Shown here piece after piece: positions 1 to 64,000 of a DNA stretch of 64,000 nt (position 1 is its first letter; each line of letters begins with the position of its first letter). A program made the position numbers and the translations under genes. The notes beneath the pieces were generated by a model. That model searched no databases and had not been told where the DNA came from. It was given only the letters and a program-made list of their open reading frames with translations. Origin of the DNA: a virus; IMG/VR virus record IMGVR_UViG_3300024520_005201, positions 5,698 through 69,697 of that record. One strand, given 5' to 3'.

Positions 1-224
1 GTGGAAAGACTACATTTGAAAACACTGTAGCAAGTTGCAATCCGTGTAACAATAAAAAAGGAAATAGATTACTTCGCAACTCTTCTTTTAAATTAAGGAA
101 GAAACCTAGTAAGCCAGCTAAATTATCTTTTAGATTTAGATTAAAACAATTAGAGGAAGAATGGAAGGATTACCTTCCGGAGAAAATAAAAAATGAGTTT
201 CAAATTAACCGTAGAAATACTTGA
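1..224 (+). CDS. HNH endonuclease, C-terminal part (truncated by window start)
   Basis: Frame 3 is open from the window start: GKTTFENTVASCNPCNNKKGNR...WKDYLP. This matches the McrA-like HNH C-terminal N..C..CN..K motif. Stop TGA at 222-224. Confidence 0.75.
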   Translation, partial: GKTTFENTVASCNPCNNKKGNRLLRNSSFKLRKKPSKPAKLSFRFRLKQLEEEWKDYLPEKIKNEFQINRRNT

Positions 225-429
225 TGATGCTACTACAAAGATTGATTTTGATGGCAATGTAAATCATATAATCTTAGTGGGTGTGCTTGAGTCAATCAAA
301 TATGAAGTTATTGGTTCGGCAGCTTTAATGGCAGCCGAGGAAGCAGCAAATGCAAACGCTGCGGCAGCCGTTGCTGCGGCTGAACTACAAGGGGAAGCTA
401 TAGCTACTCCTGAATCACAAGGAGTATAA
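193..429 (+). CDS. hypothetical protein with Ala-rich tail
   Basis: 78-aa ORF overlapping the HNH end and abutting the next ORF (TAA-ATG). Confidence 0.7.
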   Translation: MSFKLTVEILDDATTKIDFDGNVNHIILVGVLESIKYEVIGSAALMAAEEAANANAAAAVAAAELQGEAIATPESQGV

Positions 430-693
430 ATGCCATTCATACCACCAAAGAAGGATATGGCTCCAGAAAATGTCATGGAGCTTTGTCGGGGAAATTTAAG
501 AGAGGCTCTGCGCCCTTACTTTAAGGGCAAGGACGCGGCGAGTAGATTAGAAGATGCTGTTGCTGTAGCGACTAATTCTATTGGACATATGCTGACAATG
601 CGCCCGGTTCGTGAGGGGCCAGTGGGTGCCACTATAATGACAGAGAGGGCTTCAGCAGTTAAGAAGCCTGGCTCTGCACCAAGGAATATGTAA
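430..693 (+). CDS. hypothetical protein
   Basis: 87-aa ORF with GGAG Shine-Dalgarno upstream; abuts both neighbours. Confidence 0.7.
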   Translation: MPFIPPKKDMAPENVMELCRGNLREALRPYFKGKDAASRLEDAVAVATNSIGHMLTMRPVREGPVGATIMTERASAVKKPGSAPRNM

Positions 694-1104
694 ATGGACC
701 AGAAACAACAGAATAAAGTTAGAGATATGATAGCTGCAGAGTTAGCTGGAATACCTGTGGCACCTGTCGTCCAGAACGCCTTGGAACAGGCAATGGCTGC
801 AGCACCAGGTATGCCTCTCAGCGCACCACAGCCCGCTCAGGCACCTGTAAATATAGTTCAAGCCCCAAGCCCAACCCAGTTTCCACTGGACGAGTATGAG
901 GCTCTAATGATTGATGCTTTAACCTGGAGGGTTGAGTCTGCTGAGAAATCCCAGCAATTAATCAAGACTGAGGCGCAAGGTATTCAAGATATGCGCGATA
1001 AAATATTAGCTCGCTGTGTTAAGAGACTGGGTATAGATGTCACTCAGTTTAATTTAGCAATTAATGCGACAACTAAATCAATTAAAATAGAAAAGAGGGG
1101 CTAA
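694..1104 (+). CDS. hypothetical protein (Pro/Ala/Gln-rich linker, coiled coil)
   Basis: 136-aa ORF abutting the previous stop and followed by a terminator. Confidence 0.75.
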   Translation: MDQKQQNKVRDMIAAELAGIPVAPVVQNALEQAMAAAPGMPLSAPQPAQAPVNIVQAPSPTQFPLDEYEALMIDALTWRVESAEKSQQLIKTEAQGIQDMRDKILARCVKRLGIDVTQFNLAINATTKSIKIEKRG

Positions 1105-1118
1105 GGCCCCCCTTTTTT
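1091..1118 (+). terminator. intrinsic terminator (possibly bidirectional)
   Basis: AAAAGAGGGGC-TAAG-GCCCCCCTTTTTT: GC stem, T tract downstream, A tract upstream; lies between convergent genes. Confidence 0.7.
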
Positions 1119-1196
1119 ATCTACATATAATTTTGAATGAGACGCATTTGAAACGCAAATAAAAACATACTTCTCCAGTGGGACGTATATGAAACG

Positions 1197-1235
1197 AACG
1201 CCGCACGTCTTTGTACGTAAGTGGCGTTTTTTTTT
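1197..1235 (+). terminator. second hairpin plus T tract
   Basis: AACGCCGC...GTGGCGTT imperfect stem followed by a T run. Confidence 0.4.
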
Positions 1236-1566
1236 ATGAGCAGCTCATGGTGCTTGCGCCAGGCCCGCTCAGTGTGCTCTGGCCGGGTAATGATAATATG
1301 CTGTTCGGTGAACATATTCTATCGGCATTAATTGTTGCCGTAGGACCAGTAACATTTCTAGCAACTAAATCACTGAGGATTGTTGTAGCAGGACCGGTTA
1401 TATTTAGTGAAACTAAGTCCCCAAATATAGTTGCTGCTGGTCCAGTAGTATCTAATGCTATTAAGTCACTAAGGATTGTTCCAGCAGGACCAGTATAGCC
1501 CTCTTCTTCAAACCATATAGCAAGGTCAGAGACTGTAAATCCTAATCCAAAATTTTCATTAGCCAT
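1234..1566 (-). CDS. small repeat protein, putative virion component
   Basis: 110 aa with four 16-aa TGP(A/T)xTI..DL repeats; last gene of the structural operon. Confidence 0.7.
   Translation of the reverse strand: MANENFGLGFTVSDLAIWFEEEGYTGPAGTILSDLIALDTTGPAATIFGDLVSLNITGPATTILSDLVARNVTGPTATINADRICSPNSILSLPGQSTLSGPGASTMSCS
1303..1494 (-). repeat. 4 x 48-bp coding tandem repeat
   Basis: TGPAGTILSDLIALDT / TGPAATIFGDLVSLNI / TGPATTILSDLVARNV / TGPTATINADRICS. Confidence 0.8.
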
Positions 1567-1574
1567 TTTTTATC

Positions 1575-3026
1575 CTATGGGAAGAATATTCTAGCAGCAA
1601 CTTTAGGGTTATCTCCAGAAATAATTCCATCAGCAGCAGCAGACCATCCAACTTTTACCTTGGTTATTCCATCTGCTGTAAGTCCAACGACTTGATTACT
1701 TACGATAGAACCAACTGTTGTTGAAGACAAAGTTCCTATTGCACTAGTGGTCTCACCTTCTTTATCATAAATAAGTTCTAGACTTATACCAGTTTGGCTT
1801 GCTCCATAAATTGTAAATTCTGCATCAATATTTGCACCGTTAATAGTTAGTAAAGGAGCAGAAGCATTGATGACTCCACTACCTGACCAGACTCTTTCTC
1901 CTGCTGTGCCATCTGTGGCGCTTATTTTACAGAATTGATAGTTATCTAATCCACCATCTACAAGAAACATTCGTCCAGATGGAGCATTATCCCATCTATA
2001 TAAGGTTGGACTAGTTCCTTCTGTGTGGTTTTCATATACTACCATCTCATATATTGGTAAGATACCGCTATTCGTTGTATTATCAATCCTAATTAAAGCG
2101 TGAGTTTCCGTTCCTGTAGAAAAACTAGAAAGAGATGTTGGCAAAACAACTGATGATACATCTGCGAATGATGTTACATCTCCATTAGAATCAAGGTTAG
2201 CCTGTATACATTGAAACCCAGTAGCTCCATCATCTGGAATAAATGCAAATAGTTTATCATCTACTTCACACAATGCAGAACCCCAATATGGATAGTCGGC
2301 AATGGGTGCGGAAATACTACCAGTTAGTGTTCCTAGGCTTGTAGATGCACTTCCTACTACTTTAACCAGTATTGGACTCGACCCCTGTATACATTCCACG
2401 CTATACAATGTATCATTAGAAATACAAAGCTGTGAGTGTTGCATACTCTCGTCTCCTAATGACGAAACATTAATAACAGTTTCTGCTGAAACATCATATA
2501 CAACCATATGAGTGGCGTTCCCTCTTCCAACGCGATACGCCACATTGTTTCTCCAGGCAAGAGGACTAATTATAGGAGTTGAACCAATATTCCAATCTGT
2601 ACCTAGGATGGATTGTGCAGAACTTTCTGTCGCATTACCGTCTCTATCAATTGAAACGAAGGTCATGTCTTGTGCTGCGGGTCCAGGATATGCCATAACT
2701 AACACACCACTACCATTAATTGAGGCTGCGCAAAACCCCATCTTTACAGTTTCCTTTTGTGCAAAAGCAGTTTGACTTACATAGCTATGAAAAGAAGTCC
2801 ATGGCCCATTAGCAGCTACATCGTACTTCCAAATTTCATTTTTACCAACCGCATATAAATCATTGCCCCAATGAGCTACATTGTTATACTGGGCAGATTC
2901 ATCATTGGTATTATCGGCTCCAAAGTCAGAACCAATTTGTACTAACTGCATATTAATTTCTTTGAATACTGCATACTGAGTGGGTGTCGAACCTTTAATT
3001 CTCATGTATAAAAATGGCTGTGTCAT
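1575..3026 (-). CDS. putative virion structural protein (beta-rich), paralog of 3036..5681
   Basis: 483 aa, S/T/G-rich; N- and C-terminal segments align by eye with the upstream 881-aa protein. Confidence 0.65.
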   Translation of the reverse strand: MTQPFLYMRIKGSTPTQYAVFKEINMQLVQIGSDFGADNTNDESAQYNNVAHWGNDLYAVGKNEIWKYDVAANGPWTSFHSYVSQTAFAQKETVKMGFCAASINGSGVLVMAYPGPAAQDMTFVSIDRDGNATESSAQSILGTDWNIGSTPIISPLAWRNNVAYRVGRGNATHMVVYDVSAETVINVSSLGDESMQHSQLCISNDTLYSVECIQGSSPILVKVVGSASTSLGTLTGSISAPIADYPYWGSALCEVDDKLFAFIPDDGATGFQCIQANLDSNGDVTSFADVSSVVLPTSLSSFSTGTETHALIRIDNTTNSGILPIYEMVVYENHTEGTSPTLYRWDNAPSGRMFLVDGGLDNYQFCKISATDGTAGERVWSGSGVINASAPLLTINGANIDAEFTIYGASQTGISLELIYDKEGETTSAIGTLSSTTVGSIVSNQVVGLTADGITKVKVGWSAAADGIISGDNPKVAARIFFP

Positions 3027-3035
3027 TGTGCTCTC

Positions 3036-5681
3036 CTAATCGTCCAGGTTGTATTTTGCTTTAGCATATTTTTCAAATCTTAATACTTCTACATCAGCTA
3101 GTATTCTATCGTACATTGCCATCTCATATATAGTCCCATCATAATAAAGAGATGGAGAGTATACGCCAGAGATTTGTGCACCTGTAGTTCTTCCGAATGT
3201 TGTATTAGATAATCCAGTAGCTTCGATTGTTCCATCTGTAGTCCACTCGGTTTCCTGTAGTTGTCCGCTTGGAAATAATTGTCCTTGGCCTTCAAAGGCA
3301 GTATTTCTCCATACAGCCAGCCTGGTATTATCTGCTATTCCACCGCTTGGAACAGCAAGCTCTCGAACAGGCTGCGCACCTAGTGCTGCTTCAAAACTAA
3401 AATCTCTTAATCTTAGCTCAGAATCAGTGGAATGTGTAAGCATAGACCAGTATTCATGATTAGTCAGACTAGACGTTGAGGATACATTATCATCAGACAT
3501 GCTAAAGATTGTCATCTCCGCTACAGAACTAGGTTCATAGATAAGAAAAATAGTTGCAGATTGGCCGGTAATAGGAGAGCCAGATGTGAATAAGAATTCT
3601 TCATTTGTATCTACAAACGACACACCATCTAGGCCATTATTGGCTGCTTGAATTAAAGTAGGTTGTGAGCTAGTGTTAAACTGTACAAGACCAGATAATG
3701 CTGTCCCTTTATCTCTCCACTCGGAAACATTATGGGTCACTCCACTAGTAATAGTAGTATCATCATTCGCCTCAAACCAGCTCAATAGACCATTTAAGTC
3801 TGTCGGGTCATCAAGAGCTACAATATCTCCTTGACCAAAATTAATTTGTCCATTAAGAGTATATCTTTGATATCTCTGTAGCCCATCTCCTTTTGCATCC
3901 CAATCGACTGTATATATTTTACCCTCTGTTACAATAACATTAGCAACTAGTAATCCTGTGGCTCCTATTACACCAGAGATTGCTCCATCACTGGTGCCTA
4001 CTAATGTACATGCAGATTCTGGTGCATGATTATGAATATCATACCACCATCTTATATCAACATCCCCGCCTACTAGGGCTCCTGAGCTTGGTATAATGGA
4101 ATAAGATATTCTAATAATTCCATCTTCGTCAGTAAGATTACTTCCTCTGTATATGATATCGGCAACTCTATGACCATCATTATCTAATTCTGAGTGACGT
4201 GCTCCTCCGCCCAGTTGACCATGGGGGAAGGCTCTCTGCCGAACCTGTTTAGCTGGGTGACCAATGAAATCAAATGCATGCGCGCCACCATCTTTAGTGG
4301 GTGGATTAGGATGATTACCACCATCAGTATTTCCAGACCCTCTAAATACATGGTAAAAAAGGTTACCAAATTCACCGCCACCACCGGGTGAGCCTGTACA
4401 TCTTTGTCCCGCAAATCTACTAGCGCAAATTATGGATGAACGACCAGTTCCATCAAGGCCTCTGTCTTTTTGGTCTATAAAAGCGCGAAGAATTATGTCT
4501 TCATCTTTTCTTGATGCTGCGCCGAAACCCCCTAGCCATGAACCTTCTTGGTTATGCATCATCTTAAATGGATTTGCTCTGAATCCGGTGACTGGCTGAC
4601 TTCCTGGTGCCTGTACCCCTATAAGAACGCCAGTGCCACCCACTCGCCTTAATGGCTGCGCTGCTAATCCATGGTTGGTATCTGTAGTAGATGGTATTGA
4701 CCCAATATAGCCTGCAGTAGATGCATGTGTAGCATAGTATGCCCATAATGTAGGTTCAGCAGTTTCTCCTGGTGCGTTACCAGTATCATAAACATTATCG
4801 ACAAAGAATAATGGGCGCCCCTCAAATTGACTAGTAGTTGTTAAGGTGTCTCCAACATCTATTCCTACGATGACACTTGGTGTTCCTGTATCAAAAATAA
4901 GACCTTCAAAAACTGTACTTGTTGCATCTACTCTTAATATTTGAACATTATCTGTAGCATTTTTATTAAGGATATACAAGTCATTCATATAACTCGCAAA
5001 GTCCATTGGATGTCTAGATGTAGTACCAAATGAATTGGTTCCAAACGAATCAAGAACGAAGTCATAATATCCAAAGGATGCTTCACTAGATGTAGTGTAA
5101 TAAATTCTATCGCCGTGCTGAATCTCTGTTAAAATTCCACCATTTGTATCATTGATAGCCAGCCCTCCTGCTTGGGCAGAAGATGTGGTCCATGTTTCTG
5201 TATCTCCATCAAGCTTTGCATATCTCCATGTCGCTCCATTAGAGACTGACCACGCAGTAACTAGCTGTGGTTTATTCTGTACAAACACGGGATAGAGACC
5301 CAGTGTGCTTGTAGATGTTGCTGTTTTACCAGTGAGAAAATGCTGAGAGACCCATATGCCAGAGGCATCGCTGTAGTTATAGATTGTATCTCCAAGAATA
5401 AGATAATCTTTTCCCATGAAATTAACAGCGCGATTAACAGCCTGCTTGTTTCCATTGCCAGTTTCTGTATTCCCGGTGATGCCACCATCCAGTAATATTG
5501 GGGCACTTGAAAAATAATTAAAAGAATTTCTTGAAGCATCAGCCACTACTGACGTGAATGGTTGTTCTTGTCTATCAGCTTGTATACAATTCGACCCAAA
5601 ATCCTGTCCACCGTAGTTATTAGTTCCACGTTCAGGAGTAGCCGTCATATATCTAGCATGTAATACCCATTCTAGTGCCAT
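3036..5681 (-). CDS. putative virion protein with C-terminal LamG/ConA-like domain
   Basis: The C-terminus LLSWFEAND...VSEWRDKG...YDGTIYEMAMYDRIL...YAKAKY matches the phage LamG-like jelly-roll pattern. Confidence 0.7.
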   Translation of the reverse strand: MALEWVLHARYMTATPERGTNNYGGQDFGSNCIQADRQEQPFTSVVADASRNSFNYFSSAPILLDGGITGNTETGNGNKQAVNRAVNFMGKDYLILGDTIYNYSDASGIWVSQHFLTGKTATSTSTLGLYPVFVQNKPQLVTAWSVSNGATWRYAKLDGDTETWTTSSAQAGGLAINDTNGGILTEIQHGDRIYYTTSSEASFGYYDFVLDSFGTNSFGTTSRHPMDFASYMNDLYILNKNATDNVQILRVDATSTVFEGLIFDTGTPSVIVGIDVGDTLTTTSQFEGRPLFFVDNVYDTGNAPGETAEPTLWAYYATHASTAGYIGSIPSTTDTNHGLAAQPLRRVGGTGVLIGVQAPGSQPVTGFRANPFKMMHNQEGSWLGGFGAASRKDEDIILRAFIDQKDRGLDGTGRSSIICASRFAGQRCTGSPGGGGEFGNLFYHVFRGSGNTDGGNHPNPPTKDGGAHAFDFIGHPAKQVRQRAFPHGQLGGGARHSELDNDGHRVADIIYRGSNLTDEDGIIRISYSIIPSSGALVGGDVDIRWWYDIHNHAPESACTLVGTSDGAISGVIGATGLLVANVIVTEGKIYTVDWDAKGDGLQRYQRYTLNGQINFGQGDIVALDDPTDLNGLLSWFEANDDTTITSGVTHNVSEWRDKGTALSGLVQFNTSSQPTLIQAANNGLDGVSFVDTNEEFLFTSGSPITGQSATIFLIYEPSSVAEMTIFSMSDDNVSSTSSLTNHEYWSMLTHSTDSELRLRDFSFEAALGAQPVRELAVPSGGIADNTRLAVWRNTAFEGQGQLFPSGQLQETEWTTDGTIEATGLSNTTFGRTTGAQISGVYSPSLYYDGTIYEMAMYDRILADVEVLRFEKYAKAKYNLDD

Positions 5682-5694
5682 TATAAATTCCTTA

Positions 5695-6054
5695 TTACAC
5701 CCAAGTAATTGCGCCGTTGAAGATTGTTAGAACCTGACCCTCATCTCCAGACGGTAGTACCGTCAGGCCTCCTGCACCATCCACGTATAGGATATCTCCC
5801 TGAACATATGATGTCTGTCCGGTCCCGCCGTAATCCTGTGTAATTCCGCTACCTTGCCAGGAGCCTTGTGTAACTAAGCCTAGAGTAGATACTCCAGATG
5901 TCTTCACTACTAACGAATCAAAGGCTGGAAGTAGTGCGCCACTTAGTACCGTCAGGCTGCCAAATGTAGCTTGTGTAGGTATACTTACGAATAGATTAAC
6001 CTGGCCAGGCTGATTCACTAAGCTTCCTTGTGGTCCTCTTCCTAAATAAGACAT
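5695..6054 (-). CDS. short fibre-like structural protein
   Basis: YGGTGQTSY..GDILY...GQVLT...W motif typical of phage fibre segments. Confidence 0.6.
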   Translation of the reverse strand: MSYLGRGPQGSLVNQPGQVNLFVSIPTQATFGSLTVLSGALLPAFDSLVVKTSGVSTLGLVTQGSWQGSGITQDYGGTGQTSYVQGDILYVDGAGGLTVLPSGDEGQVLTIFNGAITWV

Positions 6055-6650
6055 TATTCTTCTCCCAAAAACTCGTTTAAAATTTGTTCTTCTTCTGGTG
6101 TAATCTCTGCAAGTATCTCTTGCGGAGTTCTTAATTTTCCACTAAAAAAGGAACCGTCCGGTGGACCGTCCCATTTTCTATGCTTTGCAGCCCACTTTAA
6201 TAGTGTAATATAGCTGTATGAACTTGCCATATAATCTTTATGACTACCTATATCTATTCCAAGCTGTTTGGATAGTTCTAATACTCTAAGGTCTGCGTCA
6301 TACTCTATTAAAACAACAGCATCGCGAGCCCATTTAAGCTCTTCTTCTGTATATTTTTTTGTTTTCTGTAACCATTTCTCTAGGACATCCCAACCAAGCT
6401 TAAGGTTTTCACCTTCCAGCTTATGTAAAAATCCTGATTTCCATTGTAGGAAATGTGCATACTCATGTAGGAGTAGTTGCATCAGTTCTACTTGTGAGTG
6501 TCCCTTGATTGTTAGGGATATGATGGGATTATTATTCTTTGAAATATCAAAAGTTCCGGGACATTGAGCAAGCTTAAGTTCTTCTTTATTGTATAGTCGT
6601 AGATTACAACCATCGGCTTTTATATAACGCACGAGCTGCCAGAAATTCAT
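6054..6650 (-). CDS. putative zincin metallopeptidase
   Basis: LLHEYAH (HExxH) with downstream EYDAD; GGAG Shine-Dalgarno. Confidence 0.6.
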   Translation of the reverse strand: MNFWQLVRYIKADGCNLRLYNKEELKLAQCPGTFDISKNNNPIISLTIKGHSQVELMQLLLHEYAHFLQWKSGFLHKLEGENLKLGWDVLEKWLQKTKKYTEEELKWARDAVVLIEYDADLRVLELSKQLGIDIGSHKDYMASSYSYITLLKWAAKHRKWDGPPDGSFFSGKLRTPQEILAEITPEEEQILNEFLGEE

Positions 6651-6707
6651 AAGTCTAACTCCATTCTTATGTACTAAGCATTCGTAAATTTGTAATTTAT
6701 TTATCGA

Positions 6708-8963
6708 CTAACTGTCAGTAGACATCGCGGTGGCGAGTTTGTAGATAACAGAAATCCTTATTGTTCCAGTATCTAAAGTTCCCGCATCGGGCGTAACGCG
6801 AATTTCTCTAGCAGATGCTGACCATGCTAAAGGACCGGCAGTCCAATCTGCACTAGATGTTGTATTTGCATCAGTAAATGGCAGGGCTGTGCCTCCAGCA
6901 TCAGTATCTCCTCCATCAACTCCAACATCATAACTAACTGCTGTGGTTCCGGTAATAGTGCTAGTATTTCTACATAATATCGCAACATCGTAAGCTCCGG
7001 CCGGAATTAATCCAGTAGTTACTTCAGAACTTGAAACGTCTAAGACTTCTGAGGCGTCATAGGTTTGCACTGCGCCAAAACCTGTAGTTAATTTGCCAAA
7101 TTCTCTGCTAGGATTTACAAATATGTCTCCTTGTACACTAATTTGTCCTGCATTGGAAATATTGATTCGCGAGAGTCCAGCCGTTGCAAGGTCAAGTCCT
7201 CCTGCATTGGAATTTAGAATTCCCTTAGTAGTAAAACCAAGACTTAACCAATTTGTAGTTGTTGCAGTATTTCCATGCATAAACAATGTTGGATGTGATT
7301 GATTTGTGTGTCCGTAGTCAACGGCCGTATGGGTCAAGTCGATAATCTGCATGTAATTCGATGTGCTGCCAAAAAACATAGATAGCCCATCGTTGGTCTG
7401 TCCGGTATCCCAACGTATGCCAGCATCAGACCCGGTTCCCCATAAGCTATAGAGCATGTCTGTCGTAACTGTGCTTTTTCCAAAGGTTACACTAGATGAC
7501 TTGAAATTGCAGGCAAGCGCACCATTAATAGCAATTGCCATTGAGTTAGTATCAGGGAAGTAGATACCGTCCCCAGCATCAGTTGGCGACTGAATTGCGC
7601 AGGCACCAATAGAACCATTTGGAACTACAACAGGAGCATCAATAACTAAATTACCTTTACCAAGACCAATAATAGCATTGCCGCCGCTGTGAGCTAAACT
7701 CATCCATTCAGTATTATCCGTACTTGGGTTACCAGAACTATGAATAAAAATAGTTGGATTATCTGGCATTGCATGGTCATAATCAAAGGCAATAAAGGCA
7801 TCGTCTCCAAAAACAACGTGTCTACTAGTACCCATTGCCCACAACATTTGGTTGTAAGACCCATTGTATGTTAATTGAGGACCGGAAATCCATTGAAACG
7901 TTGTAGAATTTGCTAAACGAACTCCAGAATTTGGACGAAGTTGAACATTACAATTTATTAAACCAAGTTGAAGGTCTAAAACATCTGTTCCTTCAACATT
8001 AAGTCTTCCTTGAGTTCCGTCATGATACATCTTCATATACTGTGTAGCATCTACATCTACATCTGTTCCACCATGGTGGAGGATTAATGAAACATCAGAA
8101 GAAACAGCGTGGTGGTGGTCTTTGCTCTGGTTCGCCAACTCGGTGATAATCAGTGCGCCGCCCTGCGCGCTTGTGCCGTCAGCGCCAATACCTAAGACGA
8201 GGTTATGGGCGGTGGCCTGAGTTTTGTTCCAATTAAACGCCGCGTCGCCGCCGTCGCCAAGGAAAAGGAAGTCGTCGTCGAATATCTTCAGTCCTAGCTG
8301 CGCGCGAATTAGACCAACGAACGACGTTTCTCCGTTGCTCAGAATCTCGAAAGCCTTAGTCCCGCCCTCGCTAAATACCGCGCTGCTGCCGTCGTGGTAC
8401 ATTCTCATATACTTTGTGGCGTCTGAATCTACATCAGTACCACCATGGAACAATACAAGAGAAATATCACTACTGGTTGCAAGATGATGGTCTTTATTCC
8501 AGTTATCTTTTTCAGTAATGATTAATGCACCACCGGCAGTCACATCACCAGCGGCTCGCATAGCTAAAACATGATTGTTCGCCGTTGCCTGATTCGTGCT
8601 CCATAGGAATAGCGAGTCGCTAGCACTTCCATATAGACTATAGACATTATCCTTATGTTGTGCTGACCCAGTTATAACTGTGTGGTGAACATTTAGTGTC
8701 CCGAGTGCATCTCCCGCTGCTGCGCCAATCCCAATCGTCCCTGCGCTCTGGCGGTTAATGAATATATCTTGAGCACCAAATGGATTAACAGTAGAGCTAA
8801 AAGCTAATTCAGAATTAGATGCAAAGTTCGCCCCATCTCCGGCAGAAAAATAAATTCCAGAACTCGCACCTGTTAAGTCGCCTAGGATTAAAGTTTGGTC
8901 TAGCGTCTCACCACCTCCACCACCTCCACCACCGCCAGGAATAGGATTACATATACTACTCAT
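6708..8963 (-). CDS. fibre/decoration protein with internal repeats
   Basis: Poly-Gly then a TLDQTL..GD anchor-like motif and ~120-aa internal repeats. The C-terminal IPAGA...SYDVG...IRVTP..G...GTIRISVIY domain resembles the C-terminal domain of DUF2793-type head-fibre proteins. Confidence 0.65.
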   Translation of the reverse strand: MSSICNPIPGGGGGGGGGETLDQTLILGDLTGASSGIYFSAGDGANFASNSELAFSSTVNPFGAQDIFINRQSAGTIGIGAAAGDALGTLNVHHTVITGSAQHKDNVYSLYGSASDSLFLWSTNQATANNHVLAMRAAGDVTAGGALIITEKDNWNKDHHLATSSDISLVLFHGGTDVDSDATKYMRMYHDGSSAVFSEGGTKAFEILSNGETSFVGLIRAQLGLKIFDDDFLFLGDGGDAAFNWNKTQATAHNLVLGIGADGTSAQGGALIITELANQSKDHHHAVSSDVSLILHHGGTDVDVDATQYMKMYHDGTQGRLNVEGTDVLDLQLGLINCNVQLRPNSGVRLANSTTFQWISGPQLTYNGSYNQMLWAMGTSRHVVFGDDAFIAFDYDHAMPDNPTIFIHSSGNPSTDNTEWMSLAHSGGNAIIGLGKGNLVIDAPVVVPNGSIGACAIQSPTDAGDGIYFPDTNSMAIAINGALACNFKSSSVTFGKSTVTTDMLYSLWGTGSDAGIRWDTGQTNDGLSMFFGSTSNYMQIIDLTHTAVDYGHTNQSHPTLFMHGNTATTTNWLSLGFTTKGILNSNAGGLDLATAGLSRINISNAGQISVQGDIFVNPSREFGKLTTGFGAVQTYDASEVLDVSSSEVTTGLIPAGAYDVAILCRNTSTITGTTAVSYDVGVDGGDTDAGGTALPFTDANTTSSADWTAGPLAWSASAREIRVTPDAGTLDTGTIRISVIYKLATAMSTDS
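8017..8580 (-). repeat. internal duplication (GGALIITE...KDHH..SSD.SL..HGGTDVD.DAT.YM.MYHDG x2)
   Basis: Two near-identical peptide copies about 124 aa apart; further degenerate copies lie downstream. Confidence 0.8.
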
Positions 8964-8965
8964 GT

Positions 8966-9400
8966 TTAATTCTCCGTTTGACCACCAAATCTATTAGGTG
9001 TACGTACAGTGATTGGACTCAGTGATGCTGCACGAGAAGCCACCTTAGTAACCCCCGCACCCTCATCATGGGCTACATAATAAATAGTAGTCTGTATGTT
9101 GCCTGCCAAATCACTACTTCCAAATAAACCGCTTCCCGTACTTAGCTCAAGTTGACTACCTCCAAACCCATCTAAAATGAGAGTTCCTGAAGCACCCAGG
9201 GCCATGTTAGGTGTAATGGGAGTATTCCCATTATAAAATCTAATTGTATTTAAACTATTAGCCTGATTGCTAGCAATAAGCTGATTGATTCCAATCACAA
9301 TGCCATCCTGAGCAGGAATAATAACATCAAGAGTGCCGCCACCAGTTGTGACGGCACCATTGGCAATACTAACTTTTTCCGTTCCAAATCTTCTTGCCAT
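8966..9400 (-). CDS. putative virion/decoration protein
   Basis: 144 aa, beta-rich, within the structural operon. Confidence 0.6.
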   Translation of the reverse strand: MARRFGTEKVSIANGAVTTGGGTLDVIIPAQDGIVIGINQLIASNQANSLNTIRFYNGNTPITPNMALGASGTLILDGFGGSQLELSTGSGLFGSSDLAGNIQTTIYYVAHDEGAGVTKVASRAASLSPITVRTPNRFGGQTEN

Positions 9401-9410
9401 TATTTATCTC

Positions 9411-9851
9411 CTAATCAAATGCGCCGGAACTTGGGACTCTATCGACGATAGAATCATCAATACTGTCCTTCCTGACAATTGTCTCCCCCTGGTGGTAAGC
9501 CCACTCTTGTGGCGTATTAGGTACAAGTGCAGGTGGAATAACTGGAACGGCAGTATCGGGAACATTAAGGTCCCTTGCACCATTACGAGCTAGTCTAGCA
9601 CTAGTACTTCTACTTTCAAACTGTAGTCCCCAAGCAATATTTTCATGATATTCAACTGTAGCGGGGGCAATATTATCATCTCTTACAATTGAACCAGAAC
9701 TGATAGTTCTGCTTAGTTCGGGGCGATGGTCAGTGACTACTGCCACAACATCGTCCGTGTTATCTGTTTCTATAATCCGAATATCCTGTTTCCGATAAGT
9801 AGTTGTTTGCTTTGCGGCTACAGGAATTCCAGAAGCATTAAGTGAACCCAT
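9411..9851 (-). CDS. MGSLN-family paralog 3 (putative virion protein)
   Basis: Starts MGSLN; GGAGG Shine-Dalgarno; shares motifs with the two upstream ORFs. Confidence 0.7.
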   Translation of the reverse strand: MGSLNASGIPVAAKQTTTYRKQDIRIIETDNTDDVVAVVTDHRPELSRTISSGSIVRDDNIAPATVEYHENIAWGLQFESRSTSARLARNGARDLNVPDTAVPVIPPALVPNTPQEWAYHQGETIVRKDSIDDSIVDRVPSSGAFD

Positions 9852-9865
9852 TTTATCCTCCTAAA

Positions 9866-10417
9866 TTATACAGGTGTCTCGCCAGATGCACCTGCAAACG
9901 TAGCCGCGGGTGTTATATCTGTATCTGTAGTTCCAAGTGTTGCTCCAACAGCGTCTCCACTGTTATTAAAAATTGTCCAATCAGCAAAGCCACTACTCTT
10001 TGTCCTATCAGAATCAACGTAGAATATCTTTGTCTCTGTTACAGTCTCGTAAGGCGCAAGAGTGTTCGTAGCCTCTCTATTTGATACAGAGGTATGAATT
10101 CCTGCAATCTTTCTAGTAGCAACATGTAGTAGGTTGCCACTAGGTAGACCTGTTACTGTGAATTTCTCGCGTTCAACGGAGTTATCCGCATTACGCTTCG
10201 CAGCAGAAAGTCCAGAAAGTGTAACTGAAACGGTATTATCTGGTTGCCAGGCAACACCTAAAGTATCTTTACCAATATCTCTGATAACACCACTGTTAAC
10301 AATCACAGTATTAGTATCTAATTGTGTGTTACCCAGCTTAAGTAGTTCGCCTTGATGATGAACCCTCAGAATATTATTGGTTTTTAGAATTGGTTGTCCG
10401 TTATTTAAGCTACCCAT
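9866..10417 (-). CDS. MGSLN-family paralog 2 (putative virion protein)
   Basis: Starts MGSLN; GGAGG Shine-Dalgarno. Confidence 0.7.
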   Translation of the reverse strand: MGSLNNGQPILKTNNILRVHHQGELLKLGNTQLDTNTVIVNSGVIRDIGKDTLGVAWQPDNTVSVTLSGLSAAKRNADNSVEREKFTVTGLPSGNLLHVATRKIAGIHTSVSNREATNTLAPYETVTETKIFYVDSDRTKSSGFADWTIFNNSGDAVGATLGTTDTDITPAATFAGASGETPV

Positions 10418-10429
10418 TGTTCTGCCTCC

Positions 10430-10840
10430 TTATGGACGGAAACTAGTATTGGGCCGTCTTTCAACAACCGTATCTGTTGCGGCATCACCAAGAACAAGCT
10501 TATTGCCGGTATGTCTATCTCCATAATCTCTAACAGGAATTAATCCAATCTCAGGATTACCAGAACCAGAAGTAACAAAGCGTTCTGTTTGTCTTTCGAC
10601 AAGAGAATTACTTGCTGCATCTGTAATTTTTCTAGCAGGATTTATGAGCTGTGTAGCCCACTGTGTCTTGACTAAATCTGCTCTAGTAGCGCCTGATGCA
10701 AACGGAACGGCGTACTCTTCGACGAGAGTAGCCGACGTATTGGGAAGTGCCTGTTGAGTTACAGTGATAGCTCCGCCTATATTTCTATAGGTTTCATTCT
10801 GTTTTTGAATTTTGCTGCCATCAAAGTTTAAGCTTCCCAT
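10430..10840 (-). CDS. MGSLN-family paralog 1 (putative virion protein)
   Basis: Starts MGSLN; GGAG Shine-Dalgarno. Confidence 0.7.
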   Translation of the reverse strand: MGSLNFDGSKIQKQNETYRNIGGAITVTQQALPNTSATLVEEYAVPFASGATRADLVKTQWATQLINPARKITDAASNSLVERQTERFVTSGSGNPEIGLIPVRDYGDRHTGNKLVLGDAATDTVVERRPNTSFRP

Positions 10841-10846
10841 TAGATA

Positions 10847-11281
10847 TTACTCCAACATAGATAGGTGAACTCTAGCCGACAAGGCTTGAGCCGAGGACAA
10901 GGTCACGTCTACACCAACATTTAGGAAAACAATATCTCCTGCAGAGAGCAGGACTTCATTATTATTTTCTTTATCGAGTAGTAGCTGCACGGTCGTCGCG
11001 CCTCCGGATACTAATGTACCACTAGCTACTACCGCTCCTGCAGCCCAAAGCTCTAGTCCAACTTGACCAACGGATAGGGCTGTGCCCTGGATATTTGCGA
11101 CGACACCTTCAAGCCTGGCTCTTCGTGGCATTTCGTAATCTGTAACACCGTGTGGGTCTGCTAGTTTTGCTGCAGCCGCTGCACCAGATAGTGCAGAATC
11201 TCCAAGATAAAGAACATCACTACCTGTAATGTCCTGATTACCTAGGATATTTTTCATATTCTTCTTATATGCTGAACCCAT
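10847..11281 (-). CDS. putative capsid decoration/cement-like protein
   Basis: 144 aa, Ala/Val/Gly-rich beta pattern; first gene after an AT-rich intergenic region; AGGAG Shine-Dalgarno. Confidence 0.55.
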   Translation of the reverse strand: MGSAYKKNMKNILGNQDITGSDVLYLGDSALSGAAAAAKLADPHGVTDYEMPRRARLEGVVANIQGTALSVGQVGLELWAAGAVVASGTLVSGGATTVQLLLDKENNNEVLLSAGDIVFLNVGVDVTLSSAQALSARVHLSMLE

Positions 11282-11375
11282 GTTAAACTCCTTTTATCTA
11301 TTTAAAAATTGATTTGCATATCTCTATTTAAACTCAAATTCATATTTATTATCTACTAATCTTTATCTAATTATT

Positions 11376-11388
11376 CTATTAATTATAC
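11376..11388 (-). promoter_or_regulatory. putative late-promoter element GTATAATTAATAG
   Basis: In the AT-rich gap upstream of the structural operon; a near copy lies at 11779-11792. Confidence 0.4.
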
Positions 11389-11406
11389 TAAGTAGACCTA
11401 TGGGGT

Positions 11407-11682
11407 CTACCATTCAGGTATTTTCATATCGGGGTTGAGATTCTTAAGCTGTGCGCCCCATAGTTTCATTTCTGTAGATGTCCAGCGGTCGCCAGTTTTC
11501 TCTTCTAATCTTTCCAATCTTCTATCTTGTTTATCTAGGGCTCTATCAATAGTAGTGAACCTGGAATCTAGAAAACCCCAGGCTCCTACTAGAATAATCA
11601 CTAGAGATACGACAGCGCCAATTGGAACTAGAGTAGACCGATTTATCTGATTTGGTTGTGGATTATTTTTTTGTGGGGGCAT
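11407..11682 (-). CDS. single-TM membrane protein (holin/XhlA-like)
   Basis: One hydrophobic helix (LVPIGAVVSLVIILVGAWGFL) followed by a coiled coil. Confidence 0.55.
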   Translation of the reverse strand: MPPQKNNPQPNQINRSTLVPIGAVVSLVIILVGAWGFLDSRFTTIDRALDKQDRRLERLEEKTGDRWTSTEMKLWGAQLKNLNPDMKIPEW

Positions 11683-11778
11683 TAGTGCTCCTATAAATTT
11701 ATGAGAAAGTTCGTATCTCTAGCCCTAACTCTTGATAAATTAAGTAATTATAGACAACAACTCTAGTTATTACCCCGG

Positions 11779-11792
11779 CTAATTAATAATAC
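11779..11792 (-). promoter_or_regulatory. putative late-promoter element GTATTATTAATTAG
   Basis: In the intergenic gap upstream of the membrane protein; resembles 11376-11388. Confidence 0.4.
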
Positions 11793-11797
11793 ACCAA

Positions 11798-12280
11798 TCA
11801 CCAGCCTAAAATAATCTGATACCCTTTGGTTAGTCCAATTTTAAGGAGTTCTGCCTCATCCCAGCTAATTGGTAATGCTACTGCATCCTTTCTATCTCCC
11901 TCAGCTACGGACACCTTCATGTAATATCCTCGAGATTGCTTCTTTAATTTAATCATTTTATTACCCTTAGAGTTCTTGTGGAACAAGAATAAATCAGGCT
12001 CTTTAGGGTCTGTGTTTGGCGGGAGTGCGCCATTAAATAGGGCCAGGAGCTTACCGATGTCGGCAACTCCTAGCTTTACGGTAATTTTTGTATTCTCCCA
12101 GTCATAGGGTTTGGAATCTCTCATAGGACGGACCTGCTTTGCTAGCTCCATAAACATACATTCCACGTATGCGTTCCCATTCTTATCTTCTAGCTCTCTA
12201 CCTAATTTAAACTGAGCTACTGCTCCATTATTATTTTTGTTGGCCTTATAAATACCAATGAAATCGTTCTTTTTTGCCAT
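11798..12280 (-). CDS. Whirly/PC4-like ssDNA-binding protein
   Basis: GIYK...YDWENTKITVKLGVADIGKLL...FH...VALPISWDEAELL resembles the Whirly SIYK...YDW..K..F.L...EIG..FH..IPV...E pattern. Confidence 0.6.
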   Translation of the reverse strand: MAKKNDFIGIYKANKNNNGAVAQFKLGRELEDKNGNAYVECMFMELAKQVRPMRDSKPYDWENTKITVKLGVADIGKLLALFNGALPPNTDPKEPDLFLFHKNSKGNKMIKLKKQSRGYYMKVSVAEGDRKDAVALPISWDEAELLKIGLTKGYQIILGW

Positions 12281-12329
12281 TATATACTATCCTTCAATAA
12301 TTTAACTGTGTTCGTCGAGCAAAGACGAA

Positions 12330-12581
12330 CTATAAAAACTTGACACACTTGCAATAAAAGAGTGTCTCCTGCTCATCCCCCTTATTACCTGGGAAACTAT
12401 ACCTCATCCAGCCTTTACCCCAACACAACTTACAATTGCTCTTGGCTTTTATGTTAGGAGTGGCTTCGTGAGTACTTCTTTCTTCTTTTGTTCCTCTGGT
12501 TCCTAAATCAGCACCTAATTCCTTTGCAGACTTCATGATATTATCTACAACTTCGGATTCATTCTCGAAAATATTACTCAT
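12330..12581 (-). CDS. small zinc-finger protein
   Basis: CKLCWGKG...YCKC. Confidence 0.6.
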   Translation of the reverse strand: MSNIFENESEVVDNIMKSAKELGADLGTRGTKEERSTHEATPNIKAKSNCKLCWGKGWMRYSFPGNKGDEQETLFYCKCVKFL

Positions 12582-12855
12582 TCCCGCTATGCTCCTTCAA
12601 TTCTTTTACTATTTTATTTATTAATTCTCTTGTTCTGATTACGTCCCTCATGGCATCCTCGTAGTCTTGTTCTGCTACACCGGCCATCTCATCATGATAG
12701 GAATCCTTCCAAGATTCTGCCTTGTACATACCGGCCAGGCGGCTAACATCAAATAGCCACCTGACCGCCATCTTATGGAATTTTCTGGCTCGCGCCAATC
12801 TTCGAAAGAGCTTCTCTTCTTTGGTAAGCTCCTTGATAGGTTCCTTATCAGACAT
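12574..12855 (-). CDS. hypothetical protein
   Basis: 93-aa ORF overlapping both neighbours. Confidence 0.65.
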   Translation of the reverse strand: MSDKEPIKELTKEEKLFRRLARARKFHKMAVRWLFDVSRLAGMYKAESWKDSYHDEMAGVAEQDYEDAMRDVIRTRELINKIVKELKEHSGNE

Positions 12856-13543
12856 TAATTTTCTTTGTTCGTCTCTTCTTCTTTTTTTTACTCATCTTAT
12901 TTAAACAAGTGATTATTTCAAGCCCCTCTTCTTTTGTGAGTTTCTTAAGGTCCTTAGCATTACTAGGAACTTCTAGCATCTGGAACAACTTAGCCTTATC
13001 AACGCCATGTTCTGTGGCCTTCATCTTAATGAGATGGATTTGCTCATCCCCTATGGGACCAAGGTCTACGTCCTGAGCTATCGTCATGTCAGATTTTTCT
13101 TCAACACTACATGTAGTGATTGCAAATGCTGTTCTGAGGGCTCTAGCCTTAGCTCTGGACTCTGCCATAGCACTTAGATAGAGTTTGAAATTGCCATCAC
13201 AATTTTTTGTGGTTGCATCTGCTGTACCTGCGTAGCTACGACCATCATCGAAGCTATATTCGTAAGTAATCAATACTCCGCTAGTTCCTAGCTGCATTAC
13301 ATTTGTGGGGCGAGCAGACACTACGCCGCGCTCTTTTGCTAGGCGCTCTAGGCCTTTTAGATATACAAATGGACGGCCTTTTTCGTGCTTGAACTCGTCC
13401 TCTTTTAGGTCTTTATTGTAATCATAGCTTGGGTCGAATGCCTTGCCTGTTTTCTCTTCTCTAAATCTTTTTGTCACTATTGTTAATCCTGCTTCCGGTT
13501 TATCTCTTAGCTGTTTCACTTGTTCTTTTGAAATTTTCGCCAT
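12848..13543 (-). CDS. putative single-strand annealing protein (Rad52/Sak-like)
   Basis: YLKGLERLA...GTADA...AMAESRAKARALR motif and a C-terminal Q..LI....LTKEEG..II helical module. Confidence 0.55.
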   Translation of the reverse strand: MAKISKEQVKQLRDKPEAGLTIVTKRFREEKTGKAFDPSYDYNKDLKEDEFKHEKGRPFVYLKGLERLAKERGVVSARPTNVMQLGTSGVLITYEYSFDDGRSYAGTADATTKNCDGNFKLYLSAMAESRAKARALRTAFAITTCSVEEKSDMTIAQDVDLGPIGDEQIHLIKMKATEHGVDKAKLFQMLEVPSNAKDLKKLTKEEGLEIITCLNKMSKKKKKRRTKKINV

Positions 13544-14243
13544 CTTTTGCTCCTATCAGGTCTCTAATATCTCCATAAAAACACATTGGATTATCTGGTT
13601 GGTCTAGTGCATCGTCGTTACCTAGTGAATACCACCCAGGCCACTGTTGTCTGCCGAAAAGTTCCAGCTTTTTAACAGTTGATGCACCGGCTACGTGACA
13701 CCAGCAACCATCATGATAGTTGGGGCAATCATCTAGTGCGCCCTCACATTTATCTTTTTTGGTATTTGGGTCTTGCGAGGTGGGGTCAACAACTTTGTCT
13801 ATTCTATCGTAGATTTCATCAGGTTTCTGGGAATTACCCCTGCGCAAAGCCTCGATGAACTGTTCTACATTCTGCGCGTATCTCTTGGGGCTGCCGCGCT
13901 TGCCACAAAGGACAATTTCCGTGCTACCTTGCGTGCAGCAGCGGCCATATGTCTTAGCATTCTTATCGTTCTTAGTCTTCTTCGCCCACACAAAAGCACA
14001 GGTTCTGTATGAAAATCCCCAGGCCTCCATTAGCTCTAGTGCGTGAGGTAATTGAGCCCATACAGCCCACATGAACATCCAACAGTTCTTATTTGCTAAT
14101 GAGGCGACATCAATCTTCATCATTTCTTTTTGTGAAATGGTTGGATACTTATATTGAATCGCTAGACTCTTTTTAAAGTATGGAACCTCTGCATAACTCC
14201 AGGGTGGGTCAGCATATATTACATCAAATTTATCTAATGACAT
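13500..14243 (-). CDS. MT-A70 family adenine methyltransferase
   Basis: DVIYADPPW, LELMEAWGF, SQKPDEIY and LELFGR motifs. Confidence 0.9.
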   Translation of the reverse strand: MSLDKFDVIYADPPWSYAEVPYFKKSLAIQYKYPTISQKEMMKIDVASLANKNCWMFMWAVWAQLPHALELMEAWGFSYRTCAFVWAKKTKNDKNAKTYGRCCTQGSTEIVLCGKRGSPKRYAQNVEQFIEALRRGNSQKPDEIYDRIDKVVDPTSQDPNTKKDKCEGALDDCPNYHDGCWCHVAGASTVKKLELFGRQQWPGWYSLGNDDALDQPDNPMCFYGDIRDLIGAKDGENFKRTSETAKR

Positions 14244-14824
14244 TAGTCTAGCCTCGATTTGTTAAATGTTCTCTTTGCTGTCCGCGAGGCACCCATATAG
14301 GCGTCTATTAGGTCAGCCTGGGAGACAATGAATGCCTCATCTGTTTTGGGGGGCATATTGCTTCTATACTCTACTCGTCCATGATGTGACACTATGATAT
14401 GCAACAAATGGTCGGCTATATCTGGGTCTATTTTATCATACTTAATGAGTTCATCTATTTCTTTAGCAACTAAGTGATAACCAATTGGAATGTGGTGATG
14501 CCATCTACTTTTTTGTGTGCTGACATAGGCCTCTTTACCCTTATCATACTCATAGCACAGGACCTTACCTATATCATGAAGGAAGGCTCCGGCAACAATT
14601 ATACTTCTGTTGTGTTGCTTCTTATATCTATCGGTCATCGCGGCTGCGAGCATTGCTGTATTGAACGAATGGTCTAGTAATCCTCCAGCATATGAATGAT
14701 GCCTACTGCATCCTGCTGGGTCAGTAATAAATCTATCGTGATACTTTTCCATAAGATTGTATACTAAGTTTTGAATAGAAGAGTCGTCGATTTGTCTTAG
14801 TATTTTGTCTATCTTCTTGTGCAT
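14243..14824 (-). CDS. HD-domain phosphohydrolase (YhaM-like)
   Basis: HHSYAGGLLDHS, LHDIGK, HIIVSHHG, AD motifs. Confidence 0.85.
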   Translation of the reverse strand: MHKKIDKILRQIDDSSIQNLVYNLMEKYHDRFITDPAGCSRHHSYAGGLLDHSFNTAMLAAAMTDRYKKQHNRSIIVAGAFLHDIGKVLCYEYDKGKEAYVSTQKSRWHHHIPIGYHLVAKEIDELIKYDKIDPDIADHLLHIIVSHHGRVEYRSNMPPKTDEAFIVSQADLIDAYMGASRTAKRTFNKSRLD

Positions 14825-14842
14825 AGAGTGCCTCCTATATTC

Positions 14843-14852
14843 ATTATACGCG
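14843..14852 (-). promoter_or_regulatory. CGCGTATAAT promoter motif
   Basis: Short gap upstream of the HD gene and its AGGAGG Shine-Dalgarno; recurs in three other gaps. Confidence 0.6.
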
Positions 14853-14856
14853 AAAT

Positions 14857-15657
14857 TTATTCTGCGTCAATTATATGGACTACATTTCTTGCACCATTTT
14901 CAATTGCATCAACAATTTTATCACAAGCTCTTCTACAAAATGCCATAGTGGAAGAAGTTGAGTGGTCGCGCACCCTAAGAACAGTCCAGCCAGATTTTAC
15001 TAGCATATTGTTCTTGATTGCATCTTTTGCCTGCACCCAAGCTAGACCTTTATCTCCATAGATGGGGACAAAATGATTCGGTCCGTCCCATTCAATTGCA
15101 ATCTTCTCTTTAACCATGGCGATATCAATCTCATAACGTCTACCTGGAGTGAAATCTTTGCTGCGTTGAATTATTTTAAATCCAGCATTGATTAGCATAT
15201 CTGCTACCATGTTCTCGTTCTTAGAACCTTTGCGGCGCTTCTTCGTATTACCAACCCTCATTTTATTGATGGCGCTTTTTCTTTCCTCGGGTGTCTTCTT
15301 GTCCCATGCACTTTTCCCTATTTTAGACCTAATAAGTTTGGCTGCCACCTTCTCTTCTGGTGTCATATTTGCCCAATGCTCTTGAAGTCCCATAGAAATA
15401 CGCATCTTTTCTTTATGCGAACGTTCCCTACCCTGAAGTGGAGAGCCATTTTTCTCTAGGTTATTCTTTTGTGCTTGGCTTTTATCTCTAATTGCGAACC
15501 CGTGTTTTTTAAGAGCGCGGCGAATAGTCATAGGGTATGTACCATGCTCTTTAGCTATTTGACTGGTGCTCTTTTCTTTAGTTTCATATTCGCTTTTTAG
15601 AAAGTCATGGTTATCCCACGGCTTACTTTTGTTTGGCATTATACTTACTCCTATCAT
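14857..15657 (-). CDS. DUF559/Vsr-like endonuclease with N-terminal DNA-binding region (free-standing homing-endonuclease type)
   Basis: SKNE...YEIDIA...AIEWDGPNH...KD..KN..L...GWTVLRV; likely true start is MPNK. Confidence 0.75.
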   Translation of the reverse strand: MIGVSIMPNKSKPWDNHDFLKSEYETKEKSTSQIAKEHGTYPMTIRRALKKHGFAIRDKSQAQKNNLEKNGSPLQGRERSHKEKMRISMGLQEHWANMTPEEKVAAKLIRSKIGKSAWDKKTPEERKSAINKMRVGNTKKRRKGSKNENMVADMLINAGFKIIQRSKDFTPGRRYEIDIAMVKEKIAIEWDGPNHFVPIYGDKGLAWVQAKDAIKNNMLVKSGWTVLRVRDHSTSSTMAFCRRACDKIVDAIENGARNVVHIIDAE

Positions 15658-15952
15658 AGAAATTTGTATTTAAATGTGGTGCTATATTCCTTACATAGCT
15701 CTCTATTACGGTTTCAGATACTCCATATTTCTGTGAACAAAATACTAAACCCGACCTTAAATCTGTAAGGAACACTTTTTTATTGGGTGGCTCCCAATCT
15801 TTCTCTCTATCTAAATCAATTAGATAAAGTTTATTCTCGGTGAGATATTCAACTATCTCAGCCATAAGAATTGGTTTAGCCTTAGCTCGTGTTACAAAAT
15901 GAACCTGTGTTCCGTCAGTCGTTGTAAATTTTAATGCCTTAAACTTAGCCAT
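15623..15952 (-). CDS. hypothetical protein
   Basis: 109-aa ORF with GGAGTGG upstream; overlaps neighbours. Confidence 0.65.
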   Translation of the reverse strand: MAKFKALKFTTTDGTQVHFVTRAKAKPILMAEIVEYLTENKLYLIDLDREKDWEPPNKKVFLTDLRSGLVFCSQKYGVSETVIESYVRNIAPHLNTNFYDRSKYNAKQK

Positions 15953-16184
15953 TCTTCCACTCCTCTATTGTCAGTCGTAATCTGACTCTCAGTTTTTCAA
16001 TCTGTTGAATATTATCTTTTTTATTTTTCAAGAGTTTCCTAATCTGTATCGATAGTCCTGTTATTTCTCTATAAAACTTTATGTGTTGCATGTGTTGTCT
16101 TACATTATCTAGAGTTAAGCCAAGTGCCCTCTTATATGATGCAATCTGGGCGTTGGAATCTACTAGACTGACAAAAATTTTCAT
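15945..16184 (-). CDS. hypothetical protein (may extend to ATG 16238 through an in-frame TGA)
   Basis: 79-aa ORF; the upstream frame is open except for TGA at 16227-16229. Confidence 0.55.
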   Translation of the reverse strand: MKIFVSLVDSNAQIASYKRALGLTLDNVRQHMQHIKFYREITGLSIQIRKLLKNKKDNIQQIEKLRVRLRLTIEEWKNG

Positions 16185-16230
16185 CTCTTCAAGACCGAAG
16201 GGTTTCCCTGTACAGGGATTATTTCCTCAT

Positions 16231-17211
16231 TTACCCATTTGAATTTCTCTCAAGGTCAGATGCTACCATCTCTGTAATAAGAGATTTAAAATCATACTTG
16301 GGCTTCCACCCCAGAACTTCTCTTGCTTTTGTGCTATCTCCTAGTAATAAATCAACCTCTGCTGGTCTCATAAATTTAGGGTCTTGGACAACCCATTCTC
16401 GCCAATCCAAATCAACATGACCAAATGCAACATCTAATAAATCCATAATGCTATGAGTCTCTCCTGTGGAGATAACATAATCATCTGGCTTATCGTGCTG
16501 CAACATGAGCCAGGCAGCATACATATAGTCCTTCGCGTGACCCCAATCCCTCTTGCTATCAAGATTACCTAAGCTTAACTTAGTACTCTGGTCAAAGCAC
16601 AGCCTGGCAGCAGCATGAGTAATCTTTCTAGTCACAAACTCTATTCCTCTGCGAGGGCTTTCATGATTAAATAAAATTCCATTACAGGTAAACATATCAT
16701 AGGATTCTCTGTAATTTTTTGTTGACCAGAACCCCGCTAACTTAGCTACTCCATATGGACTACGAGGATAAAATGGGGTAGTCTCTTTCTGCGGAGTCTC
16801 CTGAACTTTTCCAAATAACTCTGATGTACTTGCTTGGTAGAACTTGCAATCTGGTTTAATATTTCTGATAGCCTCTAGACAATTTACTACGCCTCCGGCA
16901 TTTACTCTCATCGTATGATATGGTTCATCCCAAGAAACTCTAACATGACTTTGTGCTGCAAGATTATAAAACTCATCTGGCATATAAGTCGAAACAACTC
17001 TACTAATACTACCGGAGTCTGTCACATCTCCATTCTCTATTTTAAGATTTGGATTATGATATAGGTGTTTAATTCTCCAGTTAGCAGCATTGCTACTGCT
17101 CCTGCGATTTATACCTACCACAGTATATCCTTTATCCAGTAGTATTTCTGCCAAATATGAACCACTTTGGCCTCTGACACCAGTTATTACAGCTACCTTA
17201 CCCATTTGCAA
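16231..17211 (-). CDS. gmd: GDP-mannose 4,6-dehydratase
   Basis: ITGVRGQSGSYLA, YNLAAQSHV, YQASTSELFG, PRSPYGVAK, GILFNHESPRRG, RDWGHAKDY; likely start MGKV at 17205. Confidence 0.97.
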   Translation of the reverse strand: MQMGKVAVITGVRGQSGSYLAEILLDKGYTVVGINRRSSSNAANWRIKHLYHNPNLKIENGDVTDSGSISRVVSTYMPDEFYNLAAQSHVRVSWDEPYHTMRVNAGGVVNCLEAIRNIKPDCKFYQASTSELFGKVQETPQKETTPFYPRSPYGVAKLAGFWSTKNYRESYDMFTCNGILFNHESPRRGIEFVTRKITHAAARLCFDQSTKLSLGNLDSKRDWGHAKDYMYAAWLMLQHDKPDDYVISTGETHSIMDLLDVAFGHVDLDWREWVVQDPKFMRPAEVDLLLGDSTKAREVLGWKPKYDFKSLITEMVASDLERNSNG

Positions 17212-17488
17212 CCTCTGCTAAAATATCTCCGTGACAATCCAGTGGACTACACCAACAGCCAAGAATCTTTCCTTTTAATTCTGCCTTAGCAGTCTCTATC
17301 AACTCAGGTTGTTTCATCAACCATTCTCTATATCTATTAACTGCTATTTCTCTTGAAGCAACTATTATTTGAGCCGCGGTTCCTTCTTTGTGAGTAAAAC
17401 GATTACCCCATTTAGAAGGTCTACCTATATAGATATCAAACGGTTCCTTTTTGCAATGCACGACCATCTTACGCCCTGCCATAATCAT
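17198..17488 (-). CDS. DUF4326-like protein
   Basis: DIYIGRPSKWGN...LKGKILGCWCSPLDCHGDIL. Confidence 0.85.
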   Translation of the reverse strand: MIMAGRKMVVHCKKEPFDIYIGRPSKWGNRFTHKEGTAAQIIVASREIAVNRYREWLMKQPELIETAKAELKGKILGCWCSPLDCHGDILAEVANG

Positions 17489-17873
17489 CCTCTAGCCTTA
17501 CTACATCATCCAACTCTGTGGTAGACACTTCTACGAAGAGCGCATCGTTTGCACCAGCTCCTATTCTATGAACCATTTCGCGCCCAATAAACTTAGGCAC
17601 CATATTTTGTGGCCTAAAGAATCCAAGTCTAGTATCTCTTTTTTTGTGCTCAATATAGCCGTCTCCTGCTACTAAGAACAATGTTTCAATCTTTTCGACA
17701 TGATACTGTAGGCTGAGTCTATGTCCTGCCTTCACAAATATTTCCTTGACTACATAAAAATCATTATTTTCCATGATTCTTTCGTGACCCCAGGGTTTTT
17801 TAATTATCCCAGGAGGCGATTCTTCGTAAGCTTTCTGTGGTTCCTGCCCATTCATAAACAAATACTTCCTCAC
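17469..17873 (-). CDS. cupin, mannose-6-phosphate isomerase type II C-terminal-like
   Basis: KPWG, LSLQYH, HRI, EVST..LDDVVRLEDDYGR; start uncertain. Confidence 0.85.
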   Translation of the reverse strand: MRKYLFMNGQEPQKAYEESPPGIIKKPWGHERIMENNDFYVVKEIFVKAGHRLSLQYHVEKIETLFLVAGDGYIEHKKRDTRLGFFRPQNMVPKFIGREMVHRIGAGANDALFVEVSTTELDDVVRLEDDYGRA

Positions 17874-18150
17874 CAGGAGAATCTTCTCCTATCTTATATG
17901 CCATCGTTTTTTCTCTAGTATAAAGAATTGGAACTCCTTCGTACCTATCTAATTTATCTAAGTCTCTACTGGTCACATCTATTAGTTGGCCAGTTACTTC
18001 GCTATCTGTAGGTACTCTAAAAAGTTTAACGCATGGAAACTGTCCGACATCCCACATGCGAGCATCTATAAAATGAGTATCCTTATCTTCTAACTTAAGA
18101 GTTCCATAGACAAACAACTTATAGAGTCTTCTCTTCTCCAGTTTCTCCAT
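17800..18150 (-). CDS. gamma-glutamylcyclotransferase (AIG2-like)
   Basis: LFVYGTLK...LDRYEG...Y.R motifs. Confidence 0.85.
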   Translation of the reverse strand: MEKLEKRRLYKLFVYGTLKLEDKDTHFIDARMWDVGQFPCVKLFRVPTDSEVTGQLIDVTSRDLDKLDRYEGVPILYTREKTMAYKIGEDSPGEEVFVYEWAGTTESLRRIASWDN

Positions 18151-18439
18151 CTTCTTTTTCCTCTTCTACCTTGATAGTTTCTTTTCTTTCTTTTAGTTTA
18201 TGCTGTAATGTGGGTGGTGCAGATTTTGGCCTGGCCACTATCTTTGCCCCCAGTACATCTGCTACATGTTGTGGAGAAACTCTTACAGGCTTCTTTACCA
18301 ACATAGCTTCATACTCGGTTAGTTTACCTAGGTGTATCTTAAGACCATCTCTATTCAACCCAAGCTTCTTCTCGTAAGCCTTGAGTGGTGCGTTAGATTT
18401 TACTAGCGCTACAAATTCTTTAATCCATTCTAAATTCAT
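18119..18439 (-). CDS. hypothetical protein
   Basis: 106-aa ORF, ATGA-coupled to the HAD gene. Confidence 0.65.
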   Translation of the reverse strand: MNLEWIKEFVALVKSNAPLKAYEKKLGLNRDGLKIHLGKLTEYEAMLVKKPVRVSPQHVADVLGAKIVARPKSAPPTLQHKLKERKETIKVEEEKEDGETGEEKTL

Positions 18440-19074
18440 ATTCTAATCTCCAAAGATTTTAATTGTAATTCAATCAAGTCGACATTTAATTTATCGAAAC
18501 TTTTAATTCTAAGAGGTCTACACATAGCATTTACGGCCGACATAATACCTATCGCTGAATTGTCTATAGCAAGACACTCCTTAGAAAAGACGCCTAATTT
18601 GTATGAAGCCTGTAGGTATGGTGCAGGGTGTGGCTTCAGTTTTCCATTTGTATCTGCACTAGTTATTACTATATCAAAGAATGGCAAAAGACCAGCGGAT
18701 GTGAGCATTTCAATTGCGGGGCCCCTAGACGAGTTAGTTGCTACGGCAATCTTGCCACCCGTATATGTGTTCGCAAAATCTACAGCTTCAATGACTCTAT
18801 CGATTGGTTTACATCTTGACCATATTATTTCTTTAGTATACTTTTGTTTTAGTTTAGCTAACATTCTACGAAGATTTGGTTTACCTGGTGCCCTGCCTAC
18901 CTTCGATAACTTCTCTATTCTATCTACAGTAGAGAATCCTTTTCTGTATACGTCAGGAGACACTTCGTAACCATAATCACACATTGCTCTCGTAAATGCT
19001 TCTTCGTGCCAGCCTTCTCCGTCTACCAGGACGCCATCTAGGTCAAAAATAATTGCTTTAATTCCACTATCCAT
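18436..19074 (-). CDS. HAD-family phosphatase (beta-PGM-like)
   Basis: FDLDGVLVD, ATNS, KPHPAPY motifs. Confidence 0.9.
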   Translation of the reverse strand: MDSGIKAIIFDLDGVLVDGEGWHEEAFTRAMCDYGYEVSPDVYRKGFSTVDRIEKLSKVGRAPGKPNLRRMLAKLKQKYTKEIIWSRCKPIDRVIEAVDFANTYTGGKIAVATNSSRGPAIEMLTSAGLLPFFDIVITSADTNGKLKPHPAPYLQASYKLGVFSKECLAIDNSAIGIMSAVNAMCRPLRIKSFDKLNVDLIELQLKSLEIRI

Positions 19075-20023
19075 TCAAAACCTCCTCAATTAGTTTCTCC
19101 CAGGAAGCCTTGCAGCTATCCCATGTGAACGGTGTAGTAAGCATGTATTCTCTGGGTGAAAAGGAACTCTCTAACACTTGCCAAATAGCCTTGGAGAAGT
19201 TCTCTACAGATAGTTCTCCATCTATTCTAACTCCCGCAGATTCATTAAAGTAATCAGCAAACCAGCCTGTGTTTGTTCCTATAACTGGGACGTCACATAG
19301 GGCTGCCTCCACTGTAGCAAGGTGCAGCGTCTCTAGTGAAGAGCACATGATACAAAAGTCAGCTTCATTATATAATCTAAGCATTCCTTGTTCATTGACT
19401 CCGCCTGGATAATTTCTGACGTTGGGTAGGTTTATTTGGTTGCGAGCCTTGGATACATAAATGAAATCTAAATTACTATTCTCTTTTGCTACTTGCTCGA
19501 ATAGTCTGGTGTTCTTTGTCTGGTTATAGTCTCCTACAAAGATGCCTGTTCTCTTGAATCTCTGGAATATATCATTGGCTGGCCTGAAGTTTGCCATTGG
19601 CTTGAATAAGTTCTCGTTTACTCCAATGGGAATAACCCTTGACTTGTTAGACACAACCTCTAGCATGGACATTTCTGTATTTTTTAGGAATTCACTTCTG
19701 GTATATTCACTATTAAACACAACAAAATCTGAAGACATTACTGTGTTGTATTGCTTCTCATCGTAACCATACAGGTCCTGCACAAGAACTATCTGTTTGC
19801 AGTCTCTTTCAATAGGTCTGAAGAATGTTCCATTCCTTATTATTAAATCACATTCTCCTGGGTCATTCTCTATTGTTTCGGCTAGCTTATTAAATGGTGT
19901 GCCAGTCTTATCGACTGTGTCATCTATCTCAAGCAGTGAATGCCAAAATGTTTTAGTCCCTGGTATACAGGTGAGGTAATCGTTAACTATCCAGGTGTTC
20001 ATTATTAATCCAAACTGAATCAT
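19067..20023 (-). CDS. glycosyltransferase, GT4-like
   Basis: FNSEYT, IPIGVNENLF, YNEAD, ET..L..VEAALCDVPVI; likely start MNTW. Confidence 0.85.
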   Translation of the reverse strand: MIQFGLIMNTWIVNDYLTCIPGTKTFWHSLLEIDDTVDKTGTPFNKLAETIENDPGECDLIIRNGTFFRPIERDCKQIVLVQDLYGYDEKQYNTVMSSDFVVFNSEYTRSEFLKNTEMSMLEVVSNKSRVIPIGVNENLFKPMANFRPANDIFQRFKRTGIFVGDYNQTKNTRLFEQVAKENSNLDFIYVSKARNQINLPNVRNYPGGVNEQGMLRLYNEADFCIMCSSLETLHLATVEAALCDVPVIGTNTGWFADYFNESAGVRIDGELSVENFSKAIWQVLESSFSPREYMLTTPFTWDSCKASWEKLIEEVLNG

Positions 20024-20612
20024 ATTGAGTTCCGTGCTGTATTCTAGCTCCCGCTAATTTTAGCATCGTAAACCCTCGGGTATTTAAGAAATTACAAACT
20101 CCATCGTGCAACATTTTCTGGCCAGAAAAGTATGGAACAGTCTCGGTCTCAATGTGCATTATCTTAACTGTATCTAGTAGGTCTCCCATACCTTCAAAGA
20201 CATCATAAGTCGCCCCTTCTACATCTATCTTCATCATATCAATTGATTCATCTATTATATGCAGGAACTCAGAGTCTAATCTATAACAGGGAACAGTTCT
20301 TTGTTCTGTGCCATAGATAGAACCTCTATCATAGATACTGTGAATGCCATTAGTTATCTTGACGTGGAAGGTTGTTTCTCCAGTGTAGGATGAGATAACT
20401 TTATTAAGCCACGCAATACCACTAGGTGTATGTGCCTCCCAATTTTCCTTTAGCCCCTCATAGGCTACTACAAAAGCATCAGGAAAACATTGTTTGAAGT
20501 AAACAGAATCAGCGCCATCAAGCGCACCAACTTCTACTATAACTTTAATCTCATGCTCTTGAAAATTATCTTTCACAAGCTGAACAAACTCTGGCATAAT
20601 TATACTAGCCAT
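19983..20612 (-). CDS. FkbM-family SAM methyltransferase
   Basis: EVGALDG, RLD, MKIDVEGA motifs. Confidence 0.9.
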   Translation of the reverse strand: MASIIMPEFVQLVKDNFQEHEIKVIVEVGALDGADSVYFKQCFPDAFVVAYEGLKENWEAHTPSGIAWLNKVISSYTGETTFHVKITNGIHSIYDRGSIYGTEQRTVPCYRLDSEFLHIIDESIDMMKIDVEGATYDVFEGMGDLLDTVKIMHIETETVPYFSGQKMLHDGVCNFLNTRGFTMLKLAGARIQHGTQYDSVWINNEHLDS

Positions 20613-21397
20613 TAGAAACTTTCTCCAAAATGATGGCCGCCGAGAATTTGTATCTTGGGTTTATATATAATTGTCTGAAGAGTAGAAGTGTATACATCCC
20701 AATTCATATGTAGGGTTTCATCTTCTGACCACGGGTATTTGAGAAGACTTAACTTAAAGAACTTCTTATCTAATTCTAGGTCGAACCATGCCTGGGTAAT
20801 GCCATGCTCAATTTCTCTCCCGTGTGAATCTTCAACGCATTTATCTATGCACATCTTAAGTAGGTCTGTTCTCATGAAGGTAGCTGGAAAATCTATGAAG
20901 AAATTATTTCTATATTGCTCGTGCCTTTTCATAGCGCACCATTCATTGGATAGCATTGTGTATTGGGTTCTGTCGTTAAATACCTTATCTATTTCTAGTA
21001 GGTGCTGGGGGCTATAGCCGCCGACATTTAACCCTAATATTCCACAAGTTCTATCTCCAAAATCAACAGCTAATGCTTTTGTAAAATCTTCCATTGTAGG
21101 TAGCCATCTGAGAGTTAGGTCGTCTTCACAATATAGGACCCATTCAGAGCTGACCTTATCTAGTGCCTGACGCAGAGACACTACCATTCCTCTGCGCTTC
21201 TCGACAAAGTAATCGAACTTGTATTTCTTGAATGCCTCCTTGTCCTGTTCCGTTACTCCCTCTCCAAAGTCATCTATGGAAATCAACCTATGTGACAGTA
21301 GGTTAGTGGGTGCTTTATTATCAATGCTTTCCAAGGCTTCCAATAGGTTTCTCTTCCTACTTACAATGGTCGTCCCTACTACTATGCAGTCAATCAT
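20612..21397 (-). CDS. glycosyltransferase, GT2/GT-A-like
   Basis: ISIDDF and VLYCEDD (DxD-type) motifs; cluster context. Confidence 0.7.
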   Translation of the reverse strand: MIDCIVVGTTIVSRKRNLLEALESIDNKAPTNLLSHRLISIDDFGEGVTEQDKEAFKKYKFDYFVEKRRGMVVSLRQALDKVSSEWVLYCEDDLTLRWLPTMEDFTKALAVDFGDRTCGILGLNVGGYSPQHLLEIDKVFNDRTQYTMLSNEWCAMKRHEQYRNNFFIDFPATFMRTDLLKMCIDKCVEDSHGREIEHGITQAWFDLELDKKFFKLSLLKYPWSEDETLHMNWDVYTSTLQTIIYKPKIQILGGHHFGESF

Positions 21398-21992
21398 TAG
21401 TTTTCTCTTTGGTAATAGCTAGGACATTCCAAGTTATATGTTCTCCGCGATGCTCGAACTGACTATCTCCGACAACAAATCCTCCGAAGCTTTCAATCCA
21501 ATCTATCACTACACTTTTGTCTCTCATTATTAAATAGCCGCTATCCTCATAGCTCTTGCCTGAGCCCCTTAGTCCTGTAGAGTTTGCTGTTTGGAGAGAG
21601 AACTTACCTCCAGGCTTTAGAACTCTGACGCCCTGCTCTACCAATAGCTTTGCCTCTTCATCATTACAATGCTGCAAGACTAGGTTACATATAACTAAAT
21701 CCATTATGTCAGATGGCACGTTGCTAAAGTCTTTTGTTAGATATGTTTTCGAGAAATCTTTAACCTTCTCTAGGGCTTCTGCGACAATGTCTACTGTGTA
21801 TAGCTCCTTGCAGGAGTCTGATATTTGTTTGGTTGCTGTGCCTGTCCCGATGCCAATCTCTAAGACAACAGAGTCCGAGTTTAATTCAGCCATAGAACTA
21901 TGGTATAGCCTATAGTGATTAATATCGTAGCCACTTAACCAGCCTAGATGATTTGTCCTGTGGTTATCTTCCCAAAATTTATTAAGGCGCAT
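21390..21992 (-). CDS. class I SAM-dependent methyltransferase
   Basis: VLEIGIGTG, DLVICNLVLQH, RVLKPGG. Confidence 0.9.
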   Translation of the reverse strand: MRLNKFWEDNHRTNHLGWLSGYDINHYRLYHSSMAELNSDSVVLEIGIGTGTATKQISDSCKELYTVDIVAEALEKVKDFSKTYLTKDFSNVPSDIMDLVICNLVLQHCNDEEAKLLVEQGVRVLKPGGKFSLQTANSTGLRGSGKSYEDSGYLIMRDKSVVIDWIESFGGFVVGDSQFEHRGEHITWNVLAITKEKTND

Positions 21993-22732
21993 TATAGGTC
22001 TCCTGCTTCTGCACTTTCTCCCCTTTGGAAGTGATAAGCAATACTGTCGCCCACCATTAGATGCTGCATACCAAACTTTTTTGCAAGAATAGCATACGTT
22101 ATTTTATCTCCGGGCCAATTACCTTTATTTTTTTGCCAACCGCCAGCATCCCTAAGTCTTTGAGTGTTAAATAAGCTGGGCATATATGCGCCCTTGTTTC
22201 CCCAGGCATGGGGTGTAATCTGTACTCTAGCAAACTCCTCAAATTCTTTTTTCTTAAACGTAACTAGTGTCTGTCCAAAGTCTTTAGAAATCAGACCGGG
22301 TAGACTTGGCATTCTTCCACTCTCTACTAATCTACTAGTTGGAATGTATGTTAGAAGGTCATATTTCGCTAGTGCATCAAGCCATCCATCGGTAAACGCC
22401 ATATCACTATTGACAAAACAAATTGCTTCTGTCTCACACTCTAGAAGACATCTGTTCCAGGCATTATATACATTTTGAATCCACCAGTCATCTGGGTTTG
22501 CGTTTTTATGAACAACTATTTTTATCTTAGGGTCATAGTTGTGAGATAGATAAGATGACCATCTGCTAGCTGCAATAAGAACTTCTTTAGTTGCATCATT
22601 ACATACTATTAAATATTGAACATCATGATTTTCGGAATGGTGTTCAAGGAGAGATTCCATTACAAAATCTAGATAGGCAGGGCTTTTATATATGAGTGTG
22701 GCTACTGTGATTTTCATTGAAAAGTGTTCCAA
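21992..22732 (-). CDS. glycosyltransferase, GT2/GT-A-like
   Basis: YNAWN, CFVNSDM, AYHFQRGE. Confidence 0.75.
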   Translation of the reverse strand: MEHFSMKITVATLIYKSPAYLDFVMESLLEHHSENHDVQYLIVCNDATKEVLIAASRWSSYLSHNYDPKIKIVVHKNANPDDWWIQNVYNAWNRCLLECETEAICFVNSDMAFTDGWLDALAKYDLLTYIPTSRLVESGRMPSLPGLISKDFGQTLVTFKKKEFEEFARVQITPHAWGNKGAYMPSLFNTQRLRDAGGWQKNKGNWPGDKITYAILAKKFGMQHLMVGDSIAYHFQRGESAEAGDL

Positions 22733-23904
22733 TTACTAGCTATAAAAGAATCTGTTGTAGGATGTGGTCTGTAGAAGTTATGTTTTAATCTTTGAGCAAG
22801 GTCTGTTACAATAATTTCTGCAGCATTGCCGTCACCTAGCCAGAAGGTTGGATTCTTTTTGCTATGTGTGACCTTGTATGCGGCTGCCCCAATTTTATTA
22901 ATTGACATCTCTGTGATACCGCTATTAAATGTTTCTGGTCTTTCTGTGCTTCTTCTAGTAACAACACACGGAGTACCTAGAATAGCACTTGTTTCTTGAT
23001 TGGTGCCGGAATCTGTGAACTCAATCATTGCATTCTTCTCAAGAGCAATGAAGTCAAAAAATCCAATAGGCTTAATGAATAGGAAATTCCTTAACAGCTC
23101 TTTACTAAGAAGATTAATTTCTCCATCTTTAGCTTTTTTTTCTCCTTCAGCATCAAATACTTTCTGTAGTCTAGGCATTACTGGAAGTATTACTGGAACA
23201 TGGTTCTCTTGTGCCCATCTTTGAACCTGTCTAAGTATCGAAGCACACACCATTGGATTGTCAACATGCTCAGACCTATGCAAGGTCATTACTGCATATT
23301 TCTGAGGTGAAACACTAAAGGAATCTAAGACTTCCCTTTCTCTACTTTTAATCTCTTCCATATGCTCATTGAGAACATCAACAATAGTATTTCCAGTTAC
23401 TACAATCTTAGTAGGACAGATTCCTTCCTGAACAAGCTTACATTTGTAATCATGCTGATAGGTATATAGGACGTCACTTACTCTATCTATAATAACCCTG
23501 TTGCGCTCCTCTGGCATTCTCCAGTCATGACTGCGCATCCCCGCCTCAATATGAACAATAGGAATCCCCATCTTAAGAGGAGTTATGCAGCCAATAACTG
23601 CATTAGCATCTCCCAAGAACATAACTACATCTGGCTTTGCTATCTGTATAACTGATTCTAGTTGACTAATTAACTTGGCATGTTGTTGTGGATGTGAACC
23701 CGCTTTTGTATCCAGATTAAATTGTGGCTCTGGAATACCAAGCTCTTTAAAAAAGACCCCCTTTAAATTCTCATCATAATGCTGACCTGTATAAACAAAT
23801 TGCAGCTTAATTTCTGGATGAGCTTCTAGTTTTTTAAGTATAAGGCTAGACCTAATAAAGTCTGGTCTAATACCAAACACTGTCATCACATTATACATTT
23901 GCAT
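22714..23904 (-). CDS. wecB: UDP-N-acetylhexosamine 2-epimerase (WecB/FnlC type)
   Basis: GIRPDFIR, TGQHYD, LGD, HIEAGMRS, PEERNR, TDSGTNQE, TERPE. Confidence 0.92.
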   Translation of the reverse strand: MQMYNVMTVFGIRPDFIRSSLILKKLEAHPEIKLQFVYTGQHYDENLKGVFFKELGIPEPQFNLDTKAGSHPQQHAKLISQLESVIQIAKPDVVMFLGDANAVIGCITPLKMGIPIVHIEAGMRSHDWRMPEERNRVIIDRVSDVLYTYQHDYKCKLVQEGICPTKIVVTGNTIVDVLNEHMEEIKSREREVLDSFSVSPQKYAVMTLHRSEHVDNPMVCASILRQVQRWAQENHVPVILPVMPRLQKVFDAEGEKKAKDGEINLLSKELLRNFLFIKPIGFFDFIALEKNAMIEFTDSGTNQETSAILGTPCVVTRRSTERPETFNSGITEMSINKIGAAAYKVTHSKKNPTFWLGDGNAAEIIVTDLAQRLKHNFYRPHPTTDSFIASNWNTFQ

Positions 23905-24751
23905 CTACCATAAATGAACTAAGGTCTTGTATCATATCAACCATATTATTTGGTTCTAGAAGACTATTTAGTTGATAGATTGTTCTTAGCGTTCTATTAC
24001 AAAAGCTCTTTGCTTCTGCCTCATTGACTTTAATACCTAGCTCCCATGTTTTATTCATAAGATTAATAAGCTCATACTTATTAACATCATGTGAATAGAG
24101 ATGTTTAGTTCCTTTAGACCACAAGTCTCTATGAATAATATCTCCTATCATGCGTGCTAGTTCAAGTGTTGTAACCCCATTCCACATATGATTACTGAAG
24201 CCATTAACTTCTTTGCCCTTCTGAGACAAGAGCCATTCTACTAATGACCTTTTATTTCCATTCCATTCTGGTCCAATTATACTCGTGCGTAGAACCATTA
24301 CATCTTCTGGTTCGCCCAAACTCTTGCTCTTACCGTATTCATCTAGTGGATTATGTGGACTACTTTCTGTATAGCCACCTAGGTATCCATTGAATACGCA
24401 GTCTGTTGTAATGTGAATTATTCTAGCACCAACTTCGAACCTATGATTCCACTCTTCTAATTCGTGTGGAAAGATTGCATTGGTATAGATTCCCTCTTGT
24501 AATCTAGTTTTATCATTAAATACAGGCTTGATTGCACCTATACAATTAATTATATAGTCTGGACTGTTTAGTGCTGGAATCTTATTCAAGAGAGATACCA
24601 TATTATATGACGGATGTATAGCTAATCCATCTCTTCTTGAGATACCTATTACATGTAGGTCTTCCTGTGTCTCTAGGTATTTGACTACCATTCCACCAAG
24701 CATACCAGTATCACCTAGAACAACAACTCTCATCGGTTTTTTACCTCCCAT
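23891..24751 (-). CDS. RmlD-like NDP-4-keto-sugar reductase
   Basis: LGDTGMLG, INCIG, HITTDCVF, YGKSK, RTSIIG. Confidence 0.9.
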   Translation of the reverse strand: MGGKKPMRVVVLGDTGMLGGMVVKYLETQEDLHVIGISRRDGLAIHPSYNMVSLLNKIPALNSPDYIINCIGAIKPVFNDKTRLQEGIYTNAIFPHELEEWNHRFEVGARIIHITTDCVFNGYLGGYTESSPHNPLDEYGKSKSLGEPEDVMVLRTSIIGPEWNGNKRSLVEWLLSQKGKEVNGFSNHMWNGVTTLELARMIGDIIHRDLWSKGTKHLYSHDVNKYELINLMNKTWELGIKVNEAEAKSFCNRTLRTIYQLNSLLEPNNMVDMIQDLSSFMVDANV

Positions 24752-25155
24752 ATATCACCCCTCACATTATATGATTCCCTATAATTATCATTCTTAACTT
24801 CATCAAATGTCAGCGTAGAGTATACCATAATCTTTGTATTATCTGTAAGGCTGATGGCTCCATTATAAAACCCTGGTGGAACATAAAATATCTGTGGCTT
24901 TTCTCCAGTAAGAACGGCGCTTTCTAAGTCTTCGTCATTTGCCATATTCAATGCAGCTATCTTAACAGCTCCACTTACTACGTGCATATAGGTATGTGCT
25001 TCTTTATGTCCGTGCCAAGCTCTAATCATTCCTTTTGAGAAATTTGTTACAGTATATGTTCTCTTGATGCCTTTAGTATGCATCCAGTCCATGACACAAA
25101 ATACAGAACCTCGGTCATCTATATGTGTTGGTAGATGCGTTACTCCTGGCCTCAT
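24730..25155 (-). CDS. RmlC-like cupin sugar 3,5-epimerase
   Basis: DDRG, IRAWHGH, YVPPGFYNG. Confidence 0.85.
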   Translation of the reverse strand: MRPGVTHLPTHIDDRGSVFCVMDWMHTKGIKRTYTVTNFSKGMIRAWHGHKEAHTYMHVVSGAVKIAALNMANDEDLESAVLTGEKPQIFYVPPGFYNGAISLTDNTKIMVYSTLTFDEVKNDNYRESYNVRGDIWEVKNR

Positions 25156-25164
25156 GCTGGCTCC

Positions 25165-25782
25165 TTAATTACCTGTGAAGTTTCCAATTTGTTTCTCGCC
25201 AGCACTCCTGGCATCGCTAAACTTCTTGTAGCCACCTACATTGCTACAGGTCGTAGTTCCTGCATAATCTCTTGAAGAAAATGTATTAGTATTTCCATAC
25301 TTAACACCAAGAGCCTTAGCAACTTTGAATACATCATCTCCACAACCCATGAATACAAATGTCCAGTTACCCTGTGCTTCTAATGTTTTAATCATTACAG
25401 AAATATCTCTCATGCTATGTAGTTTAGAAGAATTCTCCCTGCCATCTGTAACAATATTAACCAAATAAGCTACGTCCTCACCTTCATTTGTTTTAATTTC
25501 TTGAAGAGATTTAATAGTGGCTGCTGTTGCATCTGCTAAGGATGTCCAACCAACACATTTATATTCATCTTCAGTTACTCGTTCGCCAACATCTAGTCTA
25601 CGTGGCTCATCTACCTTAGTAGAAAATGTAGTTAGCGTGACTGTGGTCTTCTGCTCTGCCTCTGTTGCGTTTTTCTCTAGGACACTAAGCTCTTCATTAA
25701 GTCCACTAAGTGCTTCTTCTCTAACCTTACCCATAGACCCACTTCGGTCTAATACGATTCCTACGTGATTAACTTTCTTCAT
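25165..25782 (-). CDS. von Willebrand factor A domain protein
   Basis: MIDAS DRSGSM, T, TDGRENSS, WTFVFMG. Confidence 0.9.
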   Translation of the reverse strand: MKKVNHVGIVLDRSGSMGKVREEALSGLNEELSVLEKNATEAEQKTTVTLTTFSTKVDEPRRLDVGERVTEDEYKCVGWTSLADATAATIKSLQEIKTNEGEDVAYLVNIVTDGRENSSKLHSMRDISVMIKTLEAQGNWTFVFMGCGDDVFKVAKALGVKYGNTNTFSSRDYAGTTTCSNVGGYKKFSDARSAGEKQIGNFTGN

Positions 25783-27191
25783 GCTAACTCCTTAATAAAT
25801 TTTGCATTGTGATATTGTTTCGCCCACGGATTTTTAATCCTACCGCTCAAAATAAATGAGGCAAACTCTTTGATTCCGAAATCAAAATCTATTTTTGGTT
25901 TGAACCCCAGTCTATAAGATTTTACAGCTTCTACGACATAGTTTCTAGAGTCTTCAAATGACATCTCTGTTACGTTAACATTGCTAGATTCACCAGTCAT
26001 ATCCAAAATTAATGCAGATATTTTTTTAGCCATATCTATAATCTTATAATTTCTGTCTGATAAAATATAAGTTCCAAAATCTTCTGCTTTATATTTTTTA
26101 ATAGAGGCCTCTGCAAATATTCTAGCAGCATCCCTTACATGCAGTATGGGTCTGTATTGTTCTCCTCCAAATACATCTAATGGCTCACACTCTACTGATT
26201 TGATAGTCATAATATTAGATACTAAATCGCACCTAATTCTAGCAAAGGCTGTAGATAATCCATATAATGTACCTAGTCTAAAAATAAAACTATTACTATT
26301 GTTCTTGATGAAATCTTCTGCAATTAATTTGGTTGACGCGTATAGACTTAATGGCCCAGTTGGACTATTTTCTGTAAGTACTTCCTCTGAAGCCCCAAAT
26401 ACAGAACATGTGGAAGCAAATATTAATCTTATTCCATTAGACCTACAGTAATCTGCCAAGAATTTAGTTGAATCAATATTTATAAGCTTTGTCATTTCTG
26501 GATTAACTGCACATGCCCCATCTCCAACTATAGCTGCCAGGTGAATTATTGAATCTGGTTTTATCTCATTAAGAACTGATAGAATATTTTGTTCATCATT
26601 TACATCCATGTTGTAAAAATCAAAAAGCTCATGTTCTCTTAGATAATGATTGGAATATGTAAGATTATCTACTCCATAAACATAGTGTCCCATTTCCAAA
26701 AGGGTTTGTACAACAGCATCTCCTAAATACCCACACACACCTGTTATAAAAATTTTCCTACAAGACTTGCCATATGTAGGAGTTTGCTTGTGACATTCTA
26801 TACATAATGTTCTACCATTACTTATATCGAATCGCAAATCTACAAATTTTGCAAACGGCCTAACGTGGTCAACATTTAGATTTTTGCCACTGCCACAAAA
26901 AATACATTTGTGCCTATCTCTATCAAGAACAGCAGTTCTCCACTGTTTATATTTACTACTTTGTCTTATCTTTTTGTGCTCATGAGGTTGAGGCTCAGGG
27001 TTTTTATTATGAGGAGTCATTCCTTTTTTAAACCATCCCTTATTGGGTTTTGTGATATTATATTTGCCACCAGATTTTGGCTTTCTATAAATATATGTAC
27101 ATTCTTTTGAACAGTATTTGCCGCCGCCCTGCTTAATCTTATATGGCCATGTCTGAAATGCTTTACCACACTTGCATACCACTTCAATCAT
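25779..27191 (-). CDS. HNH endonuclease fused to NAD-dependent epimerase/dehydratase
   Basis: N-terminal ~145 aa: CKCG..YCSKEC, GWFKKG, CIFCG..VDH..NGRTLCIECH. Then ITGVCGYLG, HLAAIVGD, ASTCSVFG, YASTK, RPILHVRD. Confidence 0.88.
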   Translation of the reverse strand: MIEVVCKCGKAFQTWPYKIKQGGGKYCSKECTYIYRKPKSGGKYNITKPNKGWFKKGMTPHNKNPEPQPHEHKKIRQSSKYKQWRTAVLDRDRHKCIFCGSGKNLNVDHVRPFAKFVDLRFDISNGRTLCIECHKQTPTYGKSCRKIFITGVCGYLGDAVVQTLLEMGHYVYGVDNLTYSNHYLREHELFDFYNMDVNDEQNILSVLNEIKPDSIIHLAAIVGDGACAVNPEMTKLINIDSTKFLADYCRSNGIRLIFASTCSVFGASEEVLTENSPTGPLSLYASTKLIAEDFIKNNSNSFIFRLGTLYGLSTAFARIRCDLVSNIMTIKSVECEPLDVFGGEQYRPILHVRDAARIFAEASIKKYKAEDFGTYILSDRNYKIIDMAKKISALILDMTGESSNVNVTEMSFEDSRNYVVEAVKSYRLGFKPKIDFDFGIKEFASFILSGRIKNPWAKQYHNAKFIKELA

Positions 27192-27316
27192 TTACCTCTA
27201 CTCCTCAACCATGCTCTACTACTATAAGAGTTTACTTTTGCTTGCTGGTCACTTTTAGCTTGAACAATTTTAACAGGACCACCACAATAGCAGACCTTTT
27301 CATAGAGTGGCATCAT
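27188..27316 (-). CDS. small hypothetical protein (42 aa, not in ORF track)
   Basis: MMPLYEKVCYCGG...RSRGK fills the gap exactly and is ATGA-coupled to the HNH-epimerase. Confidence 0.5.
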   Translation of the reverse strand: MMPLYEKVCYCGGPVKIVQAKSDQQAKVNSYSSRAWLRSRGK

Positions 27317-28193
27317 CTCTTTGCATATCCCGCACTTTTTCGCATAAAACTGGGCAGCCAAAATAAACTCCTAGAAAACAATTAAGTAAAATAAGGGAGC
27401 ACAAAATAAAACTCTGTAATTTATATGCTCGTGTATCCTCTATCGAATCAATCAGATATTCTTTTTCATCAAACCACAAATATAATCTAATATTAGTTGC
27501 GGACATATAGCCTGCCCAAATTGCTGGATTATACTTAACCTCTGAATCTTTAACTATAGAAGCAACGCCTAGTAATTCGTGGTTATCTTTTGTAAAAATT
27601 CCACCACCACTATTACCAAACCATATTCTCATAGCTATTCTATCATATAGATAGTCTTTCTCAATCGTTGTACTTTGATTTCCAAATGTAATGTGTGGAT
27701 TATTTCCTTCCATTCTTCCTATTGTATATATCTGTCTTCCAGCACCAACATCTAAATGCTCATCAACATTTACTAATCTAATATTTGAATTAATTTTGAT
27801 GTCCGGCCTAATAATCATGAAGTCAAAACTTTTAGCAACCCTTAGCTTCTCTGGGGGTGCATAAATAACAAAGCCTTTGCATTCAATTTCTTCCGGATAA
27901 TAATACTTTATCAAAACAGTTCTTTCTTCCCAATCGATTATCCCATTGCTATTTTTATCTGCTACATGTTTAGCACTAAGAATATTTCCATTTCTAAGAG
28001 CAACACCTGTACCTCCAGCAGTAAATTTTTCGTCCTCGGCTATAGCAATACCGCATGTGGCCGCAAATGAATCTTCATATCCGTCATCTACCATGAACGT
28101 GGGAAAATCTGGCTTCGTAAGAACACCATAGATAAATAATCCACCTATTAAAAAGCTTATACAAAACATTAATATCTCATAGAATCTATTCAT
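27300..28193 (-). CDS. membrane-anchored trypsin-like serine protease
   Basis: SAKHV (His), FDF (Asp), GNSGGG (Ser); hydrophobic helices at both ends. Confidence 0.85.
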   Translation of the reverse strand: MNRFYEILMFCISFLIGGLFIYGVLTKPDFPTFMVDDGYEDSFAATCGIAIAEDEKFTAGGTGVALRNGNILSAKHVADKNSNGIIDWEERTVLIKYYYPEEIECKGFVIYAPPEKLRVAKSFDFMIIRPDIKINSNIRLVNVDEHLDVGAGRQIYTIGRMEGNNPHITFGNQSTTIEKDYLYDRIAMRIWFGNSGGGIFTKDNHELLGVASIVKDSEVKYNPAIWAGYMSATNIRLYLWFDEKEYLIDSIEDTRAYKLQSFILCSLILLNCFLGVYFGCPVLCEKVRDMQRDDATL

Positions 28194-28951
28194 TTCATAC
28201 TCGTGGCTACTGGAGCCTTAAAGACTTCATTAAACTCCGTTTCTTCAGGTTGTGTCCTGAACCATTCTGGTTTTGATTTAGCTACGCGAAGGCCGCGCTC
28301 GTCTATTAGTCTGTGAAGCTCCCAGCCACTTTGCCCATGAGACCTATAGGTTACATACTTATCTATAATTCTAGAATCACTAGAAAATCCATAATGTATA
28401 ACCTTAATGTCTGCCGTAACTATCTTACCTATTCCGTTGGGGTATTGGCGCTGGTGGAGACCAGGTCTATCGTCGTAGTATAGCTCACCTGTATTTCTCC
28501 ATAACCTGCAGAATTCTCCGTCATTGTAAGCGTTGTCTAATCTATAGAAGCATGGATTCCTCCAGAGATTTACCTCTTTAAATCCATATGCATCGTCTGT
28601 GGCTGTCTCACATATGTTTCTGATGCCGCCATTTTCCCCCGCCGCTTCTATTGTTTCATCTGCATCAAGCCAGAAAATCCAATCAGATTCAATCTCTATC
28701 GCTTTATCTATTAGTTTTTGTTTGTGTTGTATCTCATTCTTGAAATCATTACGCTCACCATTAATAAAAAGTATTTCCTTAAGCTGGTCACCTAGAAAAT
28801 CTCCCCTAGCCAGATATTCCATGCTGCCATCTGTACAGCCATCGTTATATATTATTAAAGCATCGCAATAACGCTTAACAGAATCTATGAATCTAGGAAG
28901 ATTGTCTTTCTCTAGTTCATTATAAATTTGTGCTATACAGGTAAGCTTCAT
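28190..28951 (-). CDS. glycosyltransferase, GT2-like
   Basis: YNE, DGCTDGS, WLDADE, IHYG. Confidence 0.9.
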   Translation of the reverse strand: MKLTCIAQIYNELEKDNLPRFIDSVKRYCDALIIYNDGCTDGSMEYLARGDFLGDQLKEILFINGERNDFKNEIQHKQKLIDKAIEIESDWIFWLDADETIEAAGENGGIRNICETATDDAYGFKEVNLWRNPCFYRLDNAYNDGEFCRLWRNTGELYYDDRPGLHQRQYPNGIGKIVTADIKVIHYGFSSDSRIIDKYVTYRSHGQSGWELHRLIDERGLRVAKSKPEWFRTQPEETEFNEVFKAPVATSMK

Positions 28952-29850
28952 ATTAATAGCTCTCTTACCGTTGGTGCCAAGTTATGGACTACCTCTGGGT
29001 GCTTTGTAAATGGAAATAAGATTTGCTTAGGCCACCAATTAATTCCATAGGTAATCCTATCTAGATTAGGTTTATCAATAACTTCCCATCTAGTTTCTAA
29101 TCCTGTGACTCTAAGGTCTACATCTTTTCCCTGTGTCCATATATTATTCTTGCGCATCTTTTTATCCATAGGCCTGGCCCAACCGTAGTGAACTATGTCT
29201 TCGCTAGGGTCGCCTATGCATCTTCTGCGGTGCTTTGGGTGACCGATATCTTCTCCGGGACCTGTGCCCCAGGCTTCGTCCGTCCACTTACCAAGAGATA
29301 TGGCGCCCTCTGTTCTATAAATTCTAGCATGGCCATATGAGCCAGTAAATCTACCATCAAAGGACGGAGGTATCCTCATACAAAGAAACTCTGGCTTTTT
29401 ATGACCAGCCGCTTCTTCTATTAAACCATCTGTCCAATCAATACTATTCTCGTATTTGTTTTGGTATAATTCCCAGTGGTTAATTGTGAACATGGTGACG
29501 TTATAGGGAAGGTCTCTAGCTTTTTTTACAGCCTTCTCAGCGCCCTCAAAGTAGAACACGTCGTCAGCGTCCAGTCTAATAAAGCGCTCGCACCCTTCGG
29601 CTCTCAGGGCTTCTATGGCTTTATTCTTAGGCTTACTAATATCGTAGTCTTCTAGAAAACCATACTCGATTAAAATTAATTTGCCAGAACTCAATTCATT
29701 CTCAAACAAGGTCTTTATTATTTTTAATGTGTGGTCATCTGAACCAGTATCAACTACTACATAGGTATCGACAAAAGGAAGCAGACTGCTTATTGTGTAG
29801 GCTATAGTTGTCTGTTCATTCCAACAACAAGTCATTGCTCCAATTTTCAT
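28948..29850 (-). CDS. glycosyltransferase, GT2-like
   Basis: WNE, VDTGSDD, RLDADD, VHYGW. Confidence 0.9.
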   Translation of the reverse strand: MKIGAMTCCWNEQTTIAYTISSLLPFVDTYVVVDTGSDDHTLKIIKTLFENELSSGKLILIEYGFLEDYDISKPKNKAIEALRAEGCERFIRLDADDVFYFEGAEKAVKKARDLPYNVTMFTINHWELYQNKYENSIDWTDGLIEEAAGHKKPEFLCMRIPPSFDGRFTGSYGHARIYRTEGAISLGKWTDEAWGTGPGEDIGHPKHRRRCIGDPSEDIVHYGWARPMDKKMRKNNIWTQGKDVDLRVTGLETRWEVIDKPNLDRITYGINWWPKQILFPFTKHPEVVHNLAPTVRELLI

Positions 29851-30641
29851 TAGTGATATATCTCTTTATTAGAATCAATCATATCTTTATTAATGATTTC
29901 TATCTGACTTTTAATCCCATACTTCTCTTCATACTTCTTGGTATATGCTGGATGCCAATCTACTTCACCCTGCCTTCTGAAAGATGGTATCCTAAAGTTC
30001 GTGTAAGACCTTCTGCCCCACTTCTGACATAGCCACGGTGCGTTATTCTCGCCTCTCCAAGAGCCATTCTTAGAAACATCCTTATGGTGGTCCATGAACT
30101 TATAGTCTTGGGTCCTATTTATTCTGTCTTTAATTCCTGACTCGAAAATTCTTAGCTGGTGGTCATTATCTTCAAAGCCACCACCCCTAAAATTCTCATC
30201 AAACCAGCCCATCTTAAGTATGAGCCTCTTGTGTAGGCACATACCTCCGTAGTGTAGTAGATGAATCATATCAAACTTATCTGTGGCGATTTGTTCTTCT
30301 AAATATTCTAACCACCCGGGTTTAAACGTAGCATCATCATTACATATAAGGACCCAATCTGTTGGAGCTAACATTACACACCAGTTCCATAGTTCTGCTA
30401 GTCCACTTTTTTCTGGAATTAAAACAGACCTGATATAGTCTTCTGAAAAAGTCGATGTCAAAAAATCATTCTCAGAGAGTGTATAGTCTGTATGTAGTTT
30501 ATCAGGACTATCAAGTAACATTGTAAGCGCTGGTCTACCACTAAAATTGTAATCCGTAGTATTCATAAACGAATCAACAAACTCTTTCATAGGTTGCCAC
30601 CTATGCCTGGTTGCTACTGCTACACTAATATTCTTATGCAT
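29850..30641 (-). CDS. glycosyltransferase, GT2-like
   Basis: LWN, ICNDD, GWFDENF..GGFEDND. Confidence 0.85.
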   Translation of the reverse strand: MHKNISVAVATRHRWQPMKEFVDSFMNTTDYNFSGRPALTMLLDSPDKLHTDYTLSENDFLTSTFSEDYIRSVLIPEKSGLAELWNWCVMLAPTDWVLICNDDATFKPGWLEYLEEQIATDKFDMIHLLHYGGMCLHKRLILKMGWFDENFRGGGFEDNDHQLRIFESGIKDRINRTQDYKFMDHHKDVSKNGSWRGENNAPWLCQKWGRRSYTNFRIPSFRRQGEVDWHPAYTKKYEEKYGIKSQIEIINKDMIDSNKEIYH

Positions 30642-31425
30642 CTGGAGCCTCCACTAATTGAGGTTTAAAGGTACCCTGCATTGTCTGCTGGATTATTGCA
30701 TCGTATCTACCTGTCTTCATGTATTCAAGAGCCAGTTGTTTGCACTTAAAAGATTGAGCAGCCTCTTCTTCTTTTCTGCTGCCTGTAATCTGCTGGGAGT
30801 GAACTCTGAAGCCAGCCAAGGGGACCTTGATTAATGCGAACCTTGTGTGCTCTGCTGCTCTTACTACGAAATTAAAGTCTTCACAAATCTCATGGCAGTA
30901 GTCTCCCACCTTCTCCCAGAGTTCTTTTGTATACATGAACGACATACCTATATCATAACCGTTTACAAGGTCTTGAGCTGGCTGTGGCCTTGTGTGCTCT
31001 ACCTTTTGAATTACTTTATCATTCTCATCTACATATACGAAGTCCGAATATATGAAATCAACACCCTCTGCGGATGTTTGCTTCAGGCACTGAGACAGAG
31101 CTGCTGTGAAGTTAGCAAAGTAAAGATTGTCTGCACTACACCATGTTAAAAATTTACCCCTAGCTTCGCTGTGGCCAAGATTTAAAGCGCTACCTGTTCC
31201 ACCATTCTCTTTCTCGAAATATCTAATGCGACGGTCAAAGAAAAATTTCTGAATAATATCCTTGGTCTTATCTGTTGACCCATCATTTACTACAATAATC
31301 TCAATATCTTTCATCTCTTGTTTTAACAAGGAGTCAAGCGTCTTAGAGATAAACTTCTCTGCATTGTATGCAGGAACTATAATTGAGACCAATGGGTCTC
31401 TCTCTCCTAGTTTAATTTCTATCAT
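30634..31425 (-). CDS. glycosyltransferase, GT2
   Basis: VSIIVPAYN, VNDGSTD, NGG..SALN, WCSAD, CEDF. Confidence 0.95.
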   Translation of the reverse strand: MIEIKLGERDPLVSIIVPAYNAEKFISKTLDSLLKQEMKDIEIIVVNDGSTDKTKDIIQKFFFDRRIRYFEKENGGTGSALNLGHSEARGKFLTWCSADNLYFANFTAALSQCLKQTSAEGVDFIYSDFVYVDENDKVIQKVEHTRPQPAQDLVNGYDIGMSFMYTKELWEKVGDYCHEICEDFNFVVRAAEHTRFALIKVPLAGFRVHSQQITGSRKEEEAAQSFKCKQLALEYMKTGRYDAIIQQTMQGTFKPQLVEAPDA

Positions 31426-32021
31426 CTCCAGTTCCTTATAACATCTCTGTAAACATATTTAAAATATGGAAGCCCGCCGTATCTAATCATGTGCTGTAAC
31501 ACATAGCTTATTCTCTCAGAATCTTCACCTATGCCAAATAAATTAGTGATTGTTCTATCTGCAAAAGTATCTATAAACTCTGCTTGTTTTGGATTTTCTT
31601 GTTCTAGTCTATTCCAGGCAAGCTGGAACTCAAATAAACTAATAAGGTCTATATCTCCATCTCTTGTCATGTCATCTATATGATGCATGTACTCATGTAA
31701 AATAGCAGAAACTCCGTTGCTCTTTATTCCTTCTAGACTAAGGACAACTCTACGACCTACTCCTAACCGAACAGCAATGCCAAGCATATTGGTCCACACA
31801 TTAACACCAGTGACGTAGCTACCACCCCACGTAACGGTATCTATACTAGGGATATCCTTGACTGCATTATATGCTTCGTCGGTAAAATAATATTTCAGGA
31901 CACTATCTATCGTCTCGTGTTGTGGAACACCTACTTGTCTCGCTGGAAGAATATCATCTAGATTTGTTACGTGTGTGGCACATCCTGTAAAAAATAATAG
32001 TAGAACTAATAAATATTTCAT
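31422..32021 (-). CDS. lipoprotein with HExxH metallopeptidase motif
   Basis: Signal peptide with lipobox-like FTGC; ILHEYMH. Confidence 0.65.
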   Translation of the reverse strand: MKYLLVLLLFFTGCATHVTNLDDILPARQVGVPQHETIDSVLKYYFTDEAYNAVKDIPSIDTVTWGGSYVTGVNVWTNMLGIAVRLGVGRRVVLSLEGIKSNGVSAILHEYMHHIDDMTRDGDIDLISLFEFQLAWNRLEQENPKQAEFIDTFADRTITNLFGIGEDSERISYVLQHMIRYGGLPYFKYVYRDVIRNWR

Positions 32022-32755
32022 TTACTTTTCCCTCCAACCAGATAGTATCCACCGCTATACGTGGCACCTAGTTTTTTTAGAAAAGCCTGGCATTCTGAGT
32101 CTGGTCTCTTAACAGACAAAGACCATTGTTCGGTGTTCTCTATGCCTATTGTTCTGATGGTAGCCTGCATCAGTCCTCTTGTTAGTCTCATCCTCTGCCC
32201 TATTTGAATTGCTTCTATTATAGGAGTGAAGGCGTATGCCTTTGGATTTCTTTCAGCATACTCTGCTGCCTCTGTAAAACCACCATCTGTAATTAGTATT
32301 ATACTGAGGCTTCTCTTCATCACCCTGTTGTGGTTAAGGTTATTAACTTTTCTAAGCGCGGAGGAGATAGCTATTTTACCCCATGAATATGTCCCAGTAT
32401 TATTCCTAATCCACTTCTTTGCTTTTGCGAACTCTTGTTCTCCTTGCGGTCCACCCGCATTAGTCCAGTCTCTAAATCTTTCATCTCCTTTATCATGAAA
32501 GGTATAGATACAAAAATAGAGTTCGTCTGATGCTATCCTAGATGTTGTTTCTAGCCAGGCCTTCTCGAACCTAGCACTTATATCGTCGCTTAAATTAATT
32601 GAGCTAGATGCATCTATTACGAATACAATATTGGGAGACAGACTAAATGGCTTAGGCGCAACTACTTCTGTATAAGGAACTTCACTCTGGGCTAATGTAG
32701 TCGTTAGCATGAATAACACTATGACTGCAGCTAATATTTTATTTTTCATTTGCAA
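32018..32755 (-). CDS. secreted vWA-domain protein
   Basis: N-terminal signal peptide; VIDASSS and ITDGG. Confidence 0.75.
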   Translation of the reverse strand: MQMKNKILAAVIVLFMLTTTLAQSEVPYTEVVAPKPFSLSPNIVFVIDASSSINLSDDISARFEKAWLETTSRIASDELYFCIYTFHDKGDERFRDWTNAGGPQGEQEFAKAKKWIRNNTGTYSWGKIAISSALRKVNNLNHNRVMKRSLSIILITDGGFTEAAEYAERNPKAYAFTPIIEAIQIGQRMRLTRGLMQATIRTIGIENTEQWSLSVKRPDSECQAFLKKLGATYSGGYYLVGGKSK

Positions 32756-33200
32756 TCATTTTGCTTTTTAGAATCTGTTCTACAAAAGCCTCGAACGTAT
32801 ATGCAACATCATTCATATACTTCGCCTTGGTCGCCTGGCCGTAGCTTACACCTCGGACTCTAAAATTAATTGAGCTTTTCCCCGTGGGAACTACAAATGC
32901 TATGTCTCTTTGATTGAATGCTACTAGAGCAAATCCATCAATATCATCTTTCTCGTACATAGAAGCTTTTGAGCGATTCTTTTTTAAACTAAATTCATAT
33001 ATAAGCTTGCCAGTCTTTGATGCTTTTCGCGGCAGACGGATTGTCTTAACTTGAATCTTGATTAGATTATCATTAACGTCAGCTACCAGGTCGTACTTAA
33101 CCTTGGGTGGCGTTGTTAGACAAACGTGTCCTAGTGCCGTAATCTCTGCGGCTACTAAGTATTCTCCGGCCTGCCCCATAAAGTGTGCATCGTGTTGCAT
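32739..33200 (-). CDS. PD-(D/E)XK endonuclease (I-Ssp6803I-like homing family)
   Basis: G.AGEY..AE, YDLV, KIQVKT, Y..DDID.F. Confidence 0.8.
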   Translation of the reverse strand: MQHDAHFMGQAGEYLVAAEITALGHVCLTTPPKVKYDLVADVNDNLIKIQVKTIRLPRKASKTGKLIYEFSLKKNRSKASMYEKDDIDGFALVAFNQRDIAFVVPTGKSSINFRVRGVSYGQATKAKYMNDVAYTFEAFVEQILKSKMIANEK

Positions 33201-33400
33201 TAGTTTTCCTCAAATAGATTGACATCAAACAGTATATTAAAATCATCAAGACACTCCCAAGACAATAACATTACTGTACAGCCTCGTTTTCCTTTTACAA
33301 AGATAGATGCTCCGTATTCTGGTAAGTATCCAGTTATTGGAAACTCGTCATCTTTTTTGAAAATATCCCAATCTTTTTTTAGTATCGCTATTCCATGCAT
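33200..33400 (-). CDS. hypothetical protein
   Basis: 66-aa ORF with 1-nt stop/start overlaps on both sides. Confidence 0.6.
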   Translation of the reverse strand: MHGIAILKKDWDIFKKDDEFPITGYLPEYGASIFVKGKRGCTVMLLSWECLDDFNILFDVNLFEEN

Positions 33401-33978
33401 TATTGTTTCTCAAAAATAAAGACGGCCCTAACCCGATGGTTAGTTGACCTGCTTATTGCTATTTCTCCAACTCTTTTAAATTCTTCTTTACGATACATTG
33501 GCAGAACCATATCCATCCAGCACAAGTAGCCCCCCTTACGTAAAACCTTGTAGGCTTCCTTGACTACCTTGTTTCGATTAACCATCGGGTTGCCGTAGCG
33601 AAGAGCGTCAGATTCTGTATAAGGAGGGTCTGCTAATATTAGGTCATAGTAATCATTCTTTACGTGGTCGCTAAGTTCTTCTGCATTACAACAGACGTCT
33701 GGCTTTAGGTCGGGATTGATATCAATCTTAATACCTCTGTCTAACTTACCTAGGCTTCCACTAAATAAGTTCATGGTTCGGCAGTTTGCTACGTCTGGAA
33801 ATAGAGAATGAATGCGCTTGAGATAAGAGGGTGGGTAGGCTCCATGATAGCCGCTACCCTTGTAGTTATTTCCTATGTTCCATACGCCTAGAATCCAACC
33901 CTTATCTGACCACATGGAGGGATACTTAGGAAAGGTTCCGTTATATAGCTTAACTCTTTCGTCTAGAGAATACTTCAT
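33400..33978 (-). CDS. putative amino (N6-A/N4-C) DNA methyltransferase
   Basis: YHGAYP, LFSGS, DLILADPPY, VLRKGG; start placed at the ATGA overlap at 33978. Confidence 0.7.
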   Translation of the reverse strand: MKYSLDERVKLYNGTFPKYPSMWSDKGWILGVWNIGNNYKGSGYHGAYPPSYLKRIHSLFPDVANCRTMNLFSGSLGKLDRGIKIDINPDLKPDVCCNAEELSDHVKNDYYDLILADPPYTESDALRYGNPMVNRNKVVKEAYKVLRKGGYLCWMDMVLPMYRKEEFKRVGEIAISRSTNHRVRAVFIFEKQ

Positions 33979-35069
33979 ACTTCTACCGTATTGTAGAACG
34001 GTTCCATTCTTTTTGTTCCCCAGAAATCTTCCATCCATACTGCTATGTTTGGTAGCCTATCCTTAGAATAAATCTTATCCTCTTTCCAGTTCTTAATCGG
34101 TTGGTCATTTTCATTATGACAAAGCTCTGGATAATCTTTCATATCGCAATAGTTATCTGTGCAAAATATCTGAGCATAATATCTACTTCTTATAGTGCAC
34201 GCCATCTCCTGTCTCTGCGGGTGCTCATCTAATATTTTAGGCTGAGGGCCATTGTAAAATAGAATCTCGTTAAGGTCTTCTTTGAAGTTAACGAACTCAT
34301 CAAGCTTAATATCGAACTCAGTTGCTGCACTTCCTCCGCGACCTTCATACTTTGCTAGTTCACTACGATAGAACTCTGCCTTCATCTTGTGGAACTCATG
34401 CCCTTTAGCATGACCATAGTGGTAGATATAAAGGCCAGGCATTGTATACCTAAGTTGCTGCATCTCTGGAGTAAAGTAGGAGCATTTACCATTGGGTAAT
34501 GTCGCAACAGGATGAGTGTAGTATCTCATGCCAGGAACATATTTAATAATTCTCTGGTGTTGCGGTTGCCACTCTGGGTGTGGTGCCCTGACGTGAAAGA
34601 AATCTCTGTAGAAATGTAGGAACGTCGGTATAATTTCTGACGCTGTGGGATGCATATGTATGGCCTGTCTGACTCTATTTACGTCACCCTCCATATAGAA
34701 CTCATCTGCGTCTACTATGAACAGCCATTCACCTGGAGACGCTGCATCAATAAAGATTTGCTTCTGTTCTTCCAGCGATTTAAACGACCTGTTAAGCGTA
34801 TATAGTTGAATCTTATTGTCAGGGTCAGGAAAACTCTTAATAATCTCCAGAGTGCTATCAGTGCTAGAACCATCAGGTGTAGCTCCTGGACGCCCCTCAA
34901 CAGCACCTTCAACCACCCGAATAATATCGAATTCATCGTAGTTGTTTTTGAGGACGTATTCAATCCAGTCTTCTTCATTATGACATCCAATACATTTAAC
35001 GAGTTTAATTTTATTAAGGTCGTAGTTGACCTCACTCATAATTTTATCCATCTGTTTCATGCTGGACAA
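33975..35069 (-). CDS. glycosyltransferase, GT2-like
   Basis: HNEE, STDST, IVDADEFY, YHYG. Confidence 0.85.
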   Translation of the reverse strand: MSSMKQMDKIMSEVNYDLNKIKLVKCIGCHNEEDWIEYVLKNNYDEFDIIRVVEGAVEGRPGATPDGSSTDSTLEIIKSFPDPDNKIQLYTLNRSFKSLEEQKQIFIDAASPGEWLFIVDADEFYMEGDVNRVRQAIHMHPTASEIIPTFLHFYRDFFHVRAPHPEWQPQHQRIIKYVPGMRYYTHPVATLPNGKCSYFTPEMQQLRYTMPGLYIYHYGHAKGHEFHKMKAEFYRSELAKYEGRGGSAATEFDIKLDEFVNFKEDLNEILFYNGPQPKILDEHPQRQEMACTIRSRYYAQIFCTDNYCDMKDYPELCHNENDQPIKNWKEDKIYSKDRLPNIAVWMEDFWGTKRMEPFYNTVEV

Positions 35070-36151
35070 ACTTCTTTTTCTACACAGGACATAACACTTT
35101 TAATTGTATTATCCCAGGACAATTGCTTCGCTGTTTCCATGCCTGCGACATTTAGTCCTAGTTGTCCTGCTTGTTTTTTATTATGAACAGTCCTCATATG
35201 GTCTGCTAATTGCTCTGTGCTAAAGTTTGCCCATTCTCCTTGGCCGTTAAACCACTTGCCATCGTTAGCTGATTCCATTCCTGTAACGTCTAGCTTAAGT
35301 GAATTCTCGTTAGTTAAGAATTGGGTATGACCAGAGTAATCTGTAGCAATGATGTGTGCTCCGCACGCCATCAGTTCTGGAATTTCTAGGTTCCAGCCTT
35401 CAGCGTGACTTGGAAATACGCCACAGTCTACGTGATTAAAAATCTTTCTAATCTGGTCGTGGGTCTCTAGCCTTGGAAAGAACTTAATATGACCGACCAT
35501 TGGAGTGCTGGCGTATTTCTTTTTCCACTCAATGTTTTCGTGCCCAATGAATGGGTTGTCATTAATCATCCATAGTTCTACGTTATCACCAGGTTGGAAC
35601 GCAAGACAGAAGGCTGCGAGTAGTTCCTCGTGGCCCTTTCTTTTTTCCCATTTACCTATGTTGATAAAAATTGTGCTATCTTTCTGCCAGTAGGCCCTGT
35701 TGCTTCTTTCGTTTTCATCTACAAAAAACTTGGCCGGGTCTACACCTAGGGGGGCAACGGTTACGGGGACATCTATATTATTTTCTTCAATGACATCCTT
35801 GGCCCAGTCAGAACACACAACTAATTGGTCAACATTGCTCAGGCTATGCTTCTCTCTATCATTGAATTTATTTAGTTCAAAGATAGGCCAGCCGATTCTC
35901 TGTCCCCTTCCTGGGAACATATCTAGCTGATACTGATGCCATATTCTTAGAGATGGTGCATTGCTATTATACGATTGTGCATTAAGAATGGAACTCTTGA
36001 TTGCATTTTGTATTCCTGCATCTGGCCATTCTGGATTTCCAATAGGAAAGTAAGATACCTTATGGCCGTTAGCCACTAGAGACTTAAAAACATTACAACC
36101 AACTACACCATAACCCAGCGTATTGATTGGCGCTACTAAATTAAAATCCAT
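35057..36151 (-). CDS. glycosyltransferase, GT4
   Basis: GYG, GKWEKRKG, PSHAEGWNL..E.MACG. Confidence 0.92.
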   Translation of the reverse strand: MDFNLVAPINTLGYGVVGCNVFKSLVANGHKVSYFPIGNPEWPDAGIQNAIKSSILNAQSYNSNAPSLRIWHQYQLDMFPGRGQRIGWPIFELNKFNDREKHSLSNVDQLVVCSDWAKDVIEENNIDVPVTVAPLGVDPAKFFVDENERSNRAYWQKDSTIFINIGKWEKRKGHEELLAAFCLAFQPGDNVELWMINDNPFIGHENIEWKKKYASTPMVGHIKFFPRLETHDQIRKIFNHVDCGVFPSHAEGWNLEIPELMACGAHIIATDYSGHTQFLTNENSLKLDVTGMESANDGKWFNGQGEWANFSTEQLADHMRTVHNKKQAGQLGLNVAGMETAKQLSWDNTIKSVMSCVEKEVCPA

Positions 36152-37301
36152 TTGCCAACTTCCATTTCTTGTAGTAATGAAGTATGGTATCCTTCATGTG
36201 CTTTCCTACCTTGCCATATGAAAAGTCATCGACTCTTTCTTTGCAAAGTTTAATTCTATTTTCCCACTTGGAGTTCTTACTATCAAGCTGACAATAATTC
36301 CACTCATGGTATGCATCTCTCATCGCGCTTCGTAGGCTAGAGATGTCTGGTTCTGCCCAGTTATCTTCTCCCGTATACATAAAGCTATGTGGGTGTGACA
36401 TATCGAAGCATGGACTAAGTGTGTAGTCCACTAGCCAACCTGTATCCTTATTGATAAATTCTGTTGGCCCACCCCAGCCTACTGCTATAGGTGGAACCCC
36501 GAAGCCCATGGCATCAAAGTGGGGAATTCCCCAGCCCTCGCCTCTACTAGGAAGAACGTAGCAATCAGATGTTGCATATAATCTTTTGATTGCTTCTTCT
36601 GAGAGAATCTCATGCACCAAATATACTTGAGGATATGAATTGATTCTCAATAGTTCCTTCATTTTATTAATTTGGTTTATCATTTTCTGCTTATGCTCTT
36701 CTGTATCTTGTGAACCAAAATAAACTTTCAGAATAAGCATTACATTATCTGTGCTTCTGAACTCACTGAAGTATGCTTTGAGTAGCGAGTCTAGTCCCTT
36801 CTTTTTACTAATTTGACAAATCGAAAGAAACTTAAACTTCCCTGTAGAGTTGGGAATTTGGAATGGTGCCAGGTCTTCATACTTTACTTTATCAAATGTA
36901 TGAGGAACTTTTACTATAGGTATTGTAACGCCAGCTATTCTAGCTGCTTTTATATTCTCATCACAGGGAACTAGGGCTAGGTCCATGGTATTAATTTGGT
37001 TTACCCATTCCTGAGGAACTCTATCGGTCTCCCATGCAAAATAATTTACGTTAAAGACATCTTTTCTTTTAGTAGTTTCATTAGGGGTGGTGTGCTGGAT
37101 AACTATATCTACATCCTGTAGGCTTCTGTTCTCTAATTCCTTCTCTCTATCTGAAAAGTTATGATTACCTCCATCATAATGGAGTGACCTTGTAACTAAA
37201 TTACAGTCTGCGCTATCTAATGCTTTGACATAATCCCTAGCTGCTGTAGCATATCCACTAAAGTCCTTGAGTGGCGCGACATATAAAATTTTAGGACTCA
37301 T
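36141..37301 (-). CDS. glycosyltransferase, GT4
   Basis: SGYA, WETD, KKG, PSRGEGWGIP..DAM. Confidence 0.92.
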   Translation of the reverse strand: MSPKILYVAPLKDFSGYATAARDYVKALDSADCNLVTRSLHYDGGNHNFSDREKELENRSLQDVDIVIQHTTPNETTKRKDVFNVNYFAWETDRVPQEWVNQINTMDLALVPCDENIKAARIAGVTIPIVKVPHTFDKVKYEDLAPFQIPNSTGKFKFLSICQISKKKGLDSLLKAYFSEFRSTDNVMLILKVYFGSQDTEEHKQKMINQINKMKELLRINSYPQVYLVHEILSEEAIKRLYATSDCYVLPSRGEGWGIPHFDAMGFGVPPIAVGWGGPTEFINKDTGWLVDYTLSPCFDMSHPHSFMYTGEDNWAEPDISSLRSAMRDAYHEWNYCQLDSKNSKWENRIKLCKERVDDFSYGKVGKHMKDTILHYYKKWKLANGF

Positions 37302-38935
37302 ACTAAAACTCCTGGTAGCCCTATACTTTCTATGGATAGAGCTTTGTTAGGGTCATAGCCTCTAACCTCAAGGGACTTATTCCATCTAATAGTCTCAAAC
37401 TTATTATGAGTTTGATTCTCTCCTCTAAAAAATGCCTCAACAGACTCTCTACTATTCCCAGACGCCAAAGAGTTCATCCAATTTGTAAAACCTTGCTTGT
37501 CTGGTTCTCTATGTAGTATGTTTCTATAACAGGCTAGCACAAATTGTTCGTTGTTTAATCCAGCGGGGAGCGCTATATTATTTACGATTTTGAATTCTGG
37601 ACGTCTATTCCACGTTTTACTTCTATCATGCATATCTAATTCATCAAAGATTCTTTCAAATTCATTTGCTGTGGAATCCCAATTATGAAGAGTGAGGGCA
37701 CACTCTCTAGCGCGCTTCCCCATTTTCTTACGCTTCTTAGAATTAGTTAACAAATCCTTGAAGCCAGCAACCATGCTATCTACATCTGGTAATGAACGCA
37801 CAGCCATAGTTTCGGCCTCCGTATAGAAGGTTCCGATATCTATTGCTATACCTCCGCCATTTTCCACATGGTCTTCCATGGCAGAATAATTAGAGTAAAG
37901 CCCGGGGACTCCACAAGCTTTAGCTTCTACAATAGGTAATGCCCATCCTTCGCAAATAGCTGGTTGGACATAGATATCCATCATATTGAAAATTTCTGAT
38001 AGTTCTTCTGTTGAAACTCCGCTGTGTGTGTTTGGCATGTGAGCTTTTATTTCTCCACAGAAAACACACTTTCCATTTCCACTCTTCCCCTCACTAGGAA
38101 TAAACCACGAAAAGAAGTTACGACTACAGGCGTCGCATCTGTACGTAAAAATAACGTGTCTATTAAGACCGTTTCTTTGAATAAGCTCAGGAATATTCCA
38201 ACCAACATCCGGCCAGCTAGTATGACATAACAAAACAGATTTTTTAATTTCTTTAATATGTCCATAATCCTTGCGGAGTTTTGCATAAGCTTGGAACAAC
38301 TCTGGGAAACACTTCCTCTTTTGGTTTCTCATCACAGTTCCAATAATTTTAAGCCCCTTCTGAAGACCCCACTCAGACCTTACTTCGAATTTATCTTTTG
38401 GACTAAATACATCTAGGTCTACACCTGGGCTAGTGACGCTGGTCACATTTACCCCTTGGCCTTCTAGAATTCTTTTGCCAAACCTGCTATAGGTAGTCAC
38501 TATATCTGACTTCTTAAAGGTATCTTCTATCCATTCTTTTCTTTGTGGGGCGCTATCTACGGTAGGAGTAATTACTGTTTTAAAGTTTGCTCTGAATTGA
38601 GACTTAAGAATATGCTCAACCATCCATGGGTCTCTAGCATCAAATACAATATCTGGCTGGAAGTCTGCAACAACAGCATCAAATTTATATACTCCAAATT
38701 GATTTACCGGTTGGCTCTTATAAACCTGAGCCTCCTGTTGGTTCTTGGGTAGATTCCCATAGAACTTCCACGGTAATTTCAAAGCACTCTCATCTGCCGA
38801 GTTTCCATAGCTACCGAACTCAGCTATTATATACTTATCCGTATCATAAATTCTTCTTATGATTTCTTTATTATATGTAGCAAATCCGGTAGAGAGCCAA
38901 CTAGACTCTCCACAAAATAGAATTCTTTTCTTCAT
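37298..38935 (-). CDS. glycosyltransferase, GT4, with Zn-ribbon insert and C-terminal DUF4214-like domain
   Basis: STGF, RNQKRK, EGWALPIVEAKACG; CDAC...CVFC insert; FV..CYRNIL.REPD..GF..W C-terminus. Confidence 0.9.
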   Translation of the reverse strand: MKKRILFCGESSWLSTGFATYNKEIIRRIYDTDKYIIAEFGSYGNSADESALKLPWKFYGNLPKNQQEAQVYKSQPVNQFGVYKFDAVVADFQPDIVFDARDPWMVEHILKSQFRANFKTVITPTVDSAPQRKEWIEDTFKKSDIVTTYSRFGKRILEGQGVNVTSVTSPGVDLDVFSPKDKFEVRSEWGLQKGLKIIGTVMRNQKRKCFPELFQAYAKLRKDYGHIKEIKKSVLLCHTSWPDVGWNIPELIQRNGLNRHVIFTYRCDACSRNFFSWFIPSEGKSGNGKCVFCGEIKAHMPNTHSGVSTEELSEIFNMMDIYVQPAICEGWALPIVEAKACGVPGLYSNYSAMEDHVENGGGIAIDIGTFYTEAETMAVRSLPDVDSMVAGFKDLLTNSKKRKKMGKRARECALTLHNWDSTANEFERIFDELDMHDRSKTWNRRPEFKIVNNIALPAGLNNEQFVLACYRNILHREPDKQGFTNWMNSLASGNSRESVEAFFRGENQTHNKFETIRWNKSLEVRGYDPNKALSIESIGLPGVLV

Positions 38936-39288
38936 TCAACCACCTGGTATGGAACCCTCTGTAGATTGTAGAGCTTATCCAGAGACCTTACCCTACTCTT
39001 TGCCAACTTTTTATCTACTGCTGTGTTATTACTCTTCGCTGTTTTATATTTACATAGCATCATAAACGTAACCTTATCTAAGGATATTGGATACTTAAGC
39101 TGTGCAACTACCGTAAGTACCTCGTGATACATACAGCTCCAGGCATATGACCTGAAATTTCTAATAGAATCTTTTTTCTGAAATGCTTGAAGCAAACCAA
39201 CGCAGGCCGCCTGATAACAGTCGTCTCTGAGGTTTGATGGAACATTTTTAAGCACAGACCTAATAAGGCCTTCATATTCTTGTAACAC
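38932..39288 (-). CDS. minimal sigma-70-like factor (region 2 only)
   Basis: Y.GLI...DDCYQ...VGLLQA...FRSYA motif; 118 aa with no region 4; GTG start with GGAG. Confidence 0.7.
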   Translation of the reverse strand: MLQEYEGLIRSVLKNVPSNLRDDCYQAACVGLLQAFQKKDSIRNFRSYAWSCMYHEVLTVVAQLKYPISLDKVTFMMLCKYKTAKSNNTAVDKKLAKSRVRSLDKLYNLQRVPYQVVE

Positions 39289-39300
39289 TAGATATACTCC

Positions 39301-39330
39301 AGGGGGAGAGCAATGAGTTGCTCTCCCCCT
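39301..39330. other. perfect 13-bp hairpin between ssb and the sigma gene
   Basis: AGGGGGAGAGCAA-TGAG-TTGCTCTCCCCCT. Confidence 0.75.
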
Positions 39331-39340
39331 TCTATTGTAT

Positions 39341-39742
39341 TTAGAACGGCAGGTCGTCTATTGCTTCAGAGCTGGTAGCCGGAGCAAGCGTGCGCTCATC
39401 CACGGGCTTATCTTTACGATTCTTTCCAACCTGAAGTTCTAGGACATAGACTTTAATCTTACTTCGTTTCTCGCCAGTCTCTTTGGCTGTCCACTCATCA
39501 GTTTCTAGTCTGCCTCTAATATAGACTTCTGTCCCCTTACCAATACTTCTTTCAATATAATCAGCCTTTTGATTCCAGGCTTCGCAGTCTACAAAAGTCG
39601 GCTTATCAATCCACTCATCGCCTTTTTTATACGAACGGTTGACAGCTAATCTAATAGTGGCGACTCTACTGTCTCCGCCAATCTTTTTAATCTCGGGCTC
39701 TTTCGTGGTGTGACCAACTAAAATGACTTGATTTACATTCAT
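39341..39742 (-). CDS. ssb: single-stranded DNA-binding protein
   Basis: NQVILVG, LAVNR, KG..VYIRGRL, acidic tail DDLPF. Confidence 0.97.
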   Translation of the reverse strand: MNVNQVILVGHTTKEPEIKKIGGDSRVATIRLAVNRSYKKGDEWIDKPTFVDCEAWNQKADYIERSIGKGTEVYIRGRLETDEWTAKETGEKRSKIKVYVLELQVGKNRKDKPVDERTLAPATSSEAIDDLPF

Positions 39743-39753
39743 CGTAACTTCCT

Positions 39754-40227
39754 TTACAAATTCACTAAGGACAAAAATGGAGACAATACTCCATAAGAAA
39801 TGGCTTCGCCGATAATCTCTTCATTCAAATTATCGCCTTCAAAAACAAATCTTTCATATAGTTCTTTTATCTTATCTTTCTTAAGAACTGTATCAAAATT
39901 TATTATTCCTAGCTCCGGGGGGCTGAAGATAACTCCATCAGTCCTTTCTCCATCGGGGCCAACATATATTATTTCATCTAGGCTTACACCCTCCATTCTA
40001 ATGAAGGACATAATCTCCTCAATTATGAGCGCTTCCGCTGCTAGCGCATCTATGGGTAGTGGAATGTCACTACCAGGACACACTAATCCATTATCCCATT
40101 TCCATAGGAGTTTCGAGCCATGATAAGATACGACAACTCTACTATGAATTATATCTGATACCACCACACATTCAGCTTTTGGTGGGGATGATTTTAGATA
40201 ATTTACTATTCTATTTCTGCTTGACAT
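39754..40227 (-). CDS. hypothetical protein
   Basis: 157-aa ORF with AGGAG Shine-Dalgarno, downstream of a promoter. Confidence 0.7.
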   Translation of the reverse strand: MSSRNRIVNYLKSSPPKAECVVVSDIIHSRVVVSYHGSKLLWKWDNGLVCPGSDIPLPIDALAAEALIIEEIMSFIRMEGVSLDEIIYVGPDGERTDGVIFSPPELGIINFDTVLKKDKIKELYERFVFEGDNLNEEIIGEAISYGVLSPFLSLVNL

Positions 40228-40244
40228 ATAGGTCTCCTAACATT

Positions 40245-40272
40245 ATTATACGCGGATTGAACATCGTGTCAA
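40245..40272 (-). promoter_or_regulatory. sigma70-consensus promoter TTGACA-N16-TATAAT containing CGCGTATAAT
   Basis: Perfect -35 (40267-40272) and -10 (40245-40250) in an intergenic gap. Confidence 0.75.
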
Positions 40273-40280
40273 ATACTTTT

Positions 40281-41846
40281 TTATAAATGTTCAATCGCAT
40301 TTACTAATAAGCCGGTCCCTTTACTATTATCACTTTTCCTTCCTTTAATTAATACGGCCTTACCTTCTTTTATTATCCATCCTAACTTATTATATTGACT
40401 AGCAAATACAGTAACTCCATCCATCATATATGTATTATCGCTGACTTTCATAAAACACATAAGATTACCGTTCTTATCTTTAATCTCTCTAATGCCCTCT
40501 ATGATTACTCCTACCTTAACTCTATCTCCATGTCTGAGATTAAGGAAGTCCTTGCAGGTTGTATCCACCTTGTAGTTATTATATAGCTCTACTTCACTAC
40601 CACTTAAAGGCATTCCTAGGTGAAACTTTTCCCAAGCCAGAGCCATGCGCTTTCTATTTCCACCCAGGTCTCTCTTTATATCATTCCACTTCTCTATAAT
40701 CCTAGGGCCTCTACTCTTATTAGGAATATTATTATCGAAGAGAGATATTATCATATCATCTACTGAACATGTATCAATAAAATCTTCACTAAAAAGAAAA
40801 TCTCTTTCTCTATCAGTCAGAGATAATAGGAATTCATAACGAGCTAATAACCTAACACGGTCTATAGGTATTGCCAGAGCATTGCATTTAATTAAAGCTT
40901 GAACTACATTCTTCTTTACCTTGCACTTATCTAAAAATAATTTCTTAAATAAACCATAGCTGGTATCAATACCTTTTAGTTGTTTAATATTCTCCAGGGA
41001 TTTTTTACCTATACCTTTAATATGAGATATACCAAATACTAAATCATCATTATCTGTAAATTCAAACTGACTATTGCCAAACTCTACACTAGGAGGTAAC
41101 ACGTTGATATTAAATAACTTAGCTTCATATACCAACTGTTTAATTTCGTCAAACTCATCTGGGTTACTATCCGAAAACGCCAGTTTGTTCTTGAAGAACT
41201 CTATTGGGAAATGAACCTTTGAATAAGCTCCCCAGTATCCCAGGATAGCATAACTGACTGCATGACTCTTATTGAATCCATAGCCTGCAAACTTTTCAAT
41301 CCAAGAGAATACTATTTCTGCCTTATCTTGTGAGTGATTATTTTCAACTGCACCTTTAATAAACTTATCCTTAATCTTTTCAAATAGGTCAGTATTCTTT
41401 TTACCCATAGCTTTTCTGGCCGTATCAGAATCTTGTAACGAGAAGCCCGCGAAGTCGGTGCAGATTCTCATAATCTGCTCCTGGTAAACAGGAACACCCA
41501 TAGTATCCCTAAAGATAGGTTCTAGGACAGGGTCAATATATTCTGGTCTAAGCTCGCCATTCTTTGTCTTCACGTAGGTATCTGTAATATTTAGCATCTT
41601 CCCAGTAGCTGGGTCTTCTCTATACTCTGCTTCTAGGCATCCCGGACGAATTACACTAATGACTGCAGCTAATTCCTCTATGTTTCTAGGCGCAATCATT
41701 TTACAAAATCTTCTACCTAGCTGCTTCTCAATTTGAAACAAACCCTTGGTTAAACCATTACTAATTAAATCCCAAGATGCTTGACAATGTAAATCAATAT
41801 TATCAAAATCTAAAGTTTCAAACTCACAACCACAATCAAACTTCAT
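40281..41846 (-). CDS. dnaE: DNA polymerase III alpha, C-terminal half (fingers, HhH, OB)
   Basis: GLFQIE, IRPG, VYQEQIM, RKAMGKK, FAGYGFNKSHA, IKGIG, OB fold; start placed at MKFDCGC. Confidence 0.92.
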   Translation of the reverse strand: MKFDCGCEFETLDFDNIDLHCQASWDLISNGLTKGLFQIEKQLGRRFCKMIAPRNIEELAAVISVIRPGCLEAEYREDPATGKMLNITDTYVKTKNGELRPEYIDPVLEPIFRDTMGVPVYQEQIMRICTDFAGFSLQDSDTARKAMGKKNTDLFEKIKDKFIKGAVENNHSQDKAEIVFSWIEKFAGYGFNKSHAVSYAILGYWGAYSKVHFPIEFFKNKLAFSDSNPDEFDEIKQLVYEAKLFNINVLPPSVEFGNSQFEFTDNDDLVFGISHIKGIGKKSLENIKQLKGIDTSYGLFKKLFLDKCKVKKNVVQALIKCNALAIPIDRVRLLARYEFLLSLTDRERDFLFSEDFIDTCSVDDMIISLFDNNIPNKSRGPRIIEKWNDIKRDLGGNRKRMALAWEKFHLGMPLSGSEVELYNNYKVDTTCKDFLNLRHGDRVKVGVIIEGIREIKDKNGNLMCFMKVSDNTYMMDGVTVFASQYNKLGWIIKEGKAVLIKGRKSDNSKGTGLLVNAIEHL

Positions 41847-42390
41847 TCCAACACTCGAAACATCTAGGCTCGAAAGCATCTATTCCTCCTACTACTACTT
41901 GACCTTTATCTTTTGTTTTTCTATATGTTCTAGTGGCACTATTAATTTTCTTACACCTAGAGCATACCGCCTTGAGACAAACTATGTTATCTGCCAGCGC
42001 TAATAATTCTGGCATTGCACCAAAAGGTTTACCATATGAATCTTGTGATAAACCAGCTACAATAATATGGGACCACTCAGACCATTCGTCTATGCATCTA
42101 AGAATTTGTACTTTATTAAAGAACTGTGCTTCATCAATAAGGATTACATTTATATCTCTATCATATTTTTTAAAACATTTGTATGCTTCATTAAAAAAGC
42201 TATTTGAATCGACAGCATAGGCTGAAAATTTATCTCCGTAATGAGTAGTAATATCACTCTTGCTATATCTATCATCTATTTTTGGCTTAAATGCAATTAC
42301 AATATCTCCTGCAACTATATGAGACATAGCTTTACTTATTAGGGCTGAGCTTTTGCCAGAGAACATTGGCCCCGTAATTACTGTTAGCAT
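41836..42390 (-). CDS. tdk: thymidine kinase
   Basis: GPMFSGKS, IDEAQF, VAGL, CSRC, PRCFEC. Confidence 0.97.
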   Translation of the reverse strand: MLTVITGPMFSGKSSALISKAMSHIVAGDIVIAFKPKIDDRYSKSDITTHYGDKFSAYAVDSNSFFNEAYKCFKKYDRDINVILIDEAQFFNKVQILRCIDEWSEWSHIIVAGLSQDSYGKPFGAMPELLALADNIVCLKAVCSRCKKINSATRTYRKTKDKGQVVVGGIDAFEPRCFECWNEV

Positions 42391-42608
42391 TATTCTCCTA
42401 ACAAATCTTTTCCAGTTTCTTTTTTATACCACTTGCCTAAAGTTTCTCTCTCTATATGAATGGCATTACTTCCAATGATTCTTCTTTCCCCTTTACCATC
42501 ACATCTCATAAAGCTGCAATTGATTTTTTCTTTAGGGTCTGAACTAATAGGTAGGTCAGCATTCCATGTGCCGCCACATAGGTCACAATGATATTTATAT
42601 CTAGGCAT
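42390..42608 (-). CDS. FmdB-like zinc-ribbon protein
   Basis: MPRYKYHCDLCG...C....C. Confidence 0.75.
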   Translation of the reverse strand: MPRYKYHCDLCGGTWNADLPISSDPKEKINCSFMRCDGKGERRIIGSNAIHIERETLGKWYKKETGKDLLGE

Positions 42609-43092
42609 CTATGTGCTCCACTCTGTAAGCTACGTTATCTTCTTCAATCATTTCTCTCTTAACGAGCAGCATAAATGTAGCCCATCTATCTCCGCCCTTA
42701 ACACTTCTAAATCTTGAAGCGTTTGCTACATTAAATAGATAATTTCTAAGGTCCTCTGTCTTAAACATATATAGAGTGAACCCCTTATCATCTGGCACGA
42801 CGTAATGAACTTCGTGTGCCTCTGTTGAGGATATACCCGTCAGCTTGCCCTTTTTGTTATGTGTCTCGAAGCATAGGTTGCCCGTCCTCTTCGCCATCAT
42901 ATCATACTTAACTTCTACACTATATGATATACCACAGTCTGATGTAATCTCTACATCTCCTTCTATTTGCCTTGCCTTTTCAAGGTCAGCAATCACAACA
43001 TTATCTGCTGCTTCATGCAGGCTATCAAGAAAGGTCTTAACTATACTAACCGCCACTTTTGACTCCTCTAAATCTTTTAAGAAATGTCCCAT
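42601..43092 (-). CDS. PD-(D/E)XK-like nuclease
   Basis: GD...SVEVKYD..A.RTGN. Confidence 0.6.
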   Translation of the reverse strand: MGHFLKDLEESKVAVSIVKTFLDSLHEAADNVVIADLEKARQIEGDVEITSDCGISYSVEVKYDMMAKRTGNLCFETHNKKGKLTGISSTEAHEVHYVVPDDKGFTLYMFKTEDLRNYLFNVANASRFRSVKGGDRWATFMLLVKREMIEEDNVAYRVEHIDA

Positions 43093-43562
43093 TATGAAAC
43101 ACCCGTACTTCCAAATCCGCCCTCTCCTCTTTCAGAGACTGAGACACTATCGGTCCATGTAAAGTCTCCTTGAGGAGCACGCTTCAAAACAAATTGTGCA
43201 ACCCTATCCCCTACTCTTACTGCAAAAGGATGCTCAGAATTATTCTGTAGAATCACACCACATTTTCCTCTATATCCAGAATCTATTGTGCCTGGAGAAT
43301 TCAACACAGTAATACCATCTCTGAGTGCTAGACCAGACCTGGGCCTCACTTGAACTTCCCAACCACTTTGAATTTGTATCTTAAAACCAAGGTCAATAAG
43401 TCCACGACAACTTGGCTGAATTACAGTTTCAGTGACGCTGCTAACATCTGCTCCTGCATCACCATCCTTTTTATAACTTGGTAATATAGCTTCATCGTGT
43501 GTTCTTTCTAATTTAACACTAGGCCTACACTGAACAGACCATTCACTATTATTTTTTTTCAT
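43092..43562 (-). CDS. dut: trimeric dUTPase
   Basis: AGAD, PRSGLA, GTIDSGYRG, GDRVAQ, RGEGGFGSTG. Confidence 0.97.
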   Translation of the reverse strand: MKKNNSEWSVQCRPSVKLERTHDEAILPSYKKDGDAGADVSSVTETVIQPSCRGLIDLGFKIQIQSGWEVQVRPRSGLALRDGITVLNSPGTIDSGYRGKCGVILQNNSEHPFAVRVGDRVAQFVLKRAPQGDFTWTDSVSVSERGEGGFGSTGVS

Positions 43563-45444
43563 CTTTATTATCCTTCTGTTGGCTATGTCTTTTATTCACA
43601 TCCTGTTGAATGTTATAGAGGACATCCATTGTATTAAGTCCTAGGATATCTACCTTTAAAAACCCCATAGAATCTAGTGTAACTCCGTCCCACTCTGTAA
43701 TTTTTTTCTTTTCTTTTGTATTCCATCTCAAAGGAATAGAACCAGTTTCAAAAGACTCATTACTGATAACAATACCTGCTGGATGTTGTCCTGAACTTTT
43801 CGGACAGCCCTCAAGCTTCTCTGCTATTCTAAATAGTCTAGGATTCTTATCTTTGTATTCCTTAAGTTTTTCATTCTTATCTATTGCGTCTGCTAAGTTC
43901 TTTACTTTTGCTGGAACGTTACGTGTCATTACATTAGCATCTTGAAAGCTCATGCCCTCTTTGCCAAGAATAGTTGCGGTATCTTTAAGAGCAGCCTTGG
44001 TGGCTAGGGTATTAAATGTCACCATCTGTGCAACCCTATCTTTTCCAAACCTCTCCTCTATATACTTAACTACTTCTCCACGCCTACTTCTACTGACGTC
44101 AATATCAATATCCGCCATAGAACCTTTTCTACCTATGTTGTAGAATCTCTCCCAGATAAGACCATATTTAATTGGGTCTATACCTGTGATTCTGAGAATA
44201 TAACTAACAATAGAACCCGCAGCAGAACCACGGCCTGGACCAATAGGTATGTGCTGAGAACGGGTCCAACTAACAATGTCCCAGATAATAAGAAAGTAAT
44301 CAGCAAGATTAGCATCTTTAATATCTCGAAGCTCTTTTTTAACTCTGGCCTTATGCTCCTGAGAAGCTTCTTCAATCGGACAGCCATACCTTTCTTGATA
44401 TCCTGACATGACAAGCTCGACCAAATAATTAAATGATGTAAGGTCAACTACCTCTCCTTCGGCATCTTCGTGCCCACAATTCTTCACAGTAGCACAGCCC
44501 GCAGATTCAGGAACAAATTCATATTTAGGTAGACGAAGTTTGTGTTCTATATCTATATCTTCAATGCGGTCAGCAATTTGAGAACTCATTTCTAACTCTG
44601 CTTGAGTCAGGGTACTCATTCTTCTCTCGCCATCTTCTGTTGTTAGATATTCTTTAAGCATATGGTGTGCATTTTTAAGCCAATACTCTCTAGTAGAATA
44701 GTATGGTCTAAACTGTTTACCTTTCCCATATCCTACTGGTTTATCGAAAGTATCTTTTGTTCTAATTGCCCAGATTGCCTCATGCATTTCTACGTCATCG
44801 CGGTCAATATAATGCGCATCTTGGCACGCCACAACAGGAATGTCTAGATGGTTTCCCATTTGGCGTAGCATCTTGTTAATTTCTGGCTGACAATTCAATC
44901 CGCCGTCTTGTGTTTCAAGGTAGAGCCTATCACCAAAAATATTCTTGAGTCTTGTCGCGTGTTGTGCAGCGACATCAAAATTACCTTCATTGATATTCCA
45001 TGGTACGATACCCTTGAGACATGCTGTAAGACAAATTAAACCCTCTCCATATTTATCTAAATCGTTGAAGTCAACGCGTGGGCCATAATAAAACTTTTCG
45101 CTAGCTCGCGTTGTTAAAATCTTAATATTATCCCAGCCTGTTTTATTCATTGCCAGAAGAATTAAATGATGATTACGAGAAGCTCTTCTCTTATCTTCTT
45201 TAGCTTTTATCTTATCTTGTTCATGGTTATCTACCATATAGAATTCACAGGAAAGAATAGGTTTAATCTTACGCTTCCTACATTCCTTGTGAAACTCTGG
45301 TACACCCGCGATAGTCCCGTGGTCAGTAAGAGCTAAGGATTTATGACCATACTCATCTGCTCTCTTGACAATATCTGGTACCTTAGATATCGCATCTAAT
45401 ATACTATAATTACTATGTAGGTGTAGGTGTGTCATCTCTGTCAT
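43549..45444 (-). CDS. dnaE: DNA polymerase III alpha, N-terminal half (PHP plus palm/thumb)
   Basis: HLHLHSNYS, TDHG, DAHY, GPGRGSAAGS, DIDID, HPAGIV, FLKVDILGL, then a charged tail and stop. Confidence 0.95.
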   Translation of the reverse strand: MTEMTHLHLHSNYSILDAISKVPDIVKRADEYGHKSLALTDHGTIAGVPEFHKECRKRKIKPILSCEFYMVDNHEQDKIKAKEDKRRASRNHHLILLAMNKTGWDNIKILTTRASEKFYYGPRVDFNDLDKYGEGLICLTACLKGIVPWNINEGNFDVAAQHATRLKNIFGDRLYLETQDGGLNCQPEINKMLRQMGNHLDIPVVACQDAHYIDRDDVEMHEAIWAIRTKDTFDKPVGYGKGKQFRPYYSTREYWLKNAHHMLKEYLTTEDGERRMSTLTQAELEMSSQIADRIEDIDIEHKLRLPKYEFVPESAGCATVKNCGHEDAEGEVVDLTSFNYLVELVMSGYQERYGCPIEEASQEHKARVKKELRDIKDANLADYFLIIWDIVSWTRSQHIPIGPGRGSAAGSIVSYILRITGIDPIKYGLIWERFYNIGRKGSMADIDIDVSRSRRGEVVKYIEERFGKDRVAQMVTFNTLATKAALKDTATILGKEGMSFQDANVMTRNVPAKVKNLADAIDKNEKLKEYKDKNPRLFRIAEKLEGCPKSSGQHPAGIVISNESFETGSIPLRWNTKEKKKITEWDGVTLDSMGFLKVDILGLNTMDVLYNIQQDVNKRHSQQKDNKDEKK

Positions 45445-45445
45445 T

Positions 45446-46360
45446 TTATGCTCCTGCCATCGGCAACTTCTTTTTATGCTCTACCTCTGGTGGCAAAACG
45501 AACTGACCATTTTCATCTGTATACTGTTGCTTGATTTTACTACACTCGTCATAACCTATGCACCAATTGCACTTGAATGACTTCTTTCTAATTGGGCTAC
45601 ATGCTGTAGCAATCTTTCCGTAAGAATCTTTAAGAAATGCCCTAGTCTTTTCATCATCCTCTCTGTTAAAGATAATGCTGACTGGTCCCTTTCTTAGATA
45701 ATCCAAAGTCATAACCACATAGTTATATTGAGGAAATAACTCTTTAGCTACCATGCTATAGATTCGCATTTGTAAATCCTTAAATGCGGCATCTGTATTC
45801 TTTGTGTAGTTTCCAGTCTTATAGTCTCTGACTTCTAGGGTTTCTTCATCTATCTCTGTTACCAAATCCATAAAGCCACGGACCTTAAAACCCTCATACT
45901 CTTTTTCAAAAGCAACCTCGGCTCCAATTATCTTGCGATTAAGAACTGAGTCTGGCCTTATGATAGTATGCTCAAGAATCCTGAGGTCGTCCTCAAAGTT
46001 TGGCTTAGGGCAGCCCTCGAAATCTTCTACGATTCTGTTCGCTACGGAGCAGATACCTCCACTAGAAAGCCACTTGCATTCAGTGCAGTTCTTTTCTACT
46101 GGGTGAGGGAATCCTCTATTGGGTTTTCTATCATCAAATTCCCATACCTTATGCTTTTCATAATAAGCCTTCAGGTGTTTAACATAGTCTTTATCTTCTT
46201 TTACATAAAGTTCAAGAGCTTCGTGGACCGCACTCCCTTTGTGGGTGGCTATTGAATCTCCCTTTAACTCTGGTAGAACCAGATGATATTGTAAAAAGTA
46301 TCTGAACGGACAATCTATATATGTGTTTAATCTGGATGCCGATAAGTATTCAATTTTCAT
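45446..46360 (-). CDS. PD-(D/E)XK exonuclease (AddB/Cas4-like fold)
   Basis: SAS..CPF, GSAVHEALE, GFMDL, DYKTG, QMRIY, CNWC....C. Confidence 0.88.
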   Translation of the reverse strand: MKIEYLSASRLNTYIDCPFRYFLQYHLVLPELKGDSIATHKGSAVHEALELYVKEDKDYVKHLKAYYEKHKVWEFDDRKPNRGFPHPVEKNCTECKWLSSGGICSVANRIVEDFEGCPKPNFEDDLRILEHTIIRPDSVLNRKIIGAEVAFEKEYEGFKVRGFMDLVTEIDEETLEVRDYKTGNYTKNTDAAFKDLQMRIYSMVAKELFPQYNYVVMTLDYLRKGPVSIIFNREDDEKTRAFLKDSYGKIATACSPIRKKSFKCNWCIGYDECSKIKQQYTDENGQFVLPPEVEHKKKLPMAGA

Positions 46361-46688
46361 TTTCGAATTTAGCCTTTAGTTTTATATATTCAACGTATTC
46401 CTTGGTTCGCTTCTTTTCTTTTCTTTTCTCTGATGCTACTTTTCTTTTCTTAATTTGAGCACATCTATGTTTATACTCATTGTCATCCTCTGGACGAACG
46501 CCAATAAGATGAATATCTGTAGAAGAACTTTCTAGAAACAACTCAGTGTATTCTGACTTTTCAAATACCCTCTTTAATTCTTGAAGATATTCTATAGCTG
46601 AATCTATATCTGTTGCCAATTCATTAGCAAGATGACACTTTATGTATTCTGTAAACTTCTTTCTTTGGGGCTTGCTGCTCACTGACAT
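46350..46688 (-). CDS. hypothetical protein
   Basis: 112-aa ORF overlapping both neighbours. Confidence 0.65.
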   Translation of the reverse strand: MSVSSKPQRKKFTEYIKCHLANELATDIDSAIEYLQELKRVFEKSEYTELFLESSSTDIHLIGVRPEDDNEYKHRCAQIKKRKVASEKRKEKKRTKEYVEYIKLKAKFENEN

Positions 46689-47482
46689 TCACCCTTATAC
46701 ATTTTTCTGAATTGTTTCCAGCCTACGAAATTTCCTGACCTATACTCTGGGTTTCTAGATGCTTCAGCTACGTGCTCAAACGGTGACCAGTGCCCATGTC
46801 CGCTACCAGTAAGTAGTCTATCAAATAAAACAAGGTCCTGGTCAACATCTCTGTTGCCATCGTGGGTAAGATAGGATACGCGAGCACAGCGTGCGACACT
46901 TATCTTTCGTCTTAGGTCTATATCAAAACCTAACTCATCACCTTGAATATAGGGAGTATGCCATAGTCGTCCTACTGGCTCAGATTTTCTTTGAGATTCA
47001 AACATTCTGTCAGCTAGATAATGAATCTCCGGTTGAGCATCTTTATGCCTACGTAATCCGTAGAAATTACTATAGTTTGTGGCTGTGCAGATAACAGTTA
47101 TATTCTTCCATGGCTCCACTACTCTATTTACAATTTGTTTATGCAGACCTATACTGTATAGAGTTCTTGCATAATCTACTGCGGAATCTCTTGCTTTAAG
47201 CCATTCCCTTTCTGCTATCTCTTGTTCAAAATCTGATAATTCTTTTCCTGCAGACATTCCTTTTTTATTCTTACCCCAAAATACAGGCATAGCAGGGTCG
47301 TCTATGACCATCCTAATCATTTTCTTGGTAGGTATAGCTCTACTGCTTGCAGCATTCCTACTAAACATCCTGTGAGTCATGAACTCTGCATGGATGAAGC
47401 GAGGATATGTTAACTCAAAGGTAGTAAGTCGTGCTCCTGCCTGGCTAACTGAATCAAGAATTACTTCTACCTTAAAACTCAT
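46679..47482 (-). CDS. thyX: flavin-dependent thymidylate synthase
   Basis: HAEFMTHRMFSRNAASSRAIP, AQPEI, ARCARVSY, HWSPFEH; start placed at MSFKV. Confidence 0.9.
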   Translation of the reverse strand: MSFKVEVILDSVSQAGARLTTFELTYPRFIHAEFMTHRMFSRNAASSRAIPTKKMIRMVIDDPAMPVFWGKNKKGMSAGKELSDFEQEIAEREWLKARDSAVDYARTLYSIGLHKQIVNRVVEPWKNITVICTATNYSNFYGLRRHKDAQPEIHYLADRMFESQRKSEPVGRLWHTPYIQGDELGFDIDLRRKISVARCARVSYLTHDGNRDVDQDLVLFDRLLTGSGHGHWSPFEHVAEASRNPEYRSGNFVGWKQFRKMYKGECQ

Positions 47483-47658
47483 CTTTGTCCAACCTTTTCC
47501 ATCCAGAATGTCTGGAAGCAACAACCATCTTTATCTCGCCACATACGGTACCCTGCTTCTTCTGTGAAACCAGAGAGTGGGCCGCCAGAACTAGGTGGTC
47601 CACCATGAAATTCAAATATAGAATCGCATTGTGGACATTTCCAACTATTAAAATCCAC
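47479..47658 (-). CDS. small zinc-finger protein (59 aa, not in ORF track)
   Basis: GTG start, MDFNSWKCPQCD...GCCFQ; fills the gap and is ATGA-coupled to thyX. Confidence 0.55.
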   Translation of the reverse strand: MDFNSWKCPQCDSIFEFHGGPPSSGGPLSGFTEEAGYRMWRDKDGCCFQTFWMEKVGQR

Positions 47659-48199
47659 TCTTATCTTCTTTCTTTTTTAAATCTAAGTGTGTAAATGAAT
47701 CCTTGGCATCTGGATACTTCTCTATAATCTCAAGGGCAAGCTTGTCCATATCTGCAAAGAATCCCTTGGGGGCAGGTGGCGGTCTATCATCAATAAACTT
47801 GTCGCAAATCATTCCATCTCTCATCACAACTAGAGAAGCAATAGCTTTTGTAATATGATTAAGTCCACTGTCAGAATCAATATCTTCACCCTCCCACCAT
47901 TTATTTAAGTGTCTCCAAGTTGCATCGCGATAGACGCTAGCACGCACACCATCAATACGATAATTATGCCTACCATATTTCCTTGCTCCTTCAAGCATTG
48001 CACAACCAATTTCTGCAACCACCGTTCCTGGCACTGTAGATATTGGTGCCTTCTTAACGCCTACGGAATCTTTAGGGTTTGTCTTCTTGCCTTCTGATGT
48101 TTGCATTTTTTTAATTACCTTGTCGAGTGCATCTAAATCAAGCTCAGGAATATTGCCTGGTCCTGGTCCATATACTGTTTCTCGTTTATACCCTGACAC
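47648..48199 (-). CDS. dATP/dGTP diphosphohydrolase (DUF5664-like)
   Basis: NPKD..G.KK, GARKYGRHN, RHL..W..GED.D.DSGL.H, DDRP. Confidence 0.88.
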   Translation of the reverse strand: MSGYKRETVYGPGPGNIPELDLDALDKVIKKMQTSEGKKTNPKDSVGVKKAPISTVPGTVVAEIGCAMLEGARKYGRHNYRIDGVRASVYRDATWRHLNKWWEGEDIDSDSGLNHITKAIASLVVMRDGMICDKFIDDRPPPAPKGFFADMDKLALEIIEKYPDAKDSFTHLDLKKKEDKSGF

Positions 48200-48759
48200 T
48201 AAATAGCTTCTGCTAATAGGAAGTCATCCCAGTCGTTAATTCTCTCAACCTTAACATGCTCAATCTTCCTATTATGGGGATAGTCTACGCAATAAACATA
48301 TGCTTCTGTATGGTCAGCAATATCTATAATGGTAGACCCCGAGTCTTCAATGAACACACCGATATTAAGCTTATTAACTAATGAAGATTTATCTTCTTTA
48401 ACAAAGAATAGATTTTTACTAAATGGAAAACCATGCTCTGCTAGTGCATCTATAGTATCCTGTCTGGCATATCCTGGCCTCTTAGTAATATAGAAAATCT
48501 TATGTCCACCATTCTCTATTCTCTCTAACGCGTCTAGAGTGCCTTCGAGAAGCGGCAGATTTCTATACCCACCATTTTTTCCAAACTTATGAAACTCCTC
48601 CCAGAATCCATCTTCAGTAAGACCTTCTGTATCTTTGTGCCAAAAATAGTTTGTAATTTCGTGCTCTTGTAAATTTAAATCGAATGCACCATTAAGGCGC
48701 TCCCTAAATACATTAAGAAAATCGAAACAAACACCATCTAAATCAACTCCATATCTCAT
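48199..48759 (-). CDS. 5'(3')-deoxyribonucleotidase (HAD, NT5C-like)
   Basis: GVDLDGV, ITKR, FIED, PHN, RINDW. Confidence 0.85.
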   Translation of the reverse strand: MRYGVDLDGVCFDFLNVFRERLNGAFDLNLQEHEITNYFWHKDTEGLTEDGFWEEFHKFGKNGGYRNLPLLEGTLDALERIENGGHKIFYITKRPGYARQDTIDALAEHGFPFSKNLFFVKEDKSSLVNKLNIGVFIEDSGSTIIDIADHTEAYVYCVDYPHNRKIEHVKVERINDWDDFLLAEAI

Positions 48760-49733
48760 GCGAAAATTTCCCTTGCTTTCTCAACTGTTAAATCTCCTAC
48801 GTCTCCGTCTTGTAATTCTACAATAGACACATTAAAAAAAGCTTTTGCTGTATTGAATGCGGCGCTCGCGCCCGTCTTCCCCGCCGTGTCAGCATCTAGG
48901 GCTACTATTAGCTCCTGTGCTCCACACTTTGCTAGCAAAGCTATCTGTCCATTGTGTAGCTTTCTTCCAAAGATAGCCACTCCATTATGTATTCCTGCAT
49001 GTTCTAATCTAAGAACATCTAGCGGTCCCTCTACTATAATTACCTTACCAGTTTGTTTTATATGAGTTACAGCTCTATCTATATTAAATAGATTCTCTGC
49101 CCCTATGAATCCCTTACTATGAAACCACTTGGGTATTTTCTTTTCTTTCCAATTAGGGAATAAGGTCCTGCCTGTGAATCCGACTATCTGACTATAGATA
49201 TTTCTGATAGGTATAATAAGTCTGTTAGACATTTGCTTGTAGCCCTCGGCAGTTACTCCTATCTGATAGTTTTCTATAAGTCCTTTAGGATAACCTCGGC
49301 CTTCTAGATATGAATGGTAGAGTAACTTTTCTAAAATCTCCTCTCCATAAATCTTTGTTTCCTTCTTGGCCTTTTTAATAAAAGCTTTATTGGCATGGAG
49401 GTGGGTTGCCTCATCTATATTAATGCCATCGCCTTCTACTATCTTTTCTATGAACTTGCACGCATCTGGAAATCCACAATCTAATACGCCCATTACTAGA
49501 CCAAATACATCCTTGCTAAAATTGTCATGGCAGCCACGAGAAAAGCATTGCCAAATCTCTTTGTCTAGGTGCCACGACCATGCGTCATCTCTATCTCCGT
49601 TATGAACCGGACATGCAGCAGTCACGTATTGATAGCGTTCTCTATAATCAATCCTTAGTGCGTCAAGAACCTTTAATATTTTTTCAGAAGCTATTAGCCT
49701 CAGTGTTTCAATTTTCTTTCTATTCATTACCAT
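48756..49733 (-). CDS. dnaG: DNA primase
   Basis: CPVH...CFSRGC zinc domain, RLIIPI, GFTGR, VEGPLD, LDADTAG (TOPRIM). Confidence 0.93.
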   Translation of the reverse strand: MVMNRKKIETLRLIASEKILKVLDALRIDYRERYQYVTAACPVHNGDRDDAWSWHLDKEIWQCFSRGCHDNFSKDVFGLVMGVLDCGFPDACKFIEKIVEGDGINIDEATHLHANKAFIKKAKKETKIYGEEILEKLLYHSYLEGRGYPKGLIENYQIGVTAEGYKQMSNRLIIPIRNIYSQIVGFTGRTLFPNWKEKKIPKWFHSKGFIGAENLFNIDRAVTHIKQTGKVIIVEGPLDVLRLEHAGIHNGVAIFGRKLHNGQIALLAKCGAQELIVALDADTAGKTGASAAFNTAKAFFNVSIVELQDGDVGDLTVEKAREIFA

Positions 49734-51145
49734 TCACTTACATTTCCAATATTATTTGTTTCTTCTTTTCCAATCTTTGCTTTTAGTTTTTTAACTGCCG
49801 TAAAGACTTCTGAGTTTCTCTTGTCTTCCTTAAACTGTCCACATGATTTATCAAAGTGAACATTCACCCATTCGTTGAATGCATGACCACAACCATTACG
49901 AGAGAACCTAGCCTCTAATACATGAGTCCCACGAGTCGGACCATCTTCTTGTATCTCCTCTAGTTTCTTTGGCCTGAGGATTGTAGCAGAGTCTACGTTC
50001 TCTACGATTCTTCTAATACCTATATCCTCTTGTTTGTTTAATTGGCCAAGAGCCATAATGGGAATGTTCAGGTGCGCCGAACAATCATGAAGGCTAGACA
50101 TTAGAAGACCTATAAGCTGGTATTCTTGAAGCCTATCAACATCTGACGAATCCATTAGCTTAATGTAATCATATATTACTAAGCCCTTACCTTCGTCTCC
50201 TATAATGGGGCCGCCCAGATTCTTGTATACGAACTTTCTAATAATAGGTATGACACTATGAACCGAGCGCCCTGCTATATTCTTGTAGAATATTGGCGCG
50301 TCCCTAATGAGGGCAACTGCTTGTTTTACTTTTTCTATTTGATGCTTATCGTTCTTCCAAGTGCCTCCCTCAATAATATTGTATGGGATACCTGTCATGA
50401 TTCCACAAAGCCTCATTTGCTGCTGTCTAAGCTGTAGCTCAGTATCTAAATACAGAACTGGCTTTCTTTGCAGGACTGCGGTTTGAAAAGCTGACCACAT
50501 AGATAGCTGCGACTTGCCAACCTTTGTGCTAGCAAAGATTCCTGTGATTGCTCCGTTACGAATATAGCCAACATCTTTCTGCCAGCGAGGTAGACCTATA
50601 TCAATCCCCATATCTCCTTCTAGGTCTGCATAGTTATTGATATTCTCTTCGAAGTCGTCAGCTAGACATTGAACATCTTCTTCTCCGGCATCTAGTGCTC
50701 TAATAGAATCAAGAACTCTTGTCTCTACCATGCTTCTCATGTCGGAGGTTCCGCCACTCCAATCCTCAATATCATCCTTGAGGTCTTCGCATGTATTTAT
50801 TAGGGCTCGTTTAATCGATGCCTGTTTTACTGCGGATATATATCTAACAAAGTTTTTGGGGTTTATATTTTGGTCCACGATGGCATCAATTAGTTCGCCA
50901 TTTAATGTGTGGTGGTAAAACCCTTCTACATTTTTTTGTTCTGCTGTCGTTATGATAATGTGCTTATCAATTTTGACAGACTCTTCTGATACAATCAGGT
51001 CTTTAATAATTTCAAAAATTAGGGCAGCACCAGTATTAACAAAGTCGCCCGGAGTTAATACATCATTAATAGTAAAAAATCTATCTGGTTCTTTGATAAG
51101 AATAGATAGGATGGCTCTCTCAGCCGCGTGTGCTTCTATACTCAC
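49727..51145 (-). CDS. dnaB: replicative DNA helicase
   Basis: AAERAILS N-domain, Walker A ASTKVGKS, LDTE, YDYIKL, GQLN, RFSRNG. Confidence 0.9.
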   Translation of the reverse strand: MSIEAHAAERAILSILIKEPDRFFTINDVLTPGDFVNTGAALIFEIIKDLIVSEESVKIDKHIIITTAEQKNVEGFYHHTLNGELIDAIVDQNINPKNFVRYISAVKQASIKRALINTCEDLKDDIEDWSGGTSDMRSMVETRVLDSIRALDAGEEDVQCLADDFEENINNYADLEGDMGIDIGLPRWQKDVGYIRNGAITGIFASTKVGKSQLSMWSAFQTAVLQRKPVLYLDTELQLRQQQMRLCGIMTGIPYNIIEGGTWKNDKHQIEKVKQAVALIRDAPIFYKNIAGRSVHSVIPIIRKFVYKNLGGPIIGDEGKGLVIYDYIKLMDSSDVDRLQEYQLIGLLMSSLHDCSAHLNIPIMALGQLNKQEDIGIRRIVENVDSATILRPKKLEEIQEDGPTRGTHVLEARFSRNGCGHAFNEWVNVHFDKSCGQFKEDKRNSEVFTAVKKLKAKIGKEETNNIGNVSEW

Positions 51146-51584
51146 TTCTTACCCTTCTATCATATATCTTCGACATGACATATATTTTATTTTTAATTGT
51201 ATCACAAACTGGTCTAAGCATCTCTAATTTAGCCTTTTCGTTATCCATCTGCGCCTTGAACTCTTGAAGAATCTCATGCTTAGATATAGCAATAGCTCGT
51301 CGTTCTTTCGCATGAGACGCTCCATACTTAGCCGCCAATGGCGCAACCCTTATATCAAAGGCATCCTCTAAATTCTGAACACGTGCCGAAAGAATACCCA
51401 ATTCGCTATATAGATAGACATAATAATTGGATAGGACGAGCATCAATTCATCAAACTGTTCCAAGGTGACCGACTTAAGCTCAGGTGCTGAAAATTTAAT
51501 AGCATCCTTGAGCATATTCTTTTCTTGGTTTTCAATATATACTAGGCCAGCCTGTTGCCGCCAATCGCTTATTGTTTTACTCAT
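51120..51584 (-). CDS. helical protein, possibly a UvsY-like recombination mediator
   Basis: All-helical 154-aa ORF between recA and dnaB; the UvsY assignment rests on size and context only. Confidence 0.4.
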   Translation of the reverse strand: MSKTISDWRQQAGLVYIENQEKNMLKDAIKFSAPELKSVTLEQFDELMLVLSNYYVYLYSELGILSARVQNLEDAFDIRVAPLAAKYGASHAKERRAIAISKHEILQEFKAQMDNEKAKLEMLRPVCDTIKNKIYVMSKIYDRRVRSEYRSTRG

Positions 51585-51601
51585 ATAGAACCTCTACGTT
51601 T

Positions 51602-51620
51602 AGTATACGCGTACTTTATT
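51602..51620 (-). promoter_or_regulatory. AATAAAGTACGCGTATACT motif
   Basis: Intergenic; 16 nt identical to 53832-53847. Confidence 0.6.
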
Positions 51621-52026
51621 AGTTGTCAGATAACAGTTTATTTCTAATTTGTTCTTCGCTATCTGCTTCTCTTATGACTACTAGATGTATATTATTAACA
51701 CTACACCATAGAGATTTTTTTCTATCTCTTGCTTGGGCTAACCTAAAATTCTCCTGTGAGCCGTGAAAGAAATTACTGTATTCATAATGCTGTTTACCCT
51801 GTGCTTCAACGGCAATTCTTTTCCTAGGAAGAAGGAAGTCTATGTATAATCTGTCACCTGGAATATAAAATTCTTCGAGTATGACTTCATTGGGGAAGAC
51901 CTCATCTACTACTTCTCCTACGAAAAACTGAAAGTTACTCTTGCATTTATCAGAAGACCTCCGAGGCCACTTTGATGGTCGGAGGTCTATCTTATATTCG
52001 CGCCCCTCAGTTGAGAGGAACTTCAC
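51619..52026 (-). CDS. Vsr/DUF559-like nuclease
   Basis: LYIDF..P...AVEAQGKQHY...FH...RD.KK..WC. Confidence 0.75.
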   Translation of the reverse strand: MKFLSTEGREYKIDLRPSKWPRRSSDKCKSNFQFFVGEVVDEVFPNEVILEEFYIPGDRLYIDFLLPRKRIAVEAQGKQHYEYSNFFHGSQENFRLAQARDRKKSLWCSVNNIHLVVIREADSEEQIRNKLLSDN

Positions 52027-53030
52027 TAGAATACTTCTTCTATCTTATCAGTAATACTTTTCTTAAAGTCAACGTCTGTTCTAAACATCTCAATAACTTT
52101 TGCTTGTCTGATTCGCTTGTCTGTTCCATCTGGTTGTGGCACCATATACCAACCATTGCTATAGGGAAGAATTCCTAAGTCTCTAGCAAACTCTAGCATA
52201 TCTAGTTCTGAGTCAATCCCTTTGCCATAGATAATAGGAAATTCTACCGTAATCTCCGGCCTGTTAACGTTGTTTTTAACCACCTTGGCTCTTACTCTCT
52301 GGCCTATTTGGTCACCATTAGCATTTTTAATCCTACCTGCTGCTGGAGCAAAAAGCTCTATGCGTTGCGCTGACCTATTTTTTATTGCCTTGCCCCCATG
52401 TGTCGTAGTGGCCTTGCCAAACATCGCCATAGTAGAGGTTAGGTGATTAAGGAATATTGTGACGCACTTATTACGTGCATTTATTCCTGTAAGCTTGCGT
52501 ATCATCTTATGACACAATCTGGCGACCAGACCCATGCTTTGCTTTTCAAAATTCTCAGCGCCCTCTACTTCGGGCAGGAGGCCTCCCACTGAGTCGAGCA
52601 CAATAACACAGCCAGGATGAGCTACCATTAAATCATACATCATATTCATAGCTTCTTCGCCAGTATCTGGATATAAAATAGTAAAATTGGTTCTGTCAAA
52701 TCCATCAATCATATCAAGCTGTGCTTCTCTGAGTTTATATTCTAAGTCTATATAGAATACCAACTTACCCATCTTCATGGCATTAGAAGCAACCTCTAGG
52801 GCTAGGGTTGTTTTACCTGTGGCGTTGGGTGCATAAACCTCTACAAATTGTCCTTCTAAGAATGGTCTGCCTAGGGCCCAGTCTAATTTAATTGACCCCG
52901 TAGGAATATGTTTAAGGTCATCATCATTGAAGTCCTTACCAATCTTTACCTTGTCTCTCCATTCTTTTTTGAAATCGTTAATATCAAATCCCACGATATC
53001 ACTTACCTCTTGCTCTGCTTCTGTTGTCAT
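52026..53030 (-). CDS. recA: RecA/UvsX recombinase
   Basis: IPTGS..LD.ALG, NATGKTTLA, IDLE, LDSV, IFLNH, GGKAI, KVVKN, YGKGID. Confidence 0.95.
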   Translation of the reverse strand: MTTEAEQEVSDIVGFDINDFKKEWRDKVKIGKDFNDDDLKHIPTGSIKLDWALGRPFLEGQFVEVYAPNATGKTTLALEVASNAMKMGKLVFYIDLEYKLREAQLDMIDGFDRTNFTILYPDTGEEAMNMMYDLMVAHPGCVIVLDSVGGLLPEVEGAENFEKQSMGLVARLCHKMIRKLTGINARNKCVTIFLNHLTSTMAMFGKATTTHGGKAIKNRSAQRIELFAPAAGRIKNANGDQIGQRVRAKVVKNNVNRPEITVEFPIIYGKGIDSELDMLEFARDLGILPYSNGWYMVPQPDGTDKRIRQAKVIEMFRTDVDFKKSITDKIEEVF

Positions 53031-53371
53031 TTAATTGCCTCTGCTAGTTTCTCAGTCCTTGCTTTTGCTTTTTCCCCTGCCGATTCAAAAAGTTCATCGT
53101 GGGTAATTCCGCATAGTGTTGCAATATTTAAACACACCACTATGACATCTCCCAGCTCTTCTTTTACAGCTTGCTTAGGTGTTTGTCCTTTCTTTAATAA
53201 CTTTTTAATCTTACTCTTGCTATGTCCACTAAACGCAACGATAGCTTCTAGGACCTCGCCTGCCTCTTCTCCTAATTTAATAGCAGAGATTAGAATGCCC
53301 CTTGGCTTCTTTGCACTGAACCACTTTTCATATTCGCCGTGGAACCTATTAAACGTTTCTTTCAAGTTCAT
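53027..53371 (-). CDS. MazG-like NTP pyrophosphohydrolase
   Basis: KLGEEAGEV...EELGDV; start uncertain (placed at MNLKET). Confidence 0.8.
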   Translation of the reverse strand: MNLKETFNRFHGEYEKWFSAKKPRGILISAIKLGEEAGEVLEAIVAFSGHSKSKIKKLLKKGQTPKQAVKEELGDVIVVCLNIATLCGITHDELFESAGEKAKARTEKLAEAIK

Positions 53372-53777
53372 CAAGTTTATCAAACAATCCTTTCTTCTTA
53401 ATAAAAAAACGAGGCTCTCTAAGGTCTTCAACCTCATATGCCTCGTTCTTAGTTTTAGAAGTATCTTTGGGTGCAGCTAGTCTTTGAATCCTAGCCGCCT
53501 CTTTCTGAAGAAAAAATTCTAGTTGTGCGTAATCAGTAAAGCTTGTAATCTTAATATTGTTGACTACCTCAACAACTGCTTGCGGTCCGTATGTCTTTAG
53601 AAATTTTGAAACAGCACGGACCTCTCTAGTATAAAGGCCTTTCCAAAATTTGTGTCGCCAAAAGTATGGCCGCAAACTACCGACTCCATATTGTCGTATC
53701 AACATAAGTTCTGCTATGTAGGACCTGAGTTGCATTTTATGACCATCTGTTGTTTGACTTAGCACTTTAATTTTCAT
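53349..53777 (-). CDS. hypothetical protein
   Basis: 142-aa ORF; first gene after the promoter motif. Confidence 0.7.
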   Translation of the reverse strand: MKIKVLSQTTDGHKMQLRSYIAELMLIRQYGVGSLRPYFWRHKFWKGLYTREVRAVSKFLKTYGPQAVVEVVNNIKITSFTDYAQLEFFLQKEAARIQRLAAPKDTSKTKNEAYEVEDLREPRFFIKKKGLFDKLDELERNV

Positions 53778-53828
53778 TGGTTACAATCCTTCCTAATTCT
53801 GTACTTTAACTACTGAACCTCTACTAGT

Positions 53829-53847
53829 ATGATACGCGTACTTTATT
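53829..53847 (-). promoter_or_regulatory. AATAAAGTACGCGTATCAT motif
   Basis: Intergenic at the structural/replication boundary; matches 51602-51620. Confidence 0.6.
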
Positions 53848-53856
53848 GTTTGTATG

Positions 53857-54135
53857 TTATTCTTTTAAGTAAAGCCTCCCACCTAATCCTCCGTGAAGTA
53901 AGTCCAACGGAACCAGCCAAGTTACCAGTCTCCCTTGAGACATATCATGTTTTCTAATCGCATTCATTTTTGCTAATGTAATATTTACGTTCTCTTTTGT
54001 TTTCTTTGCTTCTTTCCTGGTTCTAACTAAGGTAGCTTTTTTCATTCTTTGTTCTTCACACGTTAGATAATTTTGTGGCTGTCCAACTGACAAACTTTTT
54101 TTATCTCGTCATTTTTTTCTTAGTTTATTATTCAT
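53857..54135 (-). CDS. basic hypothetical protein with in-frame TGA at codon 9
   Basis: ATG 54135 (GAGGAG upstream) is in frame with the 78-aa ORF; one TGA at 54109-54111. Confidence 0.45.
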
Positions 54136-55929
54136 TTACTCCTCGTTTGCAGCGCATGGTCCGGTATCTTCATAATCTGGTGTTGGAATTTCTCCTCCAC
54201 CACAACCAACTCCAATGTTTAGTTCCTTATCTGGGTTGTTAGAACAAGGGGCTTTAATTTTAACAGGGACACATTGGTCACAATCAAATTTAGGTAGAGG
54301 AGTTATGGTTAACGTGCCTCCTCCAGGAACGGGGACTCCACCACCAGGAATAGGAGTTCCCTCTCCGGGTCCACCAGAAATATTAATTACATATTCACAT
54401 TCACATGCTGCAAATCCAGCATTTATATTTTCTGCCAAACTCTGTAGGTCAGCGAAGTGTGTAGCTGATATTGCAGCTAGTGCTGCACCTATGGCAGCAG
54501 CCATTCCAGCAAGCGCTGCGTTTACTCCATTTGCGACAGTTGCTATACTTCCTTGAACACCACCGATTGCTCCTACTAGTTCATGATTATTAGCATCTTG
54601 TATAGCCTGAAGATTTTCTGAGTATCCATTAACCTCTGTGCATAAGCCATCTAATCTCGTAATAGTATTTATATCGTTGCTAACTAATGTTTCACATAAT
54701 CCAGCAACTAAAGAACACTCATCTATTGCAACAGCAGGTACCCATTCACATGGCGGAGTCGTGCCAGCCTCTAATGGGTCATCATCACAAGTAGGCAATT
54801 CTTCATCCATGAATACCATTTCTCCAATAAATAATTTAGGTTTAGTTTTAAGAGATGATGAATCGCAGCACACCTCATCTCCTAGGTCAGACATGTTTCT
54901 TCCAAATTTTATTGGACCATCAATTTCATTTTCTTTCCAAAAATGAACAGTGCTTTTAATATCAATACCAACACCATCTCCTGTAGTCTCGTCTCCTAGA
55001 GATTGTTCTTCTCCCTTTTTATGACACGAGTCATCCTCTTCAGATGCATCCTTATGGGGAATAACAAAGACAGTACTTAGTTTAGCAGAACCATTAGTAT
55101 CTTTGTCAAAGAATTTATGGTTTAGATGTGTCATTATTTCGCCAGTCTGAACACCCTCGGTTTTTCCATCAGTGCTGGCGAAAGCTGTTGATTGCCTAAC
55201 CCACCATACATCTTCCAGCTTTCCTTTTAGCCACGGGAATCCTTTGCCTGTATCGGGATTCGTACTAAAGACAGTAGTTCCTAGGCCTTTACTCTCTTGG
55301 TCAACAATTAAATCATTCCACGCACCCCATACGTTACGTCTTTCATCCCATCTTAAATCAACAGTTCCTACCTTCCATTGTGCTCTATCTAGTTTTGCAT
55401 CTTCTTCATTCTTTCTAGCGTCCTCACTAGAGGGAAACAGCGGAAGCATCTCCTTTGTTCTACCGTAACCACAGGCCATCATTGGTGTCCTCATACAGAG
55501 ACCTCTGATGTTAAATAGTTCGCCAAAATTATCTATACGTGTTCGACCCGTCTCTACATCATCTCCACTAACTACATATTGAACTTGTTGTTGTAGCCTT
55601 GGCTCAGGGACCAATTCAGGACTAGGTTCTACATGTGCCCATACATTGTCTGTATTTGTATTGGGAAATGCGGAAGCATATATTCCCTGAACCGTTATTG
55701 TACTCATGGCATTAACAATCTTAAATCCATCCACTATAGATAGGAATGAATCTAGAGACGAACCATATGTGTTTGACCAATCTGTATCTAAAACTCCTGG
55801 AGTATTTAGATTAATCATCATTGGTGCATCTATACCTTTGTCTATAGCCCAATCTGAACCAGATATTGCATAGCCTGCCCTGGGTAAATTAACACCAAGC
55901 AAATTATCTATATTTTTTTGTTCTGTCAT
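54136..55929 (-). CDS. putative tail/baseplate protein with Cys-rich C-terminus
   Basis: 597 aa; W..G.VDLRWDERR.VW motif, Ala-rich coil, Cys/Pro/Gly-rich end; structural operon. Confidence 0.6.
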   Translation of the reverse strand: MTEQKNIDNLLGVNLPRAGYAISGSDWAIDKGIDAPMMINLNTPGVLDTDWSNTYGSSLDSFLSIVDGFKIVNAMSTITVQGIYASAFPNTNTDNVWAHVEPSPELVPEPRLQQQVQYVVSGDDVETGRTRIDNFGELFNIRGLCMRTPMMACGYGRTKEMLPLFPSSEDARKNEEDAKLDRAQWKVGTVDLRWDERRNVWGAWNDLIVDQESKGLGTTVFSTNPDTGKGFPWLKGKLEDVWWVRQSTAFASTDGKTEGVQTGEIMTHLNHKFFDKDTNGSAKLSTVFVIPHKDASEEDDSCHKKGEEQSLGDETTGDGVGIDIKSTVHFWKENEIDGPIKFGRNMSDLGDEVCCDSSSLKTKPKLFIGEMVFMDEELPTCDDDPLEAGTTPPCEWVPAVAIDECSLVAGLCETLVSNDINTITRLDGLCTEVNGYSENLQAIQDANNHELVGAIGGVQGSIATVANGVNAALAGMAAAIGAALAAISATHFADLQSLAENINAGFAACECEYVINISGGPGEGTPIPGGGVPVPGGGTLTITPLPKFDCDQCVPVKIKAPCSNNPDKELNIGVGCGGGEIPTPDYEDTGPCAANEE

Positions 55930-58307
55930 TATCCGAAATCTAACCCTCCTCCATTTAAACTAGAATCAGAGAACCCAATATGTGAACCAAATCCCTTATC
56001 TACATTTACATTGTGTCCACTAATAAAACCAGCTTGTTGTTGTGGTAATACTCTACCACCACCGTTGTTAACCATGTAGGCTATAAGAGCTAGCTCCTCT
56101 TTACTTATTTCACCAAACTTTCTAGTATATGTTTGAAGTGAATAGCTAGTCTTTACTCCGCCGTCACCGAAGCTTATACTAATAGAGTTTATATTTGAAT
56201 TCTTTTCAAGAGAATCTCCAATGCTAAATTGGGGAAATCCTTCTACTTGAATATTGGCAGAGAATGCCTCCTTCTGTAATGATGTAGCATTATCTACTTT
56301 TATCTGCATGGATTCTATCATTGCTCCTATACTTCCAAATTCCCATGGAGCAAATCCATCATCTTGTATAATTTGAACTTTGCCTTGAGAATCAGCCCCA
56401 AGATTACTTGAAAATACTGGACCATATCTAAGAGTTCTAGAGCGCGTAGGTATAAAAGCAAAGCTTGGTTGATAAGCAAAAGCATGAACACCAAAAAAGC
56501 CTGGACCATAGAATCGCGTATATCTCTCCCAAATTTTATTTACAGCCTCTTGATACTGTATTCCTATGCCATCCGCTACTGCTCTGGCATCCGCTATAAG
56601 CTTCTGCTTTAGTGGAGTTTTTTCAAAAACACCGCCAGGAATAGTTACTACTCCATCTTTATCTACAGTGCATGATACATATAGAGATGTTTTAACAGTA
56701 GCAAATGGACTAACAGCTTCTTTGTAAACATAGCTTGCAGTATCTTTTATTTCCAAAATTACATCGTTTGGGTCATATTCATTATCTAATTTTAATACCA
56801 GAATAGCTTGTCCCACTTCTATTCTATTTTCAAATGTATTACCAAATCTAATCCAATCTCTACTGAAGGATTGTTGGTTGCCAAATAGTTGTGTTAAATT
56901 TTCTAACCCAAGAGAAAACGCCCCGCCAGCAGCTTCTGAAGAAAATTCAACATAAGCCTTAGTTCTTCCATCGTTCTGCCTAAAGTATTCATTAGGGTCA
57001 TCGTTCCCCCCTTGTACATCTCTAGTCCATGCAGATTGAATTACCTCATCTAATATTGTATCATGAACAAATCTTTTTCCATATGTAGATTTTGCGTGTG
57101 CCTCTAGCTTTTTAAATAGCGCGCCCATCTCAGCAAACTTAGCTAACTTTGCTTTTGTCAACGCCTCCTTCCTTTCTTCCGACATAGGCTGAACTTGTCT
57201 GCCCTCTTTTACATCCTGCTCATTTAAAAGTAATGTTACAATGCCGCCCAAATCCTCATTATTAAATCCAGGACCATATCTTGATAATCCAAGAGCCTCT
57301 GATATGAACGTCTCCGTTCCTAGCCATATTTCCCATTGATGTCTACCAGCTATTACTGCTATTATCTCATCTTCAGTCATGATATAATTATTGATTCCAC
57401 CCTCAATGGTTAAATCCAGAGGCTCATTAGCCATACCTAAGATTGCTACCTTGGTTAGATTTTCAAGTGGTGCACCCTGAAGAGCCATACAAGAAACTTC
57501 GTTTCTAAGTTCTATTCCAGAGGTTGCAGTTATTACTCTTTCATCATGTTGGTCCAAGAAACTTTGTAGGTCTATATCTATATTGTCAGTAGACCTATCA
57601 ATTACTCTAACAGTTACTTCTATGATACCGTCTGCTCTCTTTTCTGATTCAACAAACCAATCAAAGGAATGTCTCTGTGACAAATCTTCTATTAAATTAG
57701 AAAGAGGAGTTAGGTTTGTATTAATTCTGTGGTTAGGATTTACTATTGCCGCGACCTCAGTTAGGTCAAATACATACTGCTCCCCAAATACATTAACAAC
57801 TTGTTGAGGAATAGGAATTATAGCAGTTCCAACTAAAACATTATCTCCATTAAGTACGGATACTATGCTACTAAAGGGCATACCAGATTGATTCCAGTTA
57901 GATAAATTTACAAGACCTTGGCCATAAGGACCATATACATCGATAACAGAGCAGCCTGTAGTATTTATGGTATCTATTATTGCCTGAGAGCCGGGAGCAA
58001 GAATCATAGGAATAGATTTCATTATCTCCCTTGGGTCAGATAGTGAAACTCTAATTGTTCTTCCAGAGATGTTTGCCACATCTATTTCATATCTAGTTAT
58101 TACACCAGAGAAACTCCAGACAGTTCCTAGAGCTATTGTTTGAAAAGTTCCTACATCTGGAAATTCAAATAATGAATCATCATCTTCTACAAGAGTAAGA
58201 GAAGCTGTGCTAGGACTAGTAGAAAGACCTAAGTTATTAGATACGTTTTTTACATATGAACCGAGGAATTTATCTACTCCTCCTCCACCTAAATCAGTTG
58301 CCGTCAT
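55929..58307 (-). CDS. putative tail/baseplate hub-like protein
   Basis: 792 aa; the N-terminal FLG...S....SLTLVED and C-terminal NI.SISISFG.GGVKTSY patterns suggest a hub fold; context. Confidence 0.55.
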   Translation of the reverse strand: MTATDLGGGGVDKFLGSYVKNVSNNLGLSTSPSTASLTLVEDDDSLFEFPDVGTFQTIALGTVWSFSGVITRYEIDVANISGRTIRVSLSDPREIMKSIPMILAPGSQAIIDTINTTGCSVIDVYGPYGQGLVNLSNWNQSGMPFSSIVSVLNGDNVLVGTAIIPIPQQVVNVFGEQYVFDLTEVAAIVNPNHRINTNLTPLSNLIEDLSQRHSFDWFVESEKRADGIIEVTVRVIDRSTDNIDIDLQSFLDQHDERVITATSGIELRNEVSCMALQGAPLENLTKVAILGMANEPLDLTIEGGINNYIMTEDEIIAVIAGRHQWEIWLGTETFISEALGLSRYGPGFNNEDLGGIVTLLLNEQDVKEGRQVQPMSEERKEALTKAKLAKFAEMGALFKKLEAHAKSTYGKRFVHDTILDEVIQSAWTRDVQGGNDDPNEYFRQNDGRTKAYVEFSSEAAGGAFSLGLENLTQLFGNQQSFSRDWIRFGNTFENRIEVGQAILVLKLDNEYDPNDVILEIKDTASYVYKEAVSPFATVKTSLYVSCTVDKDGVVTIPGGVFEKTPLKQKLIADARAVADGIGIQYQEAVNKIWERYTRFYGPGFFGVHAFAYQPSFAFIPTRSRTLRYGPVFSSNLGADSQGKVQIIQDDGFAPWEFGSIGAMIESMQIKVDNATSLQKEAFSANIQVEGFPQFSIGDSLEKNSNINSISISFGDGGVKTSYSLQTYTRKFGEISKEELALIAYMVNNGGGRVLPQQQAGFISGHNVNVDKGFGSHIGFSDSSLNGGGLDFG

Positions 58308-58314
58308 TAATCAC

Positions 58315-60303
58315 CTATGTATTAGTGTATTGCCAAGTTATACTTCTAGTAAAAACAAGAGTCTGTCTATTGAATGAATACTGGTCTGATGTCTTAAATG
58401 TCTTTGTCGCAACAGGTTGCTCTCCTCTAGTATCTGTGAGCGGAGTATTATTAACCAGTATATTTGATTCTGTTAGAGCTTCCATTTCTAGCAGCCCTTG
58501 GTTAATAGTATTGACTGTTCCACAATCGGTTCCACTGGGAGTCATTGTATACGTAATCTTTAGGGTCTTCTGTGAGCCCGTCTGAGTTTCCTGGTCCTGA
58601 AGGATAGGCCCATCGGGCTTTTTAGGAATAGGAATTATAGCAATGACATCAGATGGCAAGGAATAATTAACATCAATTTTTTCATCACGAATATTAGGGT
58701 TGGCTGTAATAAATCTATTATCAAATCGAGATGAGTATGTTAGTGTGCCGTTTAATTTATTGAAACCTAATGTAGTCTGAACAGCAGTAGAACCTAAGCA
58801 TGTTCCTGCGGGAATAATTTCTAATGCCCTGCTATTTATTAATCCCTGAATTGTAGAAAAAAATGCGCCAGACGCTGCAAGGAATCTTTCAATACTACTT
58901 GTACTTAACTCAGTTGCTAGTCCTTGAACAGTTCCATTAACAGAGACAGTAGTTGCTGCGTTCTCAATATTTTGGTCACGAGAAACTTGATACTCTTCTC
59001 TATAAAGACCTACTCCTTGCTCTCTATATCCTCTAGTTAAAGAGAATGATTTAGCAATTTCATCTCTTTGATAACTAACTATTTCAATATTACCAGAGAG
59101 AGATGCATCAAAGAACGGCTCAACAGTTGAATCAATTGGAAAATTATTAGCAAAGCAATAGTCTATTGCGGTTTGAATACCAGAATCACTAGCCAATCTA
59201 ATCGAAGCAGAGGTTGTAACAGTTTGCGTAACAGTTCCATCTTCATTTCTTTGTAGTGCGTATGAAATAGCCCTTTCTTCTAGGGGACTATCATCTGTCG
59301 CATCGAACGCCATGGAATAACTTACTGTGCCAGCAAATCTATTCTGACTAGTTGACTTAGAAACAACACTTGAATCAGTAAAGAATCCAATTTCTACAGA
59401 AACTACACTATTAAAAGCATCTAGTGCGTTATTAAGTTTTTCTGTTGTAGTATCTCCGTAGCCTTGAATGGTGCCGTTGATTGATGTAGTTTCTACTAAT
59501 ATACCAAGTTCATTTAGGTCATAAGTTTTATCAATAGTTCTATCATCTTTATAGTTACCCGAAGCCATAATCCAGGTTTCGCTAATTGCATATGAAGCAT
59601 TCGTTTCATTAATGCTCTCTGTCCGGATATGATTAAACTCGAATAAATTATCAGCATCCACAATAGCAGGAACAAATGGAGCTGTTAGAAATGCATACTG
59701 AGTTCTATCTAGCGTGTTTGCTCGGGCAAGAACGAAAGTTTTTGCATTATCCAATGCCCCAGTTCCATCCTGGTCTGATATACCAACTGCATTTATACTA
59801 TGGCTTACGGATATTGTGTCATCTTCTTGTGCAGAAAAATCCCAAGATTCATCAAACTCATTAACCTTACAATCAGAATCAAAACCTTCTTCATACTCAA
59901 ATGAGATAGAATAGTCTCTCTTCTGAACCATTTGGCTTTCTGGAAAATCTATAGATACAACCCTAGGAAATACACTGAGCATGGGATAGCCGCTACCATC
60001 TACAATGAGAAGGTTACCTCTATCTTCATCTAGTGCTTTGCATAGTTGGTCGGATTTTCTATCAAGAATCTCAAAGCAAGAAGCGCTCGGGTCTATTCCA
60101 GAAAGAGCAGGCTTATTAGGAAGTAGAGTACCAGTGAAGGTAAGAGAGTGCGTTACACCCAGTCTTGTTTCTACTCCGTCTTTTATTTTAATTAATGTTT
60201 GCTTGCTATCTTGTATAAGCGGCACAGGACTAAAGCAATATGCTAGACCATCTGACTGTCTTACATAATACATTTGTGTGCCAGCATTAGGATTCGCACT
60301 CAT
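58315..60303 (-). CDS. putative tail structural protein with repeated beta domains
   Basis: 662 aa with recurring E.W/Y...T.S..GT.QG...AL/A..F units. Confidence 0.6.
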   Translation of the reverse strand: MSANPNAGTQMYYVRQSDGLAYCFSPVPLIQDSKQTLIKIKDGVETRLGVTHSLTFTGTLLPNKPALSGIDPSASCFEILDRKSDQLCKALDEDRGNLLIVDGSGYPMLSVFPRVVSIDFPESQMVQKRDYSISFEYEEGFDSDCKVNEFDESWDFSAQEDDTISVSHSINAVGISDQDGTGALDNAKTFVLARANTLDRTQYAFLTAPFVPAIVDADNLFEFNHIRTESINETNASYAISETWIMASGNYKDDRTIDKTYDLNELGILVETTSINGTIQGYGDTTTEKLNNALDAFNSVVSVEIGFFTDSSVVSKSTSQNRFAGTVSYSMAFDATDDSPLEERAISYALQRNEDGTVTQTVTTSASIRLASDSGIQTAIDYCFANNFPIDSTVEPFFDASLSGNIEIVSYQRDEIAKSFSLTRGYREQGVGLYREEYQVSRDQNIENAATTVSVNGTVQGLATELSTSSIERFLAASGAFFSTIQGLINSRALEIIPAGTCLGSTAVQTTLGFNKLNGTLTYSSRFDNRFITANPNIRDEKIDVNYSLPSDVIAIIPIPKKPDGPILQDQETQTGSQKTLKITYTMTPSGTDCGTVNTINQGLLEMEALTESNILVNNTPLTDTRGEQPVATKTFKTSDQYSFNRQTLVFTRSITWQYTNT

Positions 60304-60312
60304 TATTTTCTC

Positions 60313-63300
60313 CTAATTAATAAAACCAGATGGTAATGTTATTGAAAGTAGTGGACAAAGAGGGAAGTTATGGGATGGACACGCGGAAGAAGAACTTTGT
60401 GCATCCTGAATTCCTATTAATGTTCCCCAAATTTCAGAACTAGGTAGGCCAACTCCAGTTAGGTATCCATGAATATTTGTATTGATAACTCCGCTTACTC
60501 CAAATACGTAGCCGTGTATGGACGAAGCACTAAAGCCTAAGCCACTAGCGTAACCATGAATACTACTAGGGATTTCATCTGAGGCATCAACAAAGCCGTG
60601 GATAGTTGTATCGGCCGCCCCACTAAGTACATACCCATGAATAGTTGAAGTTGCAATAGGTGGTCGTTTAACATAGCCGTGAATAGCTTGTGCACCAATT
60701 CCGCCCTTTAAATATCCATGAAGAAAGTTAACACCAGGGACTACATTAGAAGTAGAAGGGTCACCAACTAGGCCTCCGCCGGAAGGAACCAGCCCCTCGC
60801 TTCCTAGATAACCATATATGGTAGAGTTGGGATAATTGCCTAGTAGATATCCGCGGGTAGACATCGAGCCTGAGTCAACAGGCGTCAATACATATCCATA
60901 AATAGCTTTTTGATTAGGACCTAATCCGAAAACTCCACCATCCCAACCCTGGGTAAATCCATATCTAAGCTTGCTTTCAAACGCTCCAGATTCACCAGCA
61001 ATATATCCATGAATAATCTGAGAACCGACAAGCCCCTCAAGATAACCATGAATAGTACTTTGAGCAGACATATCTCCAGAACCAAATCCTCCTATCGTGA
61101 ATCCATCTCTAGAGGTGTTGATGCTAGTGGGGTCTACTGGGAGATTGCCAATTAGATAACTATGAATTTCAGAGGCTGCTAATTCATGTCCATGCAAAAA
61201 TCCATGAATCTGACCAGAAGCTTCTGTTCCAAGACCTACTAGGTAACCATCTCTTGATGATTGTTGAGGTAGGCCGGAAGGAATATAACCACGAATAAAT
61301 CCTGTGGCGACACCAGAGCTAACTAGGTAGCCCTTAATATTACTTATTTCAAATGGACTTCCACCAACTAAATATCCGTAGCGCTGATGCTTAGGGCCGA
61401 ATTCAATGTCGACTGGGTCGAGCCCAAATACACCATCAATCCAAGCAGCACCATAGGGATAAACAATAGTTGTAGTAGGAATATCATAGATGCCTTTAGT
61501 ATATACCCACTTTAGAGTATGTGCTCCCGCAGAGCCAGTAGAAAAGGTTTCTTTTTCTCCAATCTTGGGGATATTTGAAGCGAATGCTCCCGGGTCATGC
61601 CAAAACATATCTCCATAAGTTTTCTGAAGAGTGTTATCTATAAAGAATTCAATCTTATCATTTACATGAACATCCGAACGTATGTAGAATCCTATTTCTC
61701 TACCAGTACTTCCATCTGGTAGTCTTTCATCCACAAAAACATCTATGTCTACTTCTAAAATAGCAGTGTGTCCTGGTTGTATTCCTCCAGCCGGTACTGT
61801 TCTTAATGGGCTACCTAATCCAGAAGCATCTCCGATGGCCTCACTTCTTATAGAAAAACCATCATCGACTCCTCTTTGTGGAAATACATATGACCAAAGG
61901 CCACTCTGTACTGTTCCATCAAAGTCAACTGGAAGAGGAGTAGATGGCAAGAAATTTTCTCTTGTAGCATTACCACTAGCTACAATTGCCCATTCAAAAT
62001 CTCCAGATGTTCTCCAACCGTCTGGCAAGGTACCTTGCTTTTGCCTGAATGTTTGCTGTGTAGTTTGTAAAGGGCTTCTTAGAAATTCTCTACTATATGG
62101 TGGTGGGTCAGAGGTTGCATTAGACCACGTTATGACTTCTGGATTAGTAGCTCCCGGACCATATAATTTAATTTCATATACTCTTGAGCTAGTTTGTATA
62201 GAATTAAAAAACTGAAGTGTTATGAATTTTGCAGTAAATGGATTAATATTAAAGGTTGGAACGAACTCTGCTGTGTTTAAAGATTCTGTAACGGTTTGCG
62301 TTCCTGCCATGTATTTTTCTAAAGAACTATTTTGCGGAGGAAGTAAACTAATTGCACCAGATGGTATTGTAAATAATCTAACATGATTTATTCCATCTAA
62401 TGTTCCAGATACAGCAATACCAGGAGCAGACGTTGTTCCGTTCCTTTGAAGAATTTCTACTCTTTCTATGGTTCTAATCTTATCTAATTCAAGAGTTAAT
62501 GTATAACCATCTCTTACTCGTCCATACGTGGTATTATCATCATCAAAAAGATTAGGAGATTCTGAATAGTGTGAAGAAAATTGCACATTGGTATATGCAG
62601 CAATGCCAACAAAAATTTCATGTGCTGTGCCTGACGTAAGAGTATAATCAAATGTATGCTCTGATTCTTGCCACCTTCCTAGAGCTGGAGAATTAGCAAC
62701 ATCCCACACAGTAAGAACTCCACCAGAAGGATATACTGCAGTATGACCCTGCGTAACAAGTAGTTCTTTTTTTGTACCGCTGGCTCCCGCTGGTTCTGTT
62801 GGATGCTTCAGCGCCTTGAATCCTCCCCAGAATATTTTATTAGAAAATCCACCCGTAGTAGTCTGGCTGGCTGATGCTATATGCTTAAGCCCAGAATCAG
62901 GGTCTTGCATTAGTGGAAAGGTCCAATTAGTTCCATCGAAGTCTGCCTTGAATCTTCCAATTGATTGCTTTCCCCATTCGTTTTTCTTTTGAAAATAGAA
63001 TAGAAATTCCCCATCATCATTAAATGAGAAATCGCAATTTGTTCCTTCTCCTGGAAAATTATGTACAGTTACACCTTCTCCCTCAAAGTTACTAGGTCCT
63101 ATACCATACATGTTGCCAGTAGGTATTATGCCAGACTGAATTAATATACCACTAGAACTACCATTAGTAGACCCCGTCTTTGCTACCCAGCTACCCTCTG
63201 TTCCGTTTGCTATATCTTGTATGTTTATATATTCGCTTGTATCCTCTGTCCAGTGCCAAATATTCTGACCAACTCCTTTAATGCCAGAAGAGCATATGAC

Positions 63301-64000
63301 TGCTACACCATGGCTTCCGTTAAGCCCACTACCAATAGCCATACTAGGACCAAATTGAATTTCATTTGATTCAATACCTCTTTCATCTGGAGTCCCAAAC
63401 CAGCCACCAAAATCTCTATGCCATGTCTTAAGTTCATTATCTTCTGCATCATAGTATGTAGCATACGACGTTTTAAGTCCAAAGATTTCTGATATATAGA
63501 TAATAGGAAATCCGCCACTTTCGCCTACGGCAAAATCTCCGAACTGAAGAGGGTCTAAGGAAGGAGCTACATCATATGGCGTTCCTAATACAGCAGTAGT
63601 TATATCATTGGAAGAATCTTTTACAACCATTTTAACTGCGGGAAAACTAATACCAGCTACTTCGCTAGCAAATGCAGCCTCCTGCATTGTAAGCGAGCCC
63701 TGAAAGCCTCTAGCAAGAGGGTGGGTGTCTCCAGCCGCAACAAGTCCTATTGGACCCAGGCCGCTGGCGCGTGTCCAACCACCACCGGGAAGCTTACCTA
63801 CAAACTGATAGCAGCCGGAGCCGTTGAATCTAAAGCCACAATGTATATGGCCATCCCTATCCATGATTGTATCAAAGTTATTATGGATATGAAAATCTTC
63901 TACTGGGAATAGAAGTTCAGGAGCACTCCAGGTTAATCCACCATTAGTAGATGTTATAAAGTCAACCTCACTGGTTCCTGAACCATAGGCTAAAAATATT
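60313..64000 (-). CDS. very large virion protein (BNR/Asp-box, discoidin-like, IHGY repeats); start lies outside the window
   Basis: The frame stays open to the window edge (IFLAYGSG...STNGGLTWS Asp-box); NLFDDD..T...LELD...EIKLYG discoidin-like segment; C-terminal repeats. Confidence 0.75.
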   Translation of the reverse strand, partial: IFLAYGSGTSEVDFITSTNGGLTWSAPELLFPVEDFHIHNNFDTIMDRDGHIHCGFRFNGSGCYQFVGKLPGGGWTRASGLGPIGLVAAGDTHPLARGFQGSLTMQEAAFASEVAGISFPAVKMVVKDSSNDITTAVLGTPYDVAPSLDPLQFGDFAVGESGGFPIIYISEIFGLKTSYATYYDAEDNELKTWHRDFGGWFGTPDERGIESNEIQFGPSMAIGSGLNGSHGVAVICSSGIKGVGQNIWHWTEDTSEYINIQDIANGTEGSWVAKTGSTNGSSSGILIQSGIIPTGNMYGIGPSNFEGEGVTVHNFPGEGTNCDFSFNDDGEFLFYFQKKNEWGKQSIGRFKADFDGTNWTFPLMQDPDSGLKHIASASQTTTGGFSNKIFWGGFKALKHPTEPAGASGTKKELLVTQGHTAVYPSGGVLTVWDVANSPALGRWQESEHTFDYTLTSGTAHEIFVGIAAYTNVQFSSHYSESPNLFDDDNTTYGRVRDGYTLTLELDKIRTIERVEILQRNGTTSAPGIAVSGTLDGINHVRLFTIPSGAISLLPPQNSSLEKYMAGTQTVTESLNTAEFVPTFNINPFTAKFITLQFFNSIQTSSRVYEIKLYGPGATNPEVITWSNATSDPPPYSREFLRSPLQTTQQTFRQKQGTLPDGWRTSGDFEWAIVASGNATRENFLPSTPLPVDFDGTVQSGLWSYVFPQRGVDDGFSIRSEAIGDASGLGSPLRTVPAGGIQPGHTAILEVDIDVFVDERLPDGSTGREIGFYIRSDVHVNDKIEFFIDNTLQKTYGDMFWHDPGAFASNIPKIGEKETFSTGSAGAHTLKWVYTKGIYDIPTTTIVYPYGAAWIDGVFGLDPVDIEFGPKHQRYGYLVGGSPFEISNIKGYLVSSGVATGFIRGYIPSGLPQQSSRDGYLVGLGTEASGQIHGFLHGHELAASEIHSYLIGNLPVDPTSINTSRDGFTIGGFGSGDMSAQSTIHGYLEGLVGSQIIHGYIAGESGAFESKLRYGFTQGWDGGVFGLGPNQKAIYGYVLTPVDSGSMSTRGYLLGNYPNSTIYGYLGSEGLVPSGGGLVGDPSTSNVVPGVNFLHGYLKGGIGAQAIHGYVKRPPIATSTIHGYVLSGAADTTIHGFVDASDEIPSSIHGYASGLGFSASSIHGYVFGVSGVINTNIHGYLTGVGLPSSEIWGTLIGIQDAQSSSSACPSHNFPLCPLLSITLPSGFIN
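60410..61390 (-). repeat. ~20 degenerate S-x-I-H-G-Y repeats
   Basis: SNIKGYL, GQIHGFL, STIHGYL, QIIHGYI, QAIHGYV, STIHGYV, SSIHGYA, SSIHGYV, TNIHGYL and others. Confidence 0.8.

What the first reader, a model, noticed from the sequence alone, without database searches (positions are those of the whole stretch)
16231..38935. Phage-encoded ~23-kb soluble glycan-building island: candidate virion glycosylation system
Seen: about 11 glycosyltransferases (7 GT-A/GT2-like, 4 GT4-like), nucleotide-sugar enzymes (Gmd, WecB/FnlC-, RmlC- and RmlD-like, an SDR epimerase, an M6P-isomerase cupin, a HAD) and two SAM methyltransferases. They are co-oriented and sit between phage replication and structural modules. 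None of the GTs has an obvious TM segment, and no Wzx, Wzy, ABC exporter, GtrABC or undecaprenyl-priming transferase is present. Established: virion glycosylation by virus-encoded GTs is known in some mycobacteriophages and giant eukaryotic viruses, whereas seroconverting phages use membrane Gtr systems. Inference: this phage builds a complex, probably O-methylated glycan in the cytoplasm on its own virion proteins, with an unusually large enzyme set for a phage.
Basis: partly seen in the sequence, partly recalled or inferred. Interest (0 to 1): 0.85.

Follow-up and report, generated by a model that had tools for sequence, protein, structure and literature searches.

The report
Phage glycan-building gene island
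A large uncultured bacteriophage devotes about 23 kb to soluble sugar-building enzymes, at a fixed but fast-changing spot shared by hundreds of related phages; the sugar's target, possibly the virus particle itself, is still unknown.

Summary
The gene inventory is real. Between 16231 and 38935, all on the minus strand, lie 4 GT-B and 5 GT-A glycosyltransferases above curated Pfam cut-offs. Two weaker GT-A candidates, Gmd, WecB, an SDR/cupin/reductase block, a mannose-phosphate-isomerase cupin, a HAD and two SAM methyltransferases are also there.

New context:
- The record is only about 41% of a roughly 170 kb phage.
- The first gene, a 545-aa GT4 with a zinc ribbon and DUF4214, has relatives on at least 575 IMG/VR contigs, always next to DnaE.
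- In 14 of 16 long relatives the locus fills an 8-35 kb interval between this GT and a DUF559-like gene. The proximal GTs are conserved and the centre is variable (methyl-, sulfo-, uronic-acid enzymes).
- Relatives carry inteins at three invariant motifs of the core GT.

None of the 16 records (9 at least 90% complete) encodes a priming transferase, Wzx, Wzy/ligase, ABC-2 permease, GtrA, ThyA homologue or C5 methylase. None of the 10 tested has a tyrosine integrase.

A phage-made acceptor, probably virion protein, is the best reading (about 0.4) but unproven: no acceptor was found. Envelope glycan made with host export machinery remains a serious rival. This is a new variant of a known kind.

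The parts
38932..39288 (-). Sigma-70 region-2-like protein (118 aa), directly upstream of the locus
   Evidence: Pfam Sigma70_r2 26.2 bits vs cut-off 24. Distant relatives have a 201-221 aa sigma-like ORF at the same place (read by eye).
37298..38935 (-). GT4d: core GT-B glycosyltransferase (545 aa) with a Cys4 insertion and C-terminal DUF4214; proximal anchor of the locus
   Evidence: PF00534 55.5 bits and DUF4214 37 bits. Invariant C267, C270, C290, C293 in 23 sequences. AF2 pLDDT 88.9. Best PDB match 3oy2. 1736 homologues. Present in 16 of 16 long records.
36141..37301 (-). GT4c: GT-B glycosyltransferase, conserved partner of GT4d
   Evidence: PF00534 55.0 bits. tblastn hit in 72 of 80 related loci.
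35057..36151 (-). GT4b: GT-B glycosyltransferase
   Evidence: PF00534 48.6 bits. Hit in 58 of 80 loci at median 23% identity, so some may be paralogue cross-hits.
33975..35069 (-). GT2g: GT-A glycosyltransferase of the conserved proximal set
   Evidence: PF00535 30.6 bits. Hit in 28 of 80 loci at median 45% identity.
33400..34038 (-). Methyltransferase-like ORF (weak)
   Evidence: Methyltransf_31 19.2 bits, below the cut-off of 27.
32739..33200 (-). PD-(D/E)XK endonuclease, probably a mobile nuclease and not part of the pathway
   Evidence: PDDEXK_5 44.6 bits.
32018..32755 (-). VWA-like protein (weak) with a weakly hydrophobic N-terminus
   Evidence: VWA_2 21.5 bits, below cut-off. KD segment 7-25, 1.73.
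31422..32021 (-). ORF of 199 aa, no family
   Evidence: No Pfam family. 61% identical homologue in G001.
30634..31425 (-). GT2f: GT-A glycosyltransferase (strongest GT2 match)
   Evidence: PF00535 105.5 bits. Homologues in G001-G003 at 49-75% identity.
29850..30641 (-). GT2e: GT-A glycosyltransferase, divergent allele
   Evidence: PF00535 30.1 bits. Only 42% identical to the G001 counterpart, whereas neighbouring genes are 74-80%.
28948..29850 (-). GT2d: GT-A glycosyltransferase
   Evidence: PF00535 42.3 bits.
28190..28951 (-). GT2c: GT-A glycosyltransferase
   Evidence: PF13704 31.7 bits vs cut-off 27.5.
27300..28193 (-). Trypsin-like peptidase with hydrophobic N- and C-terminal segments; role in the locus unknown
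   Evidence: Trypsin_2 39.5 bits. KD segments 7-25 (2.47) and 262-280 (2.19), with the same pattern in G001 and G002.
25779..27191 (-). HNH endonuclease joined in frame to an SDR nucleotide-sugar epimerase/dehydratase
   Evidence: HNH 27.2 bits at residues 96-136 and Epimerase 130.8 bits at 147-362. The G001 homologue is 322 aa without HNH. Best PDB sequence match 6vo6, E 1.7e-33.
25165..25782 (-). VWA-domain protein
   Evidence: PF00092 27.5 bits. No homologue in G001.
24730..25155 (-). Cupin of the FdtA/RmlC type (sugar 3,4-ketoisomerase or epimerase)
   Evidence: FdtA 41.9 bits. PDB matches QdtA at 8e-6 and the Cap5F C-terminus at 5e-3.
23891..24751 (-). RmlD-like 4-keto-sugar reductase
   Evidence: RmlD_sub_bind 59.5 bits. 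NCBIfam rmlD 56.7 bits, far below its cut-off, so not an RmlD equivalog.
22714..23904 (-). WecB-type non-hydrolysing UDP-GlcNAc 2-epimerase
   Evidence: TIGR00236 221.5 bits vs cut-off 210.15.
21992..22732 (-). GT2b: candidate GT-A (sub-threshold)
   Evidence: PF00535 21.5 bits vs cut-off 23.3. No PDB sequence match. AF2 pLDDT 45.6, unusable.
21390..21992 (-). SAM methyltransferase (Methyltransf_11)
   Evidence: 51.8 bits. No homologue in G001.
20612..21397 (-). GT2a: candidate GT-A (sub-threshold)
   Evidence: PF00535 20.1 bits. The Atlas model matches GT2 clusters at TM 0.62-0.66.
19983..20612 (-). FkbM-family SAM methyltransferase
   Evidence: PF05050 55.4 bits. TIGR01444 53.1 bits vs cut-off 37.7.
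19067..20023 (-). GT4a: GT-B glycosyltransferase
   Evidence: PF00534 37.7 bits.
18436..19074 (-). HAD-IA phosphatase/mutase-like enzyme
   Evidence: HAD_2 82.7 bits. The match to the beta-phosphoglucomutase family is below its cut-off.
17800..18150 (-). GGACT/AIG2-like protein
   Evidence: PF06094 49.4 bits.
17469..17873 (-). Cupin like the C-terminal mannose-6-phosphate-isomerase domain of ManC
   Evidence: PF01050 41.4 bits.
17198..17488 (-). DUF4326 protein
   Evidence: 85.7 bits.
16231..17211 (-). GDP-mannose 4,6-dehydratase (Gmd), distal end of the locus
   Evidence: TIGR01472 438.5 bits vs cut-off 415. Homologues at 46-66% identity in G002, G003, G005, G010 and G014.
14857..15657 (-). 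DUF559-like nuclease-fold protein: conserved distal anchor of the variable interval
   Evidence: DUF559 25.2 bits. Found in 14 of 16 long records on the same strand, 8-35 kb downstream of GT4d.

Best explanation
The region is a phage-encoded, membrane-independent glycan assembly line.

Shown:
- It holds enzymes that remodel host nucleotide sugars: Gmd; a block of SDR, cupin, reductase and 2-epimerase; a mannose-phosphate cupin; and a HAD.
- It holds 9-11 soluble glycosyltransferases and 2 SAM methyltransferases.
- These lie in one co-oriented block downstream of the replication genes and a sigma-like gene.
- The block occupies a fixed locus in a large uncultured clade of roughly 127-177 kb phages with no integrase found.
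- The proximal enzymes (GT4d, GT4c, often GT2g) are inherited with the core genome.
- The centre of the locus turns over.

Inferred:
- The conserved proximal enzymes start the glycan on an acceptor that the phage itself supplies, most probably one or more virion proteins.
- The variable enzymes extend and decorate it (6-deoxy sugars and O-methyl groups here; sulfate and uronic acid in relatives).
- The result would be clade members carrying different particle 'glycotypes'.
- This would work like the host-independent glycosylation of chloroviruses, mimiviruses and some mycobacteriophages.

The stated confidence is for the virion-protein target. That the locus is a real phage glycan-synthesis locus I put above 0.9.
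For: Inventory.

No membrane segment in any GT, and no multi-pass ORF in G000-G002 or in four complete relatives.

Export and priming genes: 0 of 16 records (0 of 9 at least 90% complete) have Bac_transf, Wzx, WecA/MraY, ABC2_membrane or GtrA. Wzy_C gave only one sub-threshold hit with stop codons. All searches had positive controls.

Known first steps towards a glycosylatable DNA base: ThyA homologue 0 of 16 and C5 methylase 0 of 16.

Lifestyle: no tyrosine integrase in 10 of 10 records and no serine recombinase in 5 of 5, so lysogenic seroconversion is unlikely.

GT4d behaves as a core phage gene:
- 1736 homologues; the 120 best are 50-100% identical and lie on contigs up to 183 kb.
- At least 575 IMG/VR contigs carry a relative.
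- It lies beside both DnaE parts in 80 of 80 loci and in 10 of 12 MAG-binned contigs.
- It is present in 16 of 16 long records whose GC ranges from 35 to 48%.
- Its identity tracks that of DnaE and of the major capsid protein.

Inteins interrupt it. 20 of the 26 'longer' homologues and 3 of the 120 near-length ones carry intein domains. BLAST break points fall at three invariant motifs, and 5 proteins have two insertions.

The interval is variable but the ends are conserved: 8.0-35.3 kb in 14 of 16 records, with different tailoring genes in G002 and G003 and gene turnover even against the roughly 80%-identical G001.

The nearest solved structure is the chlorovirus NY-2A glycosyltransferase 3oy2 (Foldseek E 7.8e-21; VIA Z 34.4).

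The only cultured-phage relatives (21-24% identity) sit beside or inside head-gene modules in Synechococcus phage S-CBS4 and Tetrasphaera phage TJE1, with a second GT or a methyltransferase.
Against: - No acceptor was identified. The capsid protein of six relatives is 48-75% identical to that of G001, ends in a conserved motif and has no extension.
- No ORF of G000-G002 that belongs to the phage's structural genes has a Ser/Thr-rich tract.
- The window's own head genes are not on the contig (41% complete).
- The locus lies between DNA-metabolism genes (DnaE, SSB and the sigma-like gene upstream; DUF559, HD and MT-A70 downstream). It is not in the structural module, which in G001 lies more than 50 kb away.
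- Non-initiating glycosyltransferases of O-antigen and capsule pathways are also soluble or peripheral (established knowledge). Lack of membrane segments therefore does not exclude a lipid-linked route that uses host WecA, Wzx and ligase.
- Structural similarity does not tell the acceptor type: 3oy2 is tied within about 1 Z unit with BshA and other small-molecule or lipid GT4 enzymes.
- A membrane-anchored protease and VWA proteins sit inside the island.
- The host is unknown.
Confidence: 0.42

Rival explanations
1. The enzymes remodel a host envelope glycan (O-antigen, capsule, teichoic-acid-like polymer or protein-glycosylation donor) during lytic infection. They would act on host undecaprenyl-linked intermediates and rely on the host's priming transferase, flippase and ligase. 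The purpose could be to block superinfection or to stop progeny from adsorbing to infected cells and debris.
For: - The gene content is what envelope-polysaccharide loci contain. The sub-threshold NCBIfam neighbours of GT2f are TuaG, WcaA, PglI and Eps enzymes.
- Published cyanophage clusters of this kind are read as cell-wall or LPS genes (PMC12801897 passages; PMC3037559 passages).
- Hypervariability between conserved flanks resembles bacterial O-antigen loci.
- The fibre-like genes 1575-5681 are also far more divergent from G001 (43-45%) than the core genes (about 80%), so the receptor-binding and glycan genes may track the same host surface.
- A membrane-anchored protease lies in the island.
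Against: - No priming transferase, flippase, polymerase/ligase, ABC-2 permease or GtrA in 16 of 16 records.
- The proximal GTs are conserved, inherited with the core genome across phages of 35-48% GC, and interrupted by inteins. That fits an indispensable phage function better than an accessory host-surface function.
- GT4d was found only in phage-like contexts.
- No integrase was found.
Confidence: 0.25
2. The glycan is built on another soluble acceptor: a free or cytoplasmic methylated polysaccharide, a small molecule, a host protein, or a non-virion phage protein.
For: - The closest solved GT4 structures after 3oy2 act on small molecules or make cytoplasmic glycans: BshA, MshA, sucrose-phosphate synthase, GlgM and the methylmannose-polysaccharide mannosyltransferase 7qsg.
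- The machinery is soluble and methyltransferases are present.
- The variable interval also carries metabolic genes in relatives: isocitrate lyase and malate synthase in G002, and a glutamine-synthetase-like gene in G003.
Against: - There is no obvious benefit that would make such a product a core function interrupted by inteins.
- 9-11 transferases with variable tailoring suggest a surface-exposed heteroglycan under diversifying selection. This is an inference.
Confidence: 0.2
3. Some or all of the transferases, above all the conserved GT4d/GT4c pair beside DnaE, glycosylate the phage DNA as an anti-restriction hypermodification.
For: - The locus sits in the DNA-metabolism block.
- GT4d has a conserved Cys4 insertion and behaves as an essential gene.
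- Phage GT-A and GT-B enzymes related to LPS enzymes are known to put mono- to trisaccharides on 5hmC (bioRxiv 10.1101/2023.12.21.572611, abstract) and polyarabinose on 5-hydroxycytosine (PMC13326640, abstract).
- Six relatives are fused to a GT9 heptosyltransferase domain, and heptose is among the published DNA sugars.
Against: - The enzymes that make the reactive base are absent: ThyA homologue 0 of 16 and C5 cytosine methylase 0 of 16. Tet_JBP was 0 of 3, but that search had no positive control.
- dUTPase, ThyX and thymidine kinase point to ordinary dTTP supply.
- 9-11 transferases plus methylation, and sulfation in G003, go far beyond any DNA glycan in the papers I read.
Confidence: 0.08
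4. The genes are non-functional cargo ('stuffer' DNA), as once considered for cyanophage LPS clusters.
For: This was raised as a possibility for cyanophages in PMC3037559 (passage).
Against: - The reading frames are intact and tightly packed.
- Catalytic motifs are invariant in 23 GT4d sequences.
- The locus is conserved over at least 575 contigs.
- Intein insertions persist at catalytic motifs.
Confidence: 0.03

Closest known systems
Host-independent glycosylation machinery of giant viruses (chloroviruses, Mimivirus/Megavirinae)
   Same: Virus-encoded nucleotide-sugar enzymes plus soluble glycosyltransferases acting in the cytoplasm. The best solved-structure match of GT4d is the chlorovirus NY-2A glycosyltransferase B736L, PDB 3oy2. 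Clade-specific variation of sugar genes in Megavirinae is recalled, not read here.
   Different: These are bacterial viruses of about 127-177 kb. The sequence identity to 3oy2 is only 18-19%, and the fold match is tied with ordinary GT4 enzymes. Attachment to the capsid is not shown here.
Mycobacteriophage virion glycosylation (Freeman et al. 2023, Cell Host Microbe; paper not held; known from citing passages and from recall)
   Same: Phage-encoded glycosyltransferases, with methyltransferases, proposed or shown to decorate virion proteins.
   Different: Those phages carry about two transferases (e.g. Maravista, abstract in the listing) and glycosylate the C-termini of capsid and tail-tube subunits (passage). 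Here there are 9-11 transferases plus sugar-nucleotide pathways, the capsid protein of relatives has no C-terminal extension, and the locus is not in the structural module.
Cyanomyovirus 'LPS' / cell-wall synthesis gene clusters (P-SSM2, S-SSM7, S-SCSM1, S-SCSM2R)
   Same: Large lytic phages with many glycosyltransferases and nucleotide-sugar enzymes of unknown target. S-SCSM2R has 13 glycosyltransferases among 22 such genes (PMC12801897 passages), and large clusters expand the genomes of P-SSM2 and S-SSM7 (PMC3037559 passages).
   Different: They are not related to this clade. GT4d finds only 6 weak matches (21-25% identity) among 50,697 phage records, TerL reaches at most 26%, and DnaE at most 36%. 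The locus here sits at a fixed, anchored position with a conserved core GT that carries inteins in relatives. S-SCSM2R also carries an exporter-type gene (pgaA), which is absent here.
Phage DNA sugar-hypermodification gene clusters (T4 glucosyl-hmC; MT/5mYOX/GT clusters; 5hoC arabinosylation)
   Same: Soluble GT-A and GT-B enzymes encoded among DNA-metabolism genes.
   Different: The base-activating enzymes were not found. The number of transferases and tailoring enzymes is several times larger than the mono- to trisaccharide systems in the abstracts read.
Bacterial O-antigen / capsule loci and GtrABC seroconversion modules
   Same: The enzyme families are the same, and a variable centre lies between conserved flanks.
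   Different: No initiating phosphoglycosyl transferase, Wzx, Wzy/ligase, ABC-2 permease or GtrA, and no integrase.

Membership tests
Wzx/Wzy- or ABC-transporter-dependent envelope polysaccharide locus | Initiating polyprenyl-phosphate glycosyl-phosphate transferase (Bac_transf or WecA/MraY type) | tested here: not met
   PF02397 0 of 16 and PF00953 0 of 16 records, with positive controls in 10 and 12 of 14 control genomes.
Wzx/Wzy- or ABC-transporter-dependent envelope polysaccharide locus | Flippase (Wzx) or ABC-2 exporter, and polymerase/ligase (Wzy_C) | tested here: not met
   PF01943 0 of 16, PF01061 0 of 16 and PF04932 0 of 16 above cut-off (one 14.4-bit hit with 2 stop codons). The KD scan found no ORF with 4 or more segments in 7 records, except a 2711-aa giant ORF.
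Wzx/Wzy- or ABC-transporter-dependent envelope polysaccharide locus | Cluster of nucleotide-sugar enzymes and GT2/GT4 transferases | tested here: met
GtrABC-type seroconversion module of temperate phages | GtrA flippase and membrane GtrB/GtrC; temperate lifestyle | tested here: not met
   PF04138 0 of 16. Phage_integrase 0 of 10 and Resolvase 0 of 5.
Phage DNA sugar hypermodification cluster | Enzyme that creates the hydroxylated or hydroxymethylated pyrimidine (ThyA homologue, or C5 methylase plus TET/JBP dioxygenase) | tested here: not met
   PF00303 0 of 16 and PF00145 0 of 16. PF12851 was 0 of 3 but without a positive control, so that item alone is inconclusive.
Phage DNA sugar hypermodification cluster | Modified nucleosides in virion DNA | not testable with these tools
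   Needs nucleoside LC-MS or native-DNA sequencing.
Mycobacteriophage-type virion glycosylation | Phage-encoded glycosyltransferase(s), often with a methyltransferase | tested here: met
Mycobacteriophage-type virion glycosylation | Glycan on the C-termini of capsid and tail-tube subunits (as stated in a citing passage) | tested here: inconclusive
   The capsid proteins of 6 relatives have a conserved C-terminus without extension. The tail-tube protein was not identified, and the window's own capsid gene is not on the contig.
Giant-virus-type autonomous glycosylation | Virus-encoded sugar-nucleotide pathway plus soluble transferases | tested here: met
   Gmd and WecB equivalogs. No membrane segment in any GT.
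Giant-virus-type autonomous glycosylation | Glycan covalently on capsid or fibril proteins | not testable with these tools
   Needs virions.
CAZy-type GT4 (retaining GT-B) for GT4d | GT-B two-Rossmann fold with a Glycos_transf_1 C-terminal domain | tested here: met
   PF00534 55.5 bits. AF2 model pLDDT 88.9. Z 29-34 to GT4 structures. No CAZy assignment was run, because no CAZy library is on hand.
Cyanomyovirus LPS gene clusters (homology) | Sequence relatedness of the cluster or of the phage | tested here: not met
   megablast of the island found no match. tblastn of GT4d found 6 weak hits and no T4-like cyanophage.

The most novel reading that the evidence does not exclude
The locus is a virion 'glycotype' locus, a phage counterpart of the bacterial O-antigen locus. 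A widespread clade of large lytic phages would build, entirely in the cytoplasm and without lipid carriers, an essential glycan coat on its own particle. A vertically inherited core (GT4d, GT4c, GT2g) would start it on a conserved phage protein. A rapidly exchanged cassette would set the outer sugars, methylation and sulfation, so that related phages differ in surface chemistry much as bacterial serotypes do.
Probability: 0.3. Interest if true: 0.85.

Novelty: new variant of a known kind. Interest (0 to 1): 0.64.

Why it matters
If the glycan sits on the particle, complex virion glycosylation would not be an oddity of mycobacteriophages and giant eukaryotic viruses. It would be a core, diversifying trait of an abundant environmental phage lineage, found on at least 575 IMG/VR contigs. 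That would bear on phage stability, adsorption, particle stickiness and grazing.

Whatever the target, three points stand:
- These phages commit 8-35 kb at one anchored position to soluble glycan chemistry.
- The core transferase is interrupted by inteins at catalytic motifs, which is unusual for a glycosyltransferase and marks it as indispensable.
- GT4d is a ready marker gene for finding and sorting this clade in metagenomes.

Tried and rejected
Searches and models that led nowhere:
- megablast of the island against 50,697 phage records found no match.
- PHROGs and Pfam on 10 ORFs of 1575-12280 gave no family, apart from one chance-level Cupin_6 hit.
- PHROGs and Pfam on the four large ORFs in 54136-63864 gave no family. 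I could not tell whether they are virion proteins.
- The first scan of genome contigs with the single protein found nothing. The repeat with alignment A1 found 12 loci whose MAG labels span unrelated phyla, including archaea. I read these as mis-binned phage contigs, so they give no host inference.
- hhalign of GT2a and GT2b against a GT2f alignment was uninformative, with probability about 1% on shallow alignments.
- phmmer of GT2a and GT2b against PDB sequences found no match.
- The AF2 model of GT2b from 4 sequences had pLDDT 45.6, so I did not search with it.
- The Atlas search for the 231-aa flank protein returned only unnamed phage clusters.
- The sigma-70 promoter and terminator scan of 15000-34999 gave promoter-like sites below shuffle expectation and weak terminator-like sites. 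I made no use of it.
- No tRNA gene lies in the window.
- A paper search for PDB code 6VO6 gave nothing relevant. My recollection that it is a Campylobacter GDP-heptose enzyme is unconfirmed and is not used.

Readings I considered and dropped:
- A UDP-L-FucNAc (CapE/F/G-type) pathway for 22714-27191. The SDR is not FnlA/CapE-like, and the cupin matches Cap5F only at E 5e-3, so the product stays unresolved.
- A 2-aminoadenine genome, suggested by the MazZ-like and HD genes. No PurZ homologue was found in G000-G002.
- A provirus. IMG/VR labels G001 so, but no integrase was found, and the 497-aa ORF in its unique end has no PDB match.
- The Dishui Lake phages (PMC10611076 passages) and the 'moraphages' (PMC12619734 passages) are other lineages.

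Limits of the literature work:
- My searches found no description of this clade or its locus. That is not proof that none exists.
- Supplementary files were not consulted and may list such contigs.

Full report
**What is in the window.** ORF listing shows one long run of minus-strand genes from about 64000 down to 1234. Base composition is uniform: GC is 0.34-0.42 in the island and 0.36-0.45 in the flanks. Pfam scans of the 29 ORFs of at least 80 aa in 16231-38935 gave a family for 27 of 29.
- Four GT-B transferases pass the PF00534 cut-off.
- Five GT-A transferases pass a curated cut-off.
- Two further GT-A candidates (20612-21397, 21992-22732) fall just below it. The first has support from the Atlas's own model (TM 0.62-0.66 to GT2 clusters). 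The second has none, because its AF2 model was too poor.
- Gmd and WecB pass NCBIfam equivalog cut-offs.
- An SDR, a FdtA/RmlC-type cupin and an RmlD-like reductase lie next to WecB.
- A mannose-phosphate-isomerase-type cupin and a HAD lie next to Gmd.
- An FkbM-family and a Methyltransf_11 methyltransferase are present.

Other genes interspersed in the block:
- An HNH domain fused in frame to the SDR, and a PD-(D/E)XK nuclease.
- Two VWA-like proteins.
- A trypsin-like peptidase with hydrophobic ends.
- DUF4326 and a GGACT protein.

The sugar made by the four-enzyme block cannot be named from these data. No GT has a hydrophobic segment by a Kyte-Doolittle scan.

**What the record is.** The window is bases 5698-69697 of a 69,697-bp virus record. 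CheckV rates that record 41% complete.

Upstream of the island lie replication and nucleotide-metabolism genes:
- a sigma-70 region-2-like gene and SSB;
- a DnaE-type polymerase split into two ORFs;
- thymidine kinase, dUTPase, ThyX and an exonuclease;
- a MazZ-like diphosphohydrolase and a deoxynucleotidase;
- primase, DnaB and a RecA/UvsX-like recombinase.

Directly downstream lie a DUF559-like protein, an HD protein and an MT-A70 methylase. After them come small and large S/T/G-rich, K/E-poor proteins without any family. Two of these have homologues inside the structural region of a relative.

No terminase, portal or capsid gene is on the record. In relatives these genes were recognised by PHROGs. 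So 'phage' is right, 'between replication and structural modules' is only loosely right, and the record is a fragment.

**Relatives.** The island has no nucleotide match among 50,697 deposited phages. DnaE, TerL, the capsid protein and GT4d find only remote relatives there, at 36% identity or less.

IMG/VR holds two close relatives:
- G001 is 97.7 kb and about 80% identical in protein sequence.
- G002 is 167 kb, 91% complete and 45-60% identical.

Both carry the island in the same place.

The first island gene, GT4d, is a 545-aa GT4 with an invariant Cys4 insertion and a DUF4214 tail.
- It has 1736 homologues at E<=1e-5. The 120 best are full-length, 50-100% identical, and lie on contigs up to 183 kb.
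- In the 80 best loci, tblastn found both DnaE parts in 80 of 80, GT4c in 72, GT4b in 58 (low identity, possibly paralogue cross-hits) and GT2g in 28.
- The gene order is RecA, DnaB, primase, exonuclease, DnaE, (SSB, sigma-like), GT4d, GT4c, (GT2g), then variable genes.
- The twelve GT4d loci in species-representative genomes sit in MAGs labelled with unrelated phyla. Ten of the 12 have DnaE alongside, so they are phage contigs.

**A fixed, variable locus.** I examined sixteen long records. Nine are at least 90% complete. IMG/VR classes five as having direct terminal repeats; in the four of these that I fetched (G003, G005, G010, G014) the repeats measure 114-127 bp.
- All 16 have 3-5 PF00534 hits and 2-7 PF00535 hits. 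The window's record has the most GT-A hits.
- GT4d is in 16 of 16 and the DUF559-like gene in 14 of 16. The latter is always on the same strand and 8.0-35.3 kb downstream of GT4d; the distance is 23.3 kb here.
- Within the window's sub-clade the two ends are shared. At one end are GT4d/c/b, GT2g/f/c, the SDR-cupin-reductase-WecB block and the peptidase. At the other end are Gmd, the cupin and the HAD. The centre differs.
- G002 adds a nucleotidyltransferase, a sugar dehydrogenase, another SDR and GT4, a LAGLIDADG gene and, oddly, isocitrate lyase and malate synthase.
- G003 adds a nucleotidyltransferase, a sugar dehydrogenase, a TylF-type and another methyltransferase, and a glutamine-synthetase-like protein. 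It also adds a sulfotransferase (27.4 bits, at cut-off) and what looks by eye like a membrane-tethered APS kinase.
- Even the roughly 80%-identical G001 lacks three of the window's island genes, has two others, and has a 42%-identical GT2e.
- In distant relatives (G005, G010, G014) only GT4d, GT4c, sometimes GT2g, and Gmd (elsewhere in two of them) are recognisably shared.

**The core transferase is indispensable.**
- Three of the 120 near-length homologues and 20 of the 26 'longer' homologues carry intein or homing-endonuclease domains. The other six longer forms are fusions to a GT9 heptosyltransferase domain.
- BLAST break points put the insertions at three places. Each is an invariant motif of the alignment: near residues 97-107, near 204, and at 328-331 in the C-E-G-W motif. 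Five proteins have two insertions.
- Inteins typically persist in conserved sites of essential genes (established knowledge). I take this as evidence that GT4d is a catalytically active core gene, not dispensable cargo.

**What the glycan is not obviously for.**
- None of the 16 records has a Bac_transf or WecA-type priming enzyme, Wzx, ABC-2 permease or GtrA. Wzy_C gave one chance-level hit. All searches rang in control genomes.
- Hydrophobicity scans of seven records found no multi-pass membrane ORF.
- The known entries to glycosylated DNA bases are missing: ThyA homologues in 0 of 16 and C5 methylases in 0 of 16. The Tet_JBP search (0 of 3) had no positive control.
- No tyrosine integrase was found in 10 records and no serine recombinase in 5. 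Lysogenic seroconversion is therefore unlikely.

**What it may be for.** The conserved, vertically inherited proximal enzymes occur across phages of 35-48% GC. This fits an acceptor that travels with the phage better than one that changes with the host. The variable distal enzymes fit a surface-exposed product.
- The best solved-structure match of the GT4d model (pLDDT 88.9) is the chlorovirus NY-2A transferase 3oy2. VIA-align ties it with ordinary GT4 enzymes (Z 34.4 against 33.7 and 33.2), so the fold says nothing about the acceptor.
- The only cultured-phage relatives of GT4d (21-24% identity) lie with a second transferase or a methyltransferase beside or inside head-gene modules: between portal and head protease in S-CBS4, and just upstream of terminase in TJE1. 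This is a lead, not a test.
- Against the virion reading, no acceptor was found. The capsid protein is highly conserved and has no extension. No Ser/Thr-rich tracts exist in the phage's recognisable structural genes. The locus lies among DNA-metabolism genes.
- A lipid-linked route through host WecA, Wzx and ligase cannot be excluded, because the non-initiating transferases of such routes are soluble too.
- My odds are 0.42 for virion protein(s), 0.25 for host envelope glycan, 0.20 for another soluble acceptor, 0.08 for DNA and 0.03 for non-functional.

**Comparison with what is known.** Large sugar-gene clusters in lytic phages are in print.
- P-SSM2 and S-SSM7 carry large 'LPS' clusters, with function unknown and even 'stuffer DNA' considered (PMC3037559 passages).
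- S-SCSM2R has 13 glycosyltransferases (PMC12801897 passages).
- Virion glycosylation by about two phage transferases is known in mycobacteriophages (citing passages; the original paper is not held).
- DNA glycans of one to three sugars and polyarabinose are known (abstracts).
- A recent preprint counts glycosyltransferases of huge phages as envelope-associated (passages).

What differs here is the combination:
- a lineage unrelated to those phages;
- an anchored locus with a conserved core and a swapped centre;
- inteins in the core enzyme;
- demonstrated absence, in complete genomes, of both export machinery and DNA-base activation.

I found no description of this clade or its locus, which does not prove there is none. 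I rate it a new variant of a known kind.

Noticed in passing
window 40281-41879 and 43549-45444 (-): The DnaE-type polymerase is split into two ORFs that match contiguous parts of PHROG 405 (profile 41-622 and 623-1074). Four genes lie between them (dUTPase, two unknowns, thymidine kinase). Distant relatives have a single 1084-1102 aa ORF.
   Followed up: partly
window 47648-48199 and 14243-14824 (-): A MazZ-like dATP/dGTP diphosphohydrolase N-domain protein and an HD-domain protein are two of the three parts of the 2-aminoadenine (Z-base) toolkit. No PurZ/adenylosuccinate-synthetase homologue was found in G000-G002.
   Followed up: partly
window 9411-10840 (-): Three neighbouring small proteins (146, 183 and 136 aa) all start MGSLN, and the next one starts MGS, although they are otherwise dissimilar. 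This may be a shared N-terminal targeting or processing signal. Homologues exist in G002 and G003.
   Followed up: no
relatives of window 37298-38935 (P0045, P0070, P0077, P0121, P0124, P0129-P0146): Inteins sit at three different invariant motifs of a glycosyltransferase, some proteins having two. Six other homologues are fused to a GT9 heptosyltransferase domain.
   Followed up: yes
window 25779-27191, 32739-33200 (-); L144:11243-12097: Homing-type nucleases lie inside the island: an HNH fused in frame to the SDR (absent in G001), a PD-(D/E)XK gene, and a LAGLIDADG gene in G002.
   Followed up: partly
window 27300-28193 (-): A trypsin-like peptidase with strongly hydrophobic N- and C-terminal segments is conserved inside the island in G001, G002 and G003. 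Its role is unknown.
   Followed up: no
L041:14522-17221 (G002); L149:3878-4864 (G003); L145:1735-2763 (own record, outside the window): Metabolic genes lie in or near the variable interval: isocitrate lyase plus malate synthase in G002, a glutamine-synthetase-like gene in G003, and an IMPDH/GMP-reductase gene in the window's record and in several relatives.
   Followed up: no
window 54136-63864 (-); G001 44116-54066: A run of very large ORFs (597, 792, 662 and 1183 aa) has no PHROG or Pfam family. In relatives it is followed by giant ORFs of 3316 aa (G001), 2220 aa (G002) and 2711 aa (G014), between the structural and replication genes.
   Followed up: no
window 1234-1566 and 6054-6650 (-): A 110-aa protein holds four copies of a roughly 15-aa motif (…TGPA.TI..DL…). 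A 198-aa protein with an HExxH motif lies between the fibre-like genes. Both were read by eye.
   Followed up: no
G003 71725-72465 (L149): A 246-aa ORF has two to three N-terminal hydrophobic segments and what looks by eye like an APS-kinase P-loop domain. It lies next to a sulfotransferase-like ORF, which suggests a sulfated glycan in that relative.
   Followed up: partly
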